Part shown: in pieces, positions 1-64,000 of the stretch | Position numbering within the stretch: the stretch's first letter is position 1 | Layout: each line of letters begins with the position of its first letter | Virus record (IMG/VR): IMGVR_UViG_3300037294_000176 | Span: 7,399-71,398 of that record | Reading direction: 5' to 3' (one strand) | DNA: 64,000 bases | From: a virus | The notes under the pieces: model-generated | Databases searched by the model: none | The model's input: the letters and a program-made list of their open reading frames with translations, nothing else | What the model was told of the DNA's origin: nothing | Translations under genes and position numbers: made by a program

Positions 1-14
1 TGAAAGCGAATAAA

Positions 15-299
15 ATGAATACGCTTAAGAAATTAGCTCTGTGGCTTAAACTGCTGTTTTCTCGTACAAAGAGCTATCCTGACGTAGAATTGTCAACAAG
101 AAATACTGCGTACTTTGATACGTCTATCAAGGTGTCTATTGATAAGCCCCAGGTCAGTTTGGAAAGAGTTGTTCTGGAAAATGGTGAGGCGTATTCCTTG
201 ATCAGTGGCTATAAAGCCAAAGTAAACAAACGTGGTAGAACCATGTTCTTTAACAGTGGTGGTAAAGTTGTATCGAGTAAAGAAGCCTCTGGGTTTTAA
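15..299 (+). CDS. hypothetical protein
   Basis: 94-aa ATG ORF, co-oriented with all downstream genes; no motif recognised. Confidence 0.5.
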   Translation: MNTLKKLALWLKLLFSRTKSYPDVELSTRNTAYFDTSIKVSIDKPQVSLERVVLENGEAYSLISGYKAKVNKRGRTMFFNSGGKVVSSKEASGF

Positions 300-315
300 C
301 TGGGTGTCAAGACCT

Positions 316-483
316 ATGCCTACTGACGAGAACATTCATGTTATACCGCTTAACGATCTCCGTGAGCATGATGATAGTGTTCTCTGTTGGTGTTCACCTA
401 AACAAGACATCTTAGAGCCTTCCGTCTGGGTGCATAGTAGCGCCGATCGTCGAGAGGTTCACGAGAAAGGAATTATTAATTGA
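316..483 (+). CDS. small His/Cys-rich phage protein
   Basis: In-frame ATG at 316 within the 232..483 ORF; HVIPLNDLREH..CWCSP..WVH pattern; stop overlaps next start. Confidence 0.6.
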   Translation: MPTDENIHVIPLNDLREHDDSVLCWCSPKQDILEPSVWVHSSADRREVHEKGIIN

Positions 484-908
484 CAGTTCAACCGCATCCT
501 AGTGGCGGCTTAACAGCTAGTGCTAGACATGCTGCTGGAGGAGTCAAAGCTAAACAACGGCTCGCAATGCTAGGCTTTGATCCTATCCAAGAGCTAGTAG
601 ACCAGTATCGTGCACTTCAAGGCGAGCTGTTGTATCAAGAAGGCCGTCGTGATGGAGTTATTAAAGAATTTCTAGCAGACGGTATAAAGGAGCGTTCTTA
701 CAACGCTGAATACCATTTAGCCATCTATGATAAGTTGACTGGCATTGCTGACAAGCTGCTGAGGTATGGTTATGGGCGTGTCCCAGAAACCACGGTCTTA
801 GAGACCCTGCAGAAGACACCAATGATCATCAACTTGACAAAGAAAGGTGCTACTCACGTAATCAATCCTACAGATTTTGAGGAACCACATGATAACCTTC
901 CAGACTGA
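480..908 (+). CDS. putative terminase small subunit
   Basis: 142 aa, helical, TTG start coupled to the previous stop; position just upstream of TerL (positional inference). Confidence 0.45.
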   Translation: MTVQPHPSGGLTASARHAAGGVKAKQRLAMLGFDPIQELVDQYRALQGELLYQEGRRDGVIKEFLADGIKERSYNAEYHLAIYDKLTGIADKLLRYGYGRVPETTVLETLQKTPMIINLTKKGATHVINPTDFEEPHDNLPD

Positions 909-1188
909 GAAGGGCAAGAAGCTCTTAGAATTTCTTGAAGAAGAGTACGGGCTACCCACTAACACGAAAAGTTTTAGTCTGGAAATGGGTGTAGATACCG
1001 CTCTTACGATTGATTGCGTCTTTTATCCCGTGGACAGCGTAAGTAAGAGCACTTTTGAACAACTTAAAGAAGAACTCAGCAAAAAGCCTATTAGACTCCC
1101 TTGCAAAGAAAAGTTCGTTAAGACAGCTACTCTCACATTCGATACTGATACCGTTGCTGAAGACACTAGCCCTCCGTGGGTTGAGTGA
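889..1188 (+). CDS. hypothetical protein
   Basis: ATG at 889 after GAGGA; stop overlaps TerL start (TGATG). Confidence 0.6.
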   Translation: MITFQTEKGKKLLEFLEEEYGLPTNTKSFSLEMGVDTALTIDCVFYPVDSVSKSTFEQLKEELSKKPIRLPCKEKFVKTATLTFDTDTVAEDTSPPWVE

Positions 1189-2534
1189 TGGCTATTGAGC
1201 TTCATCCAGGACAGTCTGAAGTCTACGAAGACATGTTCATCAATAACGTGATGAAATATGGTGTAGTGTGTTGTTCGCGAGGGTGGGGTAAGAGCTATGA
1301 GGCCGGAGTTGCTGCCACAACAGCTATCTTTGAATTAATGGAGTTAGCACCCTGGGTGCCCCATAAGACGGTATACGTCATTGCACCCACCTACGACCAA
1401 GTCACTGAGATCTATTATCCCTTGCTTGCTTATGAGCTTGGGCTAGAGGCATATGCAATAAAGTCGTCCATGAGTGAAGGCCGATTCATATTTGAGAATA
1501 ACATTGAACTACGACTTATTTCTTATGAGTCAATTGAGCGTATGCGTGGTAAAGGTGCCTACTTTGTAGTGTGGGATGAGGTCTCTTCATGTAAGAAGGG
1601 GCTGAATCCTAAAGAAGCTTGGCAGTCGATTATTCAACCGTGTATCGTGACTCGCTGGTCCCCAGAACGTGCCAAAGCCTATGGTTCTAAGCACTCTGGT
1701 AGGGCCTTGATGATTAGCACACCTAAGGGATACAATTTCTTTTACGAGCTATTTAACAAGCAGGATAAGAACGACGACTGGAAGTCTTATCACTTCGATT
1801 ATCACTCATCCCCATACCTAGACGTAAACGAGATCAAGAAAATTCAGCAGGACATTGATCCTATTGAGTTTGCATCTGAGTACTTAGCCTCTTTCGAAGA
1901 CTCAGGTAATAACGTGTTCTACATGTTTAGTCGGAAAGACCACGTTAACAGAGAGATCGAGGATTTCTTTCTTCCCGAAGACGGTCAACAAGGCGAAGTA
2001 GTTCATGCGGCTATCGACTTCAACGTTGGTATCCAAGCAACAACTCTCTTTGCCGTTCGAGGAAACAAGATTGAGATAATTGATCAGATGAAGGGTCATC
2101 CAGATACGGAGACTCTCGCTATTGCCTTGAGCACTAAGTATAAAGGGCACAAGATTATTGCCTATCCAGATCCTTCCGGACGCGCTCGTAAAACCAGTGC
2201 CGCAGTGGGAGTCACCGACTTCAATATTTTGGAGCACTATGGGATACGCTGCTTGGCGCATAACAAGGCTCCTCCTATTATTGATTCAGTGCAAGCTGTC
2301 AACGCTAAGTTGAAGAACGCGGCTGGAACTATCAGTATAACTGTTCATCCACGCTGCGAAGGGGTTATTCAATCTCTAGAGCGGACTAAGTGGGTGGATA
2401 GCAATCCTGATACAGCAACAATTGACAAGAAAGAAGGTATTGAGCACTTTTCAGATGGCATTCGCTATGCTGTAGAGTACTTGTATCCTGTGAGGAACAG
2501 CAAGAAGCGAGCCGCTCGTGGTTTTAGCTTTTAA
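1188..2534 (+). CDS. terL: terminase large subunit
   Basis: Walker A SRGWGKS, APTYDQ, Walker B VVWDE, ISTPKG coupling motif, nuclease AIDFN and EHFSDGIRY. Confidence 0.95.
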   Translation: MAIELHPGQSEVYEDMFINNVMKYGVVCCSRGWGKSYEAGVAATTAIFELMELAPWVPHKTVYVIAPTYDQVTEIYYPLLAYELGLEAYAIKSSMSEGRFIFENNIELRLISYESIERMRGKGAYFVVWDEVSSCKKGLNPKEAWQSIIQPCIVTRWSPERAKAYGSKHSGRALMISTPKGYNFFYELFNKQDKNDDWKSYHFDYHSSPYLDVNEIKKIQQDIDPIEFASEYLASFEDSGNNVFYMFSRKDHVNREIEDFFLPEDGQQGEVVHAAIDFNVGIQATTLFAVRGNKIEIIDQMKGHPDTETLAIALSTKYKGHKIIAYPDPSGRARKTSAAVGVTDFNILEHYGIRCLAHNKAPPIIDSVQAVNAKLKNAAGTISITVHPRCEGVIQSLERTKWVDSNPDTATIDKKEGIEHFSDGIRYAVEYLYPVRNSKKRAARGFSF

Positions 2535-2543
2535 AGGACAACA

Positions 2544-2897
2544 ATGGAAGCTCAAGGCTTACTTGATATTGCGTATGGTATCATTAGCTTGCTGGCTGGT
2601 TGGATGTTCAAGCGTCTGTCGGACGATCTTAAAGAACTGAAGACTGCTGTCAAGGACGCAGACGACAAAGTAGATGTTGTAGCTTTGAATCTTGCTACTT
2701 ACTACCAAAAGAAAGAGGAGTTTGACAATATTGTCAGAACTTTTAATGAGAAGCTAGATAAGCTTGCAGGGCTTGAGGTCTTGTTGGCCACTAACTATGT
2801 AACTCATAAAGCTCATGAGCGTGGACTAGATGACACGTTTACCCGTTTAGACCGTATTGAAAACAAACTTGACAATAAGGTGGACAAAACTAAATGA
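2544..2897 (+). CDS. membrane-anchored coiled-coil protein (possible holin/antiholin-like)
   Basis: AAGGA RBS; N-terminal hydrophobic helix followed by a coiled coil ending RLDRIENKLD. Confidence 0.6.
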   Translation: MEAQGLLDIAYGIISLLAGWMFKRLSDDLKELKTAVKDADDKVDVVALNLATYYQKKEEFDNIVRTFNEKLDKLAGLEVLLATNYVTHKAHERGLDDTFTRLDRIENKLDNKVDKTK

Positions 2898-3388
2898 GGA
2901 CATGTCAGTGTGGGAACACCCAATATCAGGAAAGTGGTATGTACCCTGCATCATGTGTAGGCTGTGACAATTGTAAAACTACAGTTACAACACCTCATGA
3001 GAAACCTACGGAGCATGTTTGGCGGCTCCGTTATAGTATGACAACGGGTAAGCCCGAAAGCCAAGAATGCGTAAACTGCTACAAGCGAGATCGAATTATG
3101 ACTGATCAGTTAACTCTAAACCTTGTTGAAGAACAGCCTCATCCACGAGTGACTAAAGACCATCTGCATAGCATCATCGCTAAGTCAACCTACCTTCACC
3201 ATGATCTCTTGACTATCTGTGTACTCACCCTCACTAACGGCTTTACTGTCACTGGCGAGAGTGCTTGCGCTAGTCCCGAGAACTATGATCGCCATGTTGG
3301 TGAGACGTATGCCTACGAAGACGCCTTTAAGAAGCTATGGCCACTTGAAGGGTACCTCTTGAAGCAACGACTCTACAACAAAACCTAA
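2894..3388 (+). CDS. Cys-rich N-terminal region plus Phage gp49/gp66-like domain
   Basis: CxC/CxxC/CxxC N-terminus; C-terminal LTICVLTLTNGFTVTGESACASPENYD...WPLEGYLL typical of the gp49/66 family; internal in-frame ATG at 3098. Confidence 0.75.
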   Translation: MRTCQCGNTQYQESGMYPASCVGCDNCKTTVTTPHEKPTEHVWRLRYSMTTGKPESQECVNCYKRDRIMTDQLTLNLVEEQPHPRVTKDHLHSIIAKSTYLHHDLLTICVLTLTNGFTVTGESACASPENYDRHVGETYAYEDAFKKLWPLEGYLLKQRLYNKT

Positions 3389-3396
3389 GGGCTAGT

Positions 3397-3993
3397 ATGG
3401 CTAGAGCAAAACTTACAGCTACTTCTAATGACCTAGTCACTGACTCAGGTTCTGTGCTCTGGTCACTTGTCAAAGGCGAGCAGCTAGAGTACCCTATTCT
3501 TTTAGACTTCATGACAGACGCCACGGTGCAAGGTTACATCTTCGAGGCTGTTGTTATTGAAGCTTTCAATCTAGAAGGTCAACTTGACAGACCTTCTGTC
3601 GTAAGACCCTTTGGTGCTAAAACCACTTTAGGTGTTCGTAGACCTAACTTTGTAGGTGTTTGGAGTCCTATTCAACAGTATAACTTTGAAAATGTTGTGT
3701 TGTATATGGGTCTTTATTACAAGCTACTCACAGGAGCAGCAAGAGTAAATGCAGAGCCACCCGTTACTGACAGTGCGTGGGAAGAAACCGCGCTCAATAT
3801 TGTTAACTTGCAGTTCCCACTCAGCCTTGGCGATGACTGGAGTGTTAAACCAACCGTCAACAGTCCAGCCTATGGTTTCTTCGAGCTTCGCGTAAAAGAG
3901 CCTAACAATAGCATCTTTGTGCGTACCTGGAAACCTATCAGGGGTATGGTAGAGTTACATTACTCCCCTACTGACGAAGTAGTGGATGTGTAA
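3397..3993 (+). CDS. putative virion structural protein with small carbohydrate-binding-like motif
   Basis: WSPIQQYNFENVVLYMGLYY resembles the CBM5/12-type W...Y..V.Y.G..Y motif. Confidence 0.6.
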   Translation: MARAKLTATSNDLVTDSGSVLWSLVKGEQLEYPILLDFMTDATVQGYIFEAVVIEAFNLEGQLDRPSVVRPFGAKTTLGVRRPNFVGVWSPIQQYNFENVVLYMGLYYKLLTGAARVNAEPPVTDSAWEETALNIVNLQFPLSLGDDWSVKPTVNSPAYGFFELRVKEPNNSIFVRTWKPIRGMVELHYSPTDEVVDV

Positions 3994-3995
3994 TC

Positions 3996-5447
3996 ATGGT
4001 CAGGCGGGTGGATATCAAACTATCCTTTGCTTCCGTTGTTGCAAGGATAGCCAAAGCTAGTCCTGTAGCAAGTAAGACTGCTAAACCAGTTACTGCTTCG
4101 CTCACAGGCTCAGCGCTCACGAATACAGCTGTTGGTAACCTTAGCCTCAAGCTGAATATTGATAACGCAAACCAGCGTGAAGGTTTGTTCATTGAATACT
4201 ACGAGAGAACTACACCTGTTGAGGTGTTTAGCTTTGAGATTGCTTCTCTTAGAGTTGACACTTTACAGGCGTACTATAGCTTCTCGGCTACATTTACAAA
4301 GGTCATTGCGGAAACAGCATCTTTTGTAAGTGACACGTATTTGAGCTTCTTGACAGCTAGGCAAGACGCATCAATCCTGACAGCTAGCATTAGCTTGCAA
4401 CCGCATAAATTATTTTTCGAAATCGTCACTTACCTTGATACGTTTGCAATTGTACCGACTAAGGGCGTTAACGAACTACTAATTCCGGCTGAAGCTCTAC
4501 GCTTTAATGTTAGCGCCACCCTTATTGAGTTTTTCACAGCAACCGATGATATTCTCGGCGAAGCGTCTATCGATGATGAGCAAACAGCCTCAGTCGGTAA
4601 GTTTCTTGTGGACTACTATGGCTTGTCAGAGAGTATTGGTCTCTCTGTTGGCTTTATTCGCGATCAAATCACGGATACCTTCTCGCAGTCGGAATTAGTT
4701 AGTCTAGTTCCGAACAAAGGCGTACAAGATTATGTAGGCTCAGTTGAGTACTACGAGAAGGTTATAGGTAAGAACCCAGAAGACGTTCTTGCCCCGTCTG
4801 AAGTATTAGTGCGAGATATTTCTACAGTTCTTGCCCAAGACAGCTTTCTATATTCGGAAGTTGTCTTGGTGTCACAAGGTTACAGCCGAGACTTTGAAGA
4901 CTTTATTTATCCTGTTGGGTTTGCTGAAATTGTCTACATCAAAGCAAACTTCAACATTCTACCGCAAGACTACGTTGTCTATCCAGAAACACTGATCTAT
5001 AATCTGGACAGAGTCATGGCTGAGTCAGTTGTTATACAGGCTCCCGTTTACTTGACTGTTTCTAGGCCAGTAGAAGACAGTGTTTCAGGCTATGATTCCT
5101 TAGTATTCTCTGCCAGTCTTAGACCTACGGATGGCTTTGGTTGGGTTGAAGTTAGAACCGTTACTGTGTCTACGATAAAGACTGAGTTGACAACACTCAG
5201 CGAAGATTTCAATAAATTGGTTGAAAGTGTTATCTCTGAGCTAGTTGGCTCACAAGATAACCTGGCGAATTCTGCCAAGAAAGTTTTAGTAGATAACTCG
5301 GACTTGATTGAAGCTGTGAGTGCTTCCATGAATATCTCTGTAAATAACGTTAGTGCGATGGTTGAGGCTGTTGCCGCCACTATCTCTAATTACTTTGCAG
5401 CTGATTACACAGAGCCCGACTACGTCGGTTCTACCACCTATTTCTAA
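3996..5447 (+). CDS. repetitive acidic Ser/Val/Asp-rich putative structural (filament-like) protein
   Basis: 483 aa, quasi-periodic beta-type segments, C-terminal YFAADYTEPDYVG. Confidence 0.6.
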   Translation: MVRRVDIKLSFASVVARIAKASPVASKTAKPVTASLTGSALTNTAVGNLSLKLNIDNANQREGLFIEYYERTTPVEVFSFEIASLRVDTLQAYYSFSATFTKVIAETASFVSDTYLSFLTARQDASILTASISLQPHKLFFEIVTYLDTFAIVPTKGVNELLIPAEALRFNVSATLIEFFTATDDILGEASIDDEQTASVGKFLVDYYGLSESIGLSVGFIRDQITDTFSQSELVSLVPNKGVQDYVGSVEYYEKVIGKNPEDVLAPSEVLVRDISTVLAQDSFLYSEVVLVSQGYSRDFEDFIYPVGFAEIVYIKANFNILPQDYVVYPETLIYNLDRVMAESVVIQAPVYLTVSRPVEDSVSGYDSLVFSASLRPTDGFGWVEVRTVTVSTIKTELTTLSEDFNKLVESVISELVGSQDNLANSAKKVLVDNSDLIEAVSASMNISVNNVSAMVEAVAATISNYFAADYTEPDYVGSTTYF

Positions 5448-5456
5448 GGAAACTTT

Positions 5457-5909
5457 ATGATTAACGAAAAGATGCTGCTTAAGGGTACCTTGACCCTAAC
5501 GCTCACTGACGCAAACGGCCAGATTGTCTCCCATCATGCTGAAAACATGATTGTCACGACTGGACTGTCGTACATTGCGTCTCGTATGAGAGATGCCACG
5601 GCTACTGTAATGTCGCACATGGCTATCGGTTCTGGAACGGTCGCTGCTGCTACTGCTAACAGCGGACTCGGTACCGAACTCGGTCGCACCGCTTTGACTG
5701 GTACAACAATTGTTACGACAAATGTCGCTAATGATAGTGTTCAGTATGCTGCTACGTTTGGTGCAGGTGTTGGTACCGGTGCCGTTACTGAGGCTGGCCT
5801 TTTTAACGCTGCGTCTGCCGGTGTGATGCTCAGCCGTACTGTCTTCCCGGTCATCAACAAGGGTGCTCTTGATACCCTTACTGTGACCTGGAAAGTTACA
5901 GCGCAGTAA
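5457..5909 (+). CDS. virion fibre/structural protein
   Basis: AAGGA RBS; NMIVTTG...MAIGSGT...LGTELGR...TEAGLFN...LTVTWKV pattern of phage fibre-associated proteins; high-expression codon usage. Confidence 0.75.
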   Translation: MINEKMLLKGTLTLTLTDANGQIVSHHAENMIVTTGLSYIASRMRDATATVMSHMAIGSGTVAAATANSGLGTELGRTALTGTTIVTTNVANDSVQYAATFGAGVGTGAVTEAGLFNAASAGVMLSRTVFPVINKGALDTLTVTWKVTAQ

Positions 5910-5921
5910 GAGACACCCTTG

Positions 5922-6116
5922 ATGGTTGACATTACTACACGCCAAGTTTCGGGTGGCCCTGGAGTTACCGTCAAGGGCGGACCTCTAACAAACGAAGAAA
6001 TGGACGCTAACTTTATCAGTCTTCAAGAAGCCACGCAGAGGCCAGCAGCCGATGCTGACAGGGCTATCTTTGAGATACTAGGTATGAGCGCCATTTATAA
6101 TCTCACAACCGCCTGA
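5922..6116 (+). CDS. small fibre-associated protein
   Basis: KGGPLTNEEMDANF motif seen at the N-termini of phage fibre proteins. Confidence 0.6.
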   Translation: MVDITTRQVSGGPGVTVKGGPLTNEEMDANFISLQEATQRPAADADRAIFEILGMSAIYNLTTA

Positions 6117-6126
6117 GGAGGGCATA

Positions 6127-7842
6127 TTGACAACTACAGTAGCTGCCATCCAGTCGCTGATCAATAAGATCAACGCGCTAGTTACGGATCCAACTTTCGT
6201 CAAAGACAATGCCACAATGGTGGCGCTCCTGGCAAATGCCTCGACGCAACTTCAAGGTGGTGCTTCTCTTGAAGGGGAGATTCTAGCAAATATCCAAGTG
6301 ATTTTGGATACCTTTGACGCACAAACTAACACCGCTACTGTCGCACTTAACACCGCTACTGGCAACCAAACTACACTTATCACTGCTGCCCGTGATGCTG
6401 TTGTTGTAGCAAAGGATGCACTCATTGCTGCAACAGAAACTATCAACGGAATCAGTGTTAATACGACGTCTATCAAAACAACCGTAGAAACGTCCGGGGG
6501 ATTTATTACTGAGCTAGCCAGTCGCAAAAGCCCGTTACTAGCAAGACCTTTAGGTTTTCCGTCGCTACAGTTAGTGCCTGAGTCGGCAACCAGTGGTTAC
6601 CAATCTCAAAACTATGTCGCTGCTATCAATCTCTCTATCCTTGACCGACGCACAAGCAAAGTCTGGGCTGGTGGTATTCGCCCAGCTGGTGGAACGAATG
6701 TAAACGAACCTCGGCGCTTTGTATGTTCTTTTGACATTCCAACAAAGCAGTGGACAGTACACCTCGAAGTGTACCAGCCCGGCGCTGCAGTGATGCCAAC
6801 CGTTTTAATGCTTCCTATGGCACGGTCAGCAGCAGACAACACTACGGTTATCGCTAACACGTTCATTAACGATTGGTCAATGAGCGGCAGTTTTGACACC
6901 ATTAGTCCTACCACCATGCTTGTCTCAAATTCTGATAACTCGTTTACCACAGCGACTACAGTAAACTCTACCAACAATCGTCCACAAGTGTTAGGTTACA
7001 TGACTTACGATCGAGTTAACAAGACTTTGGTGTATATTGCCAACACAAGTGGTAATTGGACCATAAGTGGCGCACCCAGCGCAACCAGCCAAGTTCGCGA
7101 GCTGTTTGGGGACGGTACAACGCGCCAAGTTACGGGTAACATCGTGGGTCCGGTAGCCTACATGAACTATGTTCTCACCAATCCTGAACGTTTTTACATT
7201 CTGTCTGCGCCAGACTTGGATACAGCAACTACCTCCCCAGGCCTTAGTGCCCCTCGTAGGCGCACAGCTCTGAAGCACCCAGGCCCAGAAATATTGCAGT
7301 ACCGGCAAGGCTACAATAGTAGCTATGCCCACAACGTTGGCAATGAAGGTTCGTACAAGTTTCTTTACGGCGCTCACCAGCATAATATGCTACTAAATGA
7401 TCCAAGAACCCTTCAGTATACGCTTGGTCATGGGCTTCGTACGCCGCAATGGGTCATAAACGCTGATGGATCCGTTTCATTTCAAACGACATACTACTCA
7501 CCAATCACTGAGACCTACAACCAGCCTAACAGTTCAGCAACTGACAGTAACTCCGGCTTCAATTTAATCAACGATGGCTACGAGTTTGTCACAGTAAACT
7601 CTTTGGAAGACACCGTCCTGGCTGTTGGTAGAGTTAAGCCGCAGTACTCAGAAGCCTTTAAAACAACCTTCGTTCAAAGCCGGCTTGGCATTGGTGCTTA
7701 CTTTCCATGGTGTGTTGATTCGGTAACTAACACTGTTTTCTCATTCTGCGGCGAACGAGCCGCAGTCGTCGACAGTTCGAGCTCTACTACGGGCAATCCC
7801 TGGTGCAATCAGGCTGCCATCTCTGTTCAAAAGCTAGTTTAG
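6127..7842 (+). CDS. putative fibre / receptor-binding protein
   Basis: TTG start after GAGGAGG; N-terminal Ala/Thr coiled coil then a beta-rich Ser/Thr/Asn domain. Confidence 0.6.
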   Translation: MTTTVAAIQSLINKINALVTDPTFVKDNATMVALLANASTQLQGGASLEGEILANIQVILDTFDAQTNTATVALNTATGNQTTLITAARDAVVVAKDALIAATETINGISVNTTSIKTTVETSGGFITELASRKSPLLARPLGFPSLQLVPESATSGYQSQNYVAAINLSILDRRTSKVWAGGIRPAGGTNVNEPRRFVCSFDIPTKQWTVHLEVYQPGAAVMPTVLMLPMARSAADNTTVIANTFINDWSMSGSFDTISPTTMLVSNSDNSFTTATTVNSTNNRPQVLGYMTYDRVNKTLVYIANTSGNWTISGAPSATSQVRELFGDGTTRQVTGNIVGPVAYMNYVLTNPERFYILSAPDLDTATTSPGLSAPRRRTALKHPGPEILQYRQGYNSSYAHNVGNEGSYKFLYGAHQHNMLLNDPRTLQYTLGHGLRTPQWVINADGSVSFQTTYYSPITETYNQPNSSATDSNSGFNLINDGYEFVTVNSLEDTVLAVGRVKPQYSEAFKTTFVQSRLGIGAYFPWCVDSVTNTVFSFCGERAAVVDSSSSTTGNPWCNQAAISVQKLV

Positions 7843-7854
7843 GGAACCACGACA

Positions 7855-8304
7855 ATGATTCTTACTGATGGAGGTCTGGAAGTGAACGGGGCAATTTACC
7901 CCTATCATCCCAGCACGTTTGAGCCGTGGACTCTTGAAACCGCTGAGGAATTTCTCGCGCAAGTACAACTACCGCCAGCGGCAGAACAGGTGGCGATCAT
8001 TGAGCCTGTTCGAGTGTCTAAGGCTCGTTTTGGCGATCTCTTTACAACAGCCGAACATCGAGCAATGAACTTGATTCGTTGGCAAATAACGCAACTTACG
8101 CTAGACGATCGCGTTAACGCAGCAAATCCGCTGCCCGACGTGGAAGTTCTTTTTCAGAAGTTTGACTTACCAGCAGAGTTTATTGAGCTAGATAACGCTT
8201 TGACAGTTCAAGGTATTTCTGTTCTTGGCATGCTCGGTATTTTTGGCGGAAACGCCGTCACGCGGATTGAGGCAATTCTGTCTAATACCCTGCCTGAGGG
8301 CTAA
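7855..8304 (+). CDS. putative fibre assembly chaperone
   Basis: 149 aa, directly after the fibre-like gene; C-terminal TRIEAILS. Confidence 0.5.
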   Translation: MILTDGGLEVNGAIYPYHPSTFEPWTLETAEEFLAQVQLPPAAEQVAIIEPVRVSKARFGDLFTTAEHRAMNLIRWQITQLTLDDRVNAANPLPDVEVLFQKFDLPAEFIELDNALTVQGISVLGMLGIFGGNAVTRIEAILSNTLPEG

Positions 8305-8305
8305 A

Positions 8306-8677
8306 ATGATAACCCATTCAAAGGTAGAGCTAGTACAGCTTAGCAAAAATAGGTTCACACCTTCTGTCCCTATTGTGTATCAGCTAAACGGCTACCCTTT
8401 GACTACTGTCAATCCTGGGTTTGTCACTGACAAGACATCCTGGCCAGCAATTTTAAAAGCGTTGCTAGGCTGGACCCCAAAAGTGAAGCGATGGCTGAAA
8501 GATGAGCGTTATACTCCGGCAGCTATTCTTCACGATGCCCTTCTTGTGGATGGCAGCTTTTCAAAGGCTGAAATTGATTGGCTTTACATGGCAGCATTAA
8601 AAGAGGCTGGTGTTCCCTCATTTGAGGCTCATCTATTCTTTCTTGCTGTAAGATCAAAACGTAACCCAAGGATATAA
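8306..8677 (+). CDS. DUF1353-like protein
   Basis: In-frame ATG at 8306; PGFVTDxxSxP...YxxAAILHDxL...ID..Y..AL motif. Confidence 0.75.
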   Translation: MITHSKVELVQLSKNRFTPSVPIVYQLNGYPLTTVNPGFVTDKTSWPAILKALLGWTPKVKRWLKDERYTPAAILHDALLVDGSFSKAEIDWLYMAALKEAGVPSFEAHLFFLAVRSKRNPRI

Positions 8678-8678
8678 A

Positions 8679-8900
8679 ATGGACCTCCCTAAGTTAGATA
8701 GCAACGAGGAAACTATTGTTGACTCTCCTCCAGTAGTTTCGTCATCCGTAGACGTTGGGACGAGCGTATTTGAAAATTGCGTACCAGCCAACTGGAATAT
8801 CTCTGAAATTGAAGACGGTATTGTCTCTGCGGTCAACAACGTCTCTGGTGAAACATTCCAGGGCAATCTCTCGGACTTCAACAAAGCGCTGAGAGGCTAA
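8679..8900 (+). CDS. hypothetical protein
   Basis: 73 aa, tightly packed between neighbouring genes. Confidence 0.6.
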   Translation: MDLPKLDSNEETIVDSPPVVSSSVDVGTSVFENCVPANWNISEIEDGIVSAVNNVSGETFQGNLSDFNKALRG

Positions 8901-8903
8901 TAG

Positions 8904-10466
8904 ATGACTGTCGTTAACGCTGCTACAGCGTCAGTCAAGACAGTATCAGACCCTAACGCCGTCTACGAGACCCTTAAACCTCTGTGGCTCAAGAGTCGTG
9001 CTGCTTGCAGTGGTGAGCGGTTCGTTAAGGACTATGATGCCGCAATAGACGTTATTAATTTTAAAAACTTACTTATTCCCTTCTCGCCTTCAATGAGCGA
9101 TAACCAGTATAAGTTTTACAAAGCTGAAGCAGAATGGCCTGGGATCACTGCTCAGTACTCTAAAATGCTTGTAGGTGGTCTTCTCAGGAAGCCTCCTCAA
9201 CTCACTCTCCCAGAAGGTGCTCCTGCTAACGCGAAAAACTGGATTTTATCCGAGTTCGGTAGAGACGATAGCTCGCTAATTTCTTTTCTAGAAGACGCGC
9301 TTGTAGAAGAAATTCAAACAAGTGGGCCTTGGATATTTGTTGACCATCCAAAGGTTGATAATGCAGACGCACTTAGCACTGAAGAACGAGAGGCTTTAAA
9401 GCCGTACCCTATTCTTCAACCAGCAGAATCGGTTATCAACTGGCGCTTCAGTGATAAAAAGTTTGGCAAATCAGTCTTAGACCGTGTTATTGTCAGAGGC
9501 CTCAGGGAGTCTTACACTAAGAATGAGTTCCACCCTACAATGTATGATGTGGCTAACGTTCACGAGTTAAACGAAGCGGGCCACTACCAGATACGAGTTT
9601 TTGAGCGTGTGTCCCCAATTACAAACTTGCCTGTGGTTGCGGGAAAGACTCAACAAGTTATTAATGATAATTCAGAATTTGTCTACAAAGAGACAATTGA
9701 GTTTCTTGTAAACGACAAGCCCCTCACATACATTCCCGCATGGCCTGTCAACGGTGCAATTGCGCCCACTGAGCCTATTCTTAGTGCGCTTATCGACAAA
9801 GAAGTTGCGCTGTACAATAAGATGAGTCGTCGTAACCACCTCATGTACGGCGCTGCGACATACACCCCTGTAATCTCGTCTAATATGGATGACGAGGCGT
9901 TTCAGACGGTCGTTAACAGCGGTCTTGGCAGTTGGCTACACCTCCAAAACGGAGACACAGCAACTGTACTCCCTACTCCAAGTGAACCCCTTGAGGATAT
10001 GGAAAAGACCATTGCCGCCTCAATTGAAGAGATGGCTAAGCTAGGTATCAGAATGCTATCACCAGAAACGGCTCAGTCTGGTGTCGCGCTAGAGTTACGT
10101 AATGCGTCCCAAACCGCGCAGCTAGGTACGCTCAATACTCGTATTAGCGAGGTGATGACTCAAATCATCACGTTCATGTTGAATTGGCGATACGACTTAA
10201 AGCTTAACCCTACTGAAGTTACCTTTGCCCTGTCTTCTGACTTTAATTCGACACCGCTTGGTGCAGACTGGCTCAGATTGGCTACTGAGTGGTATGAAGG
10301 AGGTCTCATTCCTCGTTCTGTATGGCTTACTATGCTGAAAATGAACGACATGATTCCACCCGACTACGACGATAAGCGAGGTCAAGAAGAAATTACGGCT
10401 GACGAGACTATTCAGCCTAAACGTGACCTAGACTACAACCCTAAACCTCCTGTAGAGCCTGAGTAA
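8904..10466 (+). CDS. portal protein (DUF4055-like)
   Basis: 520 aa; size and position ahead of the minor head/scaffold/capsid genes; YKFYKAEAEW, ETAQSGVALELR segments. Confidence 0.85.
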   Translation: MTVVNAATASVKTVSDPNAVYETLKPLWLKSRAACSGERFVKDYDAAIDVINFKNLLIPFSPSMSDNQYKFYKAEAEWPGITAQYSKMLVGGLLRKPPQLTLPEGAPANAKNWILSEFGRDDSSLISFLEDALVEEIQTSGPWIFVDHPKVDNADALSTEEREALKPYPILQPAESVINWRFSDKKFGKSVLDRVIVRGLRESYTKNEFHPTMYDVANVHELNEAGHYQIRVFERVSPITNLPVVAGKTQQVINDNSEFVYKETIEFLVNDKPLTYIPAWPVNGAIAPTEPILSALIDKEVALYNKMSRRNHLMYGAATYTPVISSNMDDEAFQTVVNSGLGSWLHLQNGDTATVLPTPSEPLEDMEKTIAASIEEMAKLGIRMLSPETAQSGVALELRNASQTAQLGTLNTRISEVMTQIITFMLNWRYDLKLNPTEVTFALSSDFNSTPLGADWLRLATEWYEGGLIPRSVWLTMLKMNDMIPPDYDDKRGQEEITADETIQPKRDLDYNPKPPVEPE

Positions 10467-10474
10467 GGAGTACC

Positions 10475-13400
10475 ATGGCTGTCAATGCTAATACTGAAAT
10501 TTATGACAACATAGTTAATAGAGCGGCTATGATCCGGCTCTATGAAAGACGTGTCAATGGTAAAGTAGATCTTGTGCTTGACGGCCACAGAGTTCGCCTA
10601 GATACCCTGGTTAAAGAAGCTAACATGTCCCCTAGAGGACTGGCTAGACTTCGGGAAGCTGTAGATCAAGAATTAGTGAAGACTTACAAGGAGGCGTTCT
10701 TTGCCTCTAAGCAGTCTTTGCTTTCTCTTGCTGCAGACCAGGTATCTTTTGCTTATCAAACTCTAGAGACGTCTGTTGGAGAAATCTGGCGCACAAAACG
10801 ACCTACTAGACGCGTTGCAGAGGAGCTAGTCCTAGAAAGACCCCTATTCAATGATATGACTCTTGAGCAGGGCTGGTCTGGGATCAGCAAATCTGAAAGA
10901 ATTCGTATTGAAATTATGATCCGGAAGGGAATAGCAAGTGGTGACAGTCCTGAAAAACTAGCCTTGGCTATTCGCAAAGGAAACATTCATAACATCTCTA
11001 GGAATAGCTCTCAAGGGCTCGTGGTTACAGCCATTACAAGTGTAACAACTCAGGCTGACCACGCGGTTTACGAGAGCAACGAGAAGGCCCTGCAGGGCTG
11101 GCAGTATGTAGCCGTCCTGGACAGCAGGACCACGCCTGTCTGCGTTCACCGTGACGGCCATATCTATGTGATCGGCGAGCGCCGGTACCTCCCACCGGCC
11201 CACTTTAGGTGTCGTTCTACTACGCTCCCTGTTTTTAAATCCTGGGAAGATATTTCTAAACTAGAGGGTGTGGCTGAAGTACGTCGTAGAAACTTAGAAA
11301 GGCTTACTGATAAGCAGAAAGCTTTCTACGATGGTCAAACACCTATGAAGGAAAGTTACGACACTTGGCTAAGACGTCAGTCAACTGTTGTACAAACAAG
11401 ACACTTAGGTGACTATCAAAAAGTCCAGCTGTTTAATTCTGGGGCACTGACTGTTGATAAATTTACGAACGCAGAAGGTAACTCTATAGGTATTCGTCAA
11501 CTTCGTGCAATGACGGACTCCGGCTACGTGATTCCCAATGACACTCGTAAGTTTGCAGCAGCAAAACAGAAGTTAGACAGTATGCAGCTTGGAGCCTCTA
11601 GTCCAGAGGACTTTTATAATAATCCAAAGCTCAAGAAGACGTTAGTTGATTACTACATTCTTCAAGCAGGTGAGCTAGACGGTACTCTAGCTCTGACAAA
11701 CTACCGAGGCACGTTGATACCATCTAAATCGGCAGTAAAAAAGCGCGTCCTGACTTCTCCCCCAAGAGATGATCAACTTGTTTTTAACCCACATACAGGG
11801 CGATACGAAGATGTTAGACTCTACCAACCGAATCCAGCAGTCCTTGAAAACAACCTCAAGCGCGTTAGAACAAGTGAGGCACTTAGAAAAGAGGACAGAG
11901 ACTTCATTGAAGATATCTCAAACACTCTTTCTTCAAAGATGTCTATTAACCAGCGTGCAGTGGTTGTTGATAATCTTCGGATTATATTCACTCGGGCGAG
12001 GTCTGATGGAAAGCCTTGGAATAATTTTAAGGCCGTAGTTCAGGCTCAATTAAAGTTTGACATTATGAATACGTCAGACTACATTGAGACACAGCTTAGA
12101 CGCAACACGGATGTGCTAAAAAAGCTACTTCAGGATAACTACGTCGACCCCGTGCTAGGTACAGTGCAGCTCGATGATCTAAGTAAGAATTTTGTTAAAA
12201 ACATTCGTGAGAGAAACAGATGGGAAGACGCTGTTGCGCCTAAAATTGCCAGAGAGCTTCGGCCTCTTATCAGTAGTGAACTGCCTCTTGTTATTAGCGC
12301 TAGGCTTTCTAATGCTGATCTGCACCAATTTTACCTTAGGTTCGCACATCGACTGGCTCTTAATGACGGGCCAGATAGGGACCAATTGGCTGTTGCCCTA
12401 GGGCGCGATCTCTACAACCTTGCAAATCTTAACGGGAGCCGTACCCAGTGGTATGAAACCGGTCTTAAAATTCTGAGCAGCAAAAAGGTAGAGAAGTTCT
12501 ACAAGGTTGAAACTTTTGGCGTTCAAAAACGCCGAATGAAGAGCCAACTGAGTGGTAGCTATTTTGGACCTTACTACGACACTTTGGCCTACAATATACG
12601 TGTCACAGACCCTCGTATCCAGCGCTATTCAAAGCTTTCTAGAAGTGTTGATCTGGGTTTACGTGTAGGTGTTATTCAAAAAGATAATCGATTGATCTTT
12701 AGACAGGGTTTTAAAACCTACTTCATCGATCGAGGGGTTCTTGGACTAGAGGATACAAGAATACCTATTACCTCTACCAACTCGTTTTCGGATTTTCCAG
12801 AAGAGCTTGTTGATAAGGATTTAGTGGATGCCTTGACTTGGGCGTCCGCCTCAGAATATCGCATTGATGAGGATTACTATGACTTTGTTAAGAAATTACT
12901 CTATTTTGAAGATGATAAAGGCTCTGCAAAGTTTTACAATGATGCTAACGAATATCGTAAGTATATTGCTTCTCGTGGTGATGCTTACGAGCGATTCAAA
13001 GCTATGGACTGGCTTCGAGTTTCAAATCGCGCCTTTTCTAATCACGCCTTTGTTGATCATCGCGCTCGTATCTATGAACGTGGCCTCATTGGCCCTCAGG
13101 CAGGTGAAACTTTCCGACCCTTCTTAAACACTGTAACTAGTAAAAAGTTTGATCCCGAGGGTTTTAAAAACTATGAAGATCAGATTGGATCGTTCTTAGG
13201 TGGCCTTGACGACTACTTTGAGGGTAGAAACAGCTCGTTGACAATAACGGGGCGTCAAAAAATTGCAGAACGACTCCGACCTGAACTGGTGAAGATTGGC
13301 AACCACATGTTACGTGGCAAACCAGCTGACATCAGAGCAGTGTTAGAGTCCCCTGTTGCATCACGTATTCATGGCGAAGAGCTAGGAAAGTTTTACCGGT

Positions 13401-15103
13401 TTGCTATCGAGTCTGCTAAGATTGACACCTACTTAAAGGGTGACTACTCTAGACGGTCTTTAGAGCGGCTACGAGACTATGACATAAGTCTTGCCCTTGA
13501 GCAGGATGCATCGTCGTCTGGTGCTCAAATTATTGCGTTAACCACACGTAATAAGCAGCTTGCTGAACTAAGCAATGTTGTACCTACAACTCAAAAGCGT
13601 CGTCTCTATGATGAGATTGCAGCGTCTACTTACAATGATCCTCGCTTCAGAAAACTTAACGAGAGGCTTGGTCTTACAGAGATTGATCTGCGTAAGGCAG
13701 CTAAGGCGCAGAACATGGTAACATTTTATGGCGCTGGTGAGAAAACTGGAATACTGAGCGTTGAAGGTAAACTAGCTAAGATCTTGTCCAAAGACGGCAA
13801 CACGTTAGTCGTAAAGGCTAGCGACCGAGACATTGTTTTGAACGACATCGATGCAAGAATTGCGCGTGTAGCTAGGTTCGATAAAGAAGGTGCGGAAGAG
13901 CTGAAGGCCCTCAGACAAAACGTTCGAGACATCTTTAACAAAGGACTTGATCCTGGGGACGACATCATGGAAGAACTATACTTCTTAGACCCCAAAACTA
14001 AAGACTTAGTCAACAAGATGAGCCAAAACTACGAAAGAGTCGTTACACCAGACGACTTCAAACTTATAGCTAGGATCATGAGCGAACAACTTGCTGAGCA
14101 AGTCCCTATTCTCAAAGACTTTACAAAGTTTTTTGGCAGACTCGCTGAAGCTTACTTGTTAAATGCTAAACCAGCTAAAGCTGACTTTGACTGGTTGTCT
14201 ATAGGTAAGACGGCAGTCCTTGGCAGTAAGCGAAAAGGCTATACGTTGCCTAAAGAGGCGAGTGAGCTGTTAGGTATTAAGTCTAATGAACCACTGTCTG
14301 AAAAGCTTTTAAAACGACTTGCTTTTTGGAACCCTAAAGGTAACCTACGAGACATCATTTATGGCGTTGACAGTCCTGCTGCTAGACGTACAGGCGGTAA
14401 ATACTTTAAAGTTGAATTCTTAGACCTTGTCAAGCTTAACGAGATTGAAATCTTCTACGCTAACAAGCTTCCGAAATCTTGGACAACTGTACCCTGGGTA
14501 AACTTCGATGGAAAAACAATTGAACAACGTTTCACACAATCTTTCGAGGAAAGACTTAGCTACAAAGATGTTAACGGTAACTATGTTAACAATATCCTTC
14601 AAGTGTCTCAGAAGACCGAGGCGACTTGGTGGGAACAGGTTATCAATAAAGATGGCAAGATCAATGACATTGCGGATGCAACTAAAGCCCGTACCGCGTA
14701 TGCCGTTAATGGAAACCACTCAAACGATGCTACCCTAGTCAAACAGTTTCATCTCTATGGCAAGGCTACTAATGTTCAAACTTCCACTATTCACGACGCC
14801 TTTTTCACTAATGCTGCTGACATGCTTGAGTCACGTAAGGCATTACGAAAAATCTACGCTCGTTCGCTTGAGGCTGAGTCAATCAAGAAGACCCTTGATG
14901 AGATGCGTGCAAGAGGCTTACCCGAGGAAATTTATAAAAAGTTTCTCGAAGAAGCTATTGTTTCAGGACTAATTCCTGTTGCAGGTAAGTCAAGAGTCGG
15001 TGGAAGACTTCTAACCAAAGATGATATACTGACCGTTGAAGAAATTTTAAGGGAAGTTCCTACAGGTTTCCGAGATGATTATGGTTGGTATGGTGTTGGC
15101 TAA
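10475..15103 (+). CDS. MuF/SPP1-gp7 minor head domain fused to T7-like single-subunit RNA polymerase (putative virion RNAP)
   Basis: N-terminal WQYVAVLDSRTTPVC...PPAHFRCRS (MuF); C-terminal DHRARIY, motif A DASSSGAQ, motif B RKAAKAQNMVTFYG, NGNHSNDA, motif C IHDAF. Confidence 0.9.
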   Translation: MAVNANTEIYDNIVNRAAMIRLYERRVNGKVDLVLDGHRVRLDTLVKEANMSPRGLARLREAVDQELVKTYKEAFFASKQSLLSLAADQVSFAYQTLETSVGEIWRTKRPTRRVAEELVLERPLFNDMTLEQGWSGISKSERIRIEIMIRKGIASGDSPEKLALAIRKGNIHNISRNSSQGLVVTAITSVTTQADHAVYESNEKALQGWQYVAVLDSRTTPVCVHRDGHIYVIGERRYLPPAHFRCRSTTLPVFKSWEDISKLEGVAEVRRRNLERLTDKQKAFYDGQTPMKESYDTWLRRQSTVVQTRHLGDYQKVQLFNSGALTVDKFTNAEGNSIGIRQLRAMTDSGYVIPNDTRKFAAAKQKLDSMQLGASSPEDFYNNPKLKKTLVDYYILQAGELDGTLALTNYRGTLIPSKSAVKKRVLTSPPRDDQLVFNPHTGRYEDVRLYQPNPAVLENNLKRVRTSEALRKEDRDFIEDISNTLSSKMSINQRAVVVDNLRIIFTRARSDGKPWNNFKAVVQAQLKFDIMNTSDYIETQLRRNTDVLKKLLQDNYVDPVLGTVQLDDLSKNFVKNIRERNRWEDAVAPKIARELRPLISSELPLVISARLSNADLHQFYLRFAHRLALNDGPDRDQLAVALGRDLYNLANLNGSRTQWYETGLKILSSKKVEKFYKVETFGVQKRRMKSQLSGSYFGPYYDTLAYNIRVTDPRIQRYSKLSRSVDLGLRVGVIQKDNRLIFRQGFKTYFIDRGVLGLEDTRIPITSTNSFSDFPEELVDKDLVDALTWASASEYRIDEDYYDFVKKLLYFEDDKGSAKFYNDANEYRKYIASRGDAYERFKAMDWLRVSNRAFSNHAFVDHRARIYERGLIGPQAGETFRPFLNTVTSKKFDPEGFKNYEDQIGSFLGGLDDYFEGRNSSLTITGRQKIAERLRPELVKIGNHMLRGKPADIRAVLESPVASRIHGEELGKFYRFAIESAKIDTYLKGDYSRRSLERLRDYDISLALEQDASSSGAQIIALTTRNKQLAELSNVVPTTQKRRLYDEIAASTYNDPRFRKLNERLGLTEIDLRKAAKAQNMVTFYGAGEKTGILSVEGKLAKILSKDGNTLVVKASDRDIVLNDIDARIARVARFDKEGAEELKALRQNVRDIFNKGLDPGDDIMEELYFLDPKTKDLVNKMSQNYERVVTPDDFKLIARIMSEQLAEQVPILKDFTKFFGRLAEAYLLNAKPAKADFDWLSIGKTAVLGSKRKGYTLPKEASELLGIKSNEPLSEKLLKRLAFWNPKGNLRDIIYGVDSPAARRTGGKYFKVEFLDLVKLNEIEIFYANKLPKSWTTVPWVNFDGKTIEQRFTQSFEERLSYKDVNGNYVNNILQVSQKTEATWWEQVINKDGKINDIADATKARTAYAVNGNHSNDATLVKQFHLYGKATNVQTSTIHDAFFTNAADMLESRKALRKIYARSLEAESIKKTLDEMRARGLPEEIYKKFLEEAIVSGLIPVAGKSRVGGRLLTKDDILTVEEILREVPTGFRDDYGWYGVG

Positions 15104-15109
15104 AACGTG

Positions 15110-15127
15110 ACCCCGTTAAATTAACCC
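15110..15127 (+). promoter_or_regulatory. motif A (CCCGTTRAMTTAACCC) copy 1, putative phage-RNAP promoter upstream of scaffold/capsid
   Basis: accccgttaaattaaccc; recurs intergenically at 39064, 46842 and 61633. Confidence 0.7.
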
Positions 15128-15130
15128 AGG

Positions 15131-15215
15131 AGCGGTAGTGGGTAGTTGTACTATTCACTCCGCTTTTGATTTACATTACGAGATTGTATCTCTTATCACC
15201 TACTAGGCTGTGCCT
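15131..15215 (+). promoter_or_regulatory. structured leader with three UGU-triloop hairpins before the scaffold RBS
   Basis: GGTAGT-TGT-ACTATT (extended by AGCGG/CCGCT), GAGAT-TGT-ATCTC, AGGC-TGT-GCCT. Confidence 0.6.
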
Positions 15216-15229
15216 GAAGGAATCAAAAT

Positions 15230-15934
15230 ATGTCTACCGACCTCGAATTGACCGCTGAAGAACAGACCAACATCGATGCTGGCTTGAACAAAAACGGTAC
15301 GCCTAAAGAACCAAGGACGATCCTTACTGAAGAAGAAAAGATCGAAGCTGCAGTAGCCGCTCGTGTCGCTAAAGCTAAAGAGAGCTTAGACAAAGCGTTT
15401 GCTGAACGTGACGATGCCCGCAAGCAAGTAGCTGCCTTCGAAGAGAAAGAAAGACAAGCTGAACTCAAACGTTTGGAAGAAGCTGGTGAATACCAGAAAG
15501 CCGCCCAACTACGTGTTGATGCCGCTGAAGCAAAAGCTGCTGAGATTCAAGCACGCTTAGACGCTTCGGAGGCTAGGACTGTTGAACTTACTCGCGATAA
15601 TTCTCTACGTGCTGCAATGTCCACTTACACTTTCCGCTCAGAGAAGGCTCACAGAATGGCCTTTGACGATATCGTTGAACAACTGGTCAAAGATAAGGAT
15701 AACAACTGGGTTCATAAATCTTCTATTAGTATCGAAGCTGCCGTCAAGGCTTTCGCTGATGACGAAGCTAACTCCTTCTTGTTCAAGGCTAAGACCTCAT
15801 CCGGGTCCGGTGACACAGCTGTGAAAAAGACAGATGTCGAGAAGAAACCTACTTCTCTGTTCCAAATGTCTCAAGCTGATGTTCTTGCTGCCGCTGCGAA
15901 GGGCTCTCTTAGGAAAGAGAGACGCCCTCGTTAA
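15230..15934 (+). CDS. capsid scaffolding protein
   Basis: Charged coiled coil, SFLFK..SSGSG C-terminal motif, located before the capsid gene. Confidence 0.85.
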   Translation: MSTDLELTAEEQTNIDAGLNKNGTPKEPRTILTEEEKIEAAVAARVAKAKESLDKAFAERDDARKQVAAFEEKERQAELKRLEEAGEYQKAAQLRVDAAEAKAAEIQARLDASEARTVELTRDNSLRAAMSTYTFRSEKAHRMAFDDIVEQLVKDKDNNWVHKSSISIEAAVKAFADDEANSFLFKAKTSSGSGDTAVKKTDVEKKPTSLFQMSQADVLAAAAKGSLRKERRPR

Positions 15935-15950
15935 ATTTAAAGGAATATGA

Positions 15951-17138
15951 ATGACTGTTATTACTGACCTGCCGGGCGCAACTAACGACGTCCTGCAGAG
16001 CGCTCTCTCGGGTTACTCCGATGAAGCGTACACGAATGCTCGTAAACTTTCGGGTACTGGGATTGTTGGTTCCAACCCTGACATTGACGTCAACACCGAA
16101 ACCTATATTGGTCAGGTCCGTTGGCACAAGCCTCTGAACCCTGTCGTCAACGTTGCCTCGCTGACAAACTCCGCAGATGGTGCGCGTACTGGTTACGCCT
16201 CCGACTACCTGCGTTACGTCAAGAGTGTCCGTACGCACGGTGCAGAAAAAGTTAACATGGCGCAGGTTGTTACCCGCGTTGATGGACTAGCTAAAATCGG
16301 TCGTGACTTTGGTGAAACCAAGGCTCAAGACGAACACGACGCTATCCTGTCGGTTCTCAAAGGCGTTGCTGTCTCTGAGGCCCTGGCTGGTGGTGCTCAA
16401 GGCACCGGCCAAGTCGGTCTTGGTGGCCAAACGTTTGATAACGATCCAACGAACAAGCGTCATGGTTTCTACGTTGACCTCGGTGTTGACAAAACCGTAG
16501 TTGGAGCCACGGCTTCGGTTCAGGGCGCTGCTCGTGCTGAGTCGTTCCTCCGTGCCTTTGGCATGGCCTACAAGGATTACGAGCCCTCGTTCGCGTACCT
16601 TGTTACGTCGCCTGAGACCATGGCCTCGCTGCGTTCGGCTAACCTGGTTGACCAGGATCGTGTTGTTGACGGTACGGTTGAATTCCAGACGATCTTTGAC
16701 GGCAAGTTCCGTTTGGTCTCGACTCGTGCAAACCAGTCAATGTCTTCTGCTGATCTGGCTAAAGTTAACAGCGGACCCGGTGTTGATATTGTTGGTACCA
16801 AGACTTCCTTCATTGTGCTTCCAGGCGCGCTGGCAATGGAAGGTCTTGAAGTTCCAATGGAGACTGAGATTGAACGTGATGCTGCCTCCTTCATGGGTGG
16901 TGGTACGACTGAAATCTGGTACCGTTGGGGTTACGTTATTGCACCCGCTGGTTACGACTGGCAGGGTAGTGAGCAAGAGTTTGCTTCAAACGGCGCTTAC
17001 ATGGGTGTCAATAACGCTGCTACCGACGATAACACGACGCTGGCTGCTGCTGGTCTCATCACTGACATCCGTGGTAACTGGAAGCGTAAGACTGCCTCGG
17101 CTCTGTCGCTTGGCATTCTGCCTATCTTCCACGGCTAA
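15951..17138 (+). CDS. major capsid protein
   Basis: 395 aa, AAGGA RBS, strongly biased codons, follows the scaffold gene. Confidence 0.85.
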   Translation: MTVITDLPGATNDVLQSALSGYSDEAYTNARKLSGTGIVGSNPDIDVNTETYIGQVRWHKPLNPVVNVASLTNSADGARTGYASDYLRYVKSVRTHGAEKVNMAQVVTRVDGLAKIGRDFGETKAQDEHDAILSVLKGVAVSEALAGGAQGTGQVGLGGQTFDNDPTNKRHGFYVDLGVDKTVVGATASVQGAARAESFLRAFGMAYKDYEPSFAYLVTSPETMASLRSANLVDQDRVVDGTVEFQTIFDGKFRLVSTRANQSMSSADLAKVNSGPGVDIVGTKTSFIVLPGALAMEGLEVPMETEIERDAASFMGGGTTEIWYRWGYVIAPAGYDWQGSEQEFASNGAYMGVNNAATDDNTTLAAAGLITDIRGNWKRKTASALSLGILPIFHG

Positions 17139-17148
17139 GAAAATAATT

Positions 17149-17628
17149 ATGGCTTTAGCTAAAACTGTTAACTGCTATGTTACGGTATCTGAAGCTGATA
17201 CTTATTTCGAGGATCGTTTAGATGTGGCCGCTTGGTTCGATGCGCCTCCCGAAGAAAGAGCTAAAGCACTAGTCACAGCTACGGCTAGACTTGATGCTCT
17301 CAACTGGACAGGTTACGCTTCAAGCTCGGCACAACCTCTTGCTTTCCCTCGTATTGGTGAATATTTGGACCCTCGGTTAGGAAGACTTGTTAGCTTCAGT
17401 GCTAATGGGTTTCCTGATCGAGTGGTCAAAGCTACTTATGAGCTTGCATATCATTTTCTGAACAATGACGGTCTAATGGACCAGACTGGTAGTGTAACTA
17501 ACCTTGCTCTTGCCGGAATCTCCTTGACTGAAATTAGAGCAACGCCCGAGATACCTTCTGTTGTTATGCGTCTCGTTCGGCCTATGTTGGTCAACGCCGG
17601 TGCTAACAGCTGGTGGAGGGCAAACTAG
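17149..17628 (+). CDS. head-tail connector/adaptor
   Basis: ATG at 17149; NCYVTVSEADTYF...AL..AT..LD...Q.LAFPR pattern. Confidence 0.8.
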   Translation: MALAKTVNCYVTVSEADTYFEDRLDVAAWFDAPPEERAKALVTATARLDALNWTGYASSSAQPLAFPRIGEYLDPRLGRLVSFSANGFPDRVVKATYELAYHFLNNDGLMDQTGSVTNLALAGISLTEIRATPEIPSVVMRLVRPMLVNAGANSWWRAN

Positions 17629-17981
17629 TGAGTTACAATTCCTTAATCGATTCTCAGCTTAAAAGAGCGTTTAACTTGCTTAAGGACTTAGCTGTAGATG
17701 CAACCTTCCAAAAGAAGAATGTAACAGGCTTTGATTTTAACACTAGTACGGCAACTTTGGCAGTAGCCCCTGATGTAGTTACAAAAATAGTTATTACAGG
17801 TGAGCTAAAGAAAACCAAAGAGTCTAAAGTCATTACTAAGACGATTATGTGTAAGTCCAAGGATATGGGTTCACTTAATTCTTATTCGACAGTTGTCATT
17901 GATGGTGTCGTCTGGAGATTAGGCGACCCTATCAAAGATAGCGGTTACATTCTAGTCACTACTATGATTAAGGAGGTCTGA
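17628..17981 (+). CDS. head closure/stopper-like protein
   Basis: GTG start overlapping the previous stop (TAGTG) after GGAGG; position in the neck module. Confidence 0.65.
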   Translation: MSYNSLIDSQLKRAFNLLKDLAVDATFQKKNVTGFDFNTSTATLAVAPDVVTKIVITGELKKTKESKVITKTIMCKSKDMGSLNSYSTVVIDGVVWRLGDPIKDSGYILVTTMIKEV

Positions 17982-18388
17982 TGGGAAAGTATACAAAGGT
18001 CGAAAGATCAGTGTTTTCTATCTTCGGTCAGAACTCCTGGAAAAACGAGAGCATTAACACGTGGCCCGCTGATTTCGTACCTGATACGGCTGGAGCGGAA
18101 TATGTACGTGTTAACATTATTTCAAACGGTGCTGGTTTAAATAAGACGTCAGTATCTGGTATTCTCATCATAGACATATTTACAGCTGCAGGTAGTGGAC
18201 CAACGCGCCAAAACTTTATTGCAGACAAGTTAGACGGCTACTTAGAGAACAAATCTATTCCTACCCTAGCAGGTGTTACACAGTTGCAAAACAGTGCTTT
18301 ACGACCTCTTGGGCTGGATAAGGCAAACACTAACCTTAGTCGTGCTAGCTATGAAATACCTTTTCACTTTTACGGAGTGACCATTTAA
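17981..18388 (+). CDS. tail terminator-like protein
   Basis: GILIIDIFTAAGSG...IADKLD pattern; precedes the tail tube gene. Confidence 0.7.
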   Translation: MGKYTKVERSVFSIFGQNSWKNESINTWPADFVPDTAGAEYVRVNIISNGAGLNKTSVSGILIIDIFTAAGSGPTRQNFIADKLDGYLENKSIPTLAGVTQLQNSALRPLGLDKANTNLSRASYEIPFHFYGVTI

Positions 18389-18987
18389 TGGCACACATTA
18401 ACTCTATCGGCGCTGGCATGTTCTCGGACCTGTCGGTGGCCACGCCTCTGGCTCCCCTCTCGATTGCCGCCCTGGCTGCTCTCGATACCGCTGTTGAATT
18501 CCAGGCGCTGTTTGCTACCGAGATTCCTTCGATTGGTGGCACTGCAGCCGCTGGTGCGTTTGTTCGTATCCGCGACGTTCGTGAATTCCCTGCAATGGGT
18601 ACCCCACCTAACGTTGTAAACGTCCCCACCTATGGCTCGAAGACCTCGCGTCAGATCCAAGGTCAGGCCGACGCTCCTTCGATGGAGCTCACGCTGAACT
18701 ACGTGCCTTCCAACTGGGCAAGAGAGTCCGGTAACCTTCTGGGTAACATGGTTGGCGATGGCGTTCAACGCGTCTTCCGCTTCTCCCTGCTAAACTCGGA
18801 GCCTACCGCTTCGGGTGCAACTGCTTACGCCTCGACCGCTTCTGGTCTGGGTGTCGTTCAGAACAGCCAGTTCTACTGGATCGGCAAGCTGGAAGCCCTT
18901 CAGGTTTCGCCTCAGCTTACCGATGCTAACACGGCCACGATCACGATTACGATCCAGTCGGACTTCTATGGTGCTTACACCATCTAA
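18388..18987 (+). CDS. major tail tube protein
   Basis: VREFPAMGTPPNVVNVP..G...QIQGQADAPSMELTLNY; biased codons; followed by a terminator. Confidence 0.85.
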   Translation: MAHINSIGAGMFSDLSVATPLAPLSIAALAALDTAVEFQALFATEIPSIGGTAAAGAFVRIRDVREFPAMGTPPNVVNVPTYGSKTSRQIQGQADAPSMELTLNYVPSNWARESGNLLGNMVGDGVQRVFRFSLLNSEPTASGATAYASTASGLGVVQNSQFYWIGKLEALQVSPQLTDANTATITITIQSDFYGAYTI

Positions 18988-18995
18988 GTAAAATG

Positions 18996-19030
18996 AGAGG
19001 GAGGTTACGTAGACTAGCCTCCCTCTTTTC
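18996..19030 (+). terminator. intrinsic terminator after the tail tube gene
   Basis: AGAGGGAGGTTA...TAGCCTCCCTCT followed by TTT. Confidence 0.75.
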
Positions 19031-19049
19031 ATTAATTAAGGTATATTAC

Positions 19050-19283
19050 ATGGAAGATATCCAAAAGCCGTTTAGTGTCGGCTACGTTCTTCGAACCACT
19101 GTCAAGCACATGCGTCGCAGTGTTGAGATTAGTATTCGAAAGACCGTTGAACGCATTGCTGAGTTTGATGGCGATAGCGATAAGTCCGCTGAGGTGTTAA
19201 AGACACTTTCAGCTTTACATCAAATGCGGGCTCAACTGGACGCGTTCCAGGAAGCCCACTCAGAACATTTTCTCGGAGAGTAA
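19050..19283 (+). CDS. hypothetical protein (tail region)
   Basis: ATG at 19050 after AAGGT; helical, 77 aa. Confidence 0.6.
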   Translation: MEDIQKPFSVGYVLRTTVKHMRRSVEISIRKTVERIAEFDGDSDKSAEVLKTLSALHQMRAQLDAFQEAHSEHFLGE

Positions 19284-19286
19284 TAC

Positions 19287-19634
19287 ATGACTGATATTCA
19301 AATTGCAGCGGCCAAGACCGGTATCATGGGTCTCGTGAACAAGCGCATGACGAAAAAGATTAAATTCTTAGGAACTGATATCGAAATCGCTAAGCTGACT
19401 GTTCAAGAAGTCATGGAAATTCAAGCTGGCGCTACTGCAGCTGAAACTGCAGAGGATAAGACTGACTCTGGCCTTGACACACTTCGTAGCGTCATCCGCA
19501 TCTCGGTCACGGACGCTAAGAATCTGTCTGACGAAGACTTCATGGGTTGGCCTATGGACGATCTGTCAGAACTCGTCAATCAGATCATGAAATACTCGGG
19601 TATTGGTGCCTCAGCTGAGGGAAAGGCTCCTTAA
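19287..19634 (+). CDS. tail assembly chaperone (gpG-like)
   Basis: Position between tail tube and tape measure genes; ends over a GGGAAAG slippery site. Confidence 0.8.
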   Translation: MTDIQIAAAKTGIMGLVNKRMTKKIKFLGTDIEIAKLTVQEVMEIQAGATAAETAEDKTDSGLDTLRSVIRISVTDAKNLSDEDFMGWPMDDLSELVNQIMKYSGIGASAEGKAP

Positions 19635-19957
19635 CTGACGAGCAGCTCTCACTTCATGAAGTGGCGTACGCGCTAGGTAAGACCGTAAGAGAGATTAAAG
19701 AACTTGATTACGATGAACTCCTAGATTGGTACGAGTACTTTAGAATGAGACCACAGGGTTGGAGAGACGACGATCGAGCTGCTAAACTAATTCAGGCGCA
19801 AGGTGTAAAAGCCAAGCCCTGGGAGCTGTTCCCCTCCTTGAAGGGAATCTACAATAGCTCACCAAGCGATAAGGATAGTGCAATCAAGAGTCTACAGGGC
19901 TCACTGATGCTCCACAAAATGCTTGGTGCGAAAGGTGGTGATAAGTTAGACTTATGA
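19619..19957 (+). CDS. tail chaperone -1 frameshift extension (gpGT-like)
   Basis: GGGAAAG at 19619-19625; -1 frame is open from the site through the 19661..19957 ORF. Confidence 0.8.
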   Translation, partial: GKGSLTDEQLSLHEVAYALGKTVREIKELDYDELLDWYEYFRMRPQGWRDDDRAAKLIQAQGVKAKPWELFPSLKGIYNSSPSDKDSAIKSLQGSLMLHKMLGAKGGDKLDL

Positions 19958-20250
19958 TACGGATTAAAGTAAACATAAACCTGACTGATGTCGTCAATAA
20001 AGAAATAGCGGCTATCAAGGCTAAGAAAATAGCCGAGATGGTAGCTGGCCTTAAAGAAGCTACACCAATCGACACAGGGGAAGCCCGTGACGGCTGGAGA
20101 GCTGAAAAGAATGCTATCGTAAACGATGTGGATCACATTGATGATTTGAACAGAGGTACGTCTAAACAGGCCCCTGCTCTATTCATCGAACAATCGTTGT
20201 TAACACATACGGGTGTACGCCCTAGTGGAACAATTGTGAAGGCATCATGA
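19954..20250 (+). CDS. HK97 gp10-like tail completion protein
   Basis: ATPIDTGEARDGW and GTSKQAP motifs. Confidence 0.75.
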   Translation: MIRIKVNINLTDVVNKEIAAIKAKKIAEMVAGLKEATPIDTGEARDGWRAEKNAIVNDVDHIDDLNRGTSKQAPALFIEQSLLTHTGVRPSGTIVKAS

Positions 20251-20253
20251 CCT

Positions 20254-20284
20254 AACCCGCTAGACGTACAATCTAGCGGGTTTT
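20254..20284 (+). terminator. intrinsic terminator before the tape measure gene
   Basis: AACCCGCTAGA-loop-TCTAGCGGGTT plus T-run. Confidence 0.75.
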
Positions 20285-20304
20285 AAATCAAACAAGGAGA
20301 CAGT

Positions 20305-23300
20305 ATGTCAGGAGTCATTATTGACGTTGACACAAAGGCGGATGGTGCTAAACGCGACCTAGTCAGCCTTAATAGAAGTCTTGCCTCCATGGTCACAAAC
20401 GCCAACAAAACAAAAGGTGCTGTTGGCGGCGTTTCAGGTAACAACTTCAAAGATCTGACTAAAAACGTTCGAGAGTCTAACATAGCGCTCAACTCGTTTG
20501 GCAATAACAAGGCTTTAACTAACGTTGCAGCTAACACTCGCAGCTTGTCTAACGATATGCGTGGACTAAAGCTTGCAGCTGTGGGTGCCGGTATTGCTTT
20601 TGCTTCTGCTTTTGCTGGTGCTAAGCTAAATAAGGTAGCTGACGATCTTACAAACATTCAAAACAGGCTTAAGCTTGTAACTGAAAGCTCTGATGAGCTC
20701 CTGCTCCGTCAACGACAGTTGTTTGATATTTCTATCAAAACAAGAACCTCTTTCGCAGGGGCCGCTAGCGTTTACGTAGACCTGAGCAAGTCTATGAAAC
20801 TGGCAGGGGGTTCGGCGGAGGAGACCCTCAAAGCAGTGACCACGCTGCAGCAGGCAGGGGCGCTGTCAGGCAGCAGTGTCGAGGGGCTGAATGCCGCCAT
20901 GATCCAGCTCGGACAGGGCCTCAGTAGTGGCACTTTAAGAGGCGAAGAGCTTAGCTCTGTCTTGGAACAAATGAAGTACTTTGGGGATGGACTTGCCAAA
21001 TCCTTGAAGGTTACAAAGGGTGAATTGCGTGAGCTGGCAGCTGAAGGTAAGCTTACTCCAGAGGTTGTACTTAAAGCTCTCAGGGAGATGTCAGAGGGGA
21101 CAGCAAAAGATTTTGCTAAAAGCAATGCTACAGTAGCTGCTTCGACGGCGACACTCAGACAGGCAATTGCTTATACCGTCGCTGATGTTAATCAGTATCT
21201 CGGGTTATCAAACAGTATTGCTAGAGGTATTTTAAAGAACGCTAACGGAATGGTCGGGGCTAGTGATAACATTATCACCAGCTTAGAGCTCATCAGACGT
21301 ACTACGAAGAACTACCTTAGAGAAGTTTCAACTGAGAATCCTTTCAAGTCTACTCTTGTTGCAGCTCTTACCCTAAAGATCAACCCTTTAGACAGTTTTG
21401 CAAAGGCTCAAGCAACGTCTAAGGTACAAGAGTTTGTCAGGCAAGTCCAAAAGTTGCTTGGCAAGGACGACACTGAAATTGAGGTCAAAGCTAAACCAAC
21501 TGGCCTCGACAAGATGTTCAGTCGCTTCCGCATGTTCACTTCTAAAGGTGATGAAGCTGCTAAGGCTATTAGCGCCTCTGACAAGATGGGAGAGCGGGTT
21601 GAAAACGCTGCAAGACTGAGTGCAGCTATTTTTGATACAATTAAGACCACGGCTAACGAGTTTAGCAGACTCCTTCCTATCATTCAGAAACCACTCAACA
21701 CTTTTTACAATCAGCTTTTTGAGTACGTCGTTATCCAAGACAACCTTGGTGATACGATGGTCATTAAGCTTCTACGACCCTTCCAGAGGGCCGCTGAAGG
21801 TGTTCAGGAAACGCTGACGTTGTTTGCTTCTGGCGATACTCGCATGGAGCGTGCTTACGTCAAGCTTTTTAGCTCTGATAGTCTAGTCACATTTACAGAC
21901 AACCTCTTTAAGCTTAACCGAGTCAGAGAAAGTACACGGTTTGATAACAAGAGCTTCCTTGGCCAGAACTTTATCTTCAACTTCCGAAAAAGCTCGCAAG
22001 AAGTAGAAAACTTCTTAGTTCAACTTGGTCTTATGAAGAACGAGCTGGACATTGAGTTTCCTGTTGCTAGGATTGCTAAAGAATTCCAGACTTTTGGCAG
22101 AGTTGTTGTACGCGTGTACGATGATCTTATTGCACCCGATCTTGAGCCAGCTATCCGTAGCATCAAACGCCAACTGAAAAACCTCAAGAAAGCTGTTGTA
22201 AGCGCTATTAAGAACACCTTTACACAGGTTGAAGGCCAGAAGATTGGTAACGCAATTGCCGGTGGTATCACTAAGGCTATTACTAGCGTGTTTGACTTCT
22301 GGGAGGCTAGCGAAAGCTTCAGTCTTGTCAAGATGTTCAACACGGATGCCCTGGTTGAATCCTTTATTAACGCGTTTAAAGCAATTGGCAAGTTTGTAAG
22401 TGGTTTCTTTTCAGGCTTGTTCTCAGGTCTCAAAGGTACCCTTTCTGATGACTTCATTGGGCAGATGTTTGGCAGTATCGAGAAGGTGGCAAAGAGTAAA
22501 CTTCGAGCAGTAGAAAAACGGATTGATGACTTTGGCAAAAATGTTAAAGGAACCTTCTTTGATATCTACGACGCGGTTGTTGGTAACTCTTACTGGCCTG
22601 ATACGATTGACGGAGTTGTCGATTACACTAGTCGGCTGTTTAATGCTAAAGGCCCTATCAAAGATTTTAAGAACTTTGTGTTGTCAACCTTCGACGGCCT
22701 TACACAAACAGTGGACAAGCGCCTAGCCCTTGCTAAGCGTAGAAACTTTCAGGCAATCTACACGCTTCAAAAGATTAAAAAGGACCCTGGTAATACTGTT
22801 GACATTGTCAAGAAATACGCCAAAGGCTCTCTTGTAAAGTCGGTCATTGAGTACGAGCTAAATTTCAACAAGAGCTCGTTTGACAAAGCCGCTGGATATG
22901 CCGCTAAAACGTCCCTTAAGATTCTCAACTACGTTGAAAAGGGTCTGCCTAAGTCTACGCGTGTGGTTGAGCGTTTTGCCAAGAGGACTAAGGAAGCGTT
23001 CTTTGATATCTACGACGCGGTTGTTGGAAACTCTTACTGGCCTGATACGATTGACGGAGTTGTTGGGTATACTAGCAACATCTTCAAGACTAACAGCACG
23101 CTTGAAGAATTTAAGCGTAGAACCTTAAATACTTTTAAGACAATTTTTAAAGACTTAAACGCTAGCTTCGGTGGTGGTGGACTTTTTGATGGATTTGCAA
23201 AGCAGCTCCAGTCAGTTGATTGGGGTCAAGCCTTCAAAACGCTAACTGGGTCTCTTGGGGCTTCTCTTTTAGCCACGCTATTCCTAGTGTTTGGCAACGT

Positions 23301-26300
23301 TCAGATGAAGTTAACTGCTGCCAGTTACTTCTTCTCTTTATTGAACGTCTCGTTGAATGGCGCTCTTACTGCTCTTGCTCCGGTCCTTGGAACGTCCGCA
23401 GGTGTGCTTGGGGCGCAGTTCGTTGAGCAATTTGTCAAAGGTCTACTTAAGACTTTTGATGCACTGGCTTCGTCTTTACCTTTACTGCTAGAGTCTTTCT
23501 TAAAGGAGCTTGTACCGTTCGGCCTGTTTGACTCGTTGTTTGGCACAATCTTCAAAAGTATTCCAATACTGTCAAACAATCTTGTTTACGGCATTCTTGC
23601 TGTTGCCGCTGCTTACGCCTTTTTGTTCAAGAAAACAGGTGCAGGTACTATCATGGACCTGGTGTTTGGATCTCGTGCTAGAGGCAAGGAAGGCACCAAA
23701 ACTTACAAAGCCGCAACTGATGGTATTTTACCCTACGTCAAAGCTATGGCAGTAGGTTGGATACCTGGTTACGTTACTGCAGTAGGTCCCGCGCTGGCGA
23801 AAGCTAGTGGTGGTGCTGCTTTTACAAGTTACTTTGGTCAACTTTTCGGTAATCCAAAACTGGCGCTCCTTGGGGCTGCTGCACTTTCAACCTCAATGCT
23901 TAAAAGCGTTAGCATCTTCGAAGCGGCATTCGTAGGTGTTCCTCTCTTAGCTTCAGCGATTCTTGGTAAGGCTGGCGGCTTAAGGTTTTTAACAGAGTCT
24001 ACAGGTCTCATTAGTAGTATTGGCTTAAATATAGCAAAAGCTATGCAGAGCTCAATACTCAAGAACGCACCTGAAGGTGGCATGCTCGCTAGCTTCGTCA
24101 GTGGTGCTATGTTCAAGGGCGAAGAGGTTCAGACAAAAGTCCCAGGGCCAGTTGCAGATGCATTTGGTACGCTGTTCAGCAATCTTGCACAGTTACCAAT
24201 TAACCTTGCTAAGAATAAAAATCTGTATGGGTCTGGTAAGCTCGGCTTCATGGCAGCGTTGTTGACGCAGCAAATTGAAGGGACTAAGCCTGACGACTTT
24301 ATAGGTCCAATGAATAAGAAGACTGTGAGTCTTAGAAAGTCGCTGCAAGACGCTGTAGGTAAAATCCTTGACTTTGACATAGGTGGCAGGGGTTCGTTAA
24401 GAGGTCGCTTTGCAGCTGTCAGTACCGCACTTGCACTTGAAATGGGCAACGTTAGAGCGCTGTTCAGCAGAAACGTGGGCGTTGGAAACAAGTTTGCTAC
24501 AGGACTAAACACGGCGCTTACAAGTCTTGCAGTTGTTGGTGGTAAGGCCCTAGGAGCGTTTGCAAGAGTTGTCGTTAGTGTAATGGGTCTGCTGAAGAAC
24601 CAGTTTGTGCTTATTGCGTTGTTCAGTCTGTTGTTCACTGGGGTGGCTGTTGCTGCAGAGACCTCAGGCAGTGCTGTAAACGGTATTGGCGCGGCATTTG
24701 GAGGTATTGGTCTTACAATAACGTCAGCTGCTCTTGCGTTAGTAGCCTTCGGTGTAGCATTCAAGTCTATCAGTAAATTCAAGACAGGACGGGACTCGTT
24801 TATAGGTGAGGCAACACGTGAGAAGCTTCAAGCGTTCGAAGAGGACCTTCTTGGAAAAGCCGCCGACAAGGTAGCAAGTTTCAAGGGACCTAAAAAGAAA
24901 AAGAAAGCATTAGATGCGTCGTTATCGTCAGATGTAGTTCGACAGGTTGCAGCCCAAACAGAGTTGCTTCGAGCTGAGGGTGTACCAGGAGCTAACAAGG
25001 CAGGTATTGAAGCTGCTGGCGCGTATCTTAAGGGTCTTGCCAGCAAGGGAAAAGAGGGCTTTATAGCTTCGTTCAAGAGAGGTACCGAAGTCGTAAAAGG
25101 CAACGGAGAAGAAAAGAGCAGTCCCTTTGCCGCTACTCAGGCTGCTGCCGTTGGCCTTTCATCTGCATTTGAAGCGTTCAGCGGTGATAAGACCAAGGCC
25201 AAGCTGGGCGGCGTCTTCAAGCAGTTCAGCGTAACAGGTGTACTAGCTTTCAAAGACGCAGGAGCAGCTTTAACTAGCTTTAAGACTGTTGGTAAAGCTA
25301 CAGACGGTGTGCTTGTTGCTGTTCTACGCCTTTTGAGTGGTGTCATAGCCGCTGCCGTAACAGGCTTCAGAGCGCTGGCTGTGACGATTTGGACTGCAAT
25401 TGCCCCATTTGCTGCTATCATTGGTATTGTGACAGCGGTCGTTGCTGGTGTCGGTCTTCTTGGTGTGATGATCTTTGGTAAAGGCAACACCTTTTTCGAC
25501 AAGTTAGCGTTTGCGTATGACAAGATCAGGCAAATTCTTGGCTTGAGTGCGGTCACAGGCACCGGTCGCAGAGAACTCTTAAGCAATACGTTAAAAGACG
25601 TCAAAGTCGGTGATCAAACATTCGACTTCAGTGGCTCTATTGAAAACACTGATTTTGAGTCGATGGGCAAAGACACCTTTGGTATTGTTTCTGAACAGGC
25701 CAAAGAAACTGCTGAGGCCCTCAAAGAGCTCAACAAGCAATTTATCAAACGTGGCTTCTTGACTGACGCTGAAAAGGCTGAGGCAGAGGCGCTTGCAACT
25801 ACGCAACGCGAATTGCTAGCCAGACAGAAACAAAAGCCTGAAAGAAGTATCAGAGAACGGGCCGATGACGCTCAGAAAGAGCTAAACACTGTAGACAACT
25901 CTCTGGGTCAACGTATTCAGAATATGCTGGGCGGGCCAGGAAGTGATGTCAACAGAGCTCTTGCATTAGGCTCAAGTGGTTTAGACTTGTTCTTTAGAGG
26001 TATCGGAGACAGTTTAAAACCTGTTGATACGGCGCTGAAGTCGTTTGGGTCTGCACTACATAAAGGCTCAGACGTGTTTAAAACTTTCTTCAGGAACACG
26101 TATCGTGCGGCTTCTATCGTTCTTAGAAAAGCTGATCAGGGCGTAAATAGTGCGCTTGGAGGTAGAGGCAGAAGTCAACGTCAGGTCACTGCAGCGCAAG
26201 CAGTTAAAGACTCTGCGGACAGAGTTGCTCCTTTCGAAGCTTTTCTAGAGCCGGAAGAGCTTGAGGCCTACAACAAAGCGGTAGCTGAGTTCAGAGATGC

Positions 26301-29300
26301 ACAGACAGCTGCCAACGCCGCTGAGCTACGCTTTACGGGTTTTGATCGAGATGGTAACGTAGAAACACGTGTAGAGTATGAGAAGCGTCGAGTAAAATTA
26401 ATTGCCGAAGCTTCTAAGGAAATGAAAGAGTTTGCCGCTGCAACTGAGAAAGCTGAAAAAGCCGGTCAGAAAGCTGCGGATATCAAGATTCTTACTGACA
26501 AGCTGACAATCGGTTCTGCCAACATTAAGGATCAACTGGGAATTGATCTTGGGGACAAGGGTCAAAAGTTTTTAGGCAATAAAGAGCAATTTGATAGACT
26601 GACTAATAGTGCCAGTCTAGTGGCTGGTCTTAACGCAAAAATCCTAGTAGGAGTGAGCCTCTCTGAGAGGGCAACTAACGCAGCAAGAGTTCTTAGTGAA
26701 GTAGCTGCAGCAAACGCCGAGTCAACTAGAATACAGGCTGCGGCTTTATCTGGTACAGCGTTTGATCTTTACGCCGAGATATCCGGATCTAACGCAACTG
26801 ACGTTGGCAACTTATTTAAAGTTGACCCTGAGGCTTACAAAGAGTTTACTAAGACTGCAGATTCGCTAGATCAGACCAGGACAGCGCTCGCTAACGTAGT
26901 GTTGACTACTCCTGGTGCAAGAGAAGAACTTGCACGTCTTCAGGGAGAGATAAAAACCCTGGGGGAAGAGCTTGTTTCGCTGACTCCTAAGGCTGGCAGT
27001 TTAGAGTCGATAAACGACAAGTTTCAGGAGTTTAAGATTGCAGAAATTGACTTAGGCCAATTTGTGTACATGTCTCCTGGATCTGTCAACAGCATTAGGG
27101 ACTCCTTCAAGCATGTAGCGAAGGCTACTATTGACGTCAACGCTAAACTCTCCAGGCTTGGTGATGACGATAAGAGTCTTCAAAACTACATTGATGCTCT
27201 TCGTCGACTACGTGGGGAAATTGAGGCGGTTCAATCAGCTGCTAGCCATGCAAGAAATGAATCAGTTCAAAGGGCGTTATTCGAAAACGCTGATGATCCT
27301 GTAAAGAGGGCGTTAGCAGTAGGTAGAGCCGCCGGTAGGATTCCTAACGATTACGTGCTTAGTAGTGCTGATAGATCGGCACGGTTCAGTCAAGACACAT
27401 TTGAGTACGTAAACGCTACGGCAAACGTAGATGACCAGTTTGCTTCTGGATCTACCATTTCTGAAGCAGCTGGCAGAAGACTTGCTGCAGAGAGAAGACT
27501 TGGAACATATGATAGCGCCCCTTCAGCTAACAAGGAAAAGAAAACAGACACTCCCCTCAAGCTGTCGGATGCTCTTGGCGCACTGTCAAACTCTGGTATT
27601 GCTATTGCAGCTGCTAGCTTCAGTCGTCTTGGTGCAATTGCTCGTAGTAGCCTCTCTGCTATCGGTATTGATATTGCTAAGCTCGATAAGCGGATTGAAG
27701 ACGCTCCTCCAGGTGCCGATCTAGCCAGTATATTTGATCAACGCAAAGCGCTGTTTGACCGGGCTAGAGAGCAGCTTCTAAACTCCTTGTACACTACAGG
27801 TCAGGGAATTTCTGAAGCTCTCGGTAGGTTAGGCGTTGAGGGTTCGGCTATCATCAGCCGTATGAACGCCACTCAACTTGAAGGTCTTCTTGAGATTGAC
27901 AAGTCTACAGAGAGGTTAAAGTCTCAGCTGCTGGACACCACCGATCTTGAAGAGATTGTCAAGCTAAATGCCGAACTTGCTGACATTGAGCTAGAGCGGA
28001 ACAGAGCCCTACAGAAAACTAACGCTGCGTTTGAAACCAGATTAGAAACAGTGAATGAGCTGTTTGGATCATCGCTTGACACAAACTCGTTTGCTTTCTT
28101 TGGTAATGAGCTTACTTTACAGTTGTTTAGAATTGCAAGTGCAGCCAAGGCAACGATGGAGGAGTTCTTTAGAAACGGTGCTACTAAAACTGAAGACCAG
28201 GTAAGAGTTTTCTTCAGCAGTATGCGTAAGATGGCTCAACAGGGTGAAGTCCTGGACATCTTCAACACCTTTTCTCAAGGAATGGCAGATGCGCTAGAGC
28301 GTGGTGCTAAGAGTGGTTTTGAGAGGTTCCAAGAGCTTTTCGATGGTGCAACTTTCAGAGATTACCTGAATATTGATGCAGGTACACGAAGAGGCATTTC
28401 TCAAGAAGCCGTGAGTAAACAAGCCTTAGTCAGTCTCTCAGACGCCCCTGGTCTGTCTAAAGCGATGGCGGATATCATCAACAGGGAGTACGGTGAAAAC
28501 GGAAGATCGGCGACAGAAGTTATGAGACTTCTAGAAGGTCTTCCTGGCTTTGCTGAGACAATGGCTACCCCGCTTCAAGCTGTCACCACGTCACTGGACC
28601 GTGTAACCGCATCTAACATTGAAGTGGCTAGGTCAAACAGAGGTCTCCCTGAGATCTTAGGTGCTGCAATTGCTGATAACACTGACGTGACCGCTTTCGA
28701 TTCAATTGAAGTTCGTGCTGACAGAGCTGTAGATCCCGCATTATTTGAGAGAGGCTCTGTTACTAGTGCTGTTGATGCGCGTCTGGCAACTCCTGACACT
28801 ACCGCTCAAACTGCAGCTGCAGCTGCTGCTACTAGCGTTCAAGACACTCTGAGGTTACTGCTGGCTAACCTCAATATTGGCATTGACCCTGAGACAATCA
28901 ATCTTGCTAGCTCTAGACAGCTAGCCCAAATCGATGCACTTGCTGGAAGGTTCGCTTTTTATCAAGCAGAGATTGCGTCGTTGTTGGCGGGTGAGGGCGA
29001 CCTCGACTCAGAGGCTAGAACGTTACGTATTCAAGAGCTCAGTACCGCAAGTAAGCTACTACAAGACAACGTAGATGACCTTGCCACAGCGATTGAAGAT
29101 GCAGCGTTCAGGGCAACTGAAGCGGGAGACAACCTTGCTGATGGTGTCAGAAGTGACTTTACAGCCTCGTTGAAAGACTTTGCTAAAGGCAAGGCCACTT
29201 TCAGTGAAGCTGCCGAAGGGCTGTTAGATAACCTTACCAGCAGTATCGTAGATACGTTTATTGACGGTCTTACTAACTCTCTTATGGGTGAAGGTAGCTT

Positions 29301-30129
29301 GTTTGAGCGTTTCTTCAGTGCTCTCGGTACCTCGTTATTTGGTGCCGGTGAACTGGCTGCTGGCAATAAGTCTAACAAAGAACGCAACCAAGGACCTCTT
29401 GGTGCTTTCTTTGGTCTCGGTTCGTCACTTGCAACTGCACCTGGACAAATCAACAAGAAATCGGACAAAGCGTTTACAGCACCGTTGAGTCAAGCGGCTA
29501 ACGCGATTGCAAGTACTAAAGCACCTTTCTCCATGGTCAGTGAGAGCGTAGAGGGTAACTTCCCGGCATTGACTAAAGCTTTTGACACCTTAGGTGGCGA
29601 AAACGGCCCTCTCAAAGGTCTAACCTCGATGTTAGGTGGAGGTGCTGGTGGAGGAGGTGGCGGAGCAGGTGGTCTGATGAGTCTCTTTGGAGGCGGCGGA
29701 GCAGGTATGTGGGGTGCCCTTGGTGGTATCTTCGGCTCTCTCATTGGAGGACTGTTTGCAGAAGGCGGTATGATCACTGGCCCAGGCACTAGTACGTCTG
29801 ACTCTATTCTTGCAAGAGTATCTAAAGGCGAGTATGTCATTAACGCGGCGTCTACTCGTAAGCACTCGGGTCTCCTGAGAGCAATTAACGAGAACAAGCT
29901 TGGTGACATGCCTAAGTTTGCTCAGGGTGGTATGGTGTCTGATTCACTCATTGCTACAATGCCTATATCGTCTGTGAATGCTGCTGCACCGACTTCTGTC
30001 AAATCCAGTTCAACTACTGTTAACCTGGGTATTACTGGGGACATTTCTAAACAAACTAGAGCGGAAATCTTCCGTATGCTTCCTAGCATTGCAAATGGTG
30101 TCAATGCTCAAAATCGAGAGAGAGGATAA
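20305..30129 (+). CDS. tape measure protein (3274 aa)
   Basis: N-terminal tape-measure domain (QLGQGLSSGTLRGEELSSVLEQ), Ala/Gly-rich helices, C-terminal FAEGG..GPGTSTSDSI..GEYVINA. Confidence 0.93.
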   Translation: MSGVIIDVDTKADGAKRDLVSLNRSLASMVTNANKTKGAVGGVSGNNFKDLTKNVRESNIALNSFGNNKALTNVAANTRSLSNDMRGLKLAAVGAGIAFASAFAGAKLNKVADDLTNIQNRLKLVTESSDELLLRQRQLFDISIKTRTSFAGAASVYVDLSKSMKLAGGSAEETLKAVTTLQQAGALSGSSVEGLNAAMIQLGQGLSSGTLRGEELSSVLEQMKYFGDGLAKSLKVTKGELRELAAEGKLTPEVVLKALREMSEGTAKDFAKSNATVAASTATLRQAIAYTVADVNQYLGLSNSIARGILKNANGMVGASDNIITSLELIRRTTKNYLREVSTENPFKSTLVAALTLKINPLDSFAKAQATSKVQEFVRQVQKLLGKDDTEIEVKAKPTGLDKMFSRFRMFTSKGDEAAKAISASDKMGERVENAARLSAAIFDTIKTTANEFSRLLPIIQKPLNTFYNQLFEYVVIQDNLGDTMVIKLLRPFQRAAEGVQETLTLFASGDTRMERAYVKLFSSDSLVTFTDNLFKLNRVRESTRFDNKSFLGQNFIFNFRKSSQEVENFLVQLGLMKNELDIEFPVARIAKEFQTFGRVVVRVYDDLIAPDLEPAIRSIKRQLKNLKKAVVSAIKNTFTQVEGQKIGNAIAGGITKAITSVFDFWEASESFSLVKMFNTDALVESFINAFKAIGKFVSGFFSGLFSGLKGTLSDDFIGQMFGSIEKVAKSKLRAVEKRIDDFGKNVKGTFFDIYDAVVGNSYWPDTIDGVVDYTSRLFNAKGPIKDFKNFVLSTFDGLTQTVDKRLALAKRRNFQAIYTLQKIKKDPGNTVDIVKKYAKGSLVKSVIEYELNFNKSSFDKAAGYAAKTSLKILNYVEKGLPKSTRVVERFAKRTKEAFFDIYDAVVGNSYWPDTIDGVVGYTSNIFKTNSTLEEFKRRTLNTFKTIFKDLNASFGGGGLFDGFAKQLQSVDWGQAFKTLTGSLGASLLATLFLVFGNVQMKLTAASYFFSLLNVSLNGALTALAPVLGTSAGVLGAQFVEQFVKGLLKTFDALASSLPLLLESFLKELVPFGLFDSLFGTIFKSIPILSNNLVYGILAVAAAYAFLFKKTGAGTIMDLVFGSRARGKEGTKTYKAATDGILPYVKAMAVGWIPGYVTAVGPALAKASGGAAFTSYFGQLFGNPKLALLGAAALSTSMLKSVSIFEAAFVGVPLLASAILGKAGGLRFLTESTGLISSIGLNIAKAMQSSILKNAPEGGMLASFVSGAMFKGEEVQTKVPGPVADAFGTLFSNLAQLPINLAKNKNLYGSGKLGFMAALLTQQIEGTKPDDFIGPMNKKTVSLRKSLQDAVGKILDFDIGGRGSLRGRFAAVSTALALEMGNVRALFSRNVGVGNKFATGLNTALTSLAVVGGKALGAFARVVVSVMGLLKNQFVLIALFSLLFTGVAVAAETSGSAVNGIGAAFGGIGLTITSAALALVAFGVAFKSISKFKTGRDSFIGEATREKLQAFEEDLLGKAADKVASFKGPKKKKKALDASLSSDVVRQVAAQTELLRAEGVPGANKAGIEAAGAYLKGLASKGKEGFIASFKRGTEVVKGNGEEKSSPFAATQAAAVGLSSAFEAFSGDKTKAKLGGVFKQFSVTGVLAFKDAGAALTSFKTVGKATDGVLVAVLRLLSGVIAAAVTGFRALAVTIWTAIAPFAAIIGIVTAVVAGVGLLGVMIFGKGNTFFDKLAFAYDKIRQILGLSAVTGTGRRELLSNTLKDVKVGDQTFDFSGSIENTDFESMGKDTFGIVSEQAKETAEALKELNKQFIKRGFLTDAEKAEAEALATTQRELLARQKQKPERSIRERADDAQKELNTVDNSLGQRIQNMLGGPGSDVNRALALGSSGLDLFFRGIGDSLKPVDTALKSFGSALHKGSDVFKTFFRNTYRAASIVLRKADQGVNSALGGRGRSQRQVTAAQAVKDSADRVAPFEAFLEPEELEAYNKAVAEFRDAQTAANAAELRFTGFDRDGNVETRVEYEKRRVKLIAEASKEMKEFAAATEKAEKAGQKAADIKILTDKLTIGSANIKDQLGIDLGDKGQKFLGNKEQFDRLTNSASLVAGLNAKILVGVSLSERATNAARVLSEVAAANAESTRIQAAALSGTAFDLYAEISGSNATDVGNLFKVDPEAYKEFTKTADSLDQTRTALANVVLTTPGAREELARLQGEIKTLGEELVSLTPKAGSLESINDKFQEFKIAEIDLGQFVYMSPGSVNSIRDSFKHVAKATIDVNAKLSRLGDDDKSLQNYIDALRRLRGEIEAVQSAASHARNESVQRALFENADDPVKRALAVGRAAGRIPNDYVLSSADRSARFSQDTFEYVNATANVDDQFASGSTISEAAGRRLAAERRLGTYDSAPSANKEKKTDTPLKLSDALGALSNSGIAIAAASFSRLGAIARSSLSAIGIDIAKLDKRIEDAPPGADLASIFDQRKALFDRAREQLLNSLYTTGQGISEALGRLGVEGSAIISRMNATQLEGLLEIDKSTERLKSQLLDTTDLEEIVKLNAELADIELERNRALQKTNAAFETRLETVNELFGSSLDTNSFAFFGNELTLQLFRIASAAKATMEEFFRNGATKTEDQVRVFFSSMRKMAQQGEVLDIFNTFSQGMADALERGAKSGFERFQELFDGATFRDYLNIDAGTRRGISQEAVSKQALVSLSDAPGLSKAMADIINREYGENGRSATEVMRLLEGLPGFAETMATPLQAVTTSLDRVTASNIEVARSNRGLPEILGAAIADNTDVTAFDSIEVRADRAVDPALFERGSVTSAVDARLATPDTTAQTAAAAAATSVQDTLRLLLANLNIGIDPETINLASSRQLAQIDALAGRFAFYQAEIASLLAGEGDLDSEARTLRIQELSTASKLLQDNVDDLATAIEDAAFRATEAGDNLADGVRSDFTASLKDFAKGKATFSEAAEGLLDNLTSSIVDTFIDGLTNSLMGEGSLFERFFSALGTSLFGAGELAAGNKSNKERNQGPLGAFFGLGSSLATAPGQINKKSDKAFTAPLSQAANAIASTKAPFSMVSESVEGNFPALTKAFDTLGGENGPLKGLTSMLGGGAGGGGGGAGGLMSLFGGGGAGMWGALGGIFGSLIGGLFAEGGMITGPGTSTSDSILARVSKGEYVINAASTRKHSGLLRAINENKLGDMPKFAQGGMVSDSLIATMPISSVNAAAPTSVKSSSTTVNLGITGDISKQTRAEIFRMLPSIANGVNAQNRERG
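22555..23063 (+). repeat. 65-bp direct repeat inside the tape measure gene (22555-22619 and 22999-23063)
   Basis: Both copies encode FFDIYDAVVGNSYWPDTIDGVV; one nucleotide difference; 444-bp offset. Confidence 0.9.
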
Positions 30130-30132
30130 TAA

Positions 30133-30723
30133 ATGAGCTATGGTATCTATGAGGGCGGAACACTTGTTGCGGGCTTAGTGGCTCCTGTCACTATGCGTTC
30201 TAACAGGCCGATTTTCGCCTCAGATACCCTCTCGTTAAAGAGGAAGACAACTGGTAGAGGGGCTCAGCGTTGGGAAATTGAAACCAATCTTGAGCCTCTC
30301 ACTACCAACGCAAATGGGTTGCTTGTCTACTTAGTAACGAAAGGGGAGTCTGGAACAGTAACACTCAAGGTACCACAGAACTATGGGGTAATTTCCACTA
30401 GGACTTCTGTGAGTACACCTACTGCCACCGGTGCTGCTGGTGCCAGCACTGTAACCGTTGTAAACAACTCAGGCCTGATTCCTACAGGCACCTTTATTAG
30501 ATTTGCATCGCACAGCAAGATCTACATGCTGACTCAGGACTTGCGTAATAGCGGAACAATGCATCTGTTTCCTCCGCTGAGAGCCAGCGTTAACCACACG
30601 TTTACCCACAGGGATGACGTCTTCATGCCTACCCTCTTCGATAGCGATACTGTAAAAGGTATGGTTTACACAGATGGTATTGTGATGGACGTTGGAACTG
30701 TCAAAATGATAGAGAAGTTATGA
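30133..30723 (+). CDS. distal tail protein
   Basis: Follows the tape measure gene; GAQRWEIE...SHSKIYM...FPPLR. Confidence 0.7.
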   Translation: MSYGIYEGGTLVAGLVAPVTMRSNRPIFASDTLSLKRKTTGRGAQRWEIETNLEPLTTNANGLLVYLVTKGESGTVTLKVPQNYGVISTRTSVSTPTATGAAGASTVTVVNNSGLIPTGTFIRFASHSKIYMLTQDLRNSGTMHLFPPLRASVNHTFTHRDDVFMPTLFDSDTVKGMVYTDGIVMDVGTVKMIEKL

Positions 30724-31313
30724 TGAGAAAGTTGAGCTCTAATATCACTGCTCTTATGCAATCTGGTGAGACAGCTGAGACAATATATTTAATTCGTATT
30801 ACAGACAAAATAGGCACGCTTGTCTATGCCGACACTACGCACACGTCTGACGTAACTCTGAGCAACGGGTTTGTATACCCTGCAAACGGAAATCTTGTCA
30901 GTGCCGATCCGCCTCAACAGAGTACAACAGTAGACAGAGAGCAGTACAAGATTGTGATTGCTGATCCTGAAATGCTGTTAGGCGCACTAGCTGAAAGTAA
31001 TTTTGTAGGTAAACGGTTAGAGGTTCGTATTGGTTTTCTTAACCCAAACACAGGACTTCCGTATACGACTGTTGACGATACCTTTATAATCTACGCAGGT
31101 TCTGTTGATAGCGCTTCCTACAAGGTCAGTACTGAAGAGTACGGGGAATCTCTCTTTCAAGTGTCAGGCGTTAGTCCAATTGTGAGTTTAGACATGAAAC
31201 GAGGGTTATACTTGAGCAAGGATGCTGTTCGTCAGCGTAATCCACAAGACAGCTGCTGCGATCAGATTTACGAGGGGTCCGGAACCTCTGTTCTAAAGTG
31301 GGGTAAAGGCTGA
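30720..31313 (+). CDS. tail tip/hub protein
   Basis: Position between distal tail and tail tip genes; IYAGSVD, C-terminal LKWGKG. Confidence 0.65.
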   Translation: MMRKLSSNITALMQSGETAETIYLIRITDKIGTLVYADTTHTSDVTLSNGFVYPANGNLVSADPPQQSTTVDREQYKIVIADPEMLLGALAESNFVGKRLEVRIGFLNPNTGLPYTTVDDTFIIYAGSVDSASYKVSTEEYGESLFQVSGVSPIVSLDMKRGLYLSKDAVRQRNPQDSCCDQIYEGSGTSVLKWGKG

Positions 31314-34300
31314 TGGCAGCATTATCTACAGTTATTGCGGTGGCGGCTTTCACAATCTCCGCTGTCAGCGCCGCGTATCAAGTGGTCCAGGCAAAGAAAG
31401 CAGCGTCTAAAGCAGAAGAAGCTGCTGAAGCAAGACGCGGTTTTGAGCTGGTTCTCGAAGGTGAAGCCAGTGACCTCCCTCTCGCTTACGGTAGGAATCT
31501 CATCGGTGGTGTCAGAGTTTGGCATGCTACGAGTACTGACTTCAGACACACTACTACCAACGCTGATAACGTATTCCAAACTGGTGCTGATGGTGTTCCC
31601 GGTAGAACGATCAGTTACGAGGGCTGGGTAAATATTCCAAGCCCAATTGTCAACGCAATTATGCAACAGTTCAACACTGACATTGGCGCTCTTGATAGTG
31701 GCTACCTTTCAAGCAGTCAGAGTGGCACCGCTAATGAATACTTGTTCTTTCAGCAAGCTCTTTGTGCCGGTCCTATTAACGGTGTTATTGACGTTGTTGT
31801 CGACGGATCTAGGTATCTAGACGATCCTTCGTTAGGTAGCTTTGGTCAGAGCGAATCTGACAAGCGCACACGTGTCAAAGCGGCTATGCGTGTTGATTGT
31901 CACTACGGTAACACGGCAGTGGCAGATAACATTGCAAAGAATAACTTTGCAGAACGTAAAGATGCCGTATTTCAAGACATGGCCTACGCTTCAACTGTTG
32001 TAAGGATTGACAGAGACGATCCCCAGTTCAGTAACGTACCTAATCTTCAATTCATTGTAGAAGGTCGAAAGGTACCAGACGTCGTTTCTGGTGCTTTTGT
32101 TGCGACAAAATCATATAGTACAAACCCTGCTCGATGCCTTCTAGACTACCTCACTGATACCGTCTTAGGAAAGGGTATTTCTCTCTCAGAGATTGACTTG
32201 CCATCTTTTGAAGCTGGTAAGGTTGTCTGTAACACAATTGTACAAGAGGGCGTAATTGTAGGAGGTAAGTACTATCAGCCTACTAACAAGTCTAGAAACA
32301 TTACGAATATTAACATTCCTTTATACGAGTGTAATATACTACTGGACCCGAAGAAGCCAGCAAGAGACAACATTGAGTCTATCCTTTCAACTATGGGTGA
32401 CGCTCGCCTCGTTTGGTCTGCTGGCAAGTACAGGCTCAATCTTCAGTACCCGACTGTATTGTCGTCACTAGAGATTGCTGAGACGCTCAACGATGACAAC
32501 CTTGTTCTTGACCAAGAAGTTCAGATCTCTTGGCCTACTGCCTCAGAGCGACTTAATAACTGTAGAGTTCGCTTTAGTAACGAGTTTGAGGGATTTAAAG
32601 AGGACAGTGTAAGTTGGCCTCCTAAAGTTACCGCAAGTTTTGCCAAAGGTGTAGGTGGGACTAGGTATCCTAACGTCACTGATTCGTTTGACGATGCTCG
32701 TCCCGGTGGTAGACTCTTAAATAGTCTCGGAGTTTGGGACGGAACGTCAAACACTACATCACTCACTTGGTTGATGCAAGTCAGTGGTGATAAGGCAGGC
32801 AGTTACACCGTATCTTACACGGGTGATGACACTTCTAACGTGACGATCGTCGAGACAAAGCTTCCTGGCGCTGATGTTCAAGTCTTTTCTAGTTCTCATA
32901 ATGACTGGAGAAGTGTGAAAACAGGAACGATCACTCTAGGCCAAGCGTCTGTCACTAAGTACTACCGCATCACAGCTAACGTTACTAACACCGGAGGAAA
33001 GAAAGGCTTTGCAATCAGGCTTGAGAACGCTACAAACGTTCTCTGGACAAGCCGTGAACCCACTTACTCTGATTTTGTTCAATACGATTATAGCTCGGCT
33101 GTTTATGATGCCATGCTTCTCGAGGATGGCAACCTTGATCTTCCTAGTGAAGTGTTTGCAGAGGGTGTCACTGATCCTTACCATGCGCTTGCTAAAGCAG
33201 AAGAGTTAGTTAGAACTTCTCGTAGTGCTTTTACAATCACGCTTAAGTACAACACTACAGACACACTATTAGAACCTGGAGACTTCATTCAACTCTCTAG
33301 CGAAACGTTAAAGCTAGGGTTAGACGTTCCTTTGTATTTCAGAGTGTCATCAGCAAAACTTGATGAAAATCGAGTGTGTGAAGTGACAGCTAGCAGATTT
33401 GAGCTAAGCCAGCTTGCGTGGAACGTCAAAGATGACGCCTACGTAAATGTACCAGCTATTTACAACAACAGAATCTTAGAGCCTTCTGAGCTAGTATACA
33501 ACCCTCCCGTTGACTCTAACATTGAGAGTTCCGGTTCCTTGACGTGGGGTACACCCCCAGGATACGAGGTAGCTGGCTACGTTGTGTACATGCATAACCC
33601 TATGGTAGACGGGCTAGACAGTCAACTCCAACCTGTATACAGCGAAGTTGGACGTTCAAGAAACACAAGCTTTGAACTGCCTAAGATTAATGCAGCATCC
33701 GCTTTGTTCGGAGTTAGAGCTTTAGGCATTAATGGCCGTATGTCAGTAATGACAACAATCTCTAACACTTCTGCCACTCGTCTTTCCCACAACTGGTTGC
33801 AAGGTCTCAACATCTCTTCAACCGCGTTAGGTTTCTACAGACCTAAAACGGATCTAGTTGTTGTACCCGCGTCAATCACACTTACGGCAAATGCTGTAAA
33901 CATTGTGAGACCGTTATACACGTGGTATGTAGATGGTGTATTGATTAATGGTGCTAACGTCCATACTCTTGTTATTCTCAAACCTACATTAAGTAGCACA
34001 AACAAGACGTATAGCGTCGTGGTACAGGCGTCTTCGATTCTTGGGGTTCCAGAAGGTCCTACCTACGAGGCATCTAAACTCTTAACCTACATTGAGGAGG
34101 GTGTAGATGCTGGTGCTATTCAGACATCGGCTACCAGAAACACTTTTACTCTGTCGTCTGTAGGTGAACTCCTCCCAAGCCAGAGCTCTGTTAGCGTTAG
34201 AGTAATGACACAAAACGTAGGCGGTGTGACGTGGACAATTAAAGACGCTGCCGGGACCGCTCTCCCAGCTGGTGCTTACCTGTTGCCAAACGGTCTTACA

Positions 34301-37300
34301 GAGGTGTCAATCTCCCCAAGCGCGTTTATGCTTGCCTCAGGGGCAACAGATGGAGTTGTAATTACTGCAACAGCGATAAAGTATGGCCAAGAGCTGTTCT
34401 CATCTGTCACTATCCTAAAAGTTAGAAACGGATCAGAGGCGCTTACTGCATTCCTTACAAACGAGTCGCATACAGTTCCTTGCGACAGCTCTGGAAACCC
34501 TCTCTCCTACGTAGGTGCAAACGGTCAGTTCAAGGTGTACCATGGTGCAGAAGACGTAACTAATAACTGCACATTCGTTCGAATTAATGACTACGGTGTT
34601 AACTCAGTCATCAACGTTGGGGGCGTCAAAGGCGCCTATCTAGTGGATGTGATTGGTGTTGATGTAGGTTACGCTACTTTTAGGGCTACTTACAATCCCG
34701 GCAACGGTGCGATTACTGTTGACAAGACTTTTAGCGTTGTTAAGAGTAAGGCTGGATTCAGTCCCCCCTTGATAACACTAAATACTGATAAGCAGACCGT
34801 TGGATACAGCGCGGCAGGGCTTTTATTACCGTCTCAGCTTGTTACCTTCACGGCTGTGCGCTTGAATAGTACAGAGGCTGTTGAATGGCACCTAAGAGAC
34901 TTTAATGGAAACTTCAGAATTGGGTTTCTTTCTGTAAGCGGTCTAACAGCAACCTTGACAGCAGCTAACTTTGAAGCTGCTAGGAACGGTACGGCGGGGG
35001 TGATTGCTCAAGTAGTCATGGGTTCGTTATCAGACTCCTCATCTATCTTGAGGGTGCAGGATGGGGCTAATGCTTTGACTGCGTATTTAACTAACGAAGC
35101 CCATGTCCTTCCTGCAGATAGTGCAGGAAATGTTGGGACGTACACAGGCGCAAGCGGTGCCTTTCGGGTCTACTATGGTACGTCAGATGTAACTAATGCC
35201 TGCACTTTTGAGAAAGGAGCAGAGCTAAACGTTGTCGGTGCAATTGCTCCTAATGGGGGTTACAACGTTAGTCAAATGGTACTTGCAGCCACTAGTGGTT
35301 CTGTTAAATTTACTGCTAGCTACAATCCTGGCAACGGCTTGATGACTGTTGAAAAAGAATTCAGTCTTACAAAGAGCAAGTCTGGAATCAACGCAAAGAG
35401 TTTGACAATAGCCTCCGACAAGCAAACTCTCAGATACGCCGCTGATGATACACCTTTACCTCTTCAAAGCGTGTCTTTCTCTACACAACTGTCTAATATT
35501 TCAGGTACTGTGGTTTGGACAATCTCTGATTTTGGAGGTAACGCATCTTCTGGACTATCAGTTGCCGGTGGTACAGCCACCCTTAGTGAAGCCAACTTCG
35601 CTACAGCTAGAAACTCTACAACTGGTGTTATCGTAAAAGCCGCTTTAACGTTTGAAGGTGTGGAGTACTCAGACCAAATCTCGGTTATTAGACTTAGAGA
35701 TGGCACTAACTCTCTCACTGCATTCCTTACTAACGAAGCTCATACTATCCCTTGCGACAGTTCTGGGACACCACTATCTTACGCCGGGGCTTCAGGACAG
35801 TTTAAAGTCTTTTACGGCACGTCAGATGTAACTAATGATTGCACTTTTAGCAGGATTGGCGACAACGGTGCTAGGTCTGTTGTAGACGTCAATAACGTCA
35901 AGGGTGCGTACCTAGTTGATCTAGTCAGTATTCCTGTCAGTTCTGCCACATTTCGAGCTACTTACAACGTACCTGGGGTAGGCAGCATTAACATTGATAG
36001 AGTGTTTTCTCTTACAAAGAGCAATGCTGGTGTTAACGCAAAGTCAATATCACTAACTTCTAACAGACAAGTAATCACTTACAATGCGACAGACGTTATT
36101 GTTGGCGGTCAGGATACTACGTTCACTGTTCAGAAGTCTAATACGACAGACGCTGTAACGTGGTACATGGAAGACTTTGCAGGTGCTGAAGTTGGCGGTC
36201 AACTGCAAGTGAATGGTGACACTGCAACGTTGAGCGGAGCCCAGTTTGACGTGTCTCGCAGAGGTACTTCTGGTGTTATTGTAAGGGCGTCTGTTGTTGG
36301 CGCTGGATCGGATAGCATTTCAATAGTCAAGGTCCGCGACGGCACAATAGGCACTAACGGCTTAGCTGCCATATCAGTGACAAAATCCAAATCAACAATT
36401 GCAATCCCCGCTGACACAAATGGGCTAAACGCTGTTTTCACTAGCTCTGGGTACGATCTAGTAGTCAGAGAAGGTAGCGAAATTATCAAGTTCTCAACAG
36501 GTGTGAACACTGCCACTGTTGTGCCTGGTTATTGGTTTTTGAACGGATATTACGGATTTAACGAAGTAGACGTTCCCGCTGACCGTTTTGTAGACACTGG
36601 TGACGCGCTTTCGGTAGGCAATTTAGCAGCAATGCCAGGAAATGTTGGTAGATTAAATATTGGCATCTATGGTAAGCGTTTTGATGGTACGCCTTTTTAC
36701 GTAGAGAGTTTGCAGACGTATACTAAGGTGTTAGGTGGCTACATTGACTTTACACCGCCTAGTGTTCCTATATTCACCGGCGACCCAACATACGCAGTCA
36801 TAACTCTCGCCAGTGGCAATACGGTAGTTAACGCCACTGTAGCGTGGACTACTCCTGCAAACGGCGCTGCTGACTTAGATTACTATGAGCTGGGTGTTAA
36901 ACTTACAACAAGCGCCACTTACAGCTATGTTCAAACCAGCGCTAACAGTCACACATTTCCAATTCTCCCAAACAGGACGTACGACTACTCGGTAAGAGCT
37001 ATTGACAAGAACCAGAACAAGAGTGGGTTTGGCTATCTCTACAGTAGAACATCTGGTCGCGATGAGAGTATTCCGGGAGCTCCTACTGGACTTACAGCTA
37101 CAAGCTCTATTAGAAACATTTATCTCAAGTGGACTAACACTTTATCAGATGACCTTGCTAAGGTAGAAGTCAGAGAAGCTGTAAGACCTATAGGAGCGGT
37201 TTACGATATTCCCTACAACCTGATAGCCACAGTTAACGGTTCCCCAGGTCAAACCGGTGGATACACTCGTGGAAGTATAGATCCCGCAATGGAGTACTAC

Positions 37301-38575
37301 TACGTTGTAGAGTCTATTGATAGCTCTGGCAATCGCTCAGGCTGGTCTCAATATTTTGGACCTGTAGTATCTTCAAAGCTTGTAGATGACGATGTTACGG
37401 CTGGAACCTTGAATGCAGACAGACTAAGGTCTAACACATCTTTACCAGGTTCACTCTTGATTAGTAATCAAGGTTTTGATTTGAACACATTGGGGGGATG
37501 GTCCTCTAACCCTGCTGCTAGAATCAACAACGGACCAACAACCAGAATTGATCCAGGTAAGATACAGATTACCGGTGAATTCAGTCTTGCCAATTGGAAA
37601 GCTGGACCTAATTCCACTGAAATAAATGGCGGAAATATCGCTGCCAGCTCAATTAGGACTCAGTCACTCGATGTTGGGAATAGAGGCATTGAGCAGGTTG
37701 GGCTTGTTTTTGAAGTAGTTTACTCCAACGGCGCGCCTACCAATCAAGTAGTGTGGACTAGTGGGAACTTTATCTACATTGACGATAACGGCAATCCTGC
37801 AGCTCCGCCAGGTGGGGTAAGCGCAGGTACAGCCACATGGGTGGGCGGTGTGCTATACTTTTACTGGCCAAGAGATTCGTCAGCTATCTTAACGACAACT
37901 GCCGCCGGCATTGCATATGGACCAAATAACATTGTATTAGGCACTTACACTGGCGCAATCGGTCTTATCATGACTTATGGTAAAACTAAGGTTTCTGGTG
38001 ATGAGATTACCGTGGATTCATTGCATGGAAATCGTATTAGAGCTAATACAATTCTAGCAGACCGTATAGACACGCGTAATCTCACGATCAAAGACGCCGC
38101 CGGTAACGTTGCATTCAGCGCCTCCGGAGGCTTAGACTTTTCATACTTGAGAAATGTAAATATTGTAAACGCAAACATTCAAAACCTGACCATTGGGACT
38201 GATAAGCTTGCTTTAAACTCTGTCAGTGAGATTGACGCGGCAACATTACCCGCAATGGTAGCAGGTAATGGTGCAAACCAAGATGTTATCAACTACGTTC
38301 TCACAGTGCAAAGGCCGTGTAAGCTGATTGTTATGATAACAGGTGGGCAAAGCTACCTTAGCGGACCAGGTATTTGGAACGTTCAGGCTGTGATCGACAG
38401 TACAGTAATCGGTAACACTGGTGGTGCAGGTGCAATATCTGACACTATCAGTTTGACGAGCTATTGGAACTTTGAAGGTGCCGGAAGTTATACAATCAGG
38501 ATGCGGTGGTTTGGCTATAACAACACGCTCAGACTGGCAAATGCGACAATGGTTGTCATGGCGGTATACAGATGA
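31313..38575 (+). CDS. central tail tip / host-specificity protein (J-like, multi-domain)
   Basis: LPLAYGR, STNPARCLLDYL, FN3-like segments (PGAPTGLTA..IYLKW), three LT(A)xLTNExH repeats. Confidence 0.88.
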   Translation: MAALSTVIAVAAFTISAVSAAYQVVQAKKAASKAEEAAEARRGFELVLEGEASDLPLAYGRNLIGGVRVWHATSTDFRHTTTNADNVFQTGADGVPGRTISYEGWVNIPSPIVNAIMQQFNTDIGALDSGYLSSSQSGTANEYLFFQQALCAGPINGVIDVVVDGSRYLDDPSLGSFGQSESDKRTRVKAAMRVDCHYGNTAVADNIAKNNFAERKDAVFQDMAYASTVVRIDRDDPQFSNVPNLQFIVEGRKVPDVVSGAFVATKSYSTNPARCLLDYLTDTVLGKGISLSEIDLPSFEAGKVVCNTIVQEGVIVGGKYYQPTNKSRNITNINIPLYECNILLDPKKPARDNIESILSTMGDARLVWSAGKYRLNLQYPTVLSSLEIAETLNDDNLVLDQEVQISWPTASERLNNCRVRFSNEFEGFKEDSVSWPPKVTASFAKGVGGTRYPNVTDSFDDARPGGRLLNSLGVWDGTSNTTSLTWLMQVSGDKAGSYTVSYTGDDTSNVTIVETKLPGADVQVFSSSHNDWRSVKTGTITLGQASVTKYYRITANVTNTGGKKGFAIRLENATNVLWTSREPTYSDFVQYDYSSAVYDAMLLEDGNLDLPSEVFAEGVTDPYHALAKAEELVRTSRSAFTITLKYNTTDTLLEPGDFIQLSSETLKLGLDVPLYFRVSSAKLDENRVCEVTASRFELSQLAWNVKDDAYVNVPAIYNNRILEPSELVYNPPVDSNIESSGSLTWGTPPGYEVAGYVVYMHNPMVDGLDSQLQPVYSEVGRSRNTSFELPKINAASALFGVRALGINGRMSVMTTISNTSATRLSHNWLQGLNISSTALGFYRPKTDLVVVPASITLTANAVNIVRPLYTWYVDGVLINGANVHTLVILKPTLSSTNKTYSVVVQASSILGVPEGPTYEASKLLTYIEEGVDAGAIQTSATRNTFTLSSVGELLPSQSSVSVRVMTQNVGGVTWTIKDAAGTALPAGAYLLPNGLTEVSISPSAFMLASGATDGVVITATAIKYGQELFSSVTILKVRNGSEALTAFLTNESHTVPCDSSGNPLSYVGANGQFKVYHGAEDVTNNCTFVRINDYGVNSVINVGGVKGAYLVDVIGVDVGYATFRATYNPGNGAITVDKTFSVVKSKAGFSPPLITLNTDKQTVGYSAAGLLLPSQLVTFTAVRLNSTEAVEWHLRDFNGNFRIGFLSVSGLTATLTAANFEAARNGTAGVIAQVVMGSLSDSSSILRVQDGANALTAYLTNEAHVLPADSAGNVGTYTGASGAFRVYYGTSDVTNACTFEKGAELNVVGAIAPNGGYNVSQMVLAATSGSVKFTASYNPGNGLMTVEKEFSLTKSKSGINAKSLTIASDKQTLRYAADDTPLPLQSVSFSTQLSNISGTVVWTISDFGGNASSGLSVAGGTATLSEANFATARNSTTGVIVKAALTFEGVEYSDQISVIRLRDGTNSLTAFLTNEAHTIPCDSSGTPLSYAGASGQFKVFYGTSDVTNDCTFSRIGDNGARSVVDVNNVKGAYLVDLVSIPVSSATFRATYNVPGVGSINIDRVFSLTKSNAGVNAKSISLTSNRQVITYNATDVIVGGQDTTFTVQKSNTTDAVTWYMEDFAGAEVGGQLQVNGDTATLSGAQFDVSRRGTSGVIVRASVVGAGSDSISIVKVRDGTIGTNGLAAISVTKSKSTIAIPADTNGLNAVFTSSGYDLVVREGSEIIKFSTGVNTATVVPGYWFLNGYYGFNEVDVPADRFVDTGDALSVGNLAAMPGNVGRLNIGIYGKRFDGTPFYVESLQTYTKVLGGYIDFTPPSVPIFTGDPTYAVITLASGNTVVNATVAWTTPANGAADLDYYELGVKLTTSATYSYVQTSANSHTFPILPNRTYDYSVRAIDKNQNKSGFGYLYSRTSGRDESIPGAPTGLTATSSIRNIYLKWTNTLSDDLAKVEVREAVRPIGAVYDIPYNLIATVNGSPGQTGGYTRGSIDPAMEYYYVVESIDSSGNRSGWSQYFGPVVSSKLVDDDVTAGTLNADRLRSNTSLPGSLLISNQGFDLNTLGGWSSNPAARINNGPTTRIDPGKIQITGEFSLANWKAGPNSTEINGGNIAASSIRTQSLDVGNRGIEQVGLVFEVVYSNGAPTNQVVWTSGNFIYIDDNGNPAAPPGGVSAGTATWVGGVLYFYWPRDSSAILTTTAAGIAYGPNNIVLGTYTGAIGLIMTYGKTKVSGDEITVDSLHGNRIRANTILADRIDTRNLTIKDAAGNVAFSASGGLDFSYLRNVNIVNANIQNLTIGTDKLALNSVSEIDAATLPAMVAGNGANQDVINYVLTVQRPCKLIVMITGGQSYLSGPGIWNVQAVIDSTVIGNTGGAGAISDTISLTSYWNFEGAGSYTIRMRWFGYNNTLRLANATMVVMAVYR

Positions 38576-38913
38576 TATACGCAATCGGTATACCTGGACA
38601 AACGCCTAGACTCTACGTAAACAGTCCAAAACTCGCTAATATCTTGCAACAAGTGCAAGCGGGTGAGACTGCGCTTCAAATTTTTGGAATACCAACGCCT
38701 AGGGCCGTTACAGACATCGCAAGCGCAAGAGCGTTAATAGCGTCTGATGCTAACGATGCTCAAAACCCTTCTGCAGACTTGACTATTGCGGAAAGAGACG
38801 CATGGACAAACTATAGCAGCAGCGTTCAATCGACGGACCCTAACGCTAGCGGTGGTTGGGGAAATTCTCCAGCCTACGTCCAAGCACTTGAGGTGTCCCC
38901 TGAAAACCCGTAA
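38572..38913 (+). CDS. putative tail assembly chaperone
   Basis: Coupled to the tail tip gene; ERDAWTNY motif resembling fibre chaperones. Confidence 0.55.
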   Translation: MIYAIGIPGQTPRLYVNSPKLANILQQVQAGETALQIFGIPTPRAVTDIASARALIASDANDAQNPSADLTIAERDAWTNYSSSVQSTDPNASGGWGNSPAYVQALEVSPENP

Positions 38914-39063
38914 TCTCCCAGTGAAGGTTTGTCCAGGACAAGCAACTTGAGCGAGGCGAGGGGACGATCATCGACGCAACTCGGAGGTCGTCCCTGGACC
39001 GCGCTATTTCGTGTTGGTAAAGAGAATAACGCTGCTAAAGTATCGGGCATAACTGTTACGCAG

Positions 39064-39081
39064 ACCCCGTTGACTTAACCC
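39064..39081 (+). promoter_or_regulatory. motif A copy 2, upstream of the lysis genes
   Basis: accccgttgacttaaccc. Confidence 0.7.
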
Positions 39082-39162
39082 CTTTAGACGCCCTCCCTTA
39101 CTAAGGCGATAGACGAACCTACTAAGCGTAAAGTTCTTCTCATTACCACCTAAAGGAAATTC

Positions 39163-39699
39163 ATGATAAATGTAATTGTAGCAGGTCTAGCCAAGAAGGG
39201 TCTAGACTTGATTGCTGGAGCGGTTGCGAAAAAAGGCACTGACTTCATTAAAGAAAAGACAGGTATTGACCTCTCGTCCGTTCGTAGCGAAGATGACATT
39301 GGGGACCAAGAAATTGAGCTTCTGAGAGAATACCAAGAAACTAACAGAGCAGAAATCTTAGCCTACCTTACCGAGAGAGACAAGACTGCTCTCGCAAGAA
39401 CAAAGCTGACATTTGACGACACTGTCAACGCAAGAGAGATGCAAGTCTCTACGATGAAATCAAATAAAGTAGCTGGGATGTTTGTTTATATTCTTTCTAG
39501 CTACTTAATGATTGTATCTACTGCGTACATCGCGTTTATTACTTTTGGCACTATTCCTCCACAGAACGTTCGCTTTGCAGACGTCATTCTGGGCTTTGTT
39601 ATGGGTACAATTGTTAGTGCTATTCTTAACTTTTATTTCGGGTCGTCTAGATCTTCGCAAGCCAAAGACGATACAATCTCGAGGGCATTAAATGGTTGA
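39163..39699 (+). CDS. holin-like membrane protein
   Basis: Two C-terminal transmembrane helices ending ILNFYFGSS..S..KD; directly upstream of the endolysin. Confidence 0.75.
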   Translation: MINVIVAGLAKKGLDLIAGAVAKKGTDFIKEKTGIDLSSVRSEDDIGDQEIELLREYQETNRAEILAYLTERDKTALARTKLTFDDTVNAREMQVSTMKSNKVAGMFVYILSSYLMIVSTAYIAFITFGTIPPQNVRFADVILGFVMGTIVSAILNFYFGSSRSSQAKDDTISRALNG

Positions 39700-40327
39700 G
39701 CGCCTCCACAACTATGACTACGACGAGAGCAACCTCTTTGTCATCATTCGGCAGCTACTAGGTCGTGGCCTTACCCCTTCTGAAGTAAGACAGATTCAGT
39801 CAGCAAGACTTAAAGAAGTTGTCACGGCCTCTGTGGTTGCTGGTATTCAACCTTCGATGCGTATCATCAAGTTCCTACACGAGTTTGAGAGTCTGAGACT
39901 CACTCCTTATAAAGATCCGGGTTCAATTAACGGGCTTCCTATTACGTGTGGGTGGGGTTCTACGACTCACCTAGACGGTCGTAAAATTCAGCTGGGTGAA
40001 GTTGCCTGGACGAAAGACTACGCAGATAAAGTTTTTGAAAAAGATTTAAAGGTATTTACAGCTGGTGTAAATTTCCTTATTGGAAAGTCGCCTACTACAC
40101 AAAATCAGTTTGACGCGATGTTTAGCTTCGCTTACAATTGCGGTCTAGATATTGATGAAGATACTAAGGCTGAAGGTCTTGGTGACAGTACGTTGCTTCG
40201 TAAGCACCTCGCAAGAGATTACGCAGGAGCACAAGCCCAGTTTAAAAGCTGGAACAAAAATGATGGTAAGGTCCTAGCTGGTCTTACCCGTCGTCGTGAA
40301 GCAGAAGCCGTAATCTACGGTTCCTGA
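39692..40327 (+). CDS. endolysin, GH24 phage lysozyme
   Basis: FES(L)RLTPYKD...TCGWGST, QNQFDAMFSFAYN, STLLRK, GLTRRREAE. Confidence 0.92.
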   Translation: MVERLHNYDYDESNLFVIIRQLLGRGLTPSEVRQIQSARLKEVVTASVVAGIQPSMRIIKFLHEFESLRLTPYKDPGSINGLPITCGWGSTTHLDGRKIQLGEVAWTKDYADKVFEKDLKVFTAGVNFLIGKSPTTQNQFDAMFSFAYNCGLDIDEDTKAEGLGDSTLLRKHLARDYAGAQAQFKSWNKNDGKVLAGLTRRREAEAVIYGS

Positions 40328-40331
40328 TCAC

Positions 40332-40361
40332 AAGGCCTGAGACATGCCTTTAAACTGTCTC
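40332..40361 (+). ncRNA. H-type pseudoknot repeat copy 1
   Basis: AAGGC-CT-GAGACA-T-GCCTT-TAAAC-TGTCTC. Confidence 0.7.
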
Positions 40362-40369
40362 TTTTAATT

Positions 40370-40395
40370 TGCGGGAAACGAGGTATCTTATATGA
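40370..40395 (+). promoter_or_regulatory. motif B (TGCG-N8-GGTAYCTTATATGA) copy 1, putative early promoter
   Basis: tgcg-ggaaacga-ggtatcttatatga; second copy at 61669. Confidence 0.6.
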
Positions 40396-40415
40396 AACCT
40401 CAGAAAGGATATCCA

Positions 40416-40778
40416 ATGGTTTACAATGCTATACAGTCACCTGTAACCGCAACTCTAATTGACGCTAGAAAGCTTCTATCTAATGGTTGGACTAAGTACA
40501 CGCATGCGGTTAACCAAGAAGGTGAATCCGTGCCTGTCGACGCTGAAGATGCTTGTAGCTTTTGTATCACAGGGGCTATTAAAAGGAGCTCTCTCGCAAG
40601 TGTCGCTTTTGGCTATGATGCGGGAGTCGCTGCAAGAACCGCCGTGAGATCTGTACTCTATCAAAACCTAGGCAATCCTAGTATTGTGGAGTTTAACGAT
40701 TCAGAGTTAACCACGAAGAACGGGGTACTAAACGTTATCTCTGCTGCAATTGCGCTGAGTAAAAAGGAAACAACATGA
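40416..40778 (+). CDS. DUF6197-like hypothetical protein
   Basis: ATG at 40416 after AAAGGA; GWT...FCITGAI...FND..T pattern. Confidence 0.65.
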   Translation: MVYNAIQSPVTATLIDARKLLSNGWTKYTHAVNQEGESVPVDAEDACSFCITGAIKRSSLASVAFGYDAGVAARTAVRSVLYQNLGNPSIVEFNDSELTTKNGVLNVISAAIALSKKETT

Positions 40779-41021
40779 TTGTGTTCATCGCGTACAGTGT
40801 AATTGCTACGCTAGTGTTGAAGGCTATGAAATGAGCAGAACTAGGCTTATAAAGAGAGCTCCGTGAAGTCAAAAAATATGTTAAGCTCAGCTGAGCTAAA
40901 GCTGCAAATGGTAAGCCTGCTTCGCCAACAAGTCTGACTGCTACTACGACTACATCTTTCAAGGAAAGAAAGATTCAGACCTCGTTTCTAGAGACTTAAC
41001 CCAGTAACCACAGGAAAACAG

Positions 41022-41378
41022 ATGATCAGCCTCCTACTCGCAGCAATGCTAGACTTCACTTCAGTTACTAGTAAGTGCGCCGTACAGTTGGATGAAGTTA
41101 GGGTTGGCCCTATTGACTGCCGAGTTGCTTCTTATAAACTCGGCGACCAGCGACACGTGGTATTCAATGTAAGCGGTATCGAGTATTCGTTTACAGGTGT
41201 TGACTTCATTGGTGATACAATGAGCGTTAGTCACATCAGTATCACAACAAACGGTCGCACCTCAACAACACGTGCAGCTAGAAGATCTTTCTGCAAGCTT
41301 GAAACAGGCTTTGTCAGCTGCTCAGCAAAAGGACGTGACGTTAGTTTCTCGCTTGATACAATGGCAACACGTGAGTAA
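41022..41378 (+). CDS. hypothetical protein with hydrophobic N-terminus
   Basis: AGGA RBS; signal-peptide-like start; four Cys. Confidence 0.6.
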   Translation: MISLLLAAMLDFTSVTSKCAVQLDEVRVGPIDCRVASYKLGDQRHVVFNVSGIEYSFTGVDFIGDTMSVSHISITTNGRTSTTRAARRSFCKLETGFVSCSAKGRDVSFSLDTMATRE

Positions 41379-41646
41379 ACCTCAGATATGGGAAGTCGGT
41401 GAAGAAGTAGTTTACATCGGCCACGCTAAAGTTCCCTTTGTCTTCAGCACTGGGTCAAAACACAGGATAACGAGGACTGAGAGTCCTCTTACATGTTGTG
41501 TCCACGGGCCTTCACAGGGTGTACAAGTAGACACATTCCACGCTGTGTTGACCAATAACATGTTTCTTTGTGCCCACTCGTTCCGAAAGCCCATTAATTT
41601 CAAAGAGCTCTTGAATGTAGAAGAAAGAGCGCTTGAATCAATCTAA
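41272..41646 (+). CDS. hypothetical protein (true start probably GTG ~41371)
   Basis: ORF fills the gap between neighbours; start uncertain. Confidence 0.5.
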   Translation: MQLEDLSASLKQALSAAQQKDVTLVSRLIQWQHVSKPQIWEVGEEVVYIGHAKVPFVFSTGSKHRITRTESPLTCCVHGPSQGVQVDTFHAVLTNNMFLCAHSFRKPINFKELLNVEERALESI

Positions 41647-41655
41647 GAGGAAGAT

Positions 41656-42306
41656 ATGAATAAGTTAGCCGCAGAGATTGGAGTGTACAAGATGTCAGTC
41701 AGAGACACTGACAAGGCAATCGTTATTTTTAGATTTCCTCAAAACAAGTACGCTACGTTCTGTGAGGGTCTCCAAATACCAAAGAACAAAAACACACGTT
41801 TCAAGCTGACAGTGTACACAGAAAAGGAAATGACTTACGCGGTAGTGACGCCCTTCGAATTCGGAGCTAAGCTCCTTGAGCGGGATTCTCGTCACTATGA
41901 CATTATGTTTAGCACAGCAGATGCAGTAGACGTAGGTAAGTTCTGCAGCTTTACAAAAGCGTCTAACTTAGCGTTCAGAAATGGCGTTTTGTATTTCCAG
42001 CTAAGTTCAATGCGGAAGCCAGTCAGAAGAGCTAAGAACAGCATAAGCGTTGCACCGCTCGACAAATCTAAGCCACCAAAGAGAACAGTCTCCCTTAGAG
42101 AGCAAAGACGCACTTGCACTTTATCTTACAGTGAGGTGCTAAAAGTGTATGAGAAAGTGCCTAGCCGACTTACGAGAGAAGCCTGGGAGTTACTCTCTAC
42201 CGTGGGTCTAGGTAGCTGCCTTTTGGAAGAAAAGCAAGTAGAGTACCAAGCTGCCATCCTTGAGTTGCATTCCGCGCTCAAGCATCAAAGGATACTAGTC
42301 AAATGA
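41656..42306 (+). CDS. hypothetical protein
   Basis: GAGGA RBS, 216 aa, basic. Confidence 0.65.
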   Translation: MNKLAAEIGVYKMSVRDTDKAIVIFRFPQNKYATFCEGLQIPKNKNTRFKLTVYTEKEMTYAVVTPFEFGAKLLERDSRHYDIMFSTADAVDVGKFCSFTKASNLAFRNGVLYFQLSSMRKPVRRAKNSISVAPLDKSKPPKRTVSLREQRRTCTLSYSEVLKVYEKVPSRLTREAWELLSTVGLGSCLLEEKQVEYQAAILELHSALKHQRILVK

Positions 42307-42542
42307 ACTATCTAGTCTTTGCAATTCTGTTTCGCATCTCACTTTTTACGAAGGGGTGCCACGTGCGTGTGTTGAGCGCCAAGTTCAATTTTTACAACGA
42401 AATGTCTGACTTGCTTCTTGCCAAAGGTAGCAGGAAAGCTTTCAAGTGGTTTGATCGTAAAGCACAAAAGGCAGCTCAACGCTGCTATGAGCTTGAAGCA
42501 GACATGAATACGCTAAACATGCTGTTGGAAACACTCGTCTAA
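42303..42542 (+). CDS. hypothetical protein
   Basis: ATGA overlap with the previous gene. Confidence 0.55.
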   Translation: MNYLVFAILFRISLFTKGCHVRVLSAKFNFYNEMSDLLLAKGSRKAFKWFDRKAQKAAQRCYELEADMNTLNMLLETLV

Positions 42543-42572
42543 TTGTAGCTACCTAAACCCAAGAGGAATTAA

Positions 42573-42704
42573 ATGGTCTACGTTATCAGTGCACTGGCGC
42601 TCCTTGGCGCTTTCTCACTCATCAAGTTTGTGCTTCTTCTTGTAGTTCTCGTAGCTACTGAGATGAGAGCACAACGACACAAGAAAGCACTTTCAAATGA
42701 CTGA
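42573..42704 (+). CDS. small membrane protein (43 aa, not in ORF track)
   Basis: GAGGA RBS; MVYVISALALLGAFSLIKFVLLLVVLVA... Confidence 0.55.
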   Translation: MVYVISALALLGAFSLIKFVLLLVVLVATEMRAQRHKKALSND

Positions 42705-42936
42705 GCTAAACCTCAACAATGTCGTCAAATTCAAAATGACGGCTACCGGTATGCAAATGCTGAAAGAGCAGCACGAGCTGCTTTATGGCACTCGTAAGCC
42801 GTTTAAACAACCCTTAGCGGACGCTGACGGTTGTAATACTATGGCACTGTGGGACCTGATGAACACTTTTGGATCAAAGATGTTTATTGGTAACGCCAAC
42901 TTGCCGATCGAAACTAGACTCACCGTGGTCAAGTAA
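42697..42936 (+). CDS. hypothetical phage protein
   Basis: LNLNNVVKFKMT..G...LWDLMNTFG pattern. Confidence 0.65.
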   Translation: MTELNLNNVVKFKMTATGMQMLKEQHELLYGTRKPFKQPLADADGCNTMALWDLMNTFGSKMFIGNANLPIETRLTVVK

Positions 42937-42959
42937 GACCTCATCAAAGGAATATCCTA

Positions 42960-43250
42960 ATGCAAAAGCCAACTTTTACTAAGCCAGTCGTTCAAGAAAC
43001 CGAAGATAATCAGGTTACTATCTTGAGCAAAGCAGGTATGCTTTCCCTGACAATCATCTCTGTTGTCTTCTTCGTCATCATGTCGATGAAGGTTCCAGGG
43101 TTCTTCGGCTTTGTTAAAATCTCTGGAGACGTGATCGCAAATTATAAGATCGCATTTATTGTGCTAACGTTGGTCCTATGGATTGGCTTCAACGCCAAAA
43201 AGCAGCCAACTCGTACTAAGCCGTCCGTTCGGTATACCGAGAAGACTTAA
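42960..43250 (+). CDS. two-helix membrane protein
   Basis: AAGGA RBS; two hydrophobic segments. Confidence 0.65.
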   Translation: MQKPTFTKPVVQETEDNQVTILSKAGMLSLTIISVVFFVIMSMKVPGFFGFVKISGDVIANYKIAFIVLTLVLWIGFNAKKQPTRTKPSVRYTEKT

Positions 43251-43255
43251 CCACA

Positions 43256-43332
43256 CGACCTGAACATGTCGCTAAACTGTTTTCACATGAAGTTTAAAAC
43301 CCCTCCGACCTGAACATGTCGTTAAACTGTTC
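43256..43332 (+). ncRNA. H-type pseudoknot repeat copies 2 and 3 (43256-43282, 43306-43332)
   Basis: CGAC-CT-GAACA-T-GTCG-YTAAAC-TGTTY in tandem. Confidence 0.7.
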
Positions 43333-43388
43333 ACGGCCTTTTATTTTTCTTTGTCAAGTGATATACATCATCACTCAGTAAAAACAAA

Positions 43389-43550
43389 ATGAAAGACCCT
43401 GCTATGACGCGAAGAACGAAAGTTAGCCCTTGGTTGCAAGTTGCATTTCTATTCCTTGCATTTTGCTTAATAATCAAGAGTATCGCAGTAGCAGGTGTAT
43501 TTATAGCCGCTTACCTGGTGTTGGTATACGGTAAGAAATTTTTCAGATAG
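43389..43550 (+). CDS. small membrane protein (53 aa, not in ORF track)
   Basis: ATG...TAG in frame, hydrophobic core. Confidence 0.45.
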   Translation: MKDPAMTRRTKVSPWLQVAFLFLAFCLIIKSIAVAGVFIAAYLVLVYGKKFFR

Positions 43551-43563
43551 CAAAGGCGAACTG

Positions 43564-45816
43564 ATGAAAGCAGCGTTACGAGACTCTTTTATAGAAAGGC
43601 TGCACAAGGAGCTTGCCCCTCAAAACCCTGTAGTGTACTTGAAAAAATTTGCTGTAGAAGAATATCTTGACATTGTGATATCGATTGTCTACTTGTATAC
43701 ACGCCCTAAACGTGGTACAACAAAAACAACGATATACATGGCTGAGGTGATATCCGCAATAGGTCACGCTGTTCGAACAAAACTGCGTCAGAAGAAAGAC
43801 TCCGGTCTTGCAGCAAAAAGTGGAGCTTTCCTTCTATACACGTTTGAGCAGTTTGGGTTAATTCAAATTGTGCTCGGTCAAGGCTCTAAAGGCCACGCAG
43901 CGTACATAGTCCAAGTCTTAGATGACGATCTTATCTGCGAGCTATGGTCTAACGTTGACCCTAGCAAAGTTGAAAAATTACCCTCTACCACTCCTTACGA
44001 GCCCTGGACAAGCACCCGTCATTTTACTGGTGCGGGTCTGATCAAGACAAATAATCGAGACGTGCTAGAAGCTGTGAAACCTGAAACGCATCCTATTGTG
44101 TTTGACTGTGTAAACAAAGCGCAAACTCAAGGTTGGCAAGTCAACGAAGAACTCTATCGAATTCACTTGTGGGCTCTTCGTAATAAGACAGACGCGTTTG
44201 CAGACATCTGGGAACAACAGAACGCAGAGGCAAGAATCACTAAACTCCGAGAGGCAAAAGCAATCGGGGATATTGCAAGAAGATTCTTAGGAAAGACCTT
44301 TTACCACCTTTACTATTTTGACTTCAGAGGTCGTAAGTATCCTACAACAGCCTACCTCCACGAGCAAGGTTCAGACCTAGCAAGAGGTCTTCTTCTTCGT
44401 TCTGATAAAAAGTCAATTGGGCAACCAGGTTTCTTCTGGTTGTTAGTGTCAATTGCTTCTAACTGGGCTGGAGATGCAGGTAGAGAAGACGGGCTAAAGA
44501 CAGACAAAATCCCTTTAGCCGACAGATTTCTTTGGGCGATGGACAACGAAGAAATTCTCCTTGACTACGCTGCAAATCCTAAAGTCTCTCAAGGCTGGAT
44601 GAAAGCAGACAAGCCCTGGCAGTTTCTTGCAGCTTGTCTAGAACTCAAGAATCTACGTGAGTGGCAGTTCACCTACGGAGATAGGACAGAGAATATCTTT
44701 GAAGACTATTCTTACGAGTCTCATCTGGAAGCTTACATTGATGGTTCCAATAACGGTAGTCAACACCTGTCTGCTTTGACTAAGGACGAAATCACTGCTC
44801 CGCACGTAAACCTTGTACCTCAAGATCTTCCTGGTGACCTTTACAGGTACGTAGCCGATCACGTCTGGTTGCGCCTTGAAGAGCAAATGGCTGAGTTAGG
44901 ACAAGAAGCGATTGAAGACTGTAACAAGTTTATCGACACGTTGATAGACTTGAAACGTCAGATCATGGCTGCTCAGCCCAAAAGTGAGATACGAGAGCGA
45001 CTAGTAGAGCAGATTAAAGCGTTCAAGGACAATAACAGTGAAGTTGCTTCAATCGCAGGTCCCGTTTACTGGCTTAGAATTAGAGATCAGAAACACCGTC
45101 GCAAGATCGTGAAGCGCAATGTTATGACATTGCCGTATGGTGGCACTGCGTATGGCCTAGGGCAGCAACAGATTGACGATGCTAAGAAGCATGGCATTGA
45201 TCAACTGATGTATTTAGAACACAAGTGGGGCTCATTCCTCGGTCGAGAGATATTCGATGACTGTAGAATATCGTTAGCTAGACCAATGCGACTGCTTACT
45301 GTGTTTGAAAGTGCAGGCAAGCGTGCAGAACAGCGTGGAGAGTTCCTAAAATGGACTGTCCCTATTACTAACTTTCCTGTGGTTCAACACTATACAGAAG
45401 GTGTAGTGAAAAAGCTGTGGATTCAGTACGGGCCTCCAAAGGGCGATCGTAAAAGTACAGGCTACTACGAGAACACTTTACAGTTAGCAATCTGCTTTAT
45501 TGAAACAGTGGTCCCGTCTAAGAACAAGCAAGCCCAAGGTGCAAGCCCTAACGCTATTCACAGCCTTGATGCTGGACATTTAGCAATTGCAGTTCACAGA
45601 TCTGACTTCTCCGTTACAACCATCCATGACTCTTTTGGTTGTCTTCTTGCCGATATGCCTGAGCTCTTTATTAAAGTTCGTGAGACGTTTGTTGAGTTGT
45701 ACTCAGCTGATCCTCTCACTTCCCTAATGAAAGATATTGATGGTGATATCAGTCTTGTTGAGATTGGCAATCTTGACGTAACCCTGGTGCTCGAATCCGA
45801 GTACTGTTTCGCATAG
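43564..45816 (+). CDS. T7-like single-subunit DNA-dependent RNA polymerase
   Basis: FDFRGRKY, KPWQFLA, motif A DGSNNGSQH, motif B RKIVKRNVMTLPYG, SPNAIHSLDA, motif C IHDSFG. Confidence 0.96.
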   Translation: MKAALRDSFIERLHKELAPQNPVVYLKKFAVEEYLDIVISIVYLYTRPKRGTTKTTIYMAEVISAIGHAVRTKLRQKKDSGLAAKSGAFLLYTFEQFGLIQIVLGQGSKGHAAYIVQVLDDDLICELWSNVDPSKVEKLPSTTPYEPWTSTRHFTGAGLIKTNNRDVLEAVKPETHPIVFDCVNKAQTQGWQVNEELYRIHLWALRNKTDAFADIWEQQNAEARITKLREAKAIGDIARRFLGKTFYHLYYFDFRGRKYPTTAYLHEQGSDLARGLLLRSDKKSIGQPGFFWLLVSIASNWAGDAGREDGLKTDKIPLADRFLWAMDNEEILLDYAANPKVSQGWMKADKPWQFLAACLELKNLREWQFTYGDRTENIFEDYSYESHLEAYIDGSNNGSQHLSALTKDEITAPHVNLVPQDLPGDLYRYVADHVWLRLEEQMAELGQEAIEDCNKFIDTLIDLKRQIMAAQPKSEIRERLVEQIKAFKDNNSEVASIAGPVYWLRIRDQKHRRKIVKRNVMTLPYGGTAYGLGQQQIDDAKKHGIDQLMYLEHKWGSFLGREIFDDCRISLARPMRLLTVFESAGKRAEQRGEFLKWTVPITNFPVVQHYTEGVVKKLWIQYGPPKGDRKSTGYYENTLQLAICFIETVVPSKNKQAQGASPNAIHSLDAGHLAIAVHRSDFSVTTIHDSFGCLLADMPELFIKVRETFVELYSADPLTSLMKDIDGDISLVEIGNLDVTLVLESEYCFA

Positions 45817-45823
45817 GTGTCTA

Positions 45824-46282
45824 ATGCAAGTGTATAATACCGTACAAGAGATGAGAGTCGACAGCATCGATCCTTTGCTGTCCGAGTACATGTATGCTAT
45901 AATGACGTATTTTCCAGGGCAAGAGTTGGAAGAGTTTGACGCTGCTCTTGGAGGTCAAGTCCACATTGTAGAAACTAACGAGGACCTGCGCCAAATTGCT
46001 CTTCCACAAGAGAGCACTCTGCCACTAGAGAACCGACCAAGTCACGGCTGGTCAACTCCGCTAGAGAGTGCAACAGGTACAGATCAGGCTGCTTATCTCT
46101 ACGGCAGCCAGTGGATGATTATCTGGACAGCTTGGAATGACTCAGGAGGTCCAACTTTTTTCATCCCTAAGGCTGTTTTTGATACTGTTCCTAACCTTGA
46201 CGCAATTGTCAAACTAAGCAGTTCCTCGAACAATGACACGTTTAGTCGCTTTCCGGGAGATGAAAATGTTAGTGAAGCGTAG
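45824..46282 (+). CDS. hypothetical protein
   Basis: 152 aa, acidic; WNDSGG motif. Confidence 0.6.
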   Translation: MQVYNTVQEMRVDSIDPLLSEYMYAIMTYFPGQELEEFDAALGGQVHIVETNEDLRQIALPQESTLPLENRPSHGWSTPLESATGTDQAAYLYGSQWMIIWTAWNDSGGPTFFIPKAVFDTVPNLDAIVKLSSSSNNDTFSRFPGDENVSEA

Positions 46283-46457
46283 CTCAATCCTTACTGGCGT
46301 TGAGCGAGAAATAGAGCTTGACATAACAGAAGAAAGACTAACGGCTTACTGTAAAGGTCAGCTGGGCCTAATTCAAACAGCATTTCCACATCTAACTGAC
46401 AATGAACGAGAGTTCATAATGACAGGTATCACACAAGACGAATGGGAGAAAATGTGA
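46266..46457 (+). CDS. small hypothetical phage protein
   Basis: ATG at 46266; LIQxAFPHLxxxEREFIMTGITxxEW pattern. Confidence 0.65.
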   Translation: MLVKRSSILTGVEREIELDITEERLTAYCKGQLGLIQTAFPHLTDNEREFIMTGITQDEWEKM

Positions 46458-46828
46458 GCAACTCTAACAACCAATACACGTCAGCTACAAATAAAGGGTC
46501 TATAAAGGAGTGTATGGCAGAAGATAGAATGAAAAATACTTTTATTTTGCTAGGTTCTGACGTTTACATTCCTTACTCAGAAGTTGTATTAGAGGCTCTC
46601 ACAAGCAGCTATATCTTAGAGTCAGCTTATAACGTTGATTACGACTCTCTGCTTATCATTACAAGTAGAAGACCTTCTGTCAAGGTAATGAACAAAGACG
46701 TGATTACCCCGAAGTACGCAACTCCAGAAGCAGTTGCAAAACACAATAAAGCGCAGCTCAATCGAATGGAAGCAGACCTTGAGCAGTTGCAAAAAGATAT
46801 CGAACTTGCGCGTGAAGCAGTAGCGTAG
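46442..46828 (+). CDS. hypothetical protein
   Basis: ORF with C-terminal coiled coil; start uncertain. Confidence 0.5.
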   Translation: MGENVSNSNNQYTSATNKGSIKECMAEDRMKNTFILLGSDVYIPYSEVVLEALTSSYILESAYNVDYDSLLIITSRRPSVKVMNKDVITPKYATPEAVAKHNKAQLNRMEADLEQLQKDIELAREAVA

Positions 46829-46841
46829 TTCTAGTTCAACA

Positions 46842-46859
46842 ACCCCGTTAACTTAACCC
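46842..46859 (+). promoter_or_regulatory. motif A copy 3, upstream of SSB/replication block
   Basis: accccgttaacttaaccc. Confidence 0.7.
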
Positions 46860-46901
46860 TCTTGTTGAGGTTAACACAAGTTCTAACCAACAGGTAATTA
46901 A

Positions 46902-47489
46902 ATGGCTATCATTAAAGACGCAGAAATCTGGTTTCTAAAGGCTGACCCTAAGCGCCCAAACAAGCGCTTTAACAAGGCAAATCCCACTTGGGAAGTGCAA
47001 CTTCGAACAACCGATATCGCTCAAAAGAAAGTGTGGGAATCTCAACACCTCCAGCCGAAGCCTATTACAGACGAGGAAACTGGAACGCGACTGTACTGGA
47101 AAGTTAACCTCCGTCGCAAATCTGTGAAAGAAGACGGTACTGCAAGTACTGTGCCAGAGGTTAAAGACGGTGACCTTGAACCAGTAGATCCTAACACAGT
47201 CGGTAACGGATCGGTGGCTAACATCCAAGTCTTCCAATACGAGTACGATCTGGAGACTGGAGGCAAAGGTATTGCTAACGTGTTTATGGGTCTCCAGCTC
47301 ATTAAGCATGTCGTGTACAAGCCTAAACCACGTGAAGATGAGTTCAAGCAAATCAAAACTGAACGAGTCGAGGCTGAGAGTACTAGCGAAGAAGATGAGA
47401 TGGAAAGTGGTGACGATGACAACACTGTTGTTGAATCAGAAGCTCCCAAAACATCAAGCGTCGGTGTACCTAAAATCACGGGCTTTTAA
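46902..47489 (+). CDS. single-stranded DNA-binding protein (T7 gp2.5-like)
   Basis: VGNGSVANI...GLQLIK; acidic C-terminal tail ending in F. Confidence 0.75.
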   Translation: MAIIKDAEIWFLKADPKRPNKRFNKANPTWEVQLRTTDIAQKKVWESQHLQPKPITDEETGTRLYWKVNLRRKSVKEDGTASTVPEVKDGDLEPVDPNTVGNGSVANIQVFQYEYDLETGGKGIANVFMGLQLIKHVVYKPKPREDEFKQIKTERVEAESTSEEDEMESGDDDNTVVESEAPKTSSVGVPKITGF

Positions 47490-47496
47490 TTGAAAC

Positions 47497-47528
47497 AAAG
47501 GGCTACTCTGAAATACGGGTAGCCCTTT
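47497..47528 (+). terminator. intrinsic terminator after SSB
   Basis: AAAGGGCTAC...GTAGCCCTTT. Confidence 0.7.
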
Positions 47529-47542
47529 AAATCGAGGTACAG

Positions 47543-48244
47543 ATGTTTATCTACGAAAAGTACATTGGAAGCGTTCGTGCTGACACCGAGATAAGAATTC
47601 GTTACGTTAACTACGTAGAGTTTTTAGAGCAGTCAGCAGACCACAGCATTTCTGTTAGTGAAGGCACGGGCGACAGACTACCAGTTGCCTCAATCCAAAC
47701 TAGACAAGACCTTCTTAAGTGGCTAGTAAATCACCCTAGTGAAGTACTTTCAATGATGGGGAAACCTTCGCCTCACTCAGCGTTAGAGATTGAGCTAGCG
47801 ACTTACCTGAACAAGTCAAAAGGGAAAGAGCTGGTAGACAAGAACCTAAAAACAGCAGCAGCTGTAGGTAAGCCAGGTATTAGCGCAGTTCCTGTTATTG
47901 CGTTTGTGGCTCTCGGTGAAGCGATGGCTGACGGTGCTAAGAAGTATGGTGCCTTCAACTGGAGGGACACAGGAGTGACTGCAAGTGTGTTTGAAGAAGC
48001 AATCTTCAGGCACTTTATGGATTACTTCGGAAACAGGAACGACTATGCTAAAGACAGCGGCATTCACCATCTTGCTCACCTTATGGCGTCTTGTGCCATT
48101 CTTTTAGACGCACAGGTCTATGGCATGCTAAATGATGATCGCGATAACGTAGATCAAGAAATCGACATCTACAAAATGGTCGAGACAATTAGGAACTATC
48201 AATGTCGAGATACTGCTATGACGTCGAAACAGACGGTCTCCTAA
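47543..48244 (+). CDS. dATP/dGTP diphosphohydrolase domain protein (DUF5664-like)
   Basis: GKP..S.VP...GAKKYGAFNWR...RH....D.DSGIHHLAH..ILLDA. Confidence 0.85.
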   Translation: MFIYEKYIGSVRADTEIRIRYVNYVEFLEQSADHSISVSEGTGDRLPVASIQTRQDLLKWLVNHPSEVLSMMGKPSPHSALEIELATYLNKSKGKELVDKNLKTAAAVGKPGISAVPVIAFVALGEAMADGAKKYGAFNWRDTGVTASVFEEAIFRHFMDYFGNRNDYAKDSGIHHLAHLMASCAILLDAQVYGMLNDDRDNVDQEIDIYKMVETIRNYQCRDTAMTSKQTVS

Positions 48245-50238
48245 AAACTGCTTCAAGGATGCATATCTTGTATCTTGAGGACCTTGATACAGGAGAAATG
48301 GAGTACTTCCTAGAAGGCGACCTTCGTTGGCAACAAAAGTTAGATAACGCCACACTACTCGTAGGTCACAAAATAGCTGACTTTGATAACATGATTCTCA
48401 GAAAGCTATTCAACTACAAGATTCCAAAAGCTTGCTCAATGGTTGACACGCTGATTTTGTCCAGGGTTTTAAACTACCGTAGGTTCGGAGACCAAGGTCA
48501 CGGTCTTCATCTGTGGGGCGACTACTTTGGTTTTCCAAAAGGGGACCACACCGACTGGACTCAGTATTCTGAAGAGATGCGTGTTTACTGTAAGCGAGAT
48601 GTTAATCTAAATGTGAAAGTCTATAATCATCTCTGGCAAGAATTCCTTGAGGCGTATGAAACTGAGCCTATGATTGCTGATTACATCCGTGCTGAGCATG
48701 CTCTAGCTACTTGGTGTGGACTGGCTGAGCTTTACGGATGGCCTTTTGACAAGCCAGCTGCAATTGAGTTGAGTGCGGCGCTAGAAGCCGAGATGCAGAA
48801 GGCGTATGACGAGCTAGTCCCTCAGCTAGGCAAGAAAGCTGTCGCCCTAGATAAAGATGGGGGTGTAGTTGTACCTAAGCGGATGCAGTACACTATGAAA
48901 GGTCTGTACTACGCCCACATGGCTGATTACTTTGAAGTAGACCCTTACGAAGGCATGCTTGAGCCTGAAGAGCGTGAGTTTAACTTTGTAGGTGAGTTTT
49001 GTAGAGTTCAATTCAAAGACTTAAGTCTTGATTCGCATGACGACGTTAAACTCTTTCTTTTGAGAAACGGTTGGGCCCCTACAGAGTACAATTACAAAAA
49101 GGATCCTAAGACCAAGCGAAAGACAAAAGAAAAAAGCTCGCCAAAAATCACTGAAGACAGCCTTGACATGCTAGGCCCTAAAGGTGCTTTGTATCCTGAG
49201 TTCCTTACTGCCAAGTCTAGGTTTAGTATCTTAAAGACCTGGATTGAAGAGACTGATTCAGACGGCATGCTTCACGGTGATTGTATTACAATTGGTACGC
49301 CGTCTATGAGAGCTACCCATAAGACTATTGTTAACGTGCCTTCATCAGACAGTCCTTGGGGGCGAGAGATGAGAAGCTTGTTCAAGAGTCTTCCTGGTTG
49401 GACTCTCATCGGTTGCGACTCGTCTGGTAATCAGGCCAGAGGTCTTGCCTATTTTCTAGGCGATGAAGAGTTCATCGACGTACTCGTCAACGGTGATGTT
49501 CACGCTTTTAATGCAAAACTTTTAGACGAGAGCTTGGCAAGAATGGGTCATGACTGGACCGAGTATGTCGTGAGGAACAATAAGTTTCAGCTCAAAGGTA
49601 AACTTCAAAGGTGGCTCGACAACCATGGTTTCACTAAGAGGCAGTATGTTGAGTCGAGGTTAAAGGCTAACCGACAAGGGGCTCGAATTTGGGCAGAGAA
49701 ATCAGTGTTTGCAGTCAAAAGGGCAGCAGCTAAACGTATTCTGTATGCCTTCCTTTTTGGAGCAGCAGGCCCTAAACTCTGGTCGTACATCTATGGAACA
49801 ACTGACGTTGAAAACGGACGAGAACTCAAGTCTAAGTTTACTCAAGCTGTTCCAGGATTTGAAGAGCTTCTGGAACGGTTGTCTAAAATTTACAAAAAGA
49901 CAAGCAAAGTTGGTGATGGATATATTCCCGGTATTGCCGGTAACCGTATTTACGTAGACAGCACTCACAAGCTTTTAGTCTATCTGCTCCAGTCTACAGA
50001 AAAGGCAACATGTTCAGCCGCGCTCATGTTAACTATGGAACGACTGGATGAAAAAGGTATTCCTTTTAGGCCATGTATTATGATGCATGATGAGATTGAT
50101 TTCCTCGTTCCTGATGAGCATGCTGAAGCAGCTATGGCAATCGGTAAAAAAGCTTTTGAAGACGGTCCTAAGCTCTTCGGGATTAATTTTATGAGTGGCT
50201 CAGGCAAATCTGGTCAAACATGGTATGATGTGCACTAA
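48202..50238 (+). CDS. family A DNA polymerase (T7-like) with 3'-5' exonuclease
   Basis: ExoI DVETDG, ExoII H...FD, ExoIII YCKRDV; motif A DSSGNQAR, motif B RAAAKRILYAFLFG, motif C HDE. Confidence 0.95.
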   Translation: MSRYCYDVETDGLLKTASRMHILYLEDLDTGEMEYFLEGDLRWQQKLDNATLLVGHKIADFDNMILRKLFNYKIPKACSMVDTLILSRVLNYRRFGDQGHGLHLWGDYFGFPKGDHTDWTQYSEEMRVYCKRDVNLNVKVYNHLWQEFLEAYETEPMIADYIRAEHALATWCGLAELYGWPFDKPAAIELSAALEAEMQKAYDELVPQLGKKAVALDKDGGVVVPKRMQYTMKGLYYAHMADYFEVDPYEGMLEPEEREFNFVGEFCRVQFKDLSLDSHDDVKLFLLRNGWAPTEYNYKKDPKTKRKTKEKSSPKITEDSLDMLGPKGALYPEFLTAKSRFSILKTWIEETDSDGMLHGDCITIGTPSMRATHKTIVNVPSSDSPWGREMRSLFKSLPGWTLIGCDSSGNQARGLAYFLGDEEFIDVLVNGDVHAFNAKLLDESLARMGHDWTEYVVRNNKFQLKGKLQRWLDNHGFTKRQYVESRLKANRQGARIWAEKSVFAVKRAAAKRILYAFLFGAAGPKLWSYIYGTTDVENGRELKSKFTQAVPGFEELLERLSKIYKKTSKVGDGYIPGIAGNRIYVDSTHKLLVYLLQSTEKATCSAALMLTMERLDEKGIPFRPCIMMHDEIDFLVPDEHAEAAMAIGKKAFEDGPKLFGINFMSGSGKSGQTWYDVH

Positions 50239-50468
50239 TGACAAACTATAGACTATCTAAAGGCGTGTTTATTCCTGAACGCTCCTCTGTAAAATATGAA
50301 AAGTCAGACACGAGTCACGAACCAACGGCGTCTATTCTTCTTGCACATCCAAGGAGTAACAGTATCGAGGTAACAATGAGTTGGAAAGACGCACTTCTGC
50401 ATGGTTTCATTGAACCGTGTCACACAGAAGATGGTCGTAGAGGAGAAATAGGCTATGACATCTTCTAA
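50238..50468 (+). CDS. hypothetical protein
   Basis: TAATG coupling with the polymerase gene. Confidence 0.55.
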   Translation: MTNYRLSKGVFIPERSSVKYEKSDTSHEPTASILLAHPRSNSIEVTMSWKDALLHGFIEPCHTEDGRRGEIGYDIF

Positions 50469-50590
50469 GGGTTACAAGTGGAAAGTCTTTGACGCTTGGT
50501 GGGCTCCACAGTTTGCAATTGGCTGGCAAGTACAAAATGATGCCTGTCGTATCTACCTTGGCTTTTACTGTGTAGAGTTGGAAAAGATAG

Positions 50591-51151
50591 TTGGCTGACG
50601 TCTGGGAAACAGAAAACGTATTGAGTGAGAACCTTATTAGCGAGCTCGACAGAATTGCTCGTATCTCAAGGTACTTAGCGATACCTCAGGGTGGCGGTAT
50701 GTGTTTGTACGGGGCTAAAGTTCCTACTTACATTGACTGCTACCTGAGTGAAGCGATGGAAGAGGCATCTAATACTCGCCTCAAACCTATCATTTCTTTC
50801 TTACGTCTGAATAGTGCCAATCATGACACTGAGTTTCGTGTTCATTCTGACACTGTCATTTTGGGGCAGTTGCCCACTCACGCATCCGTGTTTTACTTAG
50901 AAACATCTAAAGACAGCGGTACAGCATTCTTTGAGCACCCGGTTCACGGTTGCAAAGACCCTTCTAAGTCACTAATCTTCACACAGGATGATGGCCTTTG
51001 GGTGCCCTACAAGAAATATAACGCTAAGAGAAACTCACTCTTGACTTATCGTTCCGAATTGTTTCATGGAAGGTTCCCATGGAAGGCAAGGGGAAACAGT
51101 CGCAAAGATGGTAGAATTGTTATTGTAAAGTTCATGGAGCAAGCACTATGA
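50591..51151 (+). CDS. 2OG-Fe(II) oxygenase-like protein
   Basis: FRVHSD (HxD), SGTAFFEH, LFHGR distal His, C-terminal R..V.F. Confidence 0.7.
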   Translation: MADVWETENVLSENLISELDRIARISRYLAIPQGGGMCLYGAKVPTYIDCYLSEAMEEASNTRLKPIISFLRLNSANHDTEFRVHSDTVILGQLPTHASVFYLETSKDSGTAFFEHPVHGCKDPSKSLIFTQDDGLWVPYKKYNAKRNSLLTYRSELFHGRFPWKARGNSRKDGRIVIVKFMEQAL

Positions 51152-51339
51152 CACACGAATTCAGAATACAAAAGGAAAATACAAACACATTGTATCGCTT
51201 GCAACCCTCAGAAGATGGTTACGAAATGGTCACCCTAAACGGTGACACAGATGAGGTGTTAGCAACTAATAAAATTGACGTCTCAACAGAAGAAGAGGCG
51301 TTGATCATCTTTAACAGCTTCGAGAGCACAATCACATGA
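51148..51339 (+). CDS. hypothetical protein
   Basis: ATGA coupling on both sides. Confidence 0.55.
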   Translation: MTHEFRIQKENTNTLYRLQPSEDGYEMVTLNGDTDEVLATNKIDVSTEEEALIIFNSFESTIT

Positions 51340-51623
51340 TGACAAGAGAGCAGCTAGTCTATCTGTGTATAGCAGAAGAGCTTGGCGAAGTTGCTAAAGA
51401 GTTTTCTAAAGCAATCCGCTTTGGGCTACACGACACGGCGCATGAAGGTCGTAGTAACCTAGCACGTATTAACGAGGAGTGGTCTCAAGTCAATGCCTTG
51501 CTCGACATTTTGTCGTCAGAGTATGGCGTAACGCTCGAAGTATCAGAATTCGAGAAAGAGAAAAAGTACGCCAGATTTGAACAGTACTACGCTTACTCTC
51601 AAGGAGCAGGCCGGGTATGTTAG
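51336..51623 (+). CDS. MazG-like NTP pyrophosphohydrolase domain protein
   Basis: AEELGEVAK..SKAIRFG...INEEW helix pattern; the second acidic motif is imperfect. Confidence 0.6.
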   Translation: MMTREQLVYLCIAEELGEVAKEFSKAIRFGLHDTAHEGRSNLARINEEWSQVNALLDILSSEYGVTLEVSEFEKEKKYARFEQYYAYSQGAGRVC

Positions 51624-52462
51624 CAATCATAGACGGCGACGTGCTGGCCTATCAAGCATGTAAAACGCGATGGGGTAACTCTGTCCACCAGCAAGGTTCT
51701 GACATTCGTGTCATTCCTGTTGACCCAGACGGAAATAAGATTATTCCAGAGTTTAGTAGAGAAGAGGACACAGAGTACCGTCAAGAGTGTTGGAGAAACT
51801 TTAACCAAGACTTAGACAGACTACTCAATAAGCTCTACTGCACTGACTATATTATGGCAGTAAAAGGTCAAGGAGACTTCCGAAAAATACTCTACCCTGA
51901 GTACAAGATGAACAGACACAAACCAGATGCGCCACACCGCTATCTTAATGACTTTGTTCCGTCTATTCGAAAGCTCGCTATCTTTGAGAATCTTGCAATT
52001 GCAGCCAATGACTGTGAAGCTGATGACCTTATTCGAATCTGGGCAGAAGAAGCAAGGGCGTATAATCAAGAGTACATTGTTTGTTCTATTGATAAAGACT
52101 TGAGATGCATTCCTGGACGTCACTATGTTATGCACTACGATCCTAGTAAACAACGGATTTTGAATATAACAGAAGACGCAGCAAAGCGTTTCTACTACGA
52201 GCAACTCCTTAAAGGAGATCCTACGGACAACATACCTGGAGTGCCACGAGTGGGCGAGGTAAAAGCTGCAAAGCTGTTGGCTGAGTGCGAAACCGAAGAA
52301 CAAATGCAAGAGACTGTTGTAGAACAGTATCTCTTAGCTTACGGTCCTGACGAGTGGTACCATCACTTTCTTATCAACGGAAAGCTTATCCATCTTCAGA
52401 CGCATTACAACGACTACTTTGAATGCCAAAAAGACTGGCCAATCATCAAAGAACTGTTGTAG
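51617..52462 (+). CDS. 5'-3' exonuclease (T7 gp6/FEN-like)
   Basis: IIDGDVLAY, FRK..YPEYK.NR, EADDLI, SIDKDL, GDPTDNIPGV..VG..KA. Confidence 0.93.
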   Translation: MLAIIDGDVLAYQACKTRWGNSVHQQGSDIRVIPVDPDGNKIIPEFSREEDTEYRQECWRNFNQDLDRLLNKLYCTDYIMAVKGQGDFRKILYPEYKMNRHKPDAPHRYLNDFVPSIRKLAIFENLAIAANDCEADDLIRIWAEEARAYNQEYIVCSIDKDLRCIPGRHYVMHYDPSKQRILNITEDAAKRFYYEQLLKGDPTDNIPGVPRVGEVKAAKLLAECETEEQMQETVVEQYLLAYGPDEWYHHFLINGKLIHLQTHYNDYFECQKDWPIIKELL

Positions 52463-52471
52463 GATATTGTA

Positions 52472-52957
52472 ATGAGCTTTACCGGTACTATACCGAAATT
52501 TGACAAAGTGGTTGTATCTAAATTCCTAAACGGCCACTGGAACTTCCATAAACAAATGGGAGAACGAGGGTACGTAGGTTTCATCTATGTCATTTATGAT
52601 AAAGTTATGAACCGAGCGTATCTCGGGAAAAAGCTTTACTATGGTACCGGTCAAGTGAATAAAGGTGTTGAAAGCAACTGGCGGCGTTATATGTCGTCGT
52701 CAGAAGTACTCAAGGCTCACTTTAAGGAGAGACCTCTCAGTGAGTTTGAGTTCTATTGTGTAGAAGAATACAGAACAAAAGGGACACTTAGCTACGCTGA
52801 GAGTTGGTCTTTGTTCTATGTTGAAGCACCTACGAGTAAAATATTCTACAATACCATGATCGAAAAGGTATGTTGGAAAGTGACAGAACCTATTTCTGAG
52901 GCGCATAAGACGCGTCTGGTAGAGCTATTAGAAAGACTTGAAAATGGCGTTGGTTAA
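52472..52957 (+). CDS. GIY-YIG-like nuclease
   Basis: GFIYVI...YLGKK...ESNWRRYMSS. Confidence 0.6.
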   Translation: MSFTGTIPKFDKVVVSKFLNGHWNFHKQMGERGYVGFIYVIYDKVMNRAYLGKKLYYGTGQVNKGVESNWRRYMSSSEVLKAHFKERPLSEFEFYCVEEYRTKGTLSYAESWSLFYVEAPTSKIFYNTMIEKVCWKVTEPISEAHKTRLVELLERLENGVG

Positions 52958-53105
52958 AAATCTTATCATTGCAGCAGGGCTGTCGTTGCTGTTGGCAGCT
53001 TTTTTTATGTGGCTTCCGACTGTGACAACAGTAAGTCAGTTACTTTTGATTGCATCAATAATGCTGGCAGTAGGTGTTCTTATTGACGTAAAGGAGAAAT
53101 CTTGA
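52944..53105 (+). CDS. small two-helix membrane protein (53 aa, not in ORF track)
   Basis: ATG at 52944 to TGA overlapping the primase TTG start. Confidence 0.5.
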   Translation: MALVKNLIIAAGLSLLLAAFFMWLPTVTTVSQLLLIASIMLAVGVLIDVKEKS

Positions 53106-54982
53106 GCGCATTCAACAAAAGCAGAAACAAGAGCAAAGCACTAAGTAAGCAGCCTTGTATCAATCCAGAATGCGGTTCGAGTGATGGACGGCAGGTATAT
53201 GAAGATAACACTTCATTCTGTTTCTCCTGCAACAAATTCTTTCCTGCTATTCAAGGCGATTTTACAAAAGCTAAAACAAGGACTGAAGAGGTGCAAAAGT
53301 ATGAAGGCAAGAAATCGATTGCAGGTATTCAAAACTTAGGTTCAAGATTTCTTAAAGATAGAAAAATTAGCCTTCAAGTTTGCGAGTTCTTTGGTATTAA
53401 GGTCTCCGTAGACAATCTTACTGGTGAGATAACGACTCATTACTATCCTTACGAGAACGAAAACGCGTACAAGGTTCGTGAAGTCGCAAACAAACGCTTT
53501 TCTTGGATAGGACACTCAAAAGATCTGTTTGGGCGTGACAAGTTTAACGGTGGCGGCAAGCGAGTCATCATTGTAGAGGGCGAATTAGATGTAGGTGCCG
53601 TAGCTCAAGCGTCGCAGGACAAGTACGGTAAAATCTATCCGGTAGTTGGTCTGTCATCAGGAGTGATGCTTGAGTCTATTATTGAAAACAGAGAGTGGTT
53701 ACGTAGCTTTGAAGAGATTGTTCTGTTTTTTGACCAGGATAAAGTAGGCCAAAAGGCTCTGAAAGAAGCTCTTAAAATACTTGGCAATGACAAATGTAAG
53801 ATTGTAAAAACTTCTTACAAAGACGCTAATGAAGTTCTAATGCTGACCAATGACAGCAAGAACATCATGAACTTGATCTATGAGGCAGCCCCTTATATTC
53901 CTTCAGGAATGATCAAGAAAGAAGAAATCTGGGCGGCAATCGTTAGCAGCCAGAATCAAGTGGTTATTCCTTATCCTCCCTGTGTACAAGGTCTAAACAC
54001 TAAGCTCAAGGGCATGAAAGGTGGAGAAATTACACTCTTTATCTCTGGAACAGGCTCCGGCAAGACCACGCTTATGAAGGAAACCTCACTACACTTGATT
54101 GCTTTTCAACCTCAGCTTCAAGTAATCATTGATACGGTAAACTCTAAACTAGAGCCGGAGCAAGAAGAAGTCCACACCTTCAAAATCAAGGTTGGTGTTG
54201 TTAGTCTAGAAGAACCACCGCATGAAACCGGCAAAAAGTTTGCAGCAATGGCTCTTTGTAAGAACCTCGGAGAGGAAGAAATTCCTCTGAGTGAGCTTCG
54301 GCGTGGCTTTGACATGGTTTTTGATGATGAAGCTATTATGCTTCTTGACCATCAGGGCTCAATGAATGATACGTCTATCATTGAAAAGCTAGAGTACATG
54401 ATCTTAATGGGTTGCACTCACTTGTTTATTGACCACATCACAATTCTCGTCTCAGAAGGCGCTGAAGGTCTAACCGGCAATGAGGCTCAGGATAAGGTGA
54501 TGAATGACCTTCTGAAGCTTGTAACTAAGTACCCACATGTTTGGATTGGACTTGTGTCGCACTTACGCAAGACTCAAAATAACAAGCCGTTTGAAGCCGG
54601 TAACATGCCTACAATTGATGACATCAAGGGTTCAGGCTCTATCAAGCAAATTTCGTTTGATATTGTTGCCTTCTGCAGGGACATGACGGCTGAAGATGAG
54701 GATCAACGTAACACAATTGAGATGGCAATTCTCAAGTGTCGCAGAACAGGTCTCACTGGAACAGTTCCAGGCTCCAAGTACGACCACAAAACAGGTCGTT
54801 TGCTATATCTAAAAGACGCGGTCAACCAAGAAGCCTTTTCTCTACGCGACACTAAAACAGTTCGAGTGGAAGAAGTCGCTAAGGTTGAGCGAAAGAAGCC
54901 AAACCCAATCATCACAAACAAATCACCAATTGCTCCTGGCAACATTGTGATTACGCCTAAAGCTGCACCTAAAGGGTTTTAA
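53102..54982 (+). CDS. primase-helicase (T7 gp4-like)
   Basis: Zn finger CINPECGSSD..CFSC, TOPRIM VEGELD/FDQD, Walker A GTGSGKTT, SLEE, FIDHI, VSHLRK, GSGSIKQ. Confidence 0.95.
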   Translation: MSAFNKSRNKSKALSKQPCINPECGSSDGRQVYEDNTSFCFSCNKFFPAIQGDFTKAKTRTEEVQKYEGKKSIAGIQNLGSRFLKDRKISLQVCEFFGIKVSVDNLTGEITTHYYPYENENAYKVREVANKRFSWIGHSKDLFGRDKFNGGGKRVIIVEGELDVGAVAQASQDKYGKIYPVVGLSSGVMLESIIENREWLRSFEEIVLFFDQDKVGQKALKEALKILGNDKCKIVKTSYKDANEVLMLTNDSKNIMNLIYEAAPYIPSGMIKKEEIWAAIVSSQNQVVIPYPPCVQGLNTKLKGMKGGEITLFISGTGSGKTTLMKETSLHLIAFQPQLQVIIDTVNSKLEPEQEEVHTFKIKVGVVSLEEPPHETGKKFAAMALCKNLGEEEIPLSELRRGFDMVFDDEAIMLLDHQGSMNDTSIIEKLEYMILMGCTHLFIDHITILVSEGAEGLTGNEAQDKVMNDLLKLVTKYPHVWIGLVSHLRKTQNNKPFEAGNMPTIDDIKGSGSIKQISFDIVAFCRDMTAEDEDQRNTIEMAILKCRRTGLTGTVPGSKYDHKTGRLLYLKDAVNQEAFSLRDTKTVRVEEVAKVERKKPNPIITNKSPIAPGNIVITPKAAPKGF

Positions 54983-54986
54983 CTAA

Positions 54987-56765
54987 ATGATCAACCGGAA
55001 ACACATCAAGGTCGATTATTCTCGTGATGCCTTGTTTGACGAAATGGGACTGCGTCGTCTCAAGGATTCTTACATGGCACCTAACGAGAAGTCGCCTCAA
55101 GATCGTTTCTCTTACGTTGCTAGAGCGTTGTCCACAGACGCTGCTATGGCACAACGTATCTACGACTATATTAGTCAACACTGGCTAAGCTTAGCCACAC
55201 CAATACTTTCATACGGAGCCTCCAAGAAAGGGCTTCCTATTTCATGCTACCTTGCTTTTGTTGATGACACGGCAGACGCTCTTGTCAACACGCAAGCCGA
55301 AGCCAACTGGTTGTCAATGCTTGGTGGTGGCGTTGGTCTGGGGATTGGTATTCGCTCTGAAGACCACAGGTCTGTAGGTGTGATGCCTCACCTGAAGACG
55401 TACGAGGCTAACTCACTGGCCTACCGTCAAGGAAAAACACGTAGAGGCTCGTTTGCGGCCTACCTAAGCATCAGTCACCCTAACGTCAAGCAGTTCATTG
55501 ATATGAGAAAGCCTACAGGTGATGCTAATATGCGTTGTCTGGAGCTCCATCATGGTGTCAATATCACAGACGATTTCATGCAACTAATTAAGCGTTGTAT
55601 GCAAGATACTAACGCTGACGACAGCTGGGACTTGATTGATCCTCACTCAGGGAAGGTCAAAGAAACAGTCTCCGCAAGAGAACTTTGGACTTCAATCCTC
55701 GAAACCCGCATGCGAACTGGTGAACCATACATTCATTACATTGATGCGAGCAACCGAGGTCTTCCTGACTTTCAAAAGAAGCTCGGTCTTAAAGTCCAAC
55801 AGTCAAACATTTGTACTGAAATTACTCTAGCAACTGATGCAGACCGTACTGCAGTATGCTGTCTCGCCTCAGGTAATCTTGAGTACTGGGATAAGTGGAA
55901 AGACAATTATCAGTTTCACAGAGACATTGCTGAGCTTCTTGATAATGTTCTCACCTTATTTATCAAGAAAGCACCTAAGGAAATTTCGAGAGCTGCTTTC
56001 TCAGCCACGCGTGAGAGAGCTATCGGTTTTGGTGCACTTGGTTGGCATGCCTTGCTACAGCAGAAATCTATCGCTTGGGAGTCAGCCACAGCTGTTTCCC
56101 TGAACAAGCGTATCTTCAAGCGTATCAGAGAGTTTTTTGATCGTGCCAGCTACGAACTTGCTATTGAGCGTGGTCCCTGTCCAGACGCAGCTGACAGTGG
56201 TGTTATGGAACGGTTTAGTCACAAGCTGGCGATTGCTCCAAACGCATCCACTTCAATCATCATGGGTAACACGTCAGCCTCCACTGAGGCCTTCCGTGCC
56301 AACGCGTATCGCCAAGACACTTTATCAGGCTTGTTCCTCAACAAGAATAAGTACCTTGATGCTATACTTAAGCTTCGTTGCAGTGATGCAGAGTACGTCA
56401 AGGCCTGGCAGGTCATTGTAACTTCTTCCGGCTCATGCCAGAGCCTAGACTGCCTGACCAATCATGAAAAAGAAGTGTTCAAAACCGCCTCTGAGATTGA
56501 TCAGCTATGGACAATCCAACACGCTGCAGATAGACAAGAGTTTATCGATCAATCCCAATCTGTTAACCTGTTCTTCAAAGCCGACGTCTCTGTTGGCTAC
56601 CTTCACCATGTGCACTATAAGGCATGGGAACAGAATCTCAAGACCCTATACTACTGCCGGTCTGACAAGCTATACTCTGGAGAGTCTGAGCATTCCGTCA
56701 AGACAGAAGTAAATCATACCTTTTCAGCGGTAGTCGGTGATTCCGATTGCCTAGCATGTGAGTAA
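54987..56765 (+). CDS. nrdA: ribonucleotide reductase class Ia alpha subunit (no ATP-cone)
   Basis: ATPIL, ISCY, SNICTEI, AIAPNASTS, IDQSQSVN, KTLYYCR, C-terminal CLACE. Confidence 0.95.
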   Translation: MINRKHIKVDYSRDALFDEMGLRRLKDSYMAPNEKSPQDRFSYVARALSTDAAMAQRIYDYISQHWLSLATPILSYGASKKGLPISCYLAFVDDTADALVNTQAEANWLSMLGGGVGLGIGIRSEDHRSVGVMPHLKTYEANSLAYRQGKTRRGSFAAYLSISHPNVKQFIDMRKPTGDANMRCLELHHGVNITDDFMQLIKRCMQDTNADDSWDLIDPHSGKVKETVSARELWTSILETRMRTGEPYIHYIDASNRGLPDFQKKLGLKVQQSNICTEITLATDADRTAVCCLASGNLEYWDKWKDNYQFHRDIAELLDNVLTLFIKKAPKEISRAAFSATRERAIGFGALGWHALLQQKSIAWESATAVSLNKRIFKRIREFFDRASYELAIERGPCPDAADSGVMERFSHKLAIAPNASTSIIMGNTSASTEAFRANAYRQDTLSGLFLNKNKYLDAILKLRCSDAEYVKAWQVIVTSSGSCQSLDCLTNHEKEVFKTASEIDQLWTIQHAADRQEFIDQSQSVNLFFKADVSVGYLHHVHYKAWEQNLKTLYYCRSDKLYSGESEHSVKTEVNHTFSAVVGDSDCLACE

Positions 56766-56768
56766 CAA

Positions 56769-57785
56769 ATGTCTGACATCTTTAAAGCACGTGATGTATA
56801 CAAGCCACTAGTCTACCCTTGGGCAGATGAACTGTGGCGCAAGCATGAGCAAATGCACTGGCTTGCTCGTGAAGTTCCTTTACATGAAGACGTCCGTGAT
56901 TGGAACAATAAGCTGACCCAAGAAGACCGTAACTTTTTAACTGACGTGTTCATTCTGTTTACGCAGAGTGATGTTGATGTAGCTGGTGGCTATATTGATG
57001 ACTACTTCCCTCACTTTAAGCAGCCTGAGCTTCGCATGATGCTTCTTGGTTTTGCTGCTCGTGAAGCAGTCCATATCGATGCTTATTCTTTCCTTGTCGA
57101 AACAGTGGGTATGGAAGACAGCTTCTACAAAAAGTTTCTCGACATCGGAGTCATGAAAGCTAAGCATGACTTCTTTAATACCTTTGTTTCTTCCAGTAAG
57201 TCTGGCAAGAAAAAGAAGAAAGAACAAGTACTGGCACAAATTGCTGGTATTAGCGCTTTTACCGAAGGTATGTTCCTGTTTTCCTCTTTCGTAATGTTGC
57301 TTGCTTACCCTCGTAAGAACATGATGAAAGGCATGGGTCAAATCGTCTCCTGGTCAGTTCTCGACGAGCAGATGCACGTGAAAGGCCTAACTAAAATTTT
57401 CAATACTATTGTTGAAGAAAATTCTAGCTTCCTTACTAGAGACGTCATTGACGACATCAGAGCAACTGGGGAGATGATGGCTGAGCTTGAGTTTGACTTT
57501 ATTGACTACGTGTATCGTAAGAAGCAAGACATGCATGGACTTGACAAAGATCAACTTAAAGAGTACATCAAGTACACTGTTGATCTCCGTCTCAAGGATC
57601 TCAATGTCCCTACTCTATTTGGTGTCAACCTCAACCCTCTGCCATGGGTGGATGAAATGATTTCCAGTCAGAACCACGAAAACTTCTTTGAGGCTCGTGC
57701 AACTAGCTACGCCAAGGGTGCTACAACAGGTTCTTGGGGTGACGTATGGGGCCACTATAAAGACCCAGGAAAAGAAGCAGCCTAA
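56769..57785 (+). CDS. nrdB: ribonucleotide reductase beta subunit
   Basis: FTQSD, REAVHIDAY, TEGMFLFSSF, DEQMH, NFFE. Confidence 0.95.
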   Translation: MSDIFKARDVYKPLVYPWADELWRKHEQMHWLAREVPLHEDVRDWNNKLTQEDRNFLTDVFILFTQSDVDVAGGYIDDYFPHFKQPELRMMLLGFAAREAVHIDAYSFLVETVGMEDSFYKKFLDIGVMKAKHDFFNTFVSSSKSGKKKKKEQVLAQIAGISAFTEGMFLFSSFVMLLAYPRKNMMKGMGQIVSWSVLDEQMHVKGLTKIFNTIVEENSSFLTRDVIDDIRATGEMMAELEFDFIDYVYRKKQDMHGLDKDQLKEYIKYTVDLRLKDLNVPTLFGVNLNPLPWVDEMISSQNHENFFEARATSYAKGATTGSWGDVWGHYKDPGKEAA

Positions 57786-58222
57786 TGGATTTACGTAGAC
57801 AGAACTACTTTATGAGAGTGGCTGTCGAAACCGCTGGCCTATCCTATGCTACCAAGCTTAGGGTAGGCGCAGTGGCGGTCATTGACAGACGAATTGTTTG
57901 TACAGGTTACAACGGAACACCAGCAGGGGAGTCTAATCAGTGCGAAGACTTCTTTGATGGCAAGCTCAATACACGAGAAAACGTAGAGCACGCTGAACGT
58001 AACCTCATCTACTACGCCACTAGAAAGGGTATTGCACTAGAGGGTGCTTCTTTATTTATAACACATTCGCCCTGTATTGAATGTGCAAGAGCAATAGCTA
58101 ACGTAGGCTTCATTGAAGTCTATTACCAGACCCTTTTCAATCATGAAGAGGGTCTTAAATTTTTAAATGACAGAGTCCGAGTCATTCAAGTACACCCTAC
58201 AAATTACAGGAACCACAAATGA
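57785..58222 (+). CDS. dCMP deaminase
   Basis: TGYNG, HAE, THSPCIEC. Confidence 0.92.
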   Translation: MDLRRQNYFMRVAVETAGLSYATKLRVGAVAVIDRRIVCTGYNGTPAGESNQCEDFFDGKLNTRENVEHAERNLIYYATRKGIALEGASLFITHSPCIECARAIANVGFIEVYYQTLFNHEEGLKFLNDRVRVIQVHPTNYRNHK

Positions 58223-58479
58223 CAATGATTGAAGTAACCTCAAAAGACCCCCATCACTTCTTTGCTACAAGCGTCGCTGGCTACAAAACTAGCGCAAGTC
58301 TCGATGAAGTGATCAGTACAATGAAGTACGACAACATTCCGTTCTCTGTTTGGCTTGTACCTCTTCCACTAGAGTCGTGCTACAGTATTGAAAATTTCGT
58401 ACCTCAAGTAGATGAGTCAATTAGTCTAACCACGTACGAGTATGATATGGTTGCCGACACGTGGTTTGATCATGTTTAA
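58219..58479 (+). CDS. hypothetical protein
   Basis: ATGA coupling; 86 aa. Confidence 0.55.
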   Translation: MTMIEVTSKDPHHFFATSVAGYKTSASLDEVISTMKYDNIPFSVWLVPLPLESCYSIENFVPQVDESISLTTYEYDMVADTWFDHV

Positions 58480-59371
58480 ACCGCAGCTAGCACCAAACGA
58501 AGACCCTCTTAAACGACCTACTTTCTTCGAAGAGCTGAAATTTCCTCTGCTATGCTCTCCAAAGTTGGATGGTATTCGCGGTTACACTACAGGCGCGGGT
58601 ATTTTCTCTAGAACAGGTAAGCTGTTACCTTCGCTCCAAGTGCAGGATGAATTTTCAGATCTTATGCATTTTGATGGAGAAGTGATCGTAGGTAGCGCTA
58701 CAGACCACGATGTGTACAACCGCACCCAAAGTCACGTTATGTCAATAGCAAAAGAAGGAGACATTTCTTACCACGTTTTTGACTACATTCACCCTGATTG
58801 GTTAAACCTTTCGTTCTACCGTAGGCTAGAGGAGGCAGAGAAGCGCGTAAAGCTGAGTCTTCAGTGCAACCTCAAGTACGTACCTCATACAGAGGTTAAC
58901 AACTTGCTCGAACTCTTGGTGTATGAAACTACGTGTCTAGAAGAGGGTTACGAGGGTATCATGATGCGTGACCCAGCAGGTCGTTATAAAAGAGGTCGAT
59001 GCACTTGGAACGAGGGTATTATTTACAAGCTCAAGCGGTTCACAGATGCAGAAGCATCTATTGTAGGGTTTCGTGAGGAGATGACCAACACTAACGAGAA
59101 ACTGCAGGATGAGTTTGGGTATGCTAAGCGTTCTTCAAGTAAAGCTGGACTGATTCCTGCTAATACGCTAGGTAAGTTTGTAGTAGACTTTAACGGTCAA
59201 GAGCTAGACGTTGGCTGTGGTAGTTTTACCCACGAACAAAGGAAACTCATCTGGGACTGTTCTGATGACTTTCTGGGCGACACTCTCAAGTTCCGGTTCT
59301 TTGGTCACGGTGTCAAAGACTTACCCAGGTTCTCACGAGCTCTAGGTTTTAGAACGGAAGATGACATATGA
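58472..59371 (+). CDS. ATP-dependent DNA ligase
   Basis: SPKLDGIR, FSRTGK, FDGE, VFD, EGYEGIMMR, YKLKRF; ATG at 58472. Confidence 0.93.
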   Translation: MFKPQLAPNEDPLKRPTFFEELKFPLLCSPKLDGIRGYTTGAGIFSRTGKLLPSLQVQDEFSDLMHFDGEVIVGSATDHDVYNRTQSHVMSIAKEGDISYHVFDYIHPDWLNLSFYRRLEEAEKRVKLSLQCNLKYVPHTEVNNLLELLVYETTCLEEGYEGIMMRDPAGRYKRGRCTWNEGIIYKLKRFTDAEASIVGFREEMTNTNEKLQDEFGYAKRSSSKAGLIPANTLGKFVVDFNGQELDVGCGSFTHEQRKLIWDCSDDFLGDTLKFRFFGHGVKDLPRFSRALGFRTEDDI

Positions 59372-59522
59372 CAACAATTCACGCTGCAAGTACTACAACC
59401 AACGTTAATTCAGCAGCTTGCCTCTTAGCGGCTCTCTTATGACGTGTTACGCAAATGTAAATTTCACACGCCTACATTGGTCGTGTTTTTAAGTACACTC
59501 AGAAGCATAGGAAAGAACTCAA

Positions 59523-60539
59523 ATGGGTATGAAACGAAGCACAATTAAGAAGCTTTTGACCAAAAAGCTTTTTTCTTGGCAAGAGTCGATTGAAGATCAA
59601 GCAGTAAAGACAGCTGTAAAAGACAATACAATAGTTAGTGGAGGTTGTATTGCCTCTATGTTGATGGGGGACCCCATTAATGACTATGATCTTTACTTTC
59701 GCACGAGAGAAACAGCCGAGCTCGTGGCAAACTACTATATTACGCAATTCAATAAAACTAAAGGACAACTCGAACACACTGCATCGAGGAGTATCAATCC
59801 AACAGTTGAGTCGTGTAACGTTGTTAATCTTCGGGGTGAAGAGGAGAACCGAATCGTCATCATGATGAAGTCCTCAGGTGTTGCTTCAGAAACACAAGAG
59901 GCTTACGCTTATTTCGAAAACCAGGAAAACCAAAAGCCGGAAGACACTTTTATGGCCAGTCTTAAGGCAGACTACGGGTATGAAAGTCTACAAAGCGACG
60001 CGATTGGTGTGGCTGCTGAGCTTGCCAAAGAGTTCAAGGGCCAACCGGGAGTCAAAACACCTCATAAAACACCTTACCGTCCAATCTTTTTGACAGATAA
60101 CGCAATTACCTTGTCAGATGGTGTTCAGTTGGTTATTCGCTTTTACGGAACCCCATCCGAGATTCACGATAACTATGATTTTGCCCATGCAATGTGCTAC
60201 TACGACTGGTCTACAGACACGCTTGTTACACCGGAAGAGTCGCTAATCTGCATGCTGTCAAAGGATCTCGTGTACAAGGGATCGCTATATCCTTTGTGTT
60301 CCTTGATGCGTACCCGTAAGTTTATTGCGCGTGGCTGGAGAATCTCAGCAGGTCAAATGCTGAAGATAGCGAGCCAAGTACAAAAAATCGACTTTAGCGA
60401 TCCAAGTGTCTTGAGAGAGCAGTTAATGGGCGTTGATGCAGCGTACATGTATGAGCTTATCAACGCAATCAAGAGTCACCAGGGTAAAATTGATGACACC
60501 TACTTAGCTAAGCTCATTGACGAGGTGTTTGATCAGTAA
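59523..60539 (+). CDS. Pol-beta-superfamily nucleotidyltransferase
   Basis: VSGGCIAS...INDYDLYF (GG-x-DxD); NYDF..AM; R.RKFI.RGW. Confidence 0.75.
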   Translation: MGMKRSTIKKLLTKKLFSWQESIEDQAVKTAVKDNTIVSGGCIASMLMGDPINDYDLYFRTRETAELVANYYITQFNKTKGQLEHTASRSINPTVESCNVVNLRGEEENRIVIMMKSSGVASETQEAYAYFENQENQKPEDTFMASLKADYGYESLQSDAIGVAAELAKEFKGQPGVKTPHKTPYRPIFLTDNAITLSDGVQLVIRFYGTPSEIHDNYDFAHAMCYYDWSTDTLVTPEESLICMLSKDLVYKGSLYPLCSLMRTRKFIARGWRISAGQMLKIASQVQKIDFSDPSVLREQLMGVDAAYMYELINAIKSHQGKIDDTYLAKLIDEVFDQ

Positions 60540-60793
60540 TGCCTAGTGGTCGCGTACCAATAAGACCTAAAGTTGGTTACAGCTATCAACTTGACTGCAG
60601 CAAGATTGTAACGGTAATCCGACAAACCGCCAATGAAGATTTCCCTATTCTGTCAAAAGATGAAGAAGGAAACTTTTACAAACACACGTTAAAGGGTCGA
60701 GCTACGTTAGAGTTTGGCAACCACCCGAATCACATGCGTAAAGAGCTGCGCAAAGAGTACAAGGAAGTATTTAATGGACTCAACGGAAGATAA
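60539..60793 (+). CDS. hypothetical protein
   Basis: TAATG coupling. Confidence 0.5.
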   Translation: MPSGRVPIRPKVGYSYQLDCSKIVTVIRQTANEDFPILSKDEEGNFYKHTLKGRATLEFGNHPNHMRKELRKEYKEVFNGLNGR

Positions 60794-61052
60794 GATGACG
60801 CTGCGAGAGGTAGAAATGCAGCGGTTGACAAATCTAGAATTTATCGAGAAGCTGATGAGCTTCTCACCCTACGGGGCTATGGTTCAAGTGTTTGTAATTG
60901 AAGCACTCAGATCCTACTCAGCAGAAGTAGTGGCAAAGCCACCTCCTAAAGATGACCCTGGAGCATTCTTCAGCATGGAGGCTTGGTATGGAATTGCAAA
61001 AGACGTAAAGCGCCAAATTGATGAAAAGTATGCGCCGGGCAACTCCGAGTGA
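60774..61052 (+). CDS. hypothetical protein
   Basis: ATG at 60774; TN.EFI..LM.FS..GA.VQ.FVIEAL pattern. Confidence 0.6.
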   Translation: MDSTEDKMTLREVEMQRLTNLEFIEKLMSFSPYGAMVQVFVIEALRSYSAEVVAKPPPKDDPGAFFSMEAWYGIAKDVKRQIDEKYAPGNSE

Positions 61053-61473
61053 CCTTTCTGCGTTGATAGAGCTCGGAGAAGAGTTTTACAACGCTTCAGG
61101 ATACGAGTCTTATCTTCCTTTAGACAAAGCACACACGGCGAAGTCTCTCAGGAAGATGATCCACTCACCTCAAGCAAGCGTTCTTGTGTATGAAACGTCT
61201 TTAGGCATTCTTGGTAGTGTTGGTCTTGCTACTATGCCTAGTTACTTCAGCAAAAACATAATCGCAATTGAGCAGTTTATTTGGGTCCAACCACAGGCTC
61301 GCGGTAAGATGTTAGAGTTACTTATCCCCGCTTTAGAAGACGAAGCTAGACGCCTCAACTGTACCGTACTCACGCTTATTGCTTTAGAAAACTTAAGACC
61401 CAAAGCCGTAGGTAGACTTTACGAGAACAAAGGCTACGTCCGAATGGAAAATGCGTACATAAAAAGGTTATAA
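61030..61473 (+). CDS. GNAT-family acetyltransferase
   Basis: MRRATPSDL, EQFIWVQPQARG, RLYENKGY. Confidence 0.8.
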   Translation: MRRATPSDLSALIELGEEFYNASGYESYLPLDKAHTAKSLRKMIHSPQASVLVYETSLGILGSVGLATMPSYFSKNIIAIEQFIWVQPQARGKMLELLIPALEDEARRLNCTVLTLIALENLRPKAVGRLYENKGYVRMENAYIKRL

Positions 61474-61632
61474 CTTTTGACGCAAAAGCGAAGAGGCCTT
61501 AAAAACGCGCGAGGGCCACCGTCTCGTTCAGCCATGATCCACCCCTCTGCCGCTCCGAGTTGCCTGTCAGGCGTCGAGTCTGCTGGGTAGCTTTGGGCAG
61601 TGGCTTGAGTCGGTCCTGGCTGGTGCAACCTG

Positions 61633-61650
61633 AACCCGTTAACTTAACCC
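61633..61650 (+). promoter_or_regulatory. motif A copy 4
   Basis: aacccgttaacttaaccc. Confidence 0.7.
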
Positions 61651-61668
61651 TTATCTTGATTCGATATC

Positions 61669-61694
61669 TGCGCAGATCAGGGTACCTTATATGA
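61669..61694 (+). promoter_or_regulatory. motif B copy 2
   Basis: tgcg-cagatcag-ggtaccttatatga. Confidence 0.6.
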
Positions 61695-61741
61695 TAAGAA
61701 ATATGTCTTGTCATTATCAAGCCAATCAAGGAATAAAGACT

Positions 61742-62317
61742 ATGACTGAATTTAAACAAATGTACGTCACAAGCGACGGCCAAATGTTCCCAACGATGGC
61801 TGAAGTGAACGATTACCTGCGTACTCCAAAGGTTCGTGAAGCGCTTCTGGCCATGACCGACAACAATGTCCAACTTTCTGAATGGCTGATTGAGCACCGT
61901 GAAGTTGTTGAGTCTGCCTTCGACGTAGGTACGATCACGCGTGTCACGAAGTCGGACAAAGCCAAGCTGGTAAAGGCTTTAGGCTTCCTCGTTGAAGTTG
62001 CTGCCTCTGATAAGCGCCTGGCGTTCCTCGCTGACAATCACGAGGCTATTGCAGAGTCGTTCCGCTGGCCCAAGGTTAGCCGTATGACGCCTGAAGAAAA
62101 GGCAACTGCTGCTTTCAACACGCTTCAAGGCGTTGACGGCAACGAAGAACTGGCTAACTGGGTGCTGTCGCAGAAGACCGCTATCCTGGAAGCCTACGAG
62201 GCTGGTAAAGTCAAGCAGACCCTCAACGTCAAAGCTGCTGAAGGTCTTGCCGCTTACCGTGCCAAGAAGGAAGCCGCAAAGGCTGCCGCCACAGCTGCTG
62301 AAGCTCCTGCAGAGTAA
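61742..62317 (+). CDS. highly expressed hypothetical protein
   Basis: ATG at 61742 after AAGGA; capsid-like codon bias; Ala/Lys-rich C-terminal tail. Confidence 0.75.
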   Translation: MTEFKQMYVTSDGQMFPTMAEVNDYLRTPKVREALLAMTDNNVQLSEWLIEHREVVESAFDVGTITRVTKSDKAKLVKALGFLVEVAASDKRLAFLADNHEAIAESFRWPKVSRMTPEEKATAAFNTLQGVDGNEELANWVLSQKTAILEAYEAGKVKQTLNVKAAEGLAAYRAKKEAAKAAATAAEAPAE

Positions 62318-62359
62318 ACAGCAGTTCGTCCAATACATGATGACATAAAAAGCAGTGTA

Positions 62360-62454
62360 GGTATCACTTGTGATGCCGCCTCGTAAGAGGTATGACCTAG
62401 GCAAGTCGTTAAAGGAGCCTGTTCGTCCGACCTGAGCATGTCACAAAACTGCTC
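62360..62454 (+). ncRNA. structured intergenic RNA: two hairpins plus pseudoknot copies 4 (62393-62420) and 5 (62429-62454)
   Basis: GGTATCAC/GTGATGCC; GCCTC-GTAA-GAGGT; GAC-CT-AGGC..GTC..GCCT; GAC-CT-GAGCA-T-GTC-ACAAAAC-TGCTC. Confidence 0.65.
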
Positions 62455-62460
62455 GTTTTA

Positions 62461-62487
62461 CCCATTGTCCTTGTGATAGTGGGTTTT
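62461..62487 (+). terminator. probable intrinsic terminator
   Basis: CCCATTGTC-loop-GATAGTGGG followed by TTTT. Confidence 0.55.
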
Positions 62488-62509
62488 AAATCCTCATAAA
62501 AAGAGTGAC

Positions 62510-62695
62510 ATGTCACACTTAGAGAAGTACAAAGTAGTAGTTGTAAAGAAGGATGGCAGTGTTTGTAACCGGATGGTTTCTCACAGCATGACTGCTTACG
62601 AAGTTTACCGTAAACACATGAGTCGCGCCAGCACAGACTACGCGGCAATTTACTATAAAAAGGAACCCCTTGAACGATACTATAAAGCCCAATAG
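62510..62695 (+). CDS. hypothetical protein
   Basis: 61-aa ATG ORF. Confidence 0.5.
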   Translation: MSHLEKYKVVVVKKDGSVCNRMVSHSMTAYEVYRKHMSRASTDYAAIYYKKEPLERYYKAQ

Positions 62696-62927
62696 GGGGC
62701 AATACCGAGCGCAGTTCACAACTGAATTCGATTGGGCAGACCCTCTTACAAATCGTGCAGCCCTTGATGAAGCGGTTGACAAGCTTCGTAAGATGGCCGA
62801 TGCTTTGGAGGAATTTCAGAGAGACGATATCTTGACCGTCTACGGTCCCGGCTGCTACGGCATTCAAGGCTGGTGGTCAGATAATGAGAAAAATGGCAAC
62901 GGCCTTCAAAACAGCAATGGAGACTGA
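62670..62927 (+). CDS. hypothetical protein
   Basis: TTG start after AAGGA. Confidence 0.5.
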   Translation: MNDTIKPNRGQYRAQFTTEFDWADPLTNRAALDEAVDKLRKMADALEEFQRDDILTVYGPGCYGIQGWWSDNEKNGNGLQNSNGD

Positions 62928-63213
62928 CATGAATGCTTGGTACAAACTTAAAGAAGCGGCTGAAGACTTTGTCAACAAGTGTGATAGAGGCGAAGCCCGG
63001 TCAGTAAGGTCGTACGCAAGATTCAGTAATGCGCTAACTGACATTAAAGCATTGTCCACGCCCGGTTGGCAGGATATGGACAGTGAACCTACTGGCACGT
63101 ATATTCTTTACCGTAGACGAAAAGCTAACAACCAATTCCGTGTTTGGGCTGCTTTTGGAAAAAGTGACCCTCTCGGCGGAGCAACTCAGTGGATGTATAT
63201 CCCAGATGAGTAA
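62884..63213 (+). CDS. hypothetical protein
   Basis: Start uncertain (possibly ATG ~62929); C-terminal T.WM.IP motif common in small phage proteins. Confidence 0.5.
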   Translation: MRKMATAFKTAMETDMNAWYKLKEAAEDFVNKCDRGEARSVRSYARFSNALTDIKALSTPGWQDMDSEPTGTYILYRRRKANNQFRVWAAFGKSDPLGGATQWMYIPDE

Positions 63214-63359
63214 GGGCAAGAATGCTGAACACAACCGTAATAAAGACTTGTGGGGTGCTAGACCGTTCGCAAGCTGGTCAAAGAACGCTTTACACAAGTT
63301 ACTAGCTAGACGCCAGGAACGGCGTGTCCTTAAGAAGCAAGCAATCCAAGAGGAATTAA

Positions 63360-63752
63360 ATGACCAAGTTTGAAGTACACAAAAATAGAGCCGTAATGGT
63401 TGTAACTCCTGCACCACACTTGATGCATAGTAGCTTGATCGCTGATGTTGTTAAACGCGGACGTAAGTTTGTTGTAGATCTTGAAACAGGTGTTTTGTCA
63501 ATTCAAGCGAAACACACCCATACGGAATATGTCACGACCATTCCTAAGATCAAGTATTTCACCGGCAAGACTGCGCGTGAAGTCGTTTTATCTAGAGACC
63601 TTGAGTGCGCACTTGATACTATCGTTGAAACCTCTTTACATGTTCCGAGCTTCAGTGTGTGTGTTGGGTACGAAGTGTTGTATTACAACCCTAGCACGCA
63701 GTATCGTTTCTTCAAACGTCTAGTAGAACAAGTCTATAAAAAGCACTTCTAA
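63360..63752 (+). CDS. hypothetical protein
   Basis: GAGGA RBS, 130 aa. Confidence 0.6.
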   Translation: MTKFEVHKNRAVMVVTPAPHLMHSSLIADVVKRGRKFVVDLETGVLSIQAKHTHTEYVTTIPKIKYFTGKTAREVVLSRDLECALDTIVETSLHVPSFSVCVGYEVLYYNPSTQYRFFKRLVEQVYKKHF

Positions 63753-63759
63753 CCTTACT

Positions 63760-63844
63760 GTGAGCGTGGCGGAATTGGTAGACGCCCCAGACTTAAAATC
63801 TGGTATCTTCTGGTGTACGGGTTCGAGTCCCGTCGCTCACACCA
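63760..63844 (+). tRNA. tRNA-Leu (anticodon UAA)
   Basis: Acceptor GTGAGCG/CGCTCAC, D-loop GGAATTGGTAGAC, anticodon arm CCAGA-CTTAAAA-TCTGG, variable arm, GGTTCGAGTCC, encoded ACCA. Confidence 0.95.
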
Positions 63845-64000
63845 ACCAGAAAGAAGATATAATGCCTCTTACTACAGAAGATGCGGCTGTGAAGTTTAAC
63901 GACCAAGACATGTACTCATTTGAAGAGATTGCTCAGAAGTTTAAGGAGATGTGGTCATGACAGCTTGCTATCTGTTTTCCGTAGCAAACAAAGATAAACT

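What the first reader, a model, noticed from the sequence alone, without database searches (positions are those of the whole stretch)
10475..15103. MuF (SPP1 gp7-type) minor head protein fused to a complete T7-like RNA polymerase: a candidate virion-delivered RNAP
Seen: one uninterrupted 1542-aa ORF in the minor-head slot between portal and scaffold. It carries MuF motifs (WQYVAVLDSRTT at ~11099, HFRCRS at ~11201) and all single-subunit RNAP catalytic motifs (DASSSGAQ ~13505, RKAAKAQNMVTFYG ~13691, NGNHSNDA ~14708, IHDAF ~14789), with both catalytic Asp residues intact. Established: SPP1 gp7 binds portal and DNA, MuF domains carry toxin cargo in MuF polymorphic toxins, and N4 injects a virion RNAP. 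Inference: this phage uses MuF as a packaging and delivery tag for an RNAP injected with the genome, an architecture distinct from N4 vRNAP. I know of no experimental characterisation, though homologues may exist in databases.
Basis: partly seen in the sequence, partly recalled or inferred. Interest (0 to 1): 0.92.

Follow-up and report, generated by a model that had tools for sequence, protein, structure and literature searches.

The report
Head-anchor protein fused to RNA polymerase
A long-tailed environmental phage joins its only portal-associated minor head protein (MuF) to a complete, apparently active T7-type RNA polymerase, so it probably carries its own transcription enzyme inside the capsid, a design for which I found no published description.

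Summary
Pfam scores both Phage_Mu_F and RNA_pol above their curated cut-offs. An AlphaFold model of residues 343-1542 superposes on T7 RNAP residues 34-883 (Z 25.6), well above N4 mini-vRNAP (Z 14.9). The catalytic residues are invariant in relatives down to about 20% identity.

The RNAP clade appears only as this fusion. All 27 full-length representatives found with the RNAP part alone carry MuF. The phage has no other MuF, and it has a second, free 750-aa T7-like RNAP. The cultured dU-DNA roseophage DSS3_VP1 has the same pair.

Two promoter-like motif classes exist. A 16-mer conserved across the clade heads five modules. A local 17-mer lies twice upstream of the free RNAP gene.

Nine literature searches found no description.

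This scan had already noted the same architecture on at least seven other genomes. I rate it a new variant of known kinds (virion RNAPs; MuF-cargo fusions), interest 0.76.

The parts
10475..15103 (+). MuF-RNAP fusion gene, 1542 aa, with stop codon
10475..11509 (+). MuF / SPP1 gp7-type head-morphogenesis domain, about aa 1-345 (Pfam core aa 145-250 = nt 10907-11224). Invariant T185, T188, N202, L215, D216, T219, C223, P240, P241, H243, C246, R247, S248, P252
   Evidence: N-terminal model pLDDT 84.6
11507..11545 (+). Low-confidence linker, about aa 345-357, between MuF and the next domain
   Evidence: pLDDT below 50 at model residues 349-356 and 1-14 of the 343-1542 model
11543..12163 (+). Helical domain of unknown function, about aa 357-563, lying before the start of nearly all RNAP superpositions
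   Evidence: no PDB Foldseek match at E <= 0.001 for the 1-600 model
12164..15100 (+). Complete T7-type single-subunit RNAP module, about aa 564-1542
   Evidence: VIA-align 1s76_D Z 25.6, rmsd 3.0 over 518 residues, model 223-1200 = T7 34-883; Foldseek E 1.5e-18
13049..13075 (+). FVDHRARIY: counterpart of the T/DxxGR motif; R865 invariant
   Evidence: motif name recalled
13505..13528 (+). Motif A DASSSGAQ; D1011 invariant
13691..13732 (+). Motif B RKAAKAQNMVTFYG; K1077, Y1085 and G1086 invariant
14708..14731 (+). NGNHSNDA; D1418 invariant
14789..14803 (+). Motif C IHDAF; D1441 invariant
8904..10466 (+). Portal gene directly upstream
   Evidence: synteny in relatives
15230..17138 (+). Scaffold (15230-15934) and major head protein (15951-17138) directly downstream
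   Evidence: synteny
15112..15127 (+). Class A promoter-like 16-mer CCCGTTAAATTAACCC, 9 nt after the fusion stop
   Evidence: at most 2 mismatches in 36 of 45 relatives at the same place
39066..39081 (+). Class A site upstream of the lysis / free-RNAP module
46844..46859 (+). Class A site upstream of the replication module
   Evidence: syntenic sites in relatives
61635..61650 (+). Class A site upstream of the small-gene module that runs off the window end
43564..45816 (+). Second, free-standing T7-like RNAP, 750 aa
   Evidence: PF00940 E 1.3e-62; phrog_414 E 2.3e-108
43255..43321 (+). Two tandem class B 17-mers (43255-43271 and 43305-43321), about 250-300 nt upstream of the free RNAP gene
62427..62443 (+). 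Third class B copy, in an intergenic gap before small genes

Best explanation
The gene encodes a three-part protein. The parts are an N-terminal MuF / SPP1 gp7-type minor head domain (about aa 1-345), a roughly 200-aa helical domain of unknown role, and a complete, catalytically competent T7-type single-subunit RNA polymerase (about aa 564-1542). The proposed mechanism follows; all of its steps are inferred. The protein is made late with the head genes. The MuF domain takes it into the procapsid at the portal, as the phage's only MuF, so a few polymerase copies are sealed in with the DNA. At infection the protein leaves through the portal and tail with the genome. It then transcribes phage DNA before any phage protein is made, which makes the start of infection independent of host RNA polymerase. 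The free 750-aa T7-like RNAP then takes over or amplifies transcription from the conserved CCCGTTAAATTAACCC promoters that head the five gene modules. The sequence and fold identity of both domains, the conservation of the catalytic residues, the obligatory fusion and the second RNAP are shown. Which polymerase reads which promoter is not resolved.
For: 1. Both domains pass Pfam curated cut-offs.
2. The AF2 model of aa 343-1542 has pLDDT 83.2 and pTM 0.80. It matches T7 RNAP 1s76_D at Z 25.6, rmsd 3.0 over 518 residues, covering T7 34-883, and yeast mtRNAP at Z 25.9.
3. R865, D1011, K1077, Y1085, D1418 and D1441 are invariant in alignments reaching about 19-25% identity.
4. A phmmer search of the RNAP part alone against 1.84 billion representatives gave only 156 hits at E <= 0.001. 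All 27 of the 27 listed hits of at least 1264 aa carry Phage_Mu_F.
5. In the 5.8-billion-protein collection, 363 proteins hit at E <= 1e-5. Of the 120 listed, 112 have both PF00940 and PF04233 precomputed.
6. This is the only MuF match in the 71.4-kb genome, which CheckV rates 100% complete.
7. The order portal, fusion, scaffold, MCP is kept in relatives. Scaffold and MCP follow in 42 of 46 loci, and the 4 exceptions are contigs that end there. Portal precedes in 27 of 46, and in the rest the fusion runs off the contig start or fewer than 550 nt precede it.
8. A second free T7-like RNAP is present here. It is also present in 3 of 4 other records searched: two near-complete relatives and the cultured DSS3_VP1. 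The exception is a partial record.
9. The two RNAPs share only motif-level similarity (BLASTP E 0.009), so they are not recent duplicates.
10. There are two motif classes against a chance expectation of about 0.01-0.07 matches. Class B lies twice just upstream of the free RNAP gene.
11. MuF fused to enzymatic cargo that is predicted to be delivered into the host is an established theme (passages of PMC5512222).
Against: No call shows the protein in a virion, its exit from the capsid, or any transcription.

The class A motif heads all five modules. These include the module holding the free RNAP gene and the one holding the fusion gene itself, so a clean early-to-late relay is not visible in the promoters.

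Class B is conserved only in the closest relative: 1 of 47 loci examined. It may be a local repeat rather than a promoter.

As in T7, host RNAP could make the free RNAP, which would leave no need for an injected enzyme.

A protein of about 175 kDa would have to pass unfolded through a very long tail, since the tape measure is 3274 aa.

That SPP1 gp7 leaves the capsid with the DNA is my recollection and was not read here.

The 8 of the 120 listed relatives that carry only PF00940 (879-1302 aa) could be natural unfused forms.
Confidence: 0.55

Rival explanations
1. The enzyme is packaged and ejected, but its main job is mechanical. It transcribes the leading end of the genome to pull the rest of the DNA into the cell, as transcription does for T7 and N4 (recalled). 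Gene expression would be secondary to this.
For: The same evidence that supports packaging applies. The very long tail and 71-kb genome make assisted internalisation plausible. All genes lie on one strand, so transcription would run in a single direction along the DNA.
Against: Nothing here separates pulling from expression. The end that enters first is unknown, because the record has no terminal repeats.
Confidence: 0.15
2. The enzyme is not delivered. The fusion acts inside the producing cell. It might be a late-phase polymerase, or it might couple transcription or priming to head assembly and packaging. The MuF part would serve assembly only, and any packaged copies would be incidental.
For: The gene lies in the late head module, downstream of a class A site at genome 7089, so the protein is presumably made late. 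The class A motif lies 9 nt after its stop and drives scaffold and MCP.
Against: The RNAP clade is found only fused to MuF (27 of 27). The phage already has a free RNAP for intracellular work. A polymerase tied to a protein built into procapsids is poorly placed to act on free DNA.
Confidence: 0.15
3. The injected enzyme acts as a primase. It would make the first RNA primer for replication of the incoming DNA, as T7 and mitochondrial RNAPs can prime (recalled).
For: The fold is closest to the T7 and mitochondrial RNAPs.
Against: The phage encodes its own primase-helicase (phrog_239 E 1e-138). No origin-like element was linked to the motifs.
Confidence: 0.05
4. The RNAP part is a catalytically dead structural or DNA-binding cargo.
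For: None specific. The Pfam RNA_pol score is modest (41.9 bits).
Against: Every catalytic residue checked is invariant across relatives down to about 20% identity. The whole fold, including the C-terminus, is retained.
Confidence: 0.03

Closest known systems
Coliphage N4 virion RNAP gp50 and the N4 polymerase relay (Schitoviridae)
   Same: In both, a T7-superfamily single-subunit RNAP is proposed to ride in the capsid, and the same genome holds a second, phage-encoded T7-like RNAP. N4 biology is recalled; reference titles were seen.
   Different: N4 gp50 is about 3500 aa, has a central polymerase domain and has no MuF (recalled). Here the protein is 1542 aa with an N-terminal MuF, in a long-tailed phage. 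The fold is nearer T7 RNAP (Z 25.6) than N4 mini-vRNAP (Z 14.9). No N4-type hairpin promoter was established.
MuF-cargo fusions / polyvalent proteins (Iyer et al. 2017, PMC5512222) and MuF polymorphic toxins
   Same: MuF serves as an N-terminal virion handle fused to an enzymatic C-terminal domain predicted to be delivered to the host (passages).
   Different: The cargos named in the passages I read are PBECR RNase, 2H phosphoesterase, RelA/SpoT, PRTase and zeta-toxin-like kinase. A T7-type RNAP cargo is not mentioned in them. The figures could not be seen.
SPP1 gp7 / phage Mu gpF minor head proteins
   Same: They share the same Pfam family, the same gene position right after the portal, and the status of sole copy in the genome.
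   Different: The characterised members are about 300-500 aa (recalled) and carry no polymerase.
T7 RNA polymerase
   Same: The full-length fold and motifs A, B and C, with the DxxxR motif, are shared.
   Different: T7 RNAP is free-standing, made early by host RNAP and not a virion protein (recalled). Sequence identity in the superposition is only about 17%.
Virion multisubunit RNAPs of phiKZ-like and dU-DNA phages (AR9/PBS2), and crAss-like gp66
   Same: All follow the concept of a packaged polymerase that starts infection independently of the host. A passage on Chimallinviridae vRNAP was read in PMC12390700. The cultured relative DSS3_VP1 has dU-DNA (PMC8323127).
   Different: Those enzymes are multisubunit or two-barrel (recalled) and are unrelated to the T7 fold found here.

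Membership tests
MuF / SPP1 gp7 head morphogenesis (PF04233) | Profile match above the curated cut-off | tested here: met
   43.3 bits against 29.6, aa 145-250; phrog_241 E 4.4e-57
MuF / SPP1 gp7 head morphogenesis (PF04233) | Gene directly downstream of the portal in the head module | tested here: met
MuF / SPP1 gp7 head morphogenesis (PF04233) | Physical presence in the capsid and association with the portal | not testable with these tools
   Needs virion proteomics or cryo-EM
T7-like single-subunit RNAP (PF00940) | Profile match above the curated cut-off | tested here: met
   41.9 bits against 22
T7-like single-subunit RNAP (PF00940) | Whole-enzyme fold, from the N-terminal domain to the C-terminus | tested here: met
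   Model 223-1200 = T7 34-883, Z 25.6, rmsd 3.0 over 518 residues
T7-like single-subunit RNAP (PF00940) | Catalytic motifs A, B and C and the DxxxR motif, with both Asp residues | tested here: met
   correspondence to T7 residue numbers is recalled
T7-like single-subunit RNAP (PF00940) | Promoter-specific RNA synthesis | not testable with these tools
   Needs an in vitro assay
N4-like virion RNAP (Schitoviridae gp50) | Giant polypeptide of about 3500 aa with a central polymerase domain | tested here: not met
   1542 aa, with the polymerase at the C-terminus and MuF at the N-terminus
N4-like virion RNAP (Schitoviridae gp50) | Polymerase domain closest to N4 mini-vRNAP | tested here: not met
   N4 mini-vRNAP Z 13.6-14.9, against T7 and mitochondrial RNAPs at Z 18-26 (ranks 1-44) in the same list
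N4-like virion RNAP (Schitoviridae gp50) | Hairpin early promoters | tested here: inconclusive
   The class B 17-mer holds only a 4-bp inverted repeat and is conserved in 1 of 47 loci
N4-like virion RNAP (Schitoviridae gp50) | Presence in virions and injection | not testable with these tools
   -
MuF polymorphic toxins (temperate phages) | C-terminal toxin domain | tested here: not met
   The C-terminal domain is an RNAP. An immunity gene was not looked for

The most novel reading that the evidence does not exclude
This would be a third, independently evolved way of carrying transcription into the cell. A T7-type RNA polymerase is covalently tethered to the portal-docked MuF protein and sealed in the head of long-tailed phages. 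It is co-ejected with the DNA, so that a widespread freshwater and marine clade, including the cultured dU-DNA Naomviridae, starts infection without host RNA polymerase. It then hands over to a second phage polymerase acting at five clade-conserved CGTTAAA-core promoters.
Probability: 0.45. Interest if true: 0.85.

Novelty: new variant of a known kind. Interest (0 to 1): 0.76.

Why it matters
If the enzyme is packaged, virion-borne transcription is not confined to N4-like podophages, crAss-like phages and jumbo phages. It would also occur in a large, mostly uncultured siphophage clade, through a simple modular trick: a MuF handle plus a polymerase cargo.

It would explain how the dU-DNA roseophages DSS3_VP1 and DSS3_PM1 start transcription. 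The paper describing them does not mention an RNA polymerase at all (0 occurrences in the main text).

It would give a compact, naturally tethered T7-type polymerase with a defined 16-bp promoter candidate for biochemistry.

It is directly testable, because a cultured member and a tractable host exist.

Tried and rejected
1. Complex prediction of the portal (520 aa, 16-row alignment) with MuF aa 1-350 (33-row alignment) returned 'no answer', score 0.00 against a mark of 0.32. This is no evidence either way.

2. The look-up of sequencing runs, kind rna, on window 14000-17200 listed no RNA holder.

3. Foldseek of the 1-600 model against PDB gave no match at E <= 0.001. The MuF assignment therefore rests on sequence profiles only.

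4. phmmer of the whole protein against PDB sequences gave only a weak hit to an archaeal regulator (1uly_A, E 0.0017, aa 672-808). I treat it as chance.

5. Megablast of window 8000-20000 against the phages collection gave no match.

6. Exact 12-mers repeated at least 3 times in the genome gave nothing promoter-like. The motifs came from a mismatch-tolerant intergenic search.

7. Class B as a conserved early promoter was not upheld. It was found in 1 of 47 relatives' RNAP2 loci at up to 3 mismatches. No tandem repeat lay upstream of RNAP2 in 27 of the 28 relatives checked; the one repeat found (L073) is unrelated in sequence. By eye, most relatives instead show a GC-rich hairpin plus a T-run there.

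8. One class A-like match with 2 mismatches lies on the minus strand inside the lysozyme gene (39919-39934). I treat it as chance or non-functional.

9. Pfam found no intein or homing domain in five insert-bearing or longer relatives.

10. An internal start with a Shine-Dalgarno-like sequence between aa 330 and 720 was not found by a simple script.

11. The dU-DNA idea for this phage is open. There is no ThyA, ThyX or YfbR-like HD hydrolase. There is a dCMP-deaminase-family gene, 30% identical to the DSS3_VP1 one.

12. Literature. Nine searches found no paper describing a MuF-RNAP fusion. PMC5512222, PMC8323127, PMC12697855, PMC12390700 and bioRxiv 10.1101/2025.10.29.685362 were read as passages by 'find' only. 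All other papers were seen as search listings only. The annotation tables of PMC8323127 could bear on whether the authors noted the domain.

Full report
**1. Observation**

The window is positions 7399-71398 of a 71,398-bp IMG/VR virus record that CheckV rates 100% complete. All long ORFs are on the + strand. ORF 10475-15103 (+) is 1542 aa and translates without an internal stop.

Pfam scores Phage_Mu_F (aa 145-250, 43.3 bits, cut-off 29.6) and RNA_pol PF00940 (41.9 bits, cut-off 22) above their curated thresholds. PHROGs gives head morphogenesis phrog_241 over aa 1-346 (E 4.4e-57) and RNA polymerase phrog_414 (E 6.3e-18).

The flanking genes are portal (8904-10466), scaffold (15230-15934) and major head protein (15951-17138).

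**2. Anatomy**

An AlphaFold2 model of aa 343-1542, built on 37 sequences, has mean pLDDT 83.2 and pTM 0.80. Foldseek finds T7 and mitochondrial RNAPs at E about 1e-18.

VIA-align results:

| Chain | Z | Notes |
|---|---|---|
| Yeast mitochondrial RNAP | 25.9 | |
| T7 RNAP 1s76_D | 25.6 | rmsd 3.0 Å over 518 residues; model 223-1200 on T7 residues 34-883 |
| N4 RNAPII | 15.2 | |
| N4 mini-vRNAP | 13.6-14.9 | |

The polymerase module is therefore about aa 564-1542. It is complete from the N-terminal domain to the C-terminus, and it is nearer the T7 and mitochondrial class than N4 vRNAP.

A second model, of aa 1-600 (pLDDT 84.6), shows a low-confidence linker at aa 349-356. It had no PDB match at E <= 0.001. 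The roughly 200-aa helical stretch at aa 357-563 remains unassigned.

In BFVD, one protein stands far above the rest: A0A7S5FRK7, 1463 aa, E 9.6e-69, TM 0.78. From its accession series I infer that it is the DSS3 roseophage homologue. Ordinary free T7-like RNAPs follow at E about 1e-20, and N4-like vRNAPs at 1e-11 or weaker.

**3. Selection on function**

In alignments of 37 and 33 relatives reaching about 19-25% identity, the following are invariant:
- R865 (DxxxR motif)
- D1011 (motif A)
- K1077, Y1085 and G1086 (motif B)
- D1418
- D1441 (motif C)

The MuF core residues T185, T188, N202, L215, D216, T219, C223, P240, P241, H243, C246, R247, S248 and P252 are also invariant. In the most divergent 27-sequence set, D1014 in that alignment's numbering (the motif A Asp) stays invariant, and the other catalytic positions are at least 90% conserved. 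The correspondence to T7 D537, K631, Y639 and D812 is recalled, not computed.

**4. Distribution**

The RNAP part alone (aa 640-1542) found 363 proteins at E <= 1e-5 in the 5.8-billion-protein collection. Of the 120 listed, 112 carry both PF00940 and PF04233. The remaining 8 are shorter (879-1302 aa) and carry PF00940 only.

A filter-free phmmer search of 1.84 billion representatives gave just 156 hits at E <= 0.001, so this polymerase clade is well separated from ordinary T7-like RNAPs. All 27 of the 27 listed hits of at least 1264 aa contain Phage_Mu_F, and 19 of 27 reach PF00940 at E <= 0.001. Shorter hits are mostly fragments. A few begin at the polymerase start (for example P0142 and P0154) and could be either 5'-truncated or free forms.

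In the GenBank phage collection, 969 records hit. Only 4 cover at least 80% of the query:
- EBPR siphovirus 1, at 59% identity. Its gene is split by an HNH endonuclease gene (gp47, gp48, gp49).
- DSS3_VP1, in two records, and DSS3_PM1, at 31.5% identity. They are annotated 'minor head protein-like' or 'head morphogenesis'.

**5. Context**

The genome has one MuF match only. Among 46 related IMG/VR loci, scaffold and MCP follow the fusion in 42, and the other 4 contigs end there. Portal precedes it in 27, and in the rest the fusion runs off the contig start or fewer than 550 nt precede it.

The phage also encodes a free 750-aa T7-like RNAP at 43564-45816 (PF00940 E 1.3e-62; phrog_414 E 2.3e-108). 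The same pair, fused plus free, is present in two near-complete relatives and in DSS3_VP1. The partial EBPR record shows only the fused one. The two enzymes of this phage share only motif-level similarity (best BLASTP E 0.009).

**6. Promoter-like elements: class A**

A mismatch-tolerant search of the intergenic regions found class A, (A/C)CCCGTT(A/G)A(A/C)TTAACCC. It has five + strand intergenic sites in the genome: genome 7089, and window 15112, 39066, 46844 and 61635. Each lies about 30-170 nt upstream of a gene. After them, the position-weight score drops from 37 to below 0, though the matrix was built from these same five sites.

In the window, the 16-mer with up to 2 mismatches has 5 matches against 0.01 expected. 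One of the five is a minus-strand match inside the lysozyme gene.

The five sites head five modules:
- small genes, terminase, portal and the fusion
- scaffold through tail
- lysis and the free RNAP
- replication and nucleotide metabolism
- small genes that run across the record ends

The motif lies within 120 nt after the fusion stop at up to 2 mismatches in 36 of 45 relatives, and it is exact in 26. It recurs at syntenic positions around the free RNAP gene. It occurs exactly 5 times, forward strand only, in each of two near-complete relatives, with a reversed-pattern control of 0.

DSS3_VP1 lacks this 16-mer. It has 10 forward-only copies of TAGG(G/T)T(G/A)CGTTAAAG..., which share the CGTTAAA core, again with a control of 0.

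**7. Promoter-like elements: class B**

Class B is CCGACCTGA(A/G)CATGTC. It has three + strand intergenic copies against 0.07 expected. Two are in tandem at 43255 and 43305, upstream of the free RNAP gene. The third is at 62427, before small genes. It is found in only the closest relative, 1 of 47 loci. Other relatives show, by eye, a hairpin plus a T-run at that place.

Two motif classes and two polymerases fit a relay. However, the assignment of enzyme to motif is open, and class A covers every module.

**8. Mechanism**

The best-supported reading (confidence 0.55) has four steps:
- MuF carries the polymerase into the procapsid at the portal.
- The enzyme is sealed in with the DNA.
- It leaves with the DNA at infection and transcribes incoming DNA.
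- The free RNAP then takes over or amplifies transcription.

The steps that are shown are domain identity, completeness, conservation, obligatory fusion, sole MuF and the second RNAP. The steps that are inferred are packaging, ejection, timing and promoter assignment.

The rivals are transcription-driven DNA entry, an intracellular-only role, priming of replication, and a dead domain. They are set out with their tests in the rival explanations.

**9. Comparison with what is known**

The protein works like the N4 virion RNAP system but is not a member of it. Size, architecture and nearest fold all fail the membership test.

It is a member of the MuF family and of the T7-like RNAP family by profile, and for the RNAP also by fold. 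It fits the MuF-cargo theme of Iyer et al. 2017. The passages I read from that paper list other cargos and do not mention an RNAP.

The paper describing DSS3_VP1 and DSS3_PM1 has no occurrence of 'RNA polymerase', 'RNAP', 'MuF' or 'minor head' in its main text. The later dU-biosynthesis paper has none either. Nine full-text searches found no description. Subscription journals and supplements were not searchable.

**10. Earlier findings of this scan**

A look-up made after I had stated my own reading returned seven reports of the same architecture on other genomes. All were judged 'observation confirmed, first reading partly supported', with N4 as the closest known system. My independent tests agree with them.
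- the 27-of-27 MuF count
- the five-site promoter architecture, its conservation, and the shared CGTTAAA core in DSS3_VP1
- the local class B repeats upstream of the free RNAP gene

**11. Verdict**

The fusion is real, widespread and apparently unpublished. It is a new variant of known kinds (virion RNAPs and MuF-cargo fusions). Virion delivery is plausible but unproven. Interest is 0.76.

Noticed in passing
window 15131-15229; L006-L051 downstream of the fusion stop; L122 10430-10460: The scaffold-gene leader holds small hairpins with TGT loops. The one abutting the ribosome-binding site (GAGTYGTACTC) is present in 40 of 44 relatives with enough flank. The upstream hairpin changes stem sequence between relatives while keeping its pairing, judged by eye. 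DSS3_VP1 has TAAGTTGTACTTA at the same place. This suggests a conserved translational operator.
   Followed up: partly
window 20305-30129: The tape measure protein is 3274 aa (PF20155 TMP_3, E 1.4e-44). By the recalled rule of about 0.15 nm per residue, this implies an unusually long tail of several hundred nm. The next large gene, 31313-38575, encodes a 2420-aa tail protein.
   Followed up: no
window 57785-58222, 47543-48244, 54987-57785: The nucleotide-metabolism set comprises a dCMP-deaminase-family protein (30% identical to the DSS3_VP1 homologue, E 2e-10), a dATP/dGTP diphosphohydrolase N-terminal domain protein, and RNR large and small subunits. The genome has no ThyA, ThyX or YfbR-like HD hydrolase. 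A modified genome (dU or other) is possible but not shown.
   Followed up: partly
L001 11207-12127 (EBPR siphovirus 1); L028, L030, L031, L032, L034, L035, L042, L044, L047: The fusion gene is interrupted in several relatives. In EBPR siphovirus 1 an HNH endonuclease gene lies between two halves. In nine IMG/VR loci the tblastn match comes in 2-3 pieces, and in most of them it spans 0.4-1.7 kb more DNA. Some single ORFs are 1626-1775 aa with no Pfam intein hit. These look like mobile insertions in a conserved gene.
   Followed up: partly
genome 6434-6487 (about 900-960 nt before the window start): There are three tandem copies of an 18-bp unit containing CCTAAAGCGATA. They lie inside or next to a small ORF just upstream of the first class A site. 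Their function is unknown.
   Followed up: no
window 3996-5447 and 6127-7842: Two large ORFs (483 and 571 aa) lie between terminase and portal. Neither has a PHROG match at E <= 1e-4 or 1e-3. This is an unusual insertion in the packaging-head module.
   Followed up: no
window 52472-52957: A SegE-like GIY-YIG homing endonuclease gene lies in the replication module (PF19835, E 7.8e-16).
   Followed up: no

Follow-up and report, generated by a model that had tools for sequence, protein, structure and literature searches.

A small H-type RNA pseudoknot family behind phage stop codons, with a putative role at message ends

Coremin motifs (xrRNA-C) and xrRNA-WCC occur in plant, fungal and picorna-like RNA viruses (Dilweg, Olsthoorn et al.; PMC10520033, PMC10321173), and coremin-type motifs are reported there to stall Xrn1 and scanning ribosomes and to promote frameshifting. 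Small H-type knots with an A-rich linker are also found in bacterial and phage messages, as in the preQ1-I riboswitch and the T4 gene 32 leader. In the eukaryotic nuclear RNAs MALAT1 and MEN-beta, the 3' end is formed by a triple helix followed by a tRNA-like element that is cut by RNase P.

The pseudoknot family and its copies

The element found in the window (the whole 64,000-nucleotide stretch analysed, from a viral genome of 71,398 bp) has a consensus of about 27 nt arranged as an H-type pseudoknot, in which a first stem (S1, 3–5 bp) is followed by CU, a second stem (S2, 5–6 bp ending in CA/UG), one base, the 3' strand of S1 (S1'), NNAAAC and the 3' strand of S2 (S2'), with nearly every base sitting in stems or short loops. 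The conserved positions are CU, CA/UG, AAAC and an A at +1 (61%), whereas the first S2 pair is variable (A-U; U-U in Staphylococcus phages). All copies are intergenic and lie on the coding strand (Table 1).

Table 1. Positions of the knot copies and neighbouring features in the window
Feature	Position	Strand	Sequence or gene	Remarks
Endolysin gene stop codon	40325–40327	+	TGA	gene 39692–40327, Phage_lysozyme
Knot copy 1	40332–40361	+	AAGGC-CT-GAGACA-T-GCCTT-TAAAC-TGTCTC	30.9 bits, E 1.9e-6; S1 5 bp (AAGGC/GCCTT), S2 6 bp (GAGACA/TGTCTC)
Knot copy 2	43256–43282	+	CGAC-CT-GAACA-T-GTCG-CTAAAC-TGTTT	38.3 bits; S1 CGAC/GTCG, S2 GAACA/TGTTT with one G-U; first of tandem pair; behind stop TAA 43248–43250
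Knot copy 3	43306–43332	+	CGAC-CT-GAACA-T-GTCG-TTAAAC-TGTTC	41.8 bits; second of tandem pair; 232 nt upstream of RNA polymerase gene start (43564)
T7-type single-subunit RNA polymerase gene	43564–45816	+		query used to fetch relatives
Weak knot copy 4	62394–62420	+	GAC-CT-AGGC-AA-GTC-GTTAAAGGA-GCCT	only 3 + 4 pairs; long linker
Knot copy 5	62429–62454	+	GAC-CT-GAGCA-T-GTC-ACAAAAC-TGCTC	41.0 bits; 3' region behind the 61691–62317 gene
Canonical terminator-like hairpin	62461–62491	+	CCCATTGTC...GATAGTGGG + TTTTAAAT	9 bp; 6 nt after copy 5

The original prediction had counted five copies, four of which (copies 1, 2, 3 and 5) are strong, whereas copy 4 is weak and remodelled. A covariance-model search of the whole genome returned exactly four copies at 30.9–41.9 bits, with the next best match at 8.5 bits, although these four matches hold by construction because the strong copies had been included in the model seed. 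Copy 4 was not detected by the model anywhere in the genome at E ≤ 10; it has GACCT, CA, GTCGTTAAA and TGTTC in common with copy 3, on either side of a 6-nt insertion, and thus looks like a remodelled duplicate, probably one that diverged from the neighbouring copy. The generic pattern of a knot with 4 + 5 pairs is not rare in this genome (three unrelated matches on the plus strand and one on the minus strand), and a loose 11-mer with two mismatches gave 40 matches against 34 ± 6 in shuffles, which is chance level. The family is considered real because of the shared sequence and the covariation in homologues elsewhere, and not because of the generic pattern alone.

Covariation was scored in pattern scans of viral contigs that kept the partner bases free. 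Bases outside the search patterns covaried almost perfectly: among the unique matches listed, the GTC form was preceded by GA in 98 of 100 and the GAC form by GT in 111 of 112, and pairable S2 partners were present in 94 of 100, 108 of 112 and 90 of 105 of the matches listed, with covarying S2 variants such as GAG/CUC, GAA/UUC, GGG/CCC, GGA/UCC and others. One alignment behind the covariation figures had been pre-filtered for pairing, and its figures therefore lean towards structure. Swapped stems are present in relatives of this phage, and 53 matches in bacterial genomes had both stems complete in 35 cases and neither in 16 (chance, by a rough estimate, about 17). In addition, none of 308 loci carried copies on both strands, and the orientation was strictly co-directional with the genes. 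Since the covariation is unbiased and the G-U variants work only on the coding strand, the element is an RNA-level H-type pseudoknot under structural selection, as first proposed. We infer that the NNAAAC linker is placed in the S1 minor groove and that the conserved C of the CU loop contacts the conserved C-G pair of S2.

The carriers are hundreds of unrelated phages, with at least 116–120 loci in each of three pattern scans of viral contigs. Copies were also detected in prophages or bacterial genomes of Bacillota, Bacteroidota, CPR, Chloroflexota, Mollicutes and Proteobacteria, together with a near-copy in a Pasteurella phage. One query variant, run against 5,426 E. coli genomes, revealed no full-length copy. 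Phages of many kinds carry the motif, including temperate Staphylococcus and Lactobacillus siphophages, which are not known to encode an RNA polymerase, and the suggested tie to the phage's own RNA polymerase finds no support. At the gathering score, Rfam 15 returned only a tRNA over the whole window and no family for the knots. With an E-value threshold, the 131 and 111 nt around the copies gave nothing better than E 0.29, off the motif, and on the motif itself the strongest resemblance was to SBWMV1_UPD-PKb (14.7 bits, E 4.8). The family is thus absent from Rfam 15, and a literature search found no description of it.

Placement within phage operons

Context was counted over 214–385 copies. 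The predicted placement 4 and 5 nt behind the stop codons of the endolysin gene and of the gene ending at 43250 was read directly for copies 1 and 2, and it generalises: over 214 copies, the spacer between stop codon and knot shows a sharp onset at 5 nt (40 copies), falling between 5 and 9 nt in 86 and below 5 nt in seven. Between the last late gene and its downstream neighbour, which starts at 40392, copy 1 is the sole structure, and it is directly followed by TTTTAATTT, whereas copy 3 is followed by ACGGCC and then by a T-rich tract. The gene ahead of copies 4 and 5 had been called highly expressed, for which no support was found.

Downstream of the knots, at least 5 T in 8 nt were found in 25% of 287 copies, against 3–4.5% at control positions, and positions +1 to +9 contain only 8–10% G. 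The following 30 nt have a mean folding energy of −2.4 kcal/mol, compared with −3.5 and −3.6 at control positions, and reach −5 or lower in 13% versus 26–27% of controls (n = 355). A Shine-Dalgarno motif with a start codon lies 10–34 nt after the knot in 112 of 353 copies, and in 153 of them no such combination was found within 150 nt. The downstream genes are diverse; in five Bacillota-phage lineages (Staphylococcus, Lactobacillus, Geobacillus, Anoxybacillus and B. megaterium phages), the knot lies directly upstream of the scaffold and major capsid genes.

A tRNA on the same strand starts 2–14 nt after the knot in 17 of 385 copies, whereas in none of the 385 does a tRNA end within 200 nt upstream. 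Correspondingly, knots precede 17 of 158 first or solitary tRNAs versus none of 79 tRNAs that follow another tRNA (p = 0.001). As knots next to tRNAs occur at message-to-tRNA junctions only, the knot goes with the message and not with the tRNA. Under strict criteria, four of 258 copies end a convergent unit and none starts a divergent one; a canonical terminator-like hairpin stands 3' of the knot in two of the four convergent cases (sequences read by eye), as it does at copy 5. The slot 220–310 nt upstream of the RNA polymerase gene holds a hairpin with a T-run in 18 of 24 relatives, whereas in this phage it holds two knots and no such hairpin, and in the nearest relative one knot. A U-tract does not go with a greater distance between knot and next gene.

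A candidate barrier and its alternatives

To judge from sequence and context, the knot probably works as a barrier, delimiting messages at their ends and shielding them. The explanation that we put first, although tentatively, is a cap, a rigid triplex knot that closes off the upstream message at its 3' end. The element, a self-contained RNA of some 27 nt, folds into a compact pseudoknot of the luteovirus or coremin type and, set right behind the stop codon at the nearest site that a terminating ribosome need not melt, would act as a mechanical roadblock at cistron boundaries. The 3' end could result from termination at the following U-tract or, alternatively, from an RNase P cut at the following tRNA or from cleavage in the unstructured, G-poor stretch after the knot, which would then halt 3'-5' exonucleases. 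Among the functions originally listed, 3'-end stabilisation or exonuclease blocking seems to fit the context data best. Several observations run against a 3' cap: the conserved tertiary features match those by which frameshift knots and coremin withstand 5'-3' motors, an S2 of 5–6 bp would be a modest obstacle from the 3' side, 75% of the copies have no U-tract, and the absence from E. coli is left unexplained. The position before scaffold and major capsid genes also fits protection of the downstream message. At sites with a terminator-like hairpin downstream, the last structure is this hairpin and not the knot.

The main rival, though less likely to be correct than not by a wide measure, is a block to 5'-3' decay, in which the knot would be a coremin-like phage counterpart of exoribonuclease-resistant RNAs that stops RNase J or other 5'-3' motors. 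It would protect the downstream cistron, as the capsid-gene positions and the nearby start codons suggest, or leave a stable downstream fragment. The consensus and the coremin motif GUCCGAAGACGUUAAACUAC share a core of a short stem followed by G-UUAAAC-U (PMC10520033), and Watson-Crick pairing between loop and spacer is shared with the xrRNA-WCC variant (PMC10321173). RNase J (TIGR00649 over its cut-off) was called in 29 of 35 knot-bearing bacterial genomes versus 7 of 17 with only chance matches (Fisher p = 0.004), an association confounded by phylogeny because Bacillota and CPR dominate; of the controls, E. coli is lost once the threshold is set at E ≤ 1e-50. The lack of full-length copies in E. 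coli also speaks for such a block. A Segatella genome and two others without RNase J, as well as the Pasteurella near-copy, are exceptions to the association. Against such a block, the knot lacks the second hairpin on which the Xrn1 resistance of coremin depends, the downstream 30 nt being less structured than controls, the loop departs from YGAD/YGNNAD, and the knots are missing from tRNA-to-tRNA junctions and end rather than start units. A broader version, to which we give limited credence, is that tailed phages have their own xrRNA class, a 27-nt knot with a coremin core that would stop RNase J and/or 3' exonucleases and segment operon messages. If so, the core shared with eukaryotic RNA-virus coremin xrRNAs would reflect convergence or very old descent, and long operon messages would be cut into pieces whose stabilities are set separately, a kind of "pseudoknot punctuation" comparable to the tRNA punctuation of mitochondria.

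An unlikely alternative is a translation insulator that stops post-termination or read-through ribosomes and keeps the G-poor stretch behind it unpaired, so that ribosomes can land there and initiate anew, which would uncouple neighbouring cistrons. The hard 5-nt minimum behind the stop codon, the unstructured downstream sequence and the nearby starts are consistent with it, as are arrays in which each small gene is preceded by a knot of its own (eight copies in 7 kb of contig L291 and four in 1.4 kb of L435) and the block to scanning ribosomes reported for coremin (PMC10520033). However, many copies have no Shine-Dalgarno-plus-start within 150 nt, and there is no gene for the knot to serve where it precedes a tRNA or a terminator or closes a convergent unit.

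Very unlikely is that the knot forms the structural half of an intrinsic terminator for the host or phage RNA polymerase, with S2 closing before the U-tract. The roughly six-fold enrichment of U-tracts directly after S2, the sequence behind copy 1 and the canonical hairpins of relatives in the same slot point in this direction, yet most copies lack the tract, which in the window follows S2 directly only at copy 1, 6 nt separate copy 3 from its T-run, and copy 5 has a separate terminator. Furthermore, termination needs no strong loop conservation, and a site just before capsid genes is hard to square with the high demand for their products.

That the knot binds a specific partner or acts as a catalyst, whether as an aptamer, a protein site, a tRNA-acceptor mimic that RNase P or Z would cut or a very small ribozyme, is highly improbable. 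Such a role would account for the strong conservation of CU, CA/UG, AAAC and the +1 A, and the U before G at the S2 start followed by C and A may resemble tRNA positions −1/+1/72/73. The diverse downstream genes and the lack of a pocket-sized loop weigh against it, as do the variable first S2 pair, the lack of any Rfam riboswitch or ribozyme match around the copies and a hammerhead core that is not enriched nearby. The ligand-binding RNA first suggested finds no support, given the diverse downstream genes and the use of nearly every base in stems or short loops. A DNA-level site (promoter, protein operator or recombination site), for which repeats preceding each small gene in some contigs look promoter-like, is hardly credible given that both stems covary with pairing kept, that G-U pairs would be A-C on the other strand, that orientation follows the genes and that the motif occurs in phages of many phyla sharing no DNA-binding regulator.

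If the barrier function holds, these knots would be among the most widespread cis-acting RNA structures of phages, would explain different message lifetimes for neighbouring genes in compact operons, and would extend the idea of xrRNAs and triplex caps from eukaryotic viruses to bacteria. They could then offer a portable 27-nt stabiliser or insulator for synthetic operons, and a knot model in annotation pipelines could delimit cistrons and transcripts in the genomes of uncultured phages.

Comparison with known systems

The candidate 3' cap has partial counterparts. With the MALAT1 and MEN-beta ends, the message-knot-tRNA order would share a compact triplex directly 5' of an RNase P site, whose cut would leave a protected 3' end, whereas the U-rich clamp on an A-rich tail and the lack of sequence relation set those RNAs apart. 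Intrinsic terminators or 3' stabiliser hairpins of phage operons occupy the same slot in relatives and share the U-tract with a quarter of the knots; in contrast, the knot has conserved loops and is not a GC-rich hairpin, and the tract is mostly missing. The preQ1-I and gene 32 knots have other conserved bases, and the phage knots have no consistent downstream gene; preQ1-I (RF00522) gave no Rfam match at E ≤ 10 around the copies, and no queuosine gene family appeared among the matches listed for 70 downstream proteins.

The phage knot also resembles the luteoviral frameshift knots such as that of BWYV (discussed in PMC10321173), very small triplex-type knots with an S1 of 4–5 bp, a first loop of 1–2 nt that begins with C, a single junction base and a linker of 6–7 nt rich in A. 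The phage S2 is longer, and a stop codon, not a slippery heptamer, is met upstream. A −1 frameshift stimulator was considered and rejected, as stop codons and no X XXY YYZ site lie upstream of copies 1 and 2; no ORFs of at least 45 aa cross the knot gaps in the window.

A further likeness is to coremin and xrRNA-WCC (PMC10520033, PMC10321173). Coremin is written there as GUC-CGAA-GAC-GUUAAACUAC, and the phage consensus GAC...GUC-N-UUAAAC-UG has the short stem and the G-UUAAAC-U of the published 20-mer; the antiparallel Watson-Crick pairing of hp1 loop bases with the 3' part of the spacer corresponds to the covarying S2. Linker adenosines proposed for the S1 minor groove and an essential C as first loop base complete the likeness. 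The phage loop has 8 nt (CUGRRCAU, with Y at position 1 and G at position 3) and is not YGAD/YGNNAD, its S2 has 5–6 bp compared with 0–3 bp (3 bp in xrRNA-WCC), and the second hairpin (hp2) is absent directly downstream, as judged from folding energies (n = 355). Both are compact knots, that of coremin resisting 5'-3' motors. The phage knot is carried by DNA phages that infect bacteria and stands within operons, behind stop codons.

Covariation and occurrence of the pseudoknot family

From the window alone, the case for a family of compact H-type pseudoknots (two stems, S1 and S2, with a CU loop and an A-rich linker, about 27 nt) was thin; a generic knot of four plus five pairs with these loop lengths was found in the window genome three times on the + strand, at unrelated places, and once on the − strand, and a loose 11-mer search of the window gave matches at chance level. 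The original prediction had counted five copies and proposed a covariance model as a check. This model recovered four copies in the whole genome (30.9–41.9 bits), with no other match above 8.5 bits, and thus left copy 4 undetected. The four copies were part of the model's seed, so that their scores are given by construction and the informative part is the gap to the next match.

Over viral contigs, a pattern derived from copies 2, 3, and 5 (CCTGARCATGTCNNWAAACTG; scan 1) retrieved at least 118 viral loci. Among the 100 unique matches listed, the two bases upstream of the pattern were GA in 98, completing the GAC/GUC stem, and in 94 the three downstream bases were complementary to the R position left free and to the bases next to it. 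When the 3' strand of S1 was switched to GAC (scan 2), at least 116 loci were obtained, with GT as the upstream bases in 111 and S2 pairable in 108 of the 112 matches listed. Finally, leaving the second and third positions of S2 free (scan 3) yielded at least 120 loci; 90 of the 105 matches listed showed pairable combinations in S2, including 45 with GGG in the 5' strand and CCC or CCT as the 3' partner, and 38 with GGA and TCC or TCT. Because the partner bases were absent from the patterns, these pairing tests are unbiased. In bacterial genomes, the scan 1 pattern gave 53 matches, with both stems complete in 35 and neither in 16, the latter being a built-in control; by our rough estimate, about 17 matches were expected by chance. 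In an alignment of 132 copies, 96.4% of the cells paired (27–42% in slid controls) and double changes were present at six of the nine pairs, a figure that leans towards structure because the rows had been pre-selected for pairing at four of these pairs. The CTT variants form G-U pairs on the coding strand but would be A-C if the other strand were read, and none of the 308 loci carried copies on both strands; therefore, the structure is that of RNA on the coding strand. The predicted RNA structure was thus right, as shown by the covarying partner bases, left free in the scans, and by the strand-specific G-U variants.

In the resulting consensus, S1 (3–5 bp) is separated by the CU loop from S2 (5–6 bp, the final two pairs being C-G and A-U), and a junction of one base leads to the 3' strand of S1. 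The linker (5–7 nt) ends in AAAC, and the 3' strand of S2 begins with UG. The position +1 after the knot is A in 61%; this A may pair with U in the CU loop, extending S2 to six pairs. The approximately 9 nt past the knot contain only 8–10% G. Knots with a longer linker (TTATAAAGG or GTTAAAGGA), in which S2 has 3–4 bp made with the first loop bases, may form a subtype; they were noticed in Rhizobium phage RHph_TM30 and at copy 4 of the window. When the long-linker type of copy 4 was sought by pattern (GACCT-N6-GTC-N-TTAAAGG), the scan returned 39 loci, at or below chance for a 15-base pattern by our rough estimate, with few convincing knots.

Rfam 15, which had also been proposed as a check, contained no matching family at gathering score, nor at E ≤ 10 on short stretches around the copies. 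No description of the phage motif was found in the literature searched, although a catalogue listing more than ten thousand candidate RNAs of viruses (PMC10690425) may contain it in its supplements; no data on this site were found in the RinA paper (PMC3152322). We conclude that this is a real family, of very wide occurrence and absent from Rfam 15. In 200 genomes of one bacterial class, a strict pattern matched in the centre genome only, so the motif is too rare per genome for such sampling.

Placement of the copies and neighbouring genes

All the genes of the viral record are on the + strand, and no DNA relatives of the window, close or distant, were found among GenBank phages. By direct reading, the sequences at the five predicted sites were as described, copies 1 and 2 starting 4 and 5 nt after a stop codon and copies 2 and 3 forming a tandem pair, 50 nt apart with 23 nt between them. 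Copy 5 lies 111 nt 3' of the stop of the preceding gene, with a canonical terminator-like hairpin with TTTTAAAT 6 nt past it. Copy 4 can still form 3+4 pairs and retains its neighbours' GACCT, CA, GTCGTTAAA, and TGTTC around a 6-nt insertion, and we read it as a remodelled duplicate of the neighbouring copy. A sigma-70-like promoter match in the 3' part of the endolysin gene precedes copy 1 by about 190 nt and, if used, would place this copy also in a leader; promoter-like matches in this region were in the number expected from shuffles. Synteny behind the endolysin, 96-aa, and 208-aa genes found no usable relatives among the RNA polymerase loci.

Features of the window (bases 7399–71398 of the 71,398-bp viral record) and of other loci (L numbers)
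Feature	Sequence	Position	Strand	Remark
Giant ORF	window	20305–30129		3274 aa; structural region of T7-type-polymerase phage
Giant ORF	window	31313–38575		2420 aa; structural region of T7-type-polymerase phage
Lysozyme-type endolysin	window	39692–40327	+	
Sigma-70-like promoter match	window	40110–40138		TTGACG, 17 nt, TACAAT (10/12)
Knot copy 1	window	40332–40361	+	
Knot copy 2	window	43256–43282	+	
Knot copy 3	window	43306–43332	+	
T7-type single-subunit RNA polymerase	window	43564–45816	+	
Gene preceding copy 5	window	61691–62317	+	
Knot copy 4	window	62394–62420	+	weak; possible longer-linker subtype
Knot copy 5	window	62429–62454	+	
Family-A DNA polymerase	window		+	
tRNA	window			one
Repeated cassette	L291	7400–14520	+	also in L314
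Tandem knots	L155	about 2568–2625	−	
Possible longer-linker knot	L491	700–735		Rhizobium phage RHph_TM30

Across the family, the motif lies between genes and points in the same direction as its neighbours. Its predicted placement behind stop codons was recovered as a sharp onset, at 5 nt, of the spacer between the stop and the outermost S1 pair: among 214 copies, 86 had spacers of 5–9 nt (40 of them exactly 5 nt) and seven had shorter ones. The helicase site of the ribosome lies about 11 nt from the first P-site base, so 5 nt would be the nearest position at which a structure stays unmelted while the ribosome is on the stop codon. The upstream genes are diverse; in 23 of 86 contexts, the gene immediately preceding the knot encodes a phage HSP20 (small heat-shock protein; loci L079, L080, L084, L085, L096, L097, L100, and others). 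Downstream, a Shine-Dalgarno and a start codon, the latter 10–34 nt past the knot, were present in 112 of 353 copies, and the 30 nt 3' of the knot were less structured than control stretches. The idea of a riboswitch was rejected, as no common family was found among 70 downstream proteins.

Two or more copies were present on 51 of 308 locus strands, and some contigs held arrays, with eight copies spread over 7 kb in L291 and four over 1.4 kb in L435; tandem duplication of the element recurs, as in copies 2 and 3 of the window. Knots about 2 nt and 31 nt apart were seen in L155, and in L101 and L130. In L291, and likewise in L314, a repeated intergenic cassette was noticed: behind each knot come the same leader (G-poor, about 22 nt, resembling ACTACTCAACTCAACTTG) and then a small ORF that lacks an obvious Shine-Dalgarno motif.

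Among named phages, a 38-nt query matched 169 GenBank records; among the matches listed, some fell within annotated coding sequences with only half of the query covered, and we read these as due to chance. In six lineages (Staphylococcus phages B166 and 80, Lactobacillus phage KC5a, thermophilic phage D6E, Anoxybacillus phage A403, and B. megaterium phage Page), the knot separates a portal, minor-head, or protease gene from the gene that follows. Page excepted, an annotated scaffold gene and then the capsid gene follow, A403 having an unannotated gene after the knot and then the coat gene; in Page, the gene before the knot encodes a head-to-tail joining protein and both downstream genes are annotated as hypothetical. 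A position ahead of the scaffold and capsid genes is compatible with protection of the message downstream as well as with a unit boundary. In addition, the knot was located behind the ribonucleotide reductase gene in roseophage SIO1 and 5–6 nt ahead of a tRNA-like gene in Nostoc phage NMeng1.

A possible role at the 3' end of the upstream message

At least five T were found in the eight bases past S2 in 25% of 287 copies, versus 3–4.5% at control positions. Among 385 copies, a same-strand tRNA started 2–14 nt past the knot in 17, and no tRNA ended within 200 nt upstream; these knots stood ahead of 17 of 158 first or solitary tRNAs versus none of the 79 located behind another tRNA (p = 0.001). 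Under strict criteria (258 copies), four copies ended a convergent unit and none started a divergent one. Moreover, in 18 of 24 relatives the 400-nt stretch preceding the RNA polymerase start contains a hairpin of at least 6 bp with a T-run, mostly 220–270 nt from that start; by the same rule none was found in this slot of the window, which holds two knots at 232–308 nt, and L026, the relative nearest to it (77% polymerase identity), carries a single knot in the slot. Taken together, the U-tracts, tRNAs, unit ends, and polymerase slot link the knot to where the upstream message ends and equate it with hairpins that form or protect 3' ends. That the knot caps the 3' end of this message is the best explanation, held tentatively and at somewhat less than even confidence. 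Where a tRNA follows, a cut by RNase P would leave the knot a few bases from the new 3' end. U-tract copies, predicted to be farther from the next gene, were not so (p = 0.5). Hammerhead-type cutting sites past the knot were discarded, as CTGATGA showed no enrichment (one downstream versus eight upstream in 385 copies).

Relatives fetched via the RNA polymerase showed swapped stems (TGTC/GACA; CGTC/GACG with GGCCA/TGGCC; ACTC/GAGT with AGGCA/TGCCT). The motif was present in only five of 70 relative loci, and the knot is therefore gained and lost readily. Separately, L005, L025, L010, L045, and others carry a strong hairpin, TTTCTTT, and a pure T-run (about 10 to more than 30 bases) 100–250 nt upstream of the polymerase gene, ahead of the small membrane ORF before that gene; its role could be that of a terminator, a slippage tract, or an origin.

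Comparison with exoribonuclease-resistant RNAs

The main rival to 3'-end protection is that the knot would be a coremin-like barrier to 5'-3' motors. Coremin-type elements are described as stalling the 5'-3' exonuclease Xrn1, blocking scanning ribosomes, and promoting frameshifting (PMC10520033, PMC10321173), and were modelled by their authors as BWYV-like triplex knots (PMC10321173). The core formed by a short stem and then G-UUAAAC-U is common to the knot and to GUCCGAAGACGUUAAACUAC, the coremin motif known from RNA viruses, those of plants among them, as is loop-spacer Watson–Crick pairing to the knot and the xrRNA-WCC variant, so the conserved knot features would be the ones that resist such motors. 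In a test of one prediction of this rival, RNase J, called as TIGR00649 over its cut-off, was found in 29 of 35 knot-bearing bacterial genomes (one more at 391 of 400 bits) versus seven of 17 genomes with chance pattern matches only (Fisher p = 0.004), a comparison confounded by phylogeny, and no full copy of the knot occurred in 5,426 complete E. coli genomes. However, the association has exceptions: Segatella and two other genomes, as well as a Pasteurella phage with a near-copy. Unusually for their class, three MAGs labelled "uncultured Gammaproteobacteria" (about 1 Mb each; G001–G003, the genomes of L194, L196, and L234) contain a full RNase J alongside the knot; the labels may be wrong. 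The other rivals considered take the knot for a translation insulator, a terminator in its own right, an RNA with a binding or catalytic role, or a site acting at the DNA level.

Despite the shared stem and G-UUAAAC-U, the phage knot has no counterpart of the second hairpin required by coremin, and its loop departs from the coremin consensus; therefore, it falls outside coremin, but may act in a similar way. As regards the preferred 3'-end protection, the same logic applies to the MALAT1 triple helix, a structure just 5' of an RNase P site, where the cut leaves a protected 3' end; this parallels the order of message, knot, and tRNA. In conclusion, the knots are a new family, built like the compact triplex knots already known.

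What the first reader, a model, noticed from the sequence alone, without database searches (positions are those of the whole stretch)
43564..45816. Second, stand-alone T7-like RNAP: two single-subunit polymerases in one siphovirus-type genome
Seen: a 750-aa RNAP with canonical motifs (DGSNNGSQH, KRNVMTLPYG, IHDSFG), clearly divergent from the MuF-fused enzyme. It lies between small early-type genes and the replication block. Inference: a cascade in which the injected MuF-RNAP transcribes early genes, including this RNAP, which then drives replication, structural and lysis operons. It is also shorter than T7 RNAP (883 aa), suggesting a reduced N-terminal domain or a need for a cofactor.
Basis: partly seen in the sequence, partly recalled or inferred. 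Interest (0 to 1): 0.8.

Follow-up and report, generated by a model that had tools for sequence, protein, structure and literature searches.

The report
Second RNA polymerase of long-tailed phage
An uncultured long-tailed phage from a salt lake encodes a compact but complete T7-type RNA polymerase besides a very different one fused to a capsid protein, and its promoter-like signals suggest that one enzyme hands transcription over to the other, a scheme shared by many relatives but absent from the papers searched.

Summary
ORF 43564..45816 (+) encodes a 750-aa T7-type single-subunit RNA polymerase. All catalytic motifs are intact and the predicted fold matches T7 RNAP over its whole length. The same 71-kb phage genome encodes a second, barely similar polymerase fused to the MuF head protein (10475..15103). 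All 15 related virus records I could search carry both genes, and so does the cultured roseophage DSS3_VP1.

The enzyme is short because its N-terminal region and thumb are reduced. It falls in a large clade of short polymerases with DSS3_VP1 and Pelagibacter phage Kolga, apart from T7, Syn5 and Xp10.

A 17-nt motif (CCCCGTTAAATTAACCC) heads the packaging/structural, capsid, lysis and replication operons. It occurs only on the coding strand and is conserved across relatives. The polymerase gene itself lies in a motif-free block of hypervariable small genes. That block follows a conserved module: a pseudoknot here, a hairpin in relatives, then a T-run.

This layout fits the proposed cascade, but no expression data exist. 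Which enzyme reads which signal is inference. The cofactor idea stays untested.

This scan has already noted the same polymerase pair in at least 16 other genomes. I found no paper describing it.

The parts
43564..45816 (+). Stand-alone T7-type single-subunit RNA polymerase, 750 aa. Motifs: DFRGR 253-257, motif A D393, motif B K517/Y525, motif C H688-D689, C-terminal YCFA.
10475..15103 (+). MuF head protein fused to a very divergent single-subunit RNAP domain (1542 aa). Motifs: DHRAR about 861, QDASSSGAQ 1010-1018, RKAAKAQNMVTFYGAG 1073-1088, IHDAF 1439-1443. Candidate virion-delivered polymerase.
15111..15127 (+). P1 promoter-like 17-mer, just after the MuF-RNAP gene and before the scaffold and capsid genes
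39065..39081 (+). P1 promoter-like 17-mer (2 changes) before the lysis cassette (endolysin 39692..40327)
46843..46859 (+). P1 promoter-like 17-mer about 1 kb after the RNAP gene, 43 nt before the SSB gene that opens the replication block. The same place is conserved in relatives.
61634..61650 (+). P1 promoter-like 17-mer before ORF 61691..62317. A fifth copy lies outside the window at genome 7088-7104, before the packaging/structural genes.
43249..43338 (+). Two tandem H-type pseudoknots (43249-43288, 43299-43338) directly upstream of the RNAP operon. The second is followed by the T-run TTTTATTTTT at 43339.
40326..40366 (+). Pseudoknot of the same family (6-bp second stem) between the endolysin stop codon and the first small gene (40392)
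62393..62460 (+). Two further pseudoknots (62393-62413 weak, 62421-62460) before the small-gene block that runs to the end of the record
40392..43550 (+). Block of small ORFs upstream of the RNAP gene. They are not conserved in relatives (0 or 1 of 57 loci). One is DUF6197. The block includes the 53-aa ORF 43389..43550 just before the RNAP gene.
45824..46282 (+). 152-aa protein of no known family, conserved directly downstream of the RNAP gene (27 of 57 loci). In some relatives it carries a C-terminal extension that may correspond to the next small ORF. A cofactor role is speculation.
46902..50238 (+). Start of the replication block served by P1: gp2.5-like SSB (46902..47489), dATP/dGTP diphosphohydrolase-like protein (47543..48244), family A DNA polymerase (48202..50238)

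Best explanation
ORF 43564..45816 encodes an active, promoter-specific T7-type RNA polymerase with a minimal N-terminal domain. It is the phage's non-virion workhorse polymerase. It most likely recognises the 17-nt P1 element (CCCCGTTAAATTAACCC) and from it transcribes the replication, capsid, lysis and packaging/structural operons. Its own gene sits in a P1-free block of fast-evolving small genes, behind a conserved structure-plus-T-run module. The gene must therefore first be expressed by another polymerase. The best candidate is the MuF-fused RNAP carried in the capsid and ejected with the DNA, by analogy with N4 and P23-45. Shown: the gene, its intact motifs, the fold, the conserved pairing of the two genes, and the motif layout. 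Inferred: enzymatic activity, which enzyme reads which element, packaging of the MuF enzyme, and timing.
For: Enzyme. Pfam PF00940 matches at E 1.3e-62. The motifs align with T7 D537, K631, Y639, H811-D812 and the FAFA tail. The AlphaFold model has pLDDT 92.5 and pTM 0.88. Its best whole-length match is the T7 RNAP-promoter complex 1cez_A: Z 35.9, rmsd 4.4, 662 residues aligned, model 1-750 to T7 76-883. The core 135-749 matches T7 265-882 at Z 43.8. A beta-hairpin at 100-118 aligns with the T7 intercalating-hairpin region, and a long hairpin at 611-651 lies at the specificity-loop position.

Conserved pair. 15 of 15 searchable related records hold the MuF-RNAP too; 19 handles were given and 4 were not held. 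DSS3_VP1 holds both genes.

P1. There are 4 matches in the window against 0.00 expected, and a fifth upstream in the genome. All are on the + strand and 41-168 nt before the first genes of operons. In 55 related loci (559,058 bases) there are 53 sites on + and 0 on -, and 43 of 55 loci have at least one. The places are conserved: a few hundred bases after the RNAP gene, and 2.5-4.4 kb before it. P1-like copies also occur in EBPR siphovirus 1, one of them right after its MuF-RNAP gene. DSS3_VP1 has its own family of 16 + strand sites that share CGTTAAA. One lies just before its SSB gene, and none lies in the 7.4 kb around its RNAP gene. T7 likewise has its first phage promoter just after gene 1.

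Early block. The upstream ORFs are found in 0-1 of 57 loci. The structure-plus-T-run module is conserved before the RNAP operon: 20 of the 24 T>=10 runs on + lie within -320..-120 of the RNAP start, in 20 of 34 loci, with only 1 such run on -.

Precedents. N4 (PMC4496689, passages) and P23-45 (PMC10770324, abstract).
Against: There are no transcript or proteome data. The only run holding this DNA is a DNA run.

A co-oriented P1 lies 4.5 kb upstream, so read-through could express the RNAP gene without any second polymerase.

The pseudoknot or hairpin plus T-run looks like a terminator as much as a promoter. Similar hairpin-plus-T elements also sit inside operons, for example before the tape measure gene (20251-20304) and after the SSB gene (47490-47542). 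The 7 G-U or U-G cells seen in the pseudoknots would be mismatches on the template strand, which favours an RNA-level structure.

Kolga has a related RNAP, while its MuF gene is only 633 aa and matched only the MuF part of the query (residues 9-352). This suggests, without a direct test, that the lineage can work without an injected enzyme.

Nothing excludes that the MuF enzyme reads P1.

The T7 AT-rich recognition loop has no aligned counterpart, and no G follows P1 at a fixed distance.

The link between loss of P1 and changes in the specificity loop is imperfect.
Confidence: 0.55

Rival explanations
1. T7/Xp10 scheme. The host RNA polymerase transcribes the early block, including this RNAP gene. 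The stand-alone enzyme then takes over at P1. The MuF-fused polymerase has another or only a minor role, such as a few pre-early transcripts or help with genome entry.
For: In T7 and Xp10 the host enzyme makes the phage RNAP (PMC4496689 and PMC5053324, passages). Kolga has a related RNAP while its MuF gene is only 633 aa, apparently without a polymerase domain. A 10-of-12 sigma-70-like site lies at 40110-40138 on +.
Against: Sigma-70-like sites are no more frequent than in shuffles: 18 found against 18.1 expected. The MuF-RNAP keeps its catalytic motifs and full length in 15 of 15 relatives at 56-71% identity, which argues for a selected polymerase function. No conserved sigma-70-type element was seen before the RNAP operon in relatives, only the structure plus T-run.
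Confidence: 0.25
2. One promoter class, two enzymes. The injected MuF-RNAP also starts at P1, and the stand-alone enzyme merely amplifies transcription. Its gene is reached by read-through from the P1 at 39065. The pseudoknots, hairpins and T-runs are attenuators that set its level.
For: The only strongly conserved promoter-like motif is P1. A co-oriented P1 lies 4.5 kb upstream of the RNAP gene here and about 3.9 kb upstream in DSS3_VP1. The structure-plus-T-run modules resemble intrinsic terminators.
Against: The two polymerases share almost no sequence outside the catalytic motifs, so a shared 17-nt specificity is unlikely. Temporal order would be lost, because capsid and lysis genes would be transcribed from the first minute.
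Confidence: 0.12
3. The stand-alone enzyme is inactive or serves mainly a non-transcriptional role, such as priming replication.
For: No direct evidence. T7 RNAP is known (recalled, from no call) to prime replication at the primary origin.
Against: All catalytic residues are intact. The family is large and conserved: 608 proteins at E<=1e-10 among 8000 scored candidates, with the top 120 at 62-77% identity and 739-799 aa. Invasion of the catalytic motifs by mobile insertions in relatives is a pattern usually taken, from general knowledge, to mark indispensable genes.
Confidence: 0.03

Closest known systems
Coliphage N4 programme (Schitoviridae): injected virion RNAP gp50, then RNAPII gp15/gp16 with gp1/gp2, then host RNAP (PMC4496689, passages read)
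   Same: Two phage-encoded T7-family polymerases, one associated with the virion and very divergent, the other small with a truncated N-terminal domain and thumb. Early signals include DNA or RNA structure. The relay logic is the same.
   Different: N4 is a podovirus. Its virion enzyme is about 3500 aa and is not a MuF fusion. RNAPII is a heterodimer (269 + 404 aa), binds only single-stranded DNA and needs gp2. No gp1 or gp2 homologue was found here. N4 late genes use the host enzyme, whereas here P1 also heads the late operons. By structure, N4 gp16 is a weaker match (Z 20.3, 303 aligned) than T7 RNAP.
Roseophages DSS3_VP1 and DSS3_PM1 (Naomviridae, Noahvirus; siphovirus-shaped, dU-for-dT DNA; PMC8323127)
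   Same: They are the closest cultured relatives of both genes: RNAP 35% identical, MuF-RNAP 31.5% over 94% of its length. The gene order is the same, all genes are on one strand, and the replication module is T7-like. They have their own promoter-like family that shares CGTTAAA and stands before the SSB gene.
   Different: The proteins are distant. The DSS3_VP1 MuF-RNAP gene is annotated only as 'head morphogenesis' or 'minor head protein-like'. The paper's main text never mentions RNA polymerase (0 occurrences); its supplementary tables could not be seen. No pseudoknots of the window's type were found there: 0 descriptor hits and only one cmsearch hit in L001, at E 8.2.
Bacteriophage T7 RNA polymerase (Autographiviridae gene 1; PDB 1cez)
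   Same: Same fold and catalytic motifs. The intercalating hairpin and specificity loop are at the same places. The first phage promoter lies just after the polymerase gene.
   Different: The window enzyme is 133 aa shorter. It lacks T7 residues 1-75, about 150-210 and most of the thumb (about 345-390). It has insertions at about 306-316, 371-385 and 447-490 and a longer specificity loop. It falls outside the T7/Syn5/Xp10 clade in the tree (support 99, FastTree). The host phage is a siphovirus.
Xanthomonas phage Xp10 (siphovirus with a T7-like RNAP, 746 aa)
   Same: A long-tailed phage with a short single-subunit RNAP that takes over from another polymerase (passages in PMC5053324 and PMC4496689).
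   Different: Xp10 has one phage RNAP, and the host enzyme reads its early genes. Its RNAP groups with the T7 side of the tree and is 28% identical over 82% of the query.
Thermus phage P23-45 (siphovirus): tape-measure-fused virion RNAP and non-virion RNAP (PMC10770324, abstract and outline read)
   Same: A siphovirus in which a polymerase fused to a virion protein transcribes pre-early genes, including the gene of a second polymerase. Two distinct DNA motifs direct the two enzymes.
   Different: Both P23-45 enzymes are two-barrel relatives of cellular RNAPs, not T7-type. The fusion partner is the tape measure, not MuF.

Membership tests
T7-type single-subunit DNA-dependent RNA polymerase (Pfam PF00940) | Profile match above the curated cut-off | tested here: met
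   212.5 bits against a cut-off of 22, E 1.3e-62, residues 283-726
T7-type single-subunit DNA-dependent RNA polymerase (Pfam PF00940) | Catalytic motifs: T/DxxGR, motif A Asp, motif B Lys and Tyr, motif C His-Asp, C-terminal aromatic-x-F-A tail | tested here: met
   DFRGR 253-257, D393, K517, Y525, H688-D689, YCFA 747-750. These align to T7 421-425, D537, K631, Y639, H811-D812 and FAFA. They are nearly invariant in a 42-row family alignment. The T7 residue numbers are read off the HMMER alignment; their catalytic roles are recalled.
T7-type single-subunit DNA-dependent RNA polymerase (Pfam PF00940) | Whole-chain fold like T7 RNAP | tested here: met
   Model pLDDT 92.5. Foldseek 1cez_A E 1e-30, TM 0.75. 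VIA-align 1cez_A Z 35.9, rmsd 4.4, 662 aligned.
T7-type single-subunit DNA-dependent RNA polymerase (Pfam PF00940) | Promoter-recognition elements: intercalating hairpin, specificity loop, AT-rich recognition loop | tested here: inconclusive
   The hairpin at 100-118 and the long hairpin at 611-651 lie at the expected places. The T7 AT-rich loop region aligns to a gap. A basic, low-confidence loop at 47-56 could replace it. The positions of these elements in T7 are recalled.
T7-type single-subunit DNA-dependent RNA polymerase (Pfam PF00940) | Promoter-specific RNA synthesis without further subunits | not testable with these tools
   Needs purified enzyme and templates
Autographiviridae-type RNAP clade (T7, SP6, Syn5) | Groups with T7 in a polymerase tree; about 800-880 aa with a full N-terminal domain | tested here: not met
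   In a FastTree of 105 rows, the window falls in a 58-row clade of mostly 650-790-aa proteins with DSS3_VP1 and Kolga. A branch of support 99 separates it from the 47 rows that hold T7, Syn5 and Xp10. The tree is quick and has only SH-like support.
N4-like polymerase relay (Schitoviridae) | Giant (about 3500 aa) virion RNAP and heterodimeric RNAPII with gp1/gp2 cofactors | tested here: not met
   The virion candidate is a 1542-aa MuF fusion, and the second enzyme is one chain of 750 aa. No gp1 or gp2 homologue appeared by phmmer at E<=10, and BLASTP gave only E>=0.21. Fast-evolving cofactors could escape such a search. It may work like N4 without being a member.
N4-like polymerase relay (Schitoviridae) | Early promoters that are DNA hairpins read by the injected enzyme | tested here: inconclusive
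   A covarying pseudoknot (this window) or hairpin (relatives) plus a T-run precedes the RNAP operon. Its role as promoter or terminator cannot be told from sequence.
Naomviridae | Genome-wide relatedness to Noahvirus; dU in place of dT | not tested
   Only single genes were compared (35% and 31.5% identity). The window carries a dCMP deaminase, a PF18909 diphosphohydrolase-like gene and PolA. These are the gene kinds proposed for dU synthesis in Noahvirus (passage in PMC12669031). Base content cannot be read from an assembly.

The most novel reading that the evidence does not exclude
A large, mostly uncultured lineage of long-tailed phages, including the marine uracil-DNA Naomviridae, transcribes its whole genome without the host polymerase. 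It uses a relay of two T7-family enzymes. The first is a MuF-anchored polymerase ejected from the capsid, which starts at structured, T-run-flanked early signals. The second is a minimal 750-aa polymerase that reads a 17-nt promoter for all middle and late operons. This autonomy may be tied to non-canonical DNA, as in the uracil-DNA jumbo phage AR9, which also has a virion and a non-virion polymerase. If so, this would be a convergent solution built from single-subunit enzymes.
Probability: 0.3. Interest if true: 0.8.

Novelty: new variant of a known kind. Interest (0 to 1): 0.58.

Why it matters
The polymerase alone is an ordinary new member of the T7 family. The interest lies in the pair. 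Until now, relays of an injected and a second phage polymerase were known from three groups. These are N4-like podoviruses (T7-type enzymes), jumbo phages, and P23-45 (multisubunit-type or two-barrel enzymes).

Here the same logic appears in a siphovirus, with a different delivery device (MuF) and a single-chain second enzyme. The group has hundreds of environmental relatives and includes the ecologically important Naomviridae.

If confirmed, this would give a new compact promoter-specific polymerase with a 17-nt promoter, useful as an orthogonal expression tool. It would also give a tractable model in DSS3_VP1 for how capsid-carried enzymes start infection. Finally, it would test whether non-canonical DNA drives transcriptional independence from the host.

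Tried and rejected
I first read the repeated element before the RNAP gene as a simple N4-like hairpin promoter and built covariance model R1 on that basis. Testing it showed an H-type pseudoknot, so I dropped the 'simple hairpin' reading.

I do not count it as a promoter class.

Rfam gave only a tRNA at 63760-63841 at gathering score, and only sub-threshold chance-level rows around 43200-43600.

The megablast search of 40000-50000 against phage records found no match.

The search for N4 gp1 and gp2 homologues found nothing credible.

Specificity-loop residues against presence of P1 gave only a partial pattern: TGY becomes N-containing in three P1-less lineages, but L035 breaks the rule and L022 and L024 keep TGY. 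I judged this inconclusive.

The repeated-word search in Kolga gave only AT-rich words, which I judged uninformative.

Complex prediction of the RNAP with the conserved 152-aa neighbour gave 'no answer' (score 0.23, mark 0.32). This is no evidence either way.

Sequencing runs: no RNA holder was listed. One DNA run of a salt lake metagenome may be the source, so I did not use read laying.

PurZ (PF00709) is absent from the record, so I did not pursue a Z-genome reading.

Literature searches that found no description of a MuF-RNAP fusion or of two T7-type polymerases in a siphovirus. The Naomviridae papers PMC8323127 and PMC12669031 have 0 occurrences of 'RNA polymerase', 'RNAP' or 'MuF' in the main text. 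Their supplements are closed and may list the genes.
Full report
OBSERVATION. The window is bases 7399-71398 of a 71,398-base IMG/VR virus record that CheckV rates 100% complete. All predicted genes lie on the + strand. ORF 43564..45816 gives a 750-aa protein. It matches Pfam RNA_pol PF00940 at E 1.3e-62 and PHROG 414 at E 2.3e-108. It holds DFRGR (253-257), DGSNNGSQH (393-401), KRNVMTLPYG (517-526), IHDSFG (687-692) and a C-terminal YCFA. In a HMMER alignment these fall on T7 RNAP 421-425, D537, K631/Y639, H811-D812 and the FAFA tail.

The second polymerase is ORF 10475..15103 (1542 aa). It carries Phage_Mu_F at 145-250 and RNA_pol at 1376-1480. Its own versions of the motifs are DHRAR, QDASSSGAQ, RKAAKAQNMVTFYGAG and IHDAF. 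The two enzymes share almost nothing else: best BLASTP E 0.015. The C-terminal 742 aa of the fusion reaches solved polymerases only at E about 0.5.

The genome is siphovirus-type. It has a large terminase, scaffold, major head protein, major tail protein, a 3274-aa tape measure, a distal tail protein and a 2420-aa central fibre.

WHAT THE ENZYME LOOKS LIKE. An AlphaFold model built from a 42-row alignment has mean pLDDT 92.5 and pTM 0.88. Foldseek ranks T7 RNAP and mitochondrial RNAPs first; 1cez_A scores E 1e-30 and TM 0.75. VIA-align gives Z 35.9, rmsd 4.4 and 662 aligned residues for the T7 promoter complex, with model 1-750 on T7 76-883. The core 135-749 lies on T7 265-882 at Z 43.8, rmsd 3.1 and 514 aligned. 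N4 mini-vRNAP reaches Z about 22 at 11% identity, and N4 RNAPII gp16 reaches Z 20.3 with 303 aligned.

A MAFFT alignment with T7, Syn5, Xp10, DSS3_VP1, Kolga and 16 family representatives places the losses. The enzyme lacks T7 residues 1 to about 75, about 150-210, and most of the thumb at about 345-390. It has small insertions at about 306-316 and 371-385, and a 45-residue helical insertion between motifs A and B. The beta-hairpin at 100-118 aligns with the T7 intercalating-hairpin region, and the long hairpin at 611-651 sits where the specificity loop is. The T7 AT-rich recognition loop aligns to a gap. A basic, low-confidence loop at 47-56 is a possible substitute, but that is speculation.

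Shortness itself is normal outside the T7 clade: Xp10 746, DSS3_VP1 732, Kolga 762, Syn5 779 aa, and N4 RNAPII 269 + 404 aa. The N4 review describes RNAPII as having a truncated thumb and N-terminal domain and needing the ssDNA-binding cofactor gp2 (PMC4496689, passages). A cofactor is therefore conceivable. I found no gp1 or gp2 homologue.

RELATIVES. The family is large. There are 608 proteins at E<=1e-10 among the 8000 candidates scored, and the best 120 are 62-77% identical and 739-799 aa long. In the 50%-clustered library there are 6128 representatives at E<=0.001 and 1361 at E<=1e-30.

Among named phages the best hits are DSS3_VP1 and DSS3_PM1 (35%), the Pelagibacter phages Kolga and Aegir (27.5%), and then podoviruses and Xp10 at 25-29%. 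A FastTree of 105 rows puts the window in a 58-row clade of mostly 650-790-aa enzymes with DSS3_VP1 and Kolga. A branch of support 99 separates it from the 47 rows with T7, Syn5 and Xp10. This is a quick tree with long branches and SH-like support only. The IQ-TREE run did not finish.

The MuF-RNAP is 59% identical to gp46-49 of EBPR siphovirus 1 and 31.5% identical to the 'head morphogenesis' protein of DSS3_VP1. EBPR siphovirus 1 is a partial record that ends in the tail genes. Its lack of the stand-alone RNAP therefore says nothing.

In IMG/VR I found 70 related loci. Of 19 longer records, 15 could be searched, and all 15 hold the MuF-RNAP at 56-71% identity. Kolga has the stand-alone type, while its MuF gene is only 633 aa and matched only residues 9-352 of the fusion. 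I did not scan it for a polymerase domain.

SIGNALS. Two classes of repeated elements stand out.

P1, CCCCGTTAAATTAACCC, has five copies on the + strand. One lies at genome 7088, just outside the window, before the packaging and structural genes. The others lie at 15111 (after the MuF-RNAP gene, before scaffold and capsid), 39065 (before the lysis cassette), 46843 (43 nt before the SSB gene that opens the replication block) and 61634. The window has 4 matches against 0.00 expected in shuffles.

In 55 related loci there are 53 sites on + and none on - at up to 2 mismatches, and 43 loci have at least one. They recur at the same two places: after the RNAP gene before the SSB gene, and 2.5-4.4 kb upstream before the lysis genes. 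The dyad GTTAA-N-TTAAC is not kept by compensating changes in the variants (GTTGA, GTTAG, GTTAC on one side only). The element therefore behaves as an asymmetric, oriented signal.

EBPR siphovirus 1 has P1-like copies, one of them right after its MuF-RNAP gene. DSS3_VP1 has its own family, roughly ATAGGKKRCGTTAAAGRGGGG, with 16 sites, all on +. One lies directly before its SSB homologue, and none lies between 38541 and 45934, where its RNAP gene sits. It shares CGTTAAA with P1. Its 3' part resembles T3/T7-type initiation regions, but that is recalled and not tested.

The second class is structural. Five elements (40326, 43249, 43299, 62393 weak, 62421) and perhaps a sixth (20771, weak) fit an H-type pseudoknot. 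A note on the same genome first proposed this. On 15 aligned copies from the window and five relatives, 96.0% of 125 cells pair against 76.9% in shuffles, 6 of 9 pairs show changes on both sides, and no shuffle of 500 reaches the covariation score. The second stem was not part of my search model, so its support is independent of the fit. Some copies were found with a hairpin filter, which inflates the first stem. A descriptor scan finds 11 on + and 0 on - in 729 kb, against 0-5 per strand with other loop dinucleotides.

In most relatives the same place holds a GC-rich hairpin, by eye often with a tetraloop-type loop (TTCG, GAAA and similar). It lies 160-280 nt before the RNAP start and is followed by a T-run of 10-35. 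Of 24 runs of T>=10 on the + strand of 34 loci, 20 lie within -320..-120 of the RNAP start, in 20 loci. Only 1 such run lies on the - strand. In the window the second pseudoknot is followed by TTTTATTTTT at 43339. This block is identical in the 77%-identical relative L027, while its surroundings differ.

READING. The RNAP gene sits in a P1-free stretch. That stretch starts after the lysis cassette and ends at the P1 before the SSB gene. Its upstream ORFs are found in 0 or 1 of 57 loci, as expected for early host-takeover genes. A second P1-free block of small genes runs from 62510 across the record's ends to genome 7087.

This is the layout of T7, where the first phage promoter follows gene 1 directly. 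Its gene needs another polymerase first. The conserved, intact, capsid-linked MuF-RNAP is the obvious candidate, by analogy with N4 and P23-45 (about 0.5-0.6). The host enzyme is the main rival.

The structure-plus-T-run module is the only conserved element before the RNAP operon, and in many relatives it abuts the next ribosome-binding site. It may be the early promoter, a terminator that shields the RNAP gene from P1-driven read-through, or both. The 7 G-U or U-G cells, the tetraloop-type loops and similar hairpin-plus-T elements inside operons all favour an RNA-level or terminator role. The lack of any other promoter candidate favours a promoter role. I cannot decide this from sequence.

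NOVELTY. The enzyme is a new member of a known family, and public pipelines already label its relatives 'DNA-directed RNA polymerase'. The pairing with a MuF-fused polymerase in a siphovirus is a new variant of the injected-plus-second-polymerase theme.

I found it in no paper. Iyer et al. state that N4-like virion RNAPs occur only in N4-like phages (PMC5512222, passages). The two Naomviridae papers do not mention RNA polymerase in their main text. Their supplements were not visible.

This scan has noted the same pair in at least 16 other genomes, with similar conclusions. Those are unchecked AI notes and do not count as independent evidence.

Noticed in passing
L037, L038, L040, L041, L044, L045, L047, L051-L054, L059 (related loci): In all 12 related loci examined (picked because their matches were too long or split), the stand-alone RNAP reading frame is interrupted by insertions of about 0.5-1.1 kb. 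The insertions sit at one or two of three places: just before DxxGR (about residue 250), inside motif A (394/395), and in motif B (about 518-526). Some are in frame and some shift frame, which suggests inteins or introns with homing endonucleases that target catalytic motifs. The MuF-RNAP of relatives likewise shows insertions near residues 990 and 1083, and EBPR siphovirus 1 has an HNH gene inside it.
   Followed up: partly
window 47543-48244, 57785-58222, 48202-50238: The window holds a dATP/dGTP diphosphohydrolase-like protein (PF18909, E 6.5e-19), a dCMP deaminase (PF00383, E 1.5e-20) and a family A DNA polymerase. These are the same three kinds of genes proposed for dT-to-dU replacement in Noahvirus (passage in PMC12669031). 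PurZ is absent. The phage might carry non-canonical DNA.
   Followed up: partly
window 45824-46282 and 46233-46457: The 152-aa protein next to the RNAP gene defines a conserved family of no known fold or name, with motifs GG...EDLK.I and TNNAGG..Y.IP. In L018, L019 and L041 it carries a C-terminal extension that may correspond to the next small ORF (phrog_20898); I did not align the two. That small ORF is also present in DSS3_VP1.
   Followed up: partly
window 63760-63841 and genome 1-142: A tRNA gene lies at 63760-63841 (Rfam, 60.5 bits). A tRNA-like sequence sits at the very start of the record. Both are in the second small-gene block.
   Followed up: no
window 20251-20304, 47490-47542; genome 1723-1771, 6698-6766: GC-rich hairpins followed by T-rich runs directly abut the ribosome-binding sites of the next genes: the tape measure gene, the diphosphohydrolase-like gene and small early genes. 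They may be attenuators or 3'-end stabilisers within operons. The one at genome 6698-6766 ends in the same TTTATTTTTT as the module before the RNAP operon.
   Followed up: no
window 52472-52957: A SegE-type GIY-YIG endonuclease gene sits between the 5'-3' exonuclease and the primase-helicase. It is probably a free-standing homing endonuclease.
   Followed up: no
window 40392-40778: The first small gene after the lysis cassette is a DUF6197 protein (E 3.4e-11). It is the only ORF of the hypervariable block with a family match.
   Followed up: no
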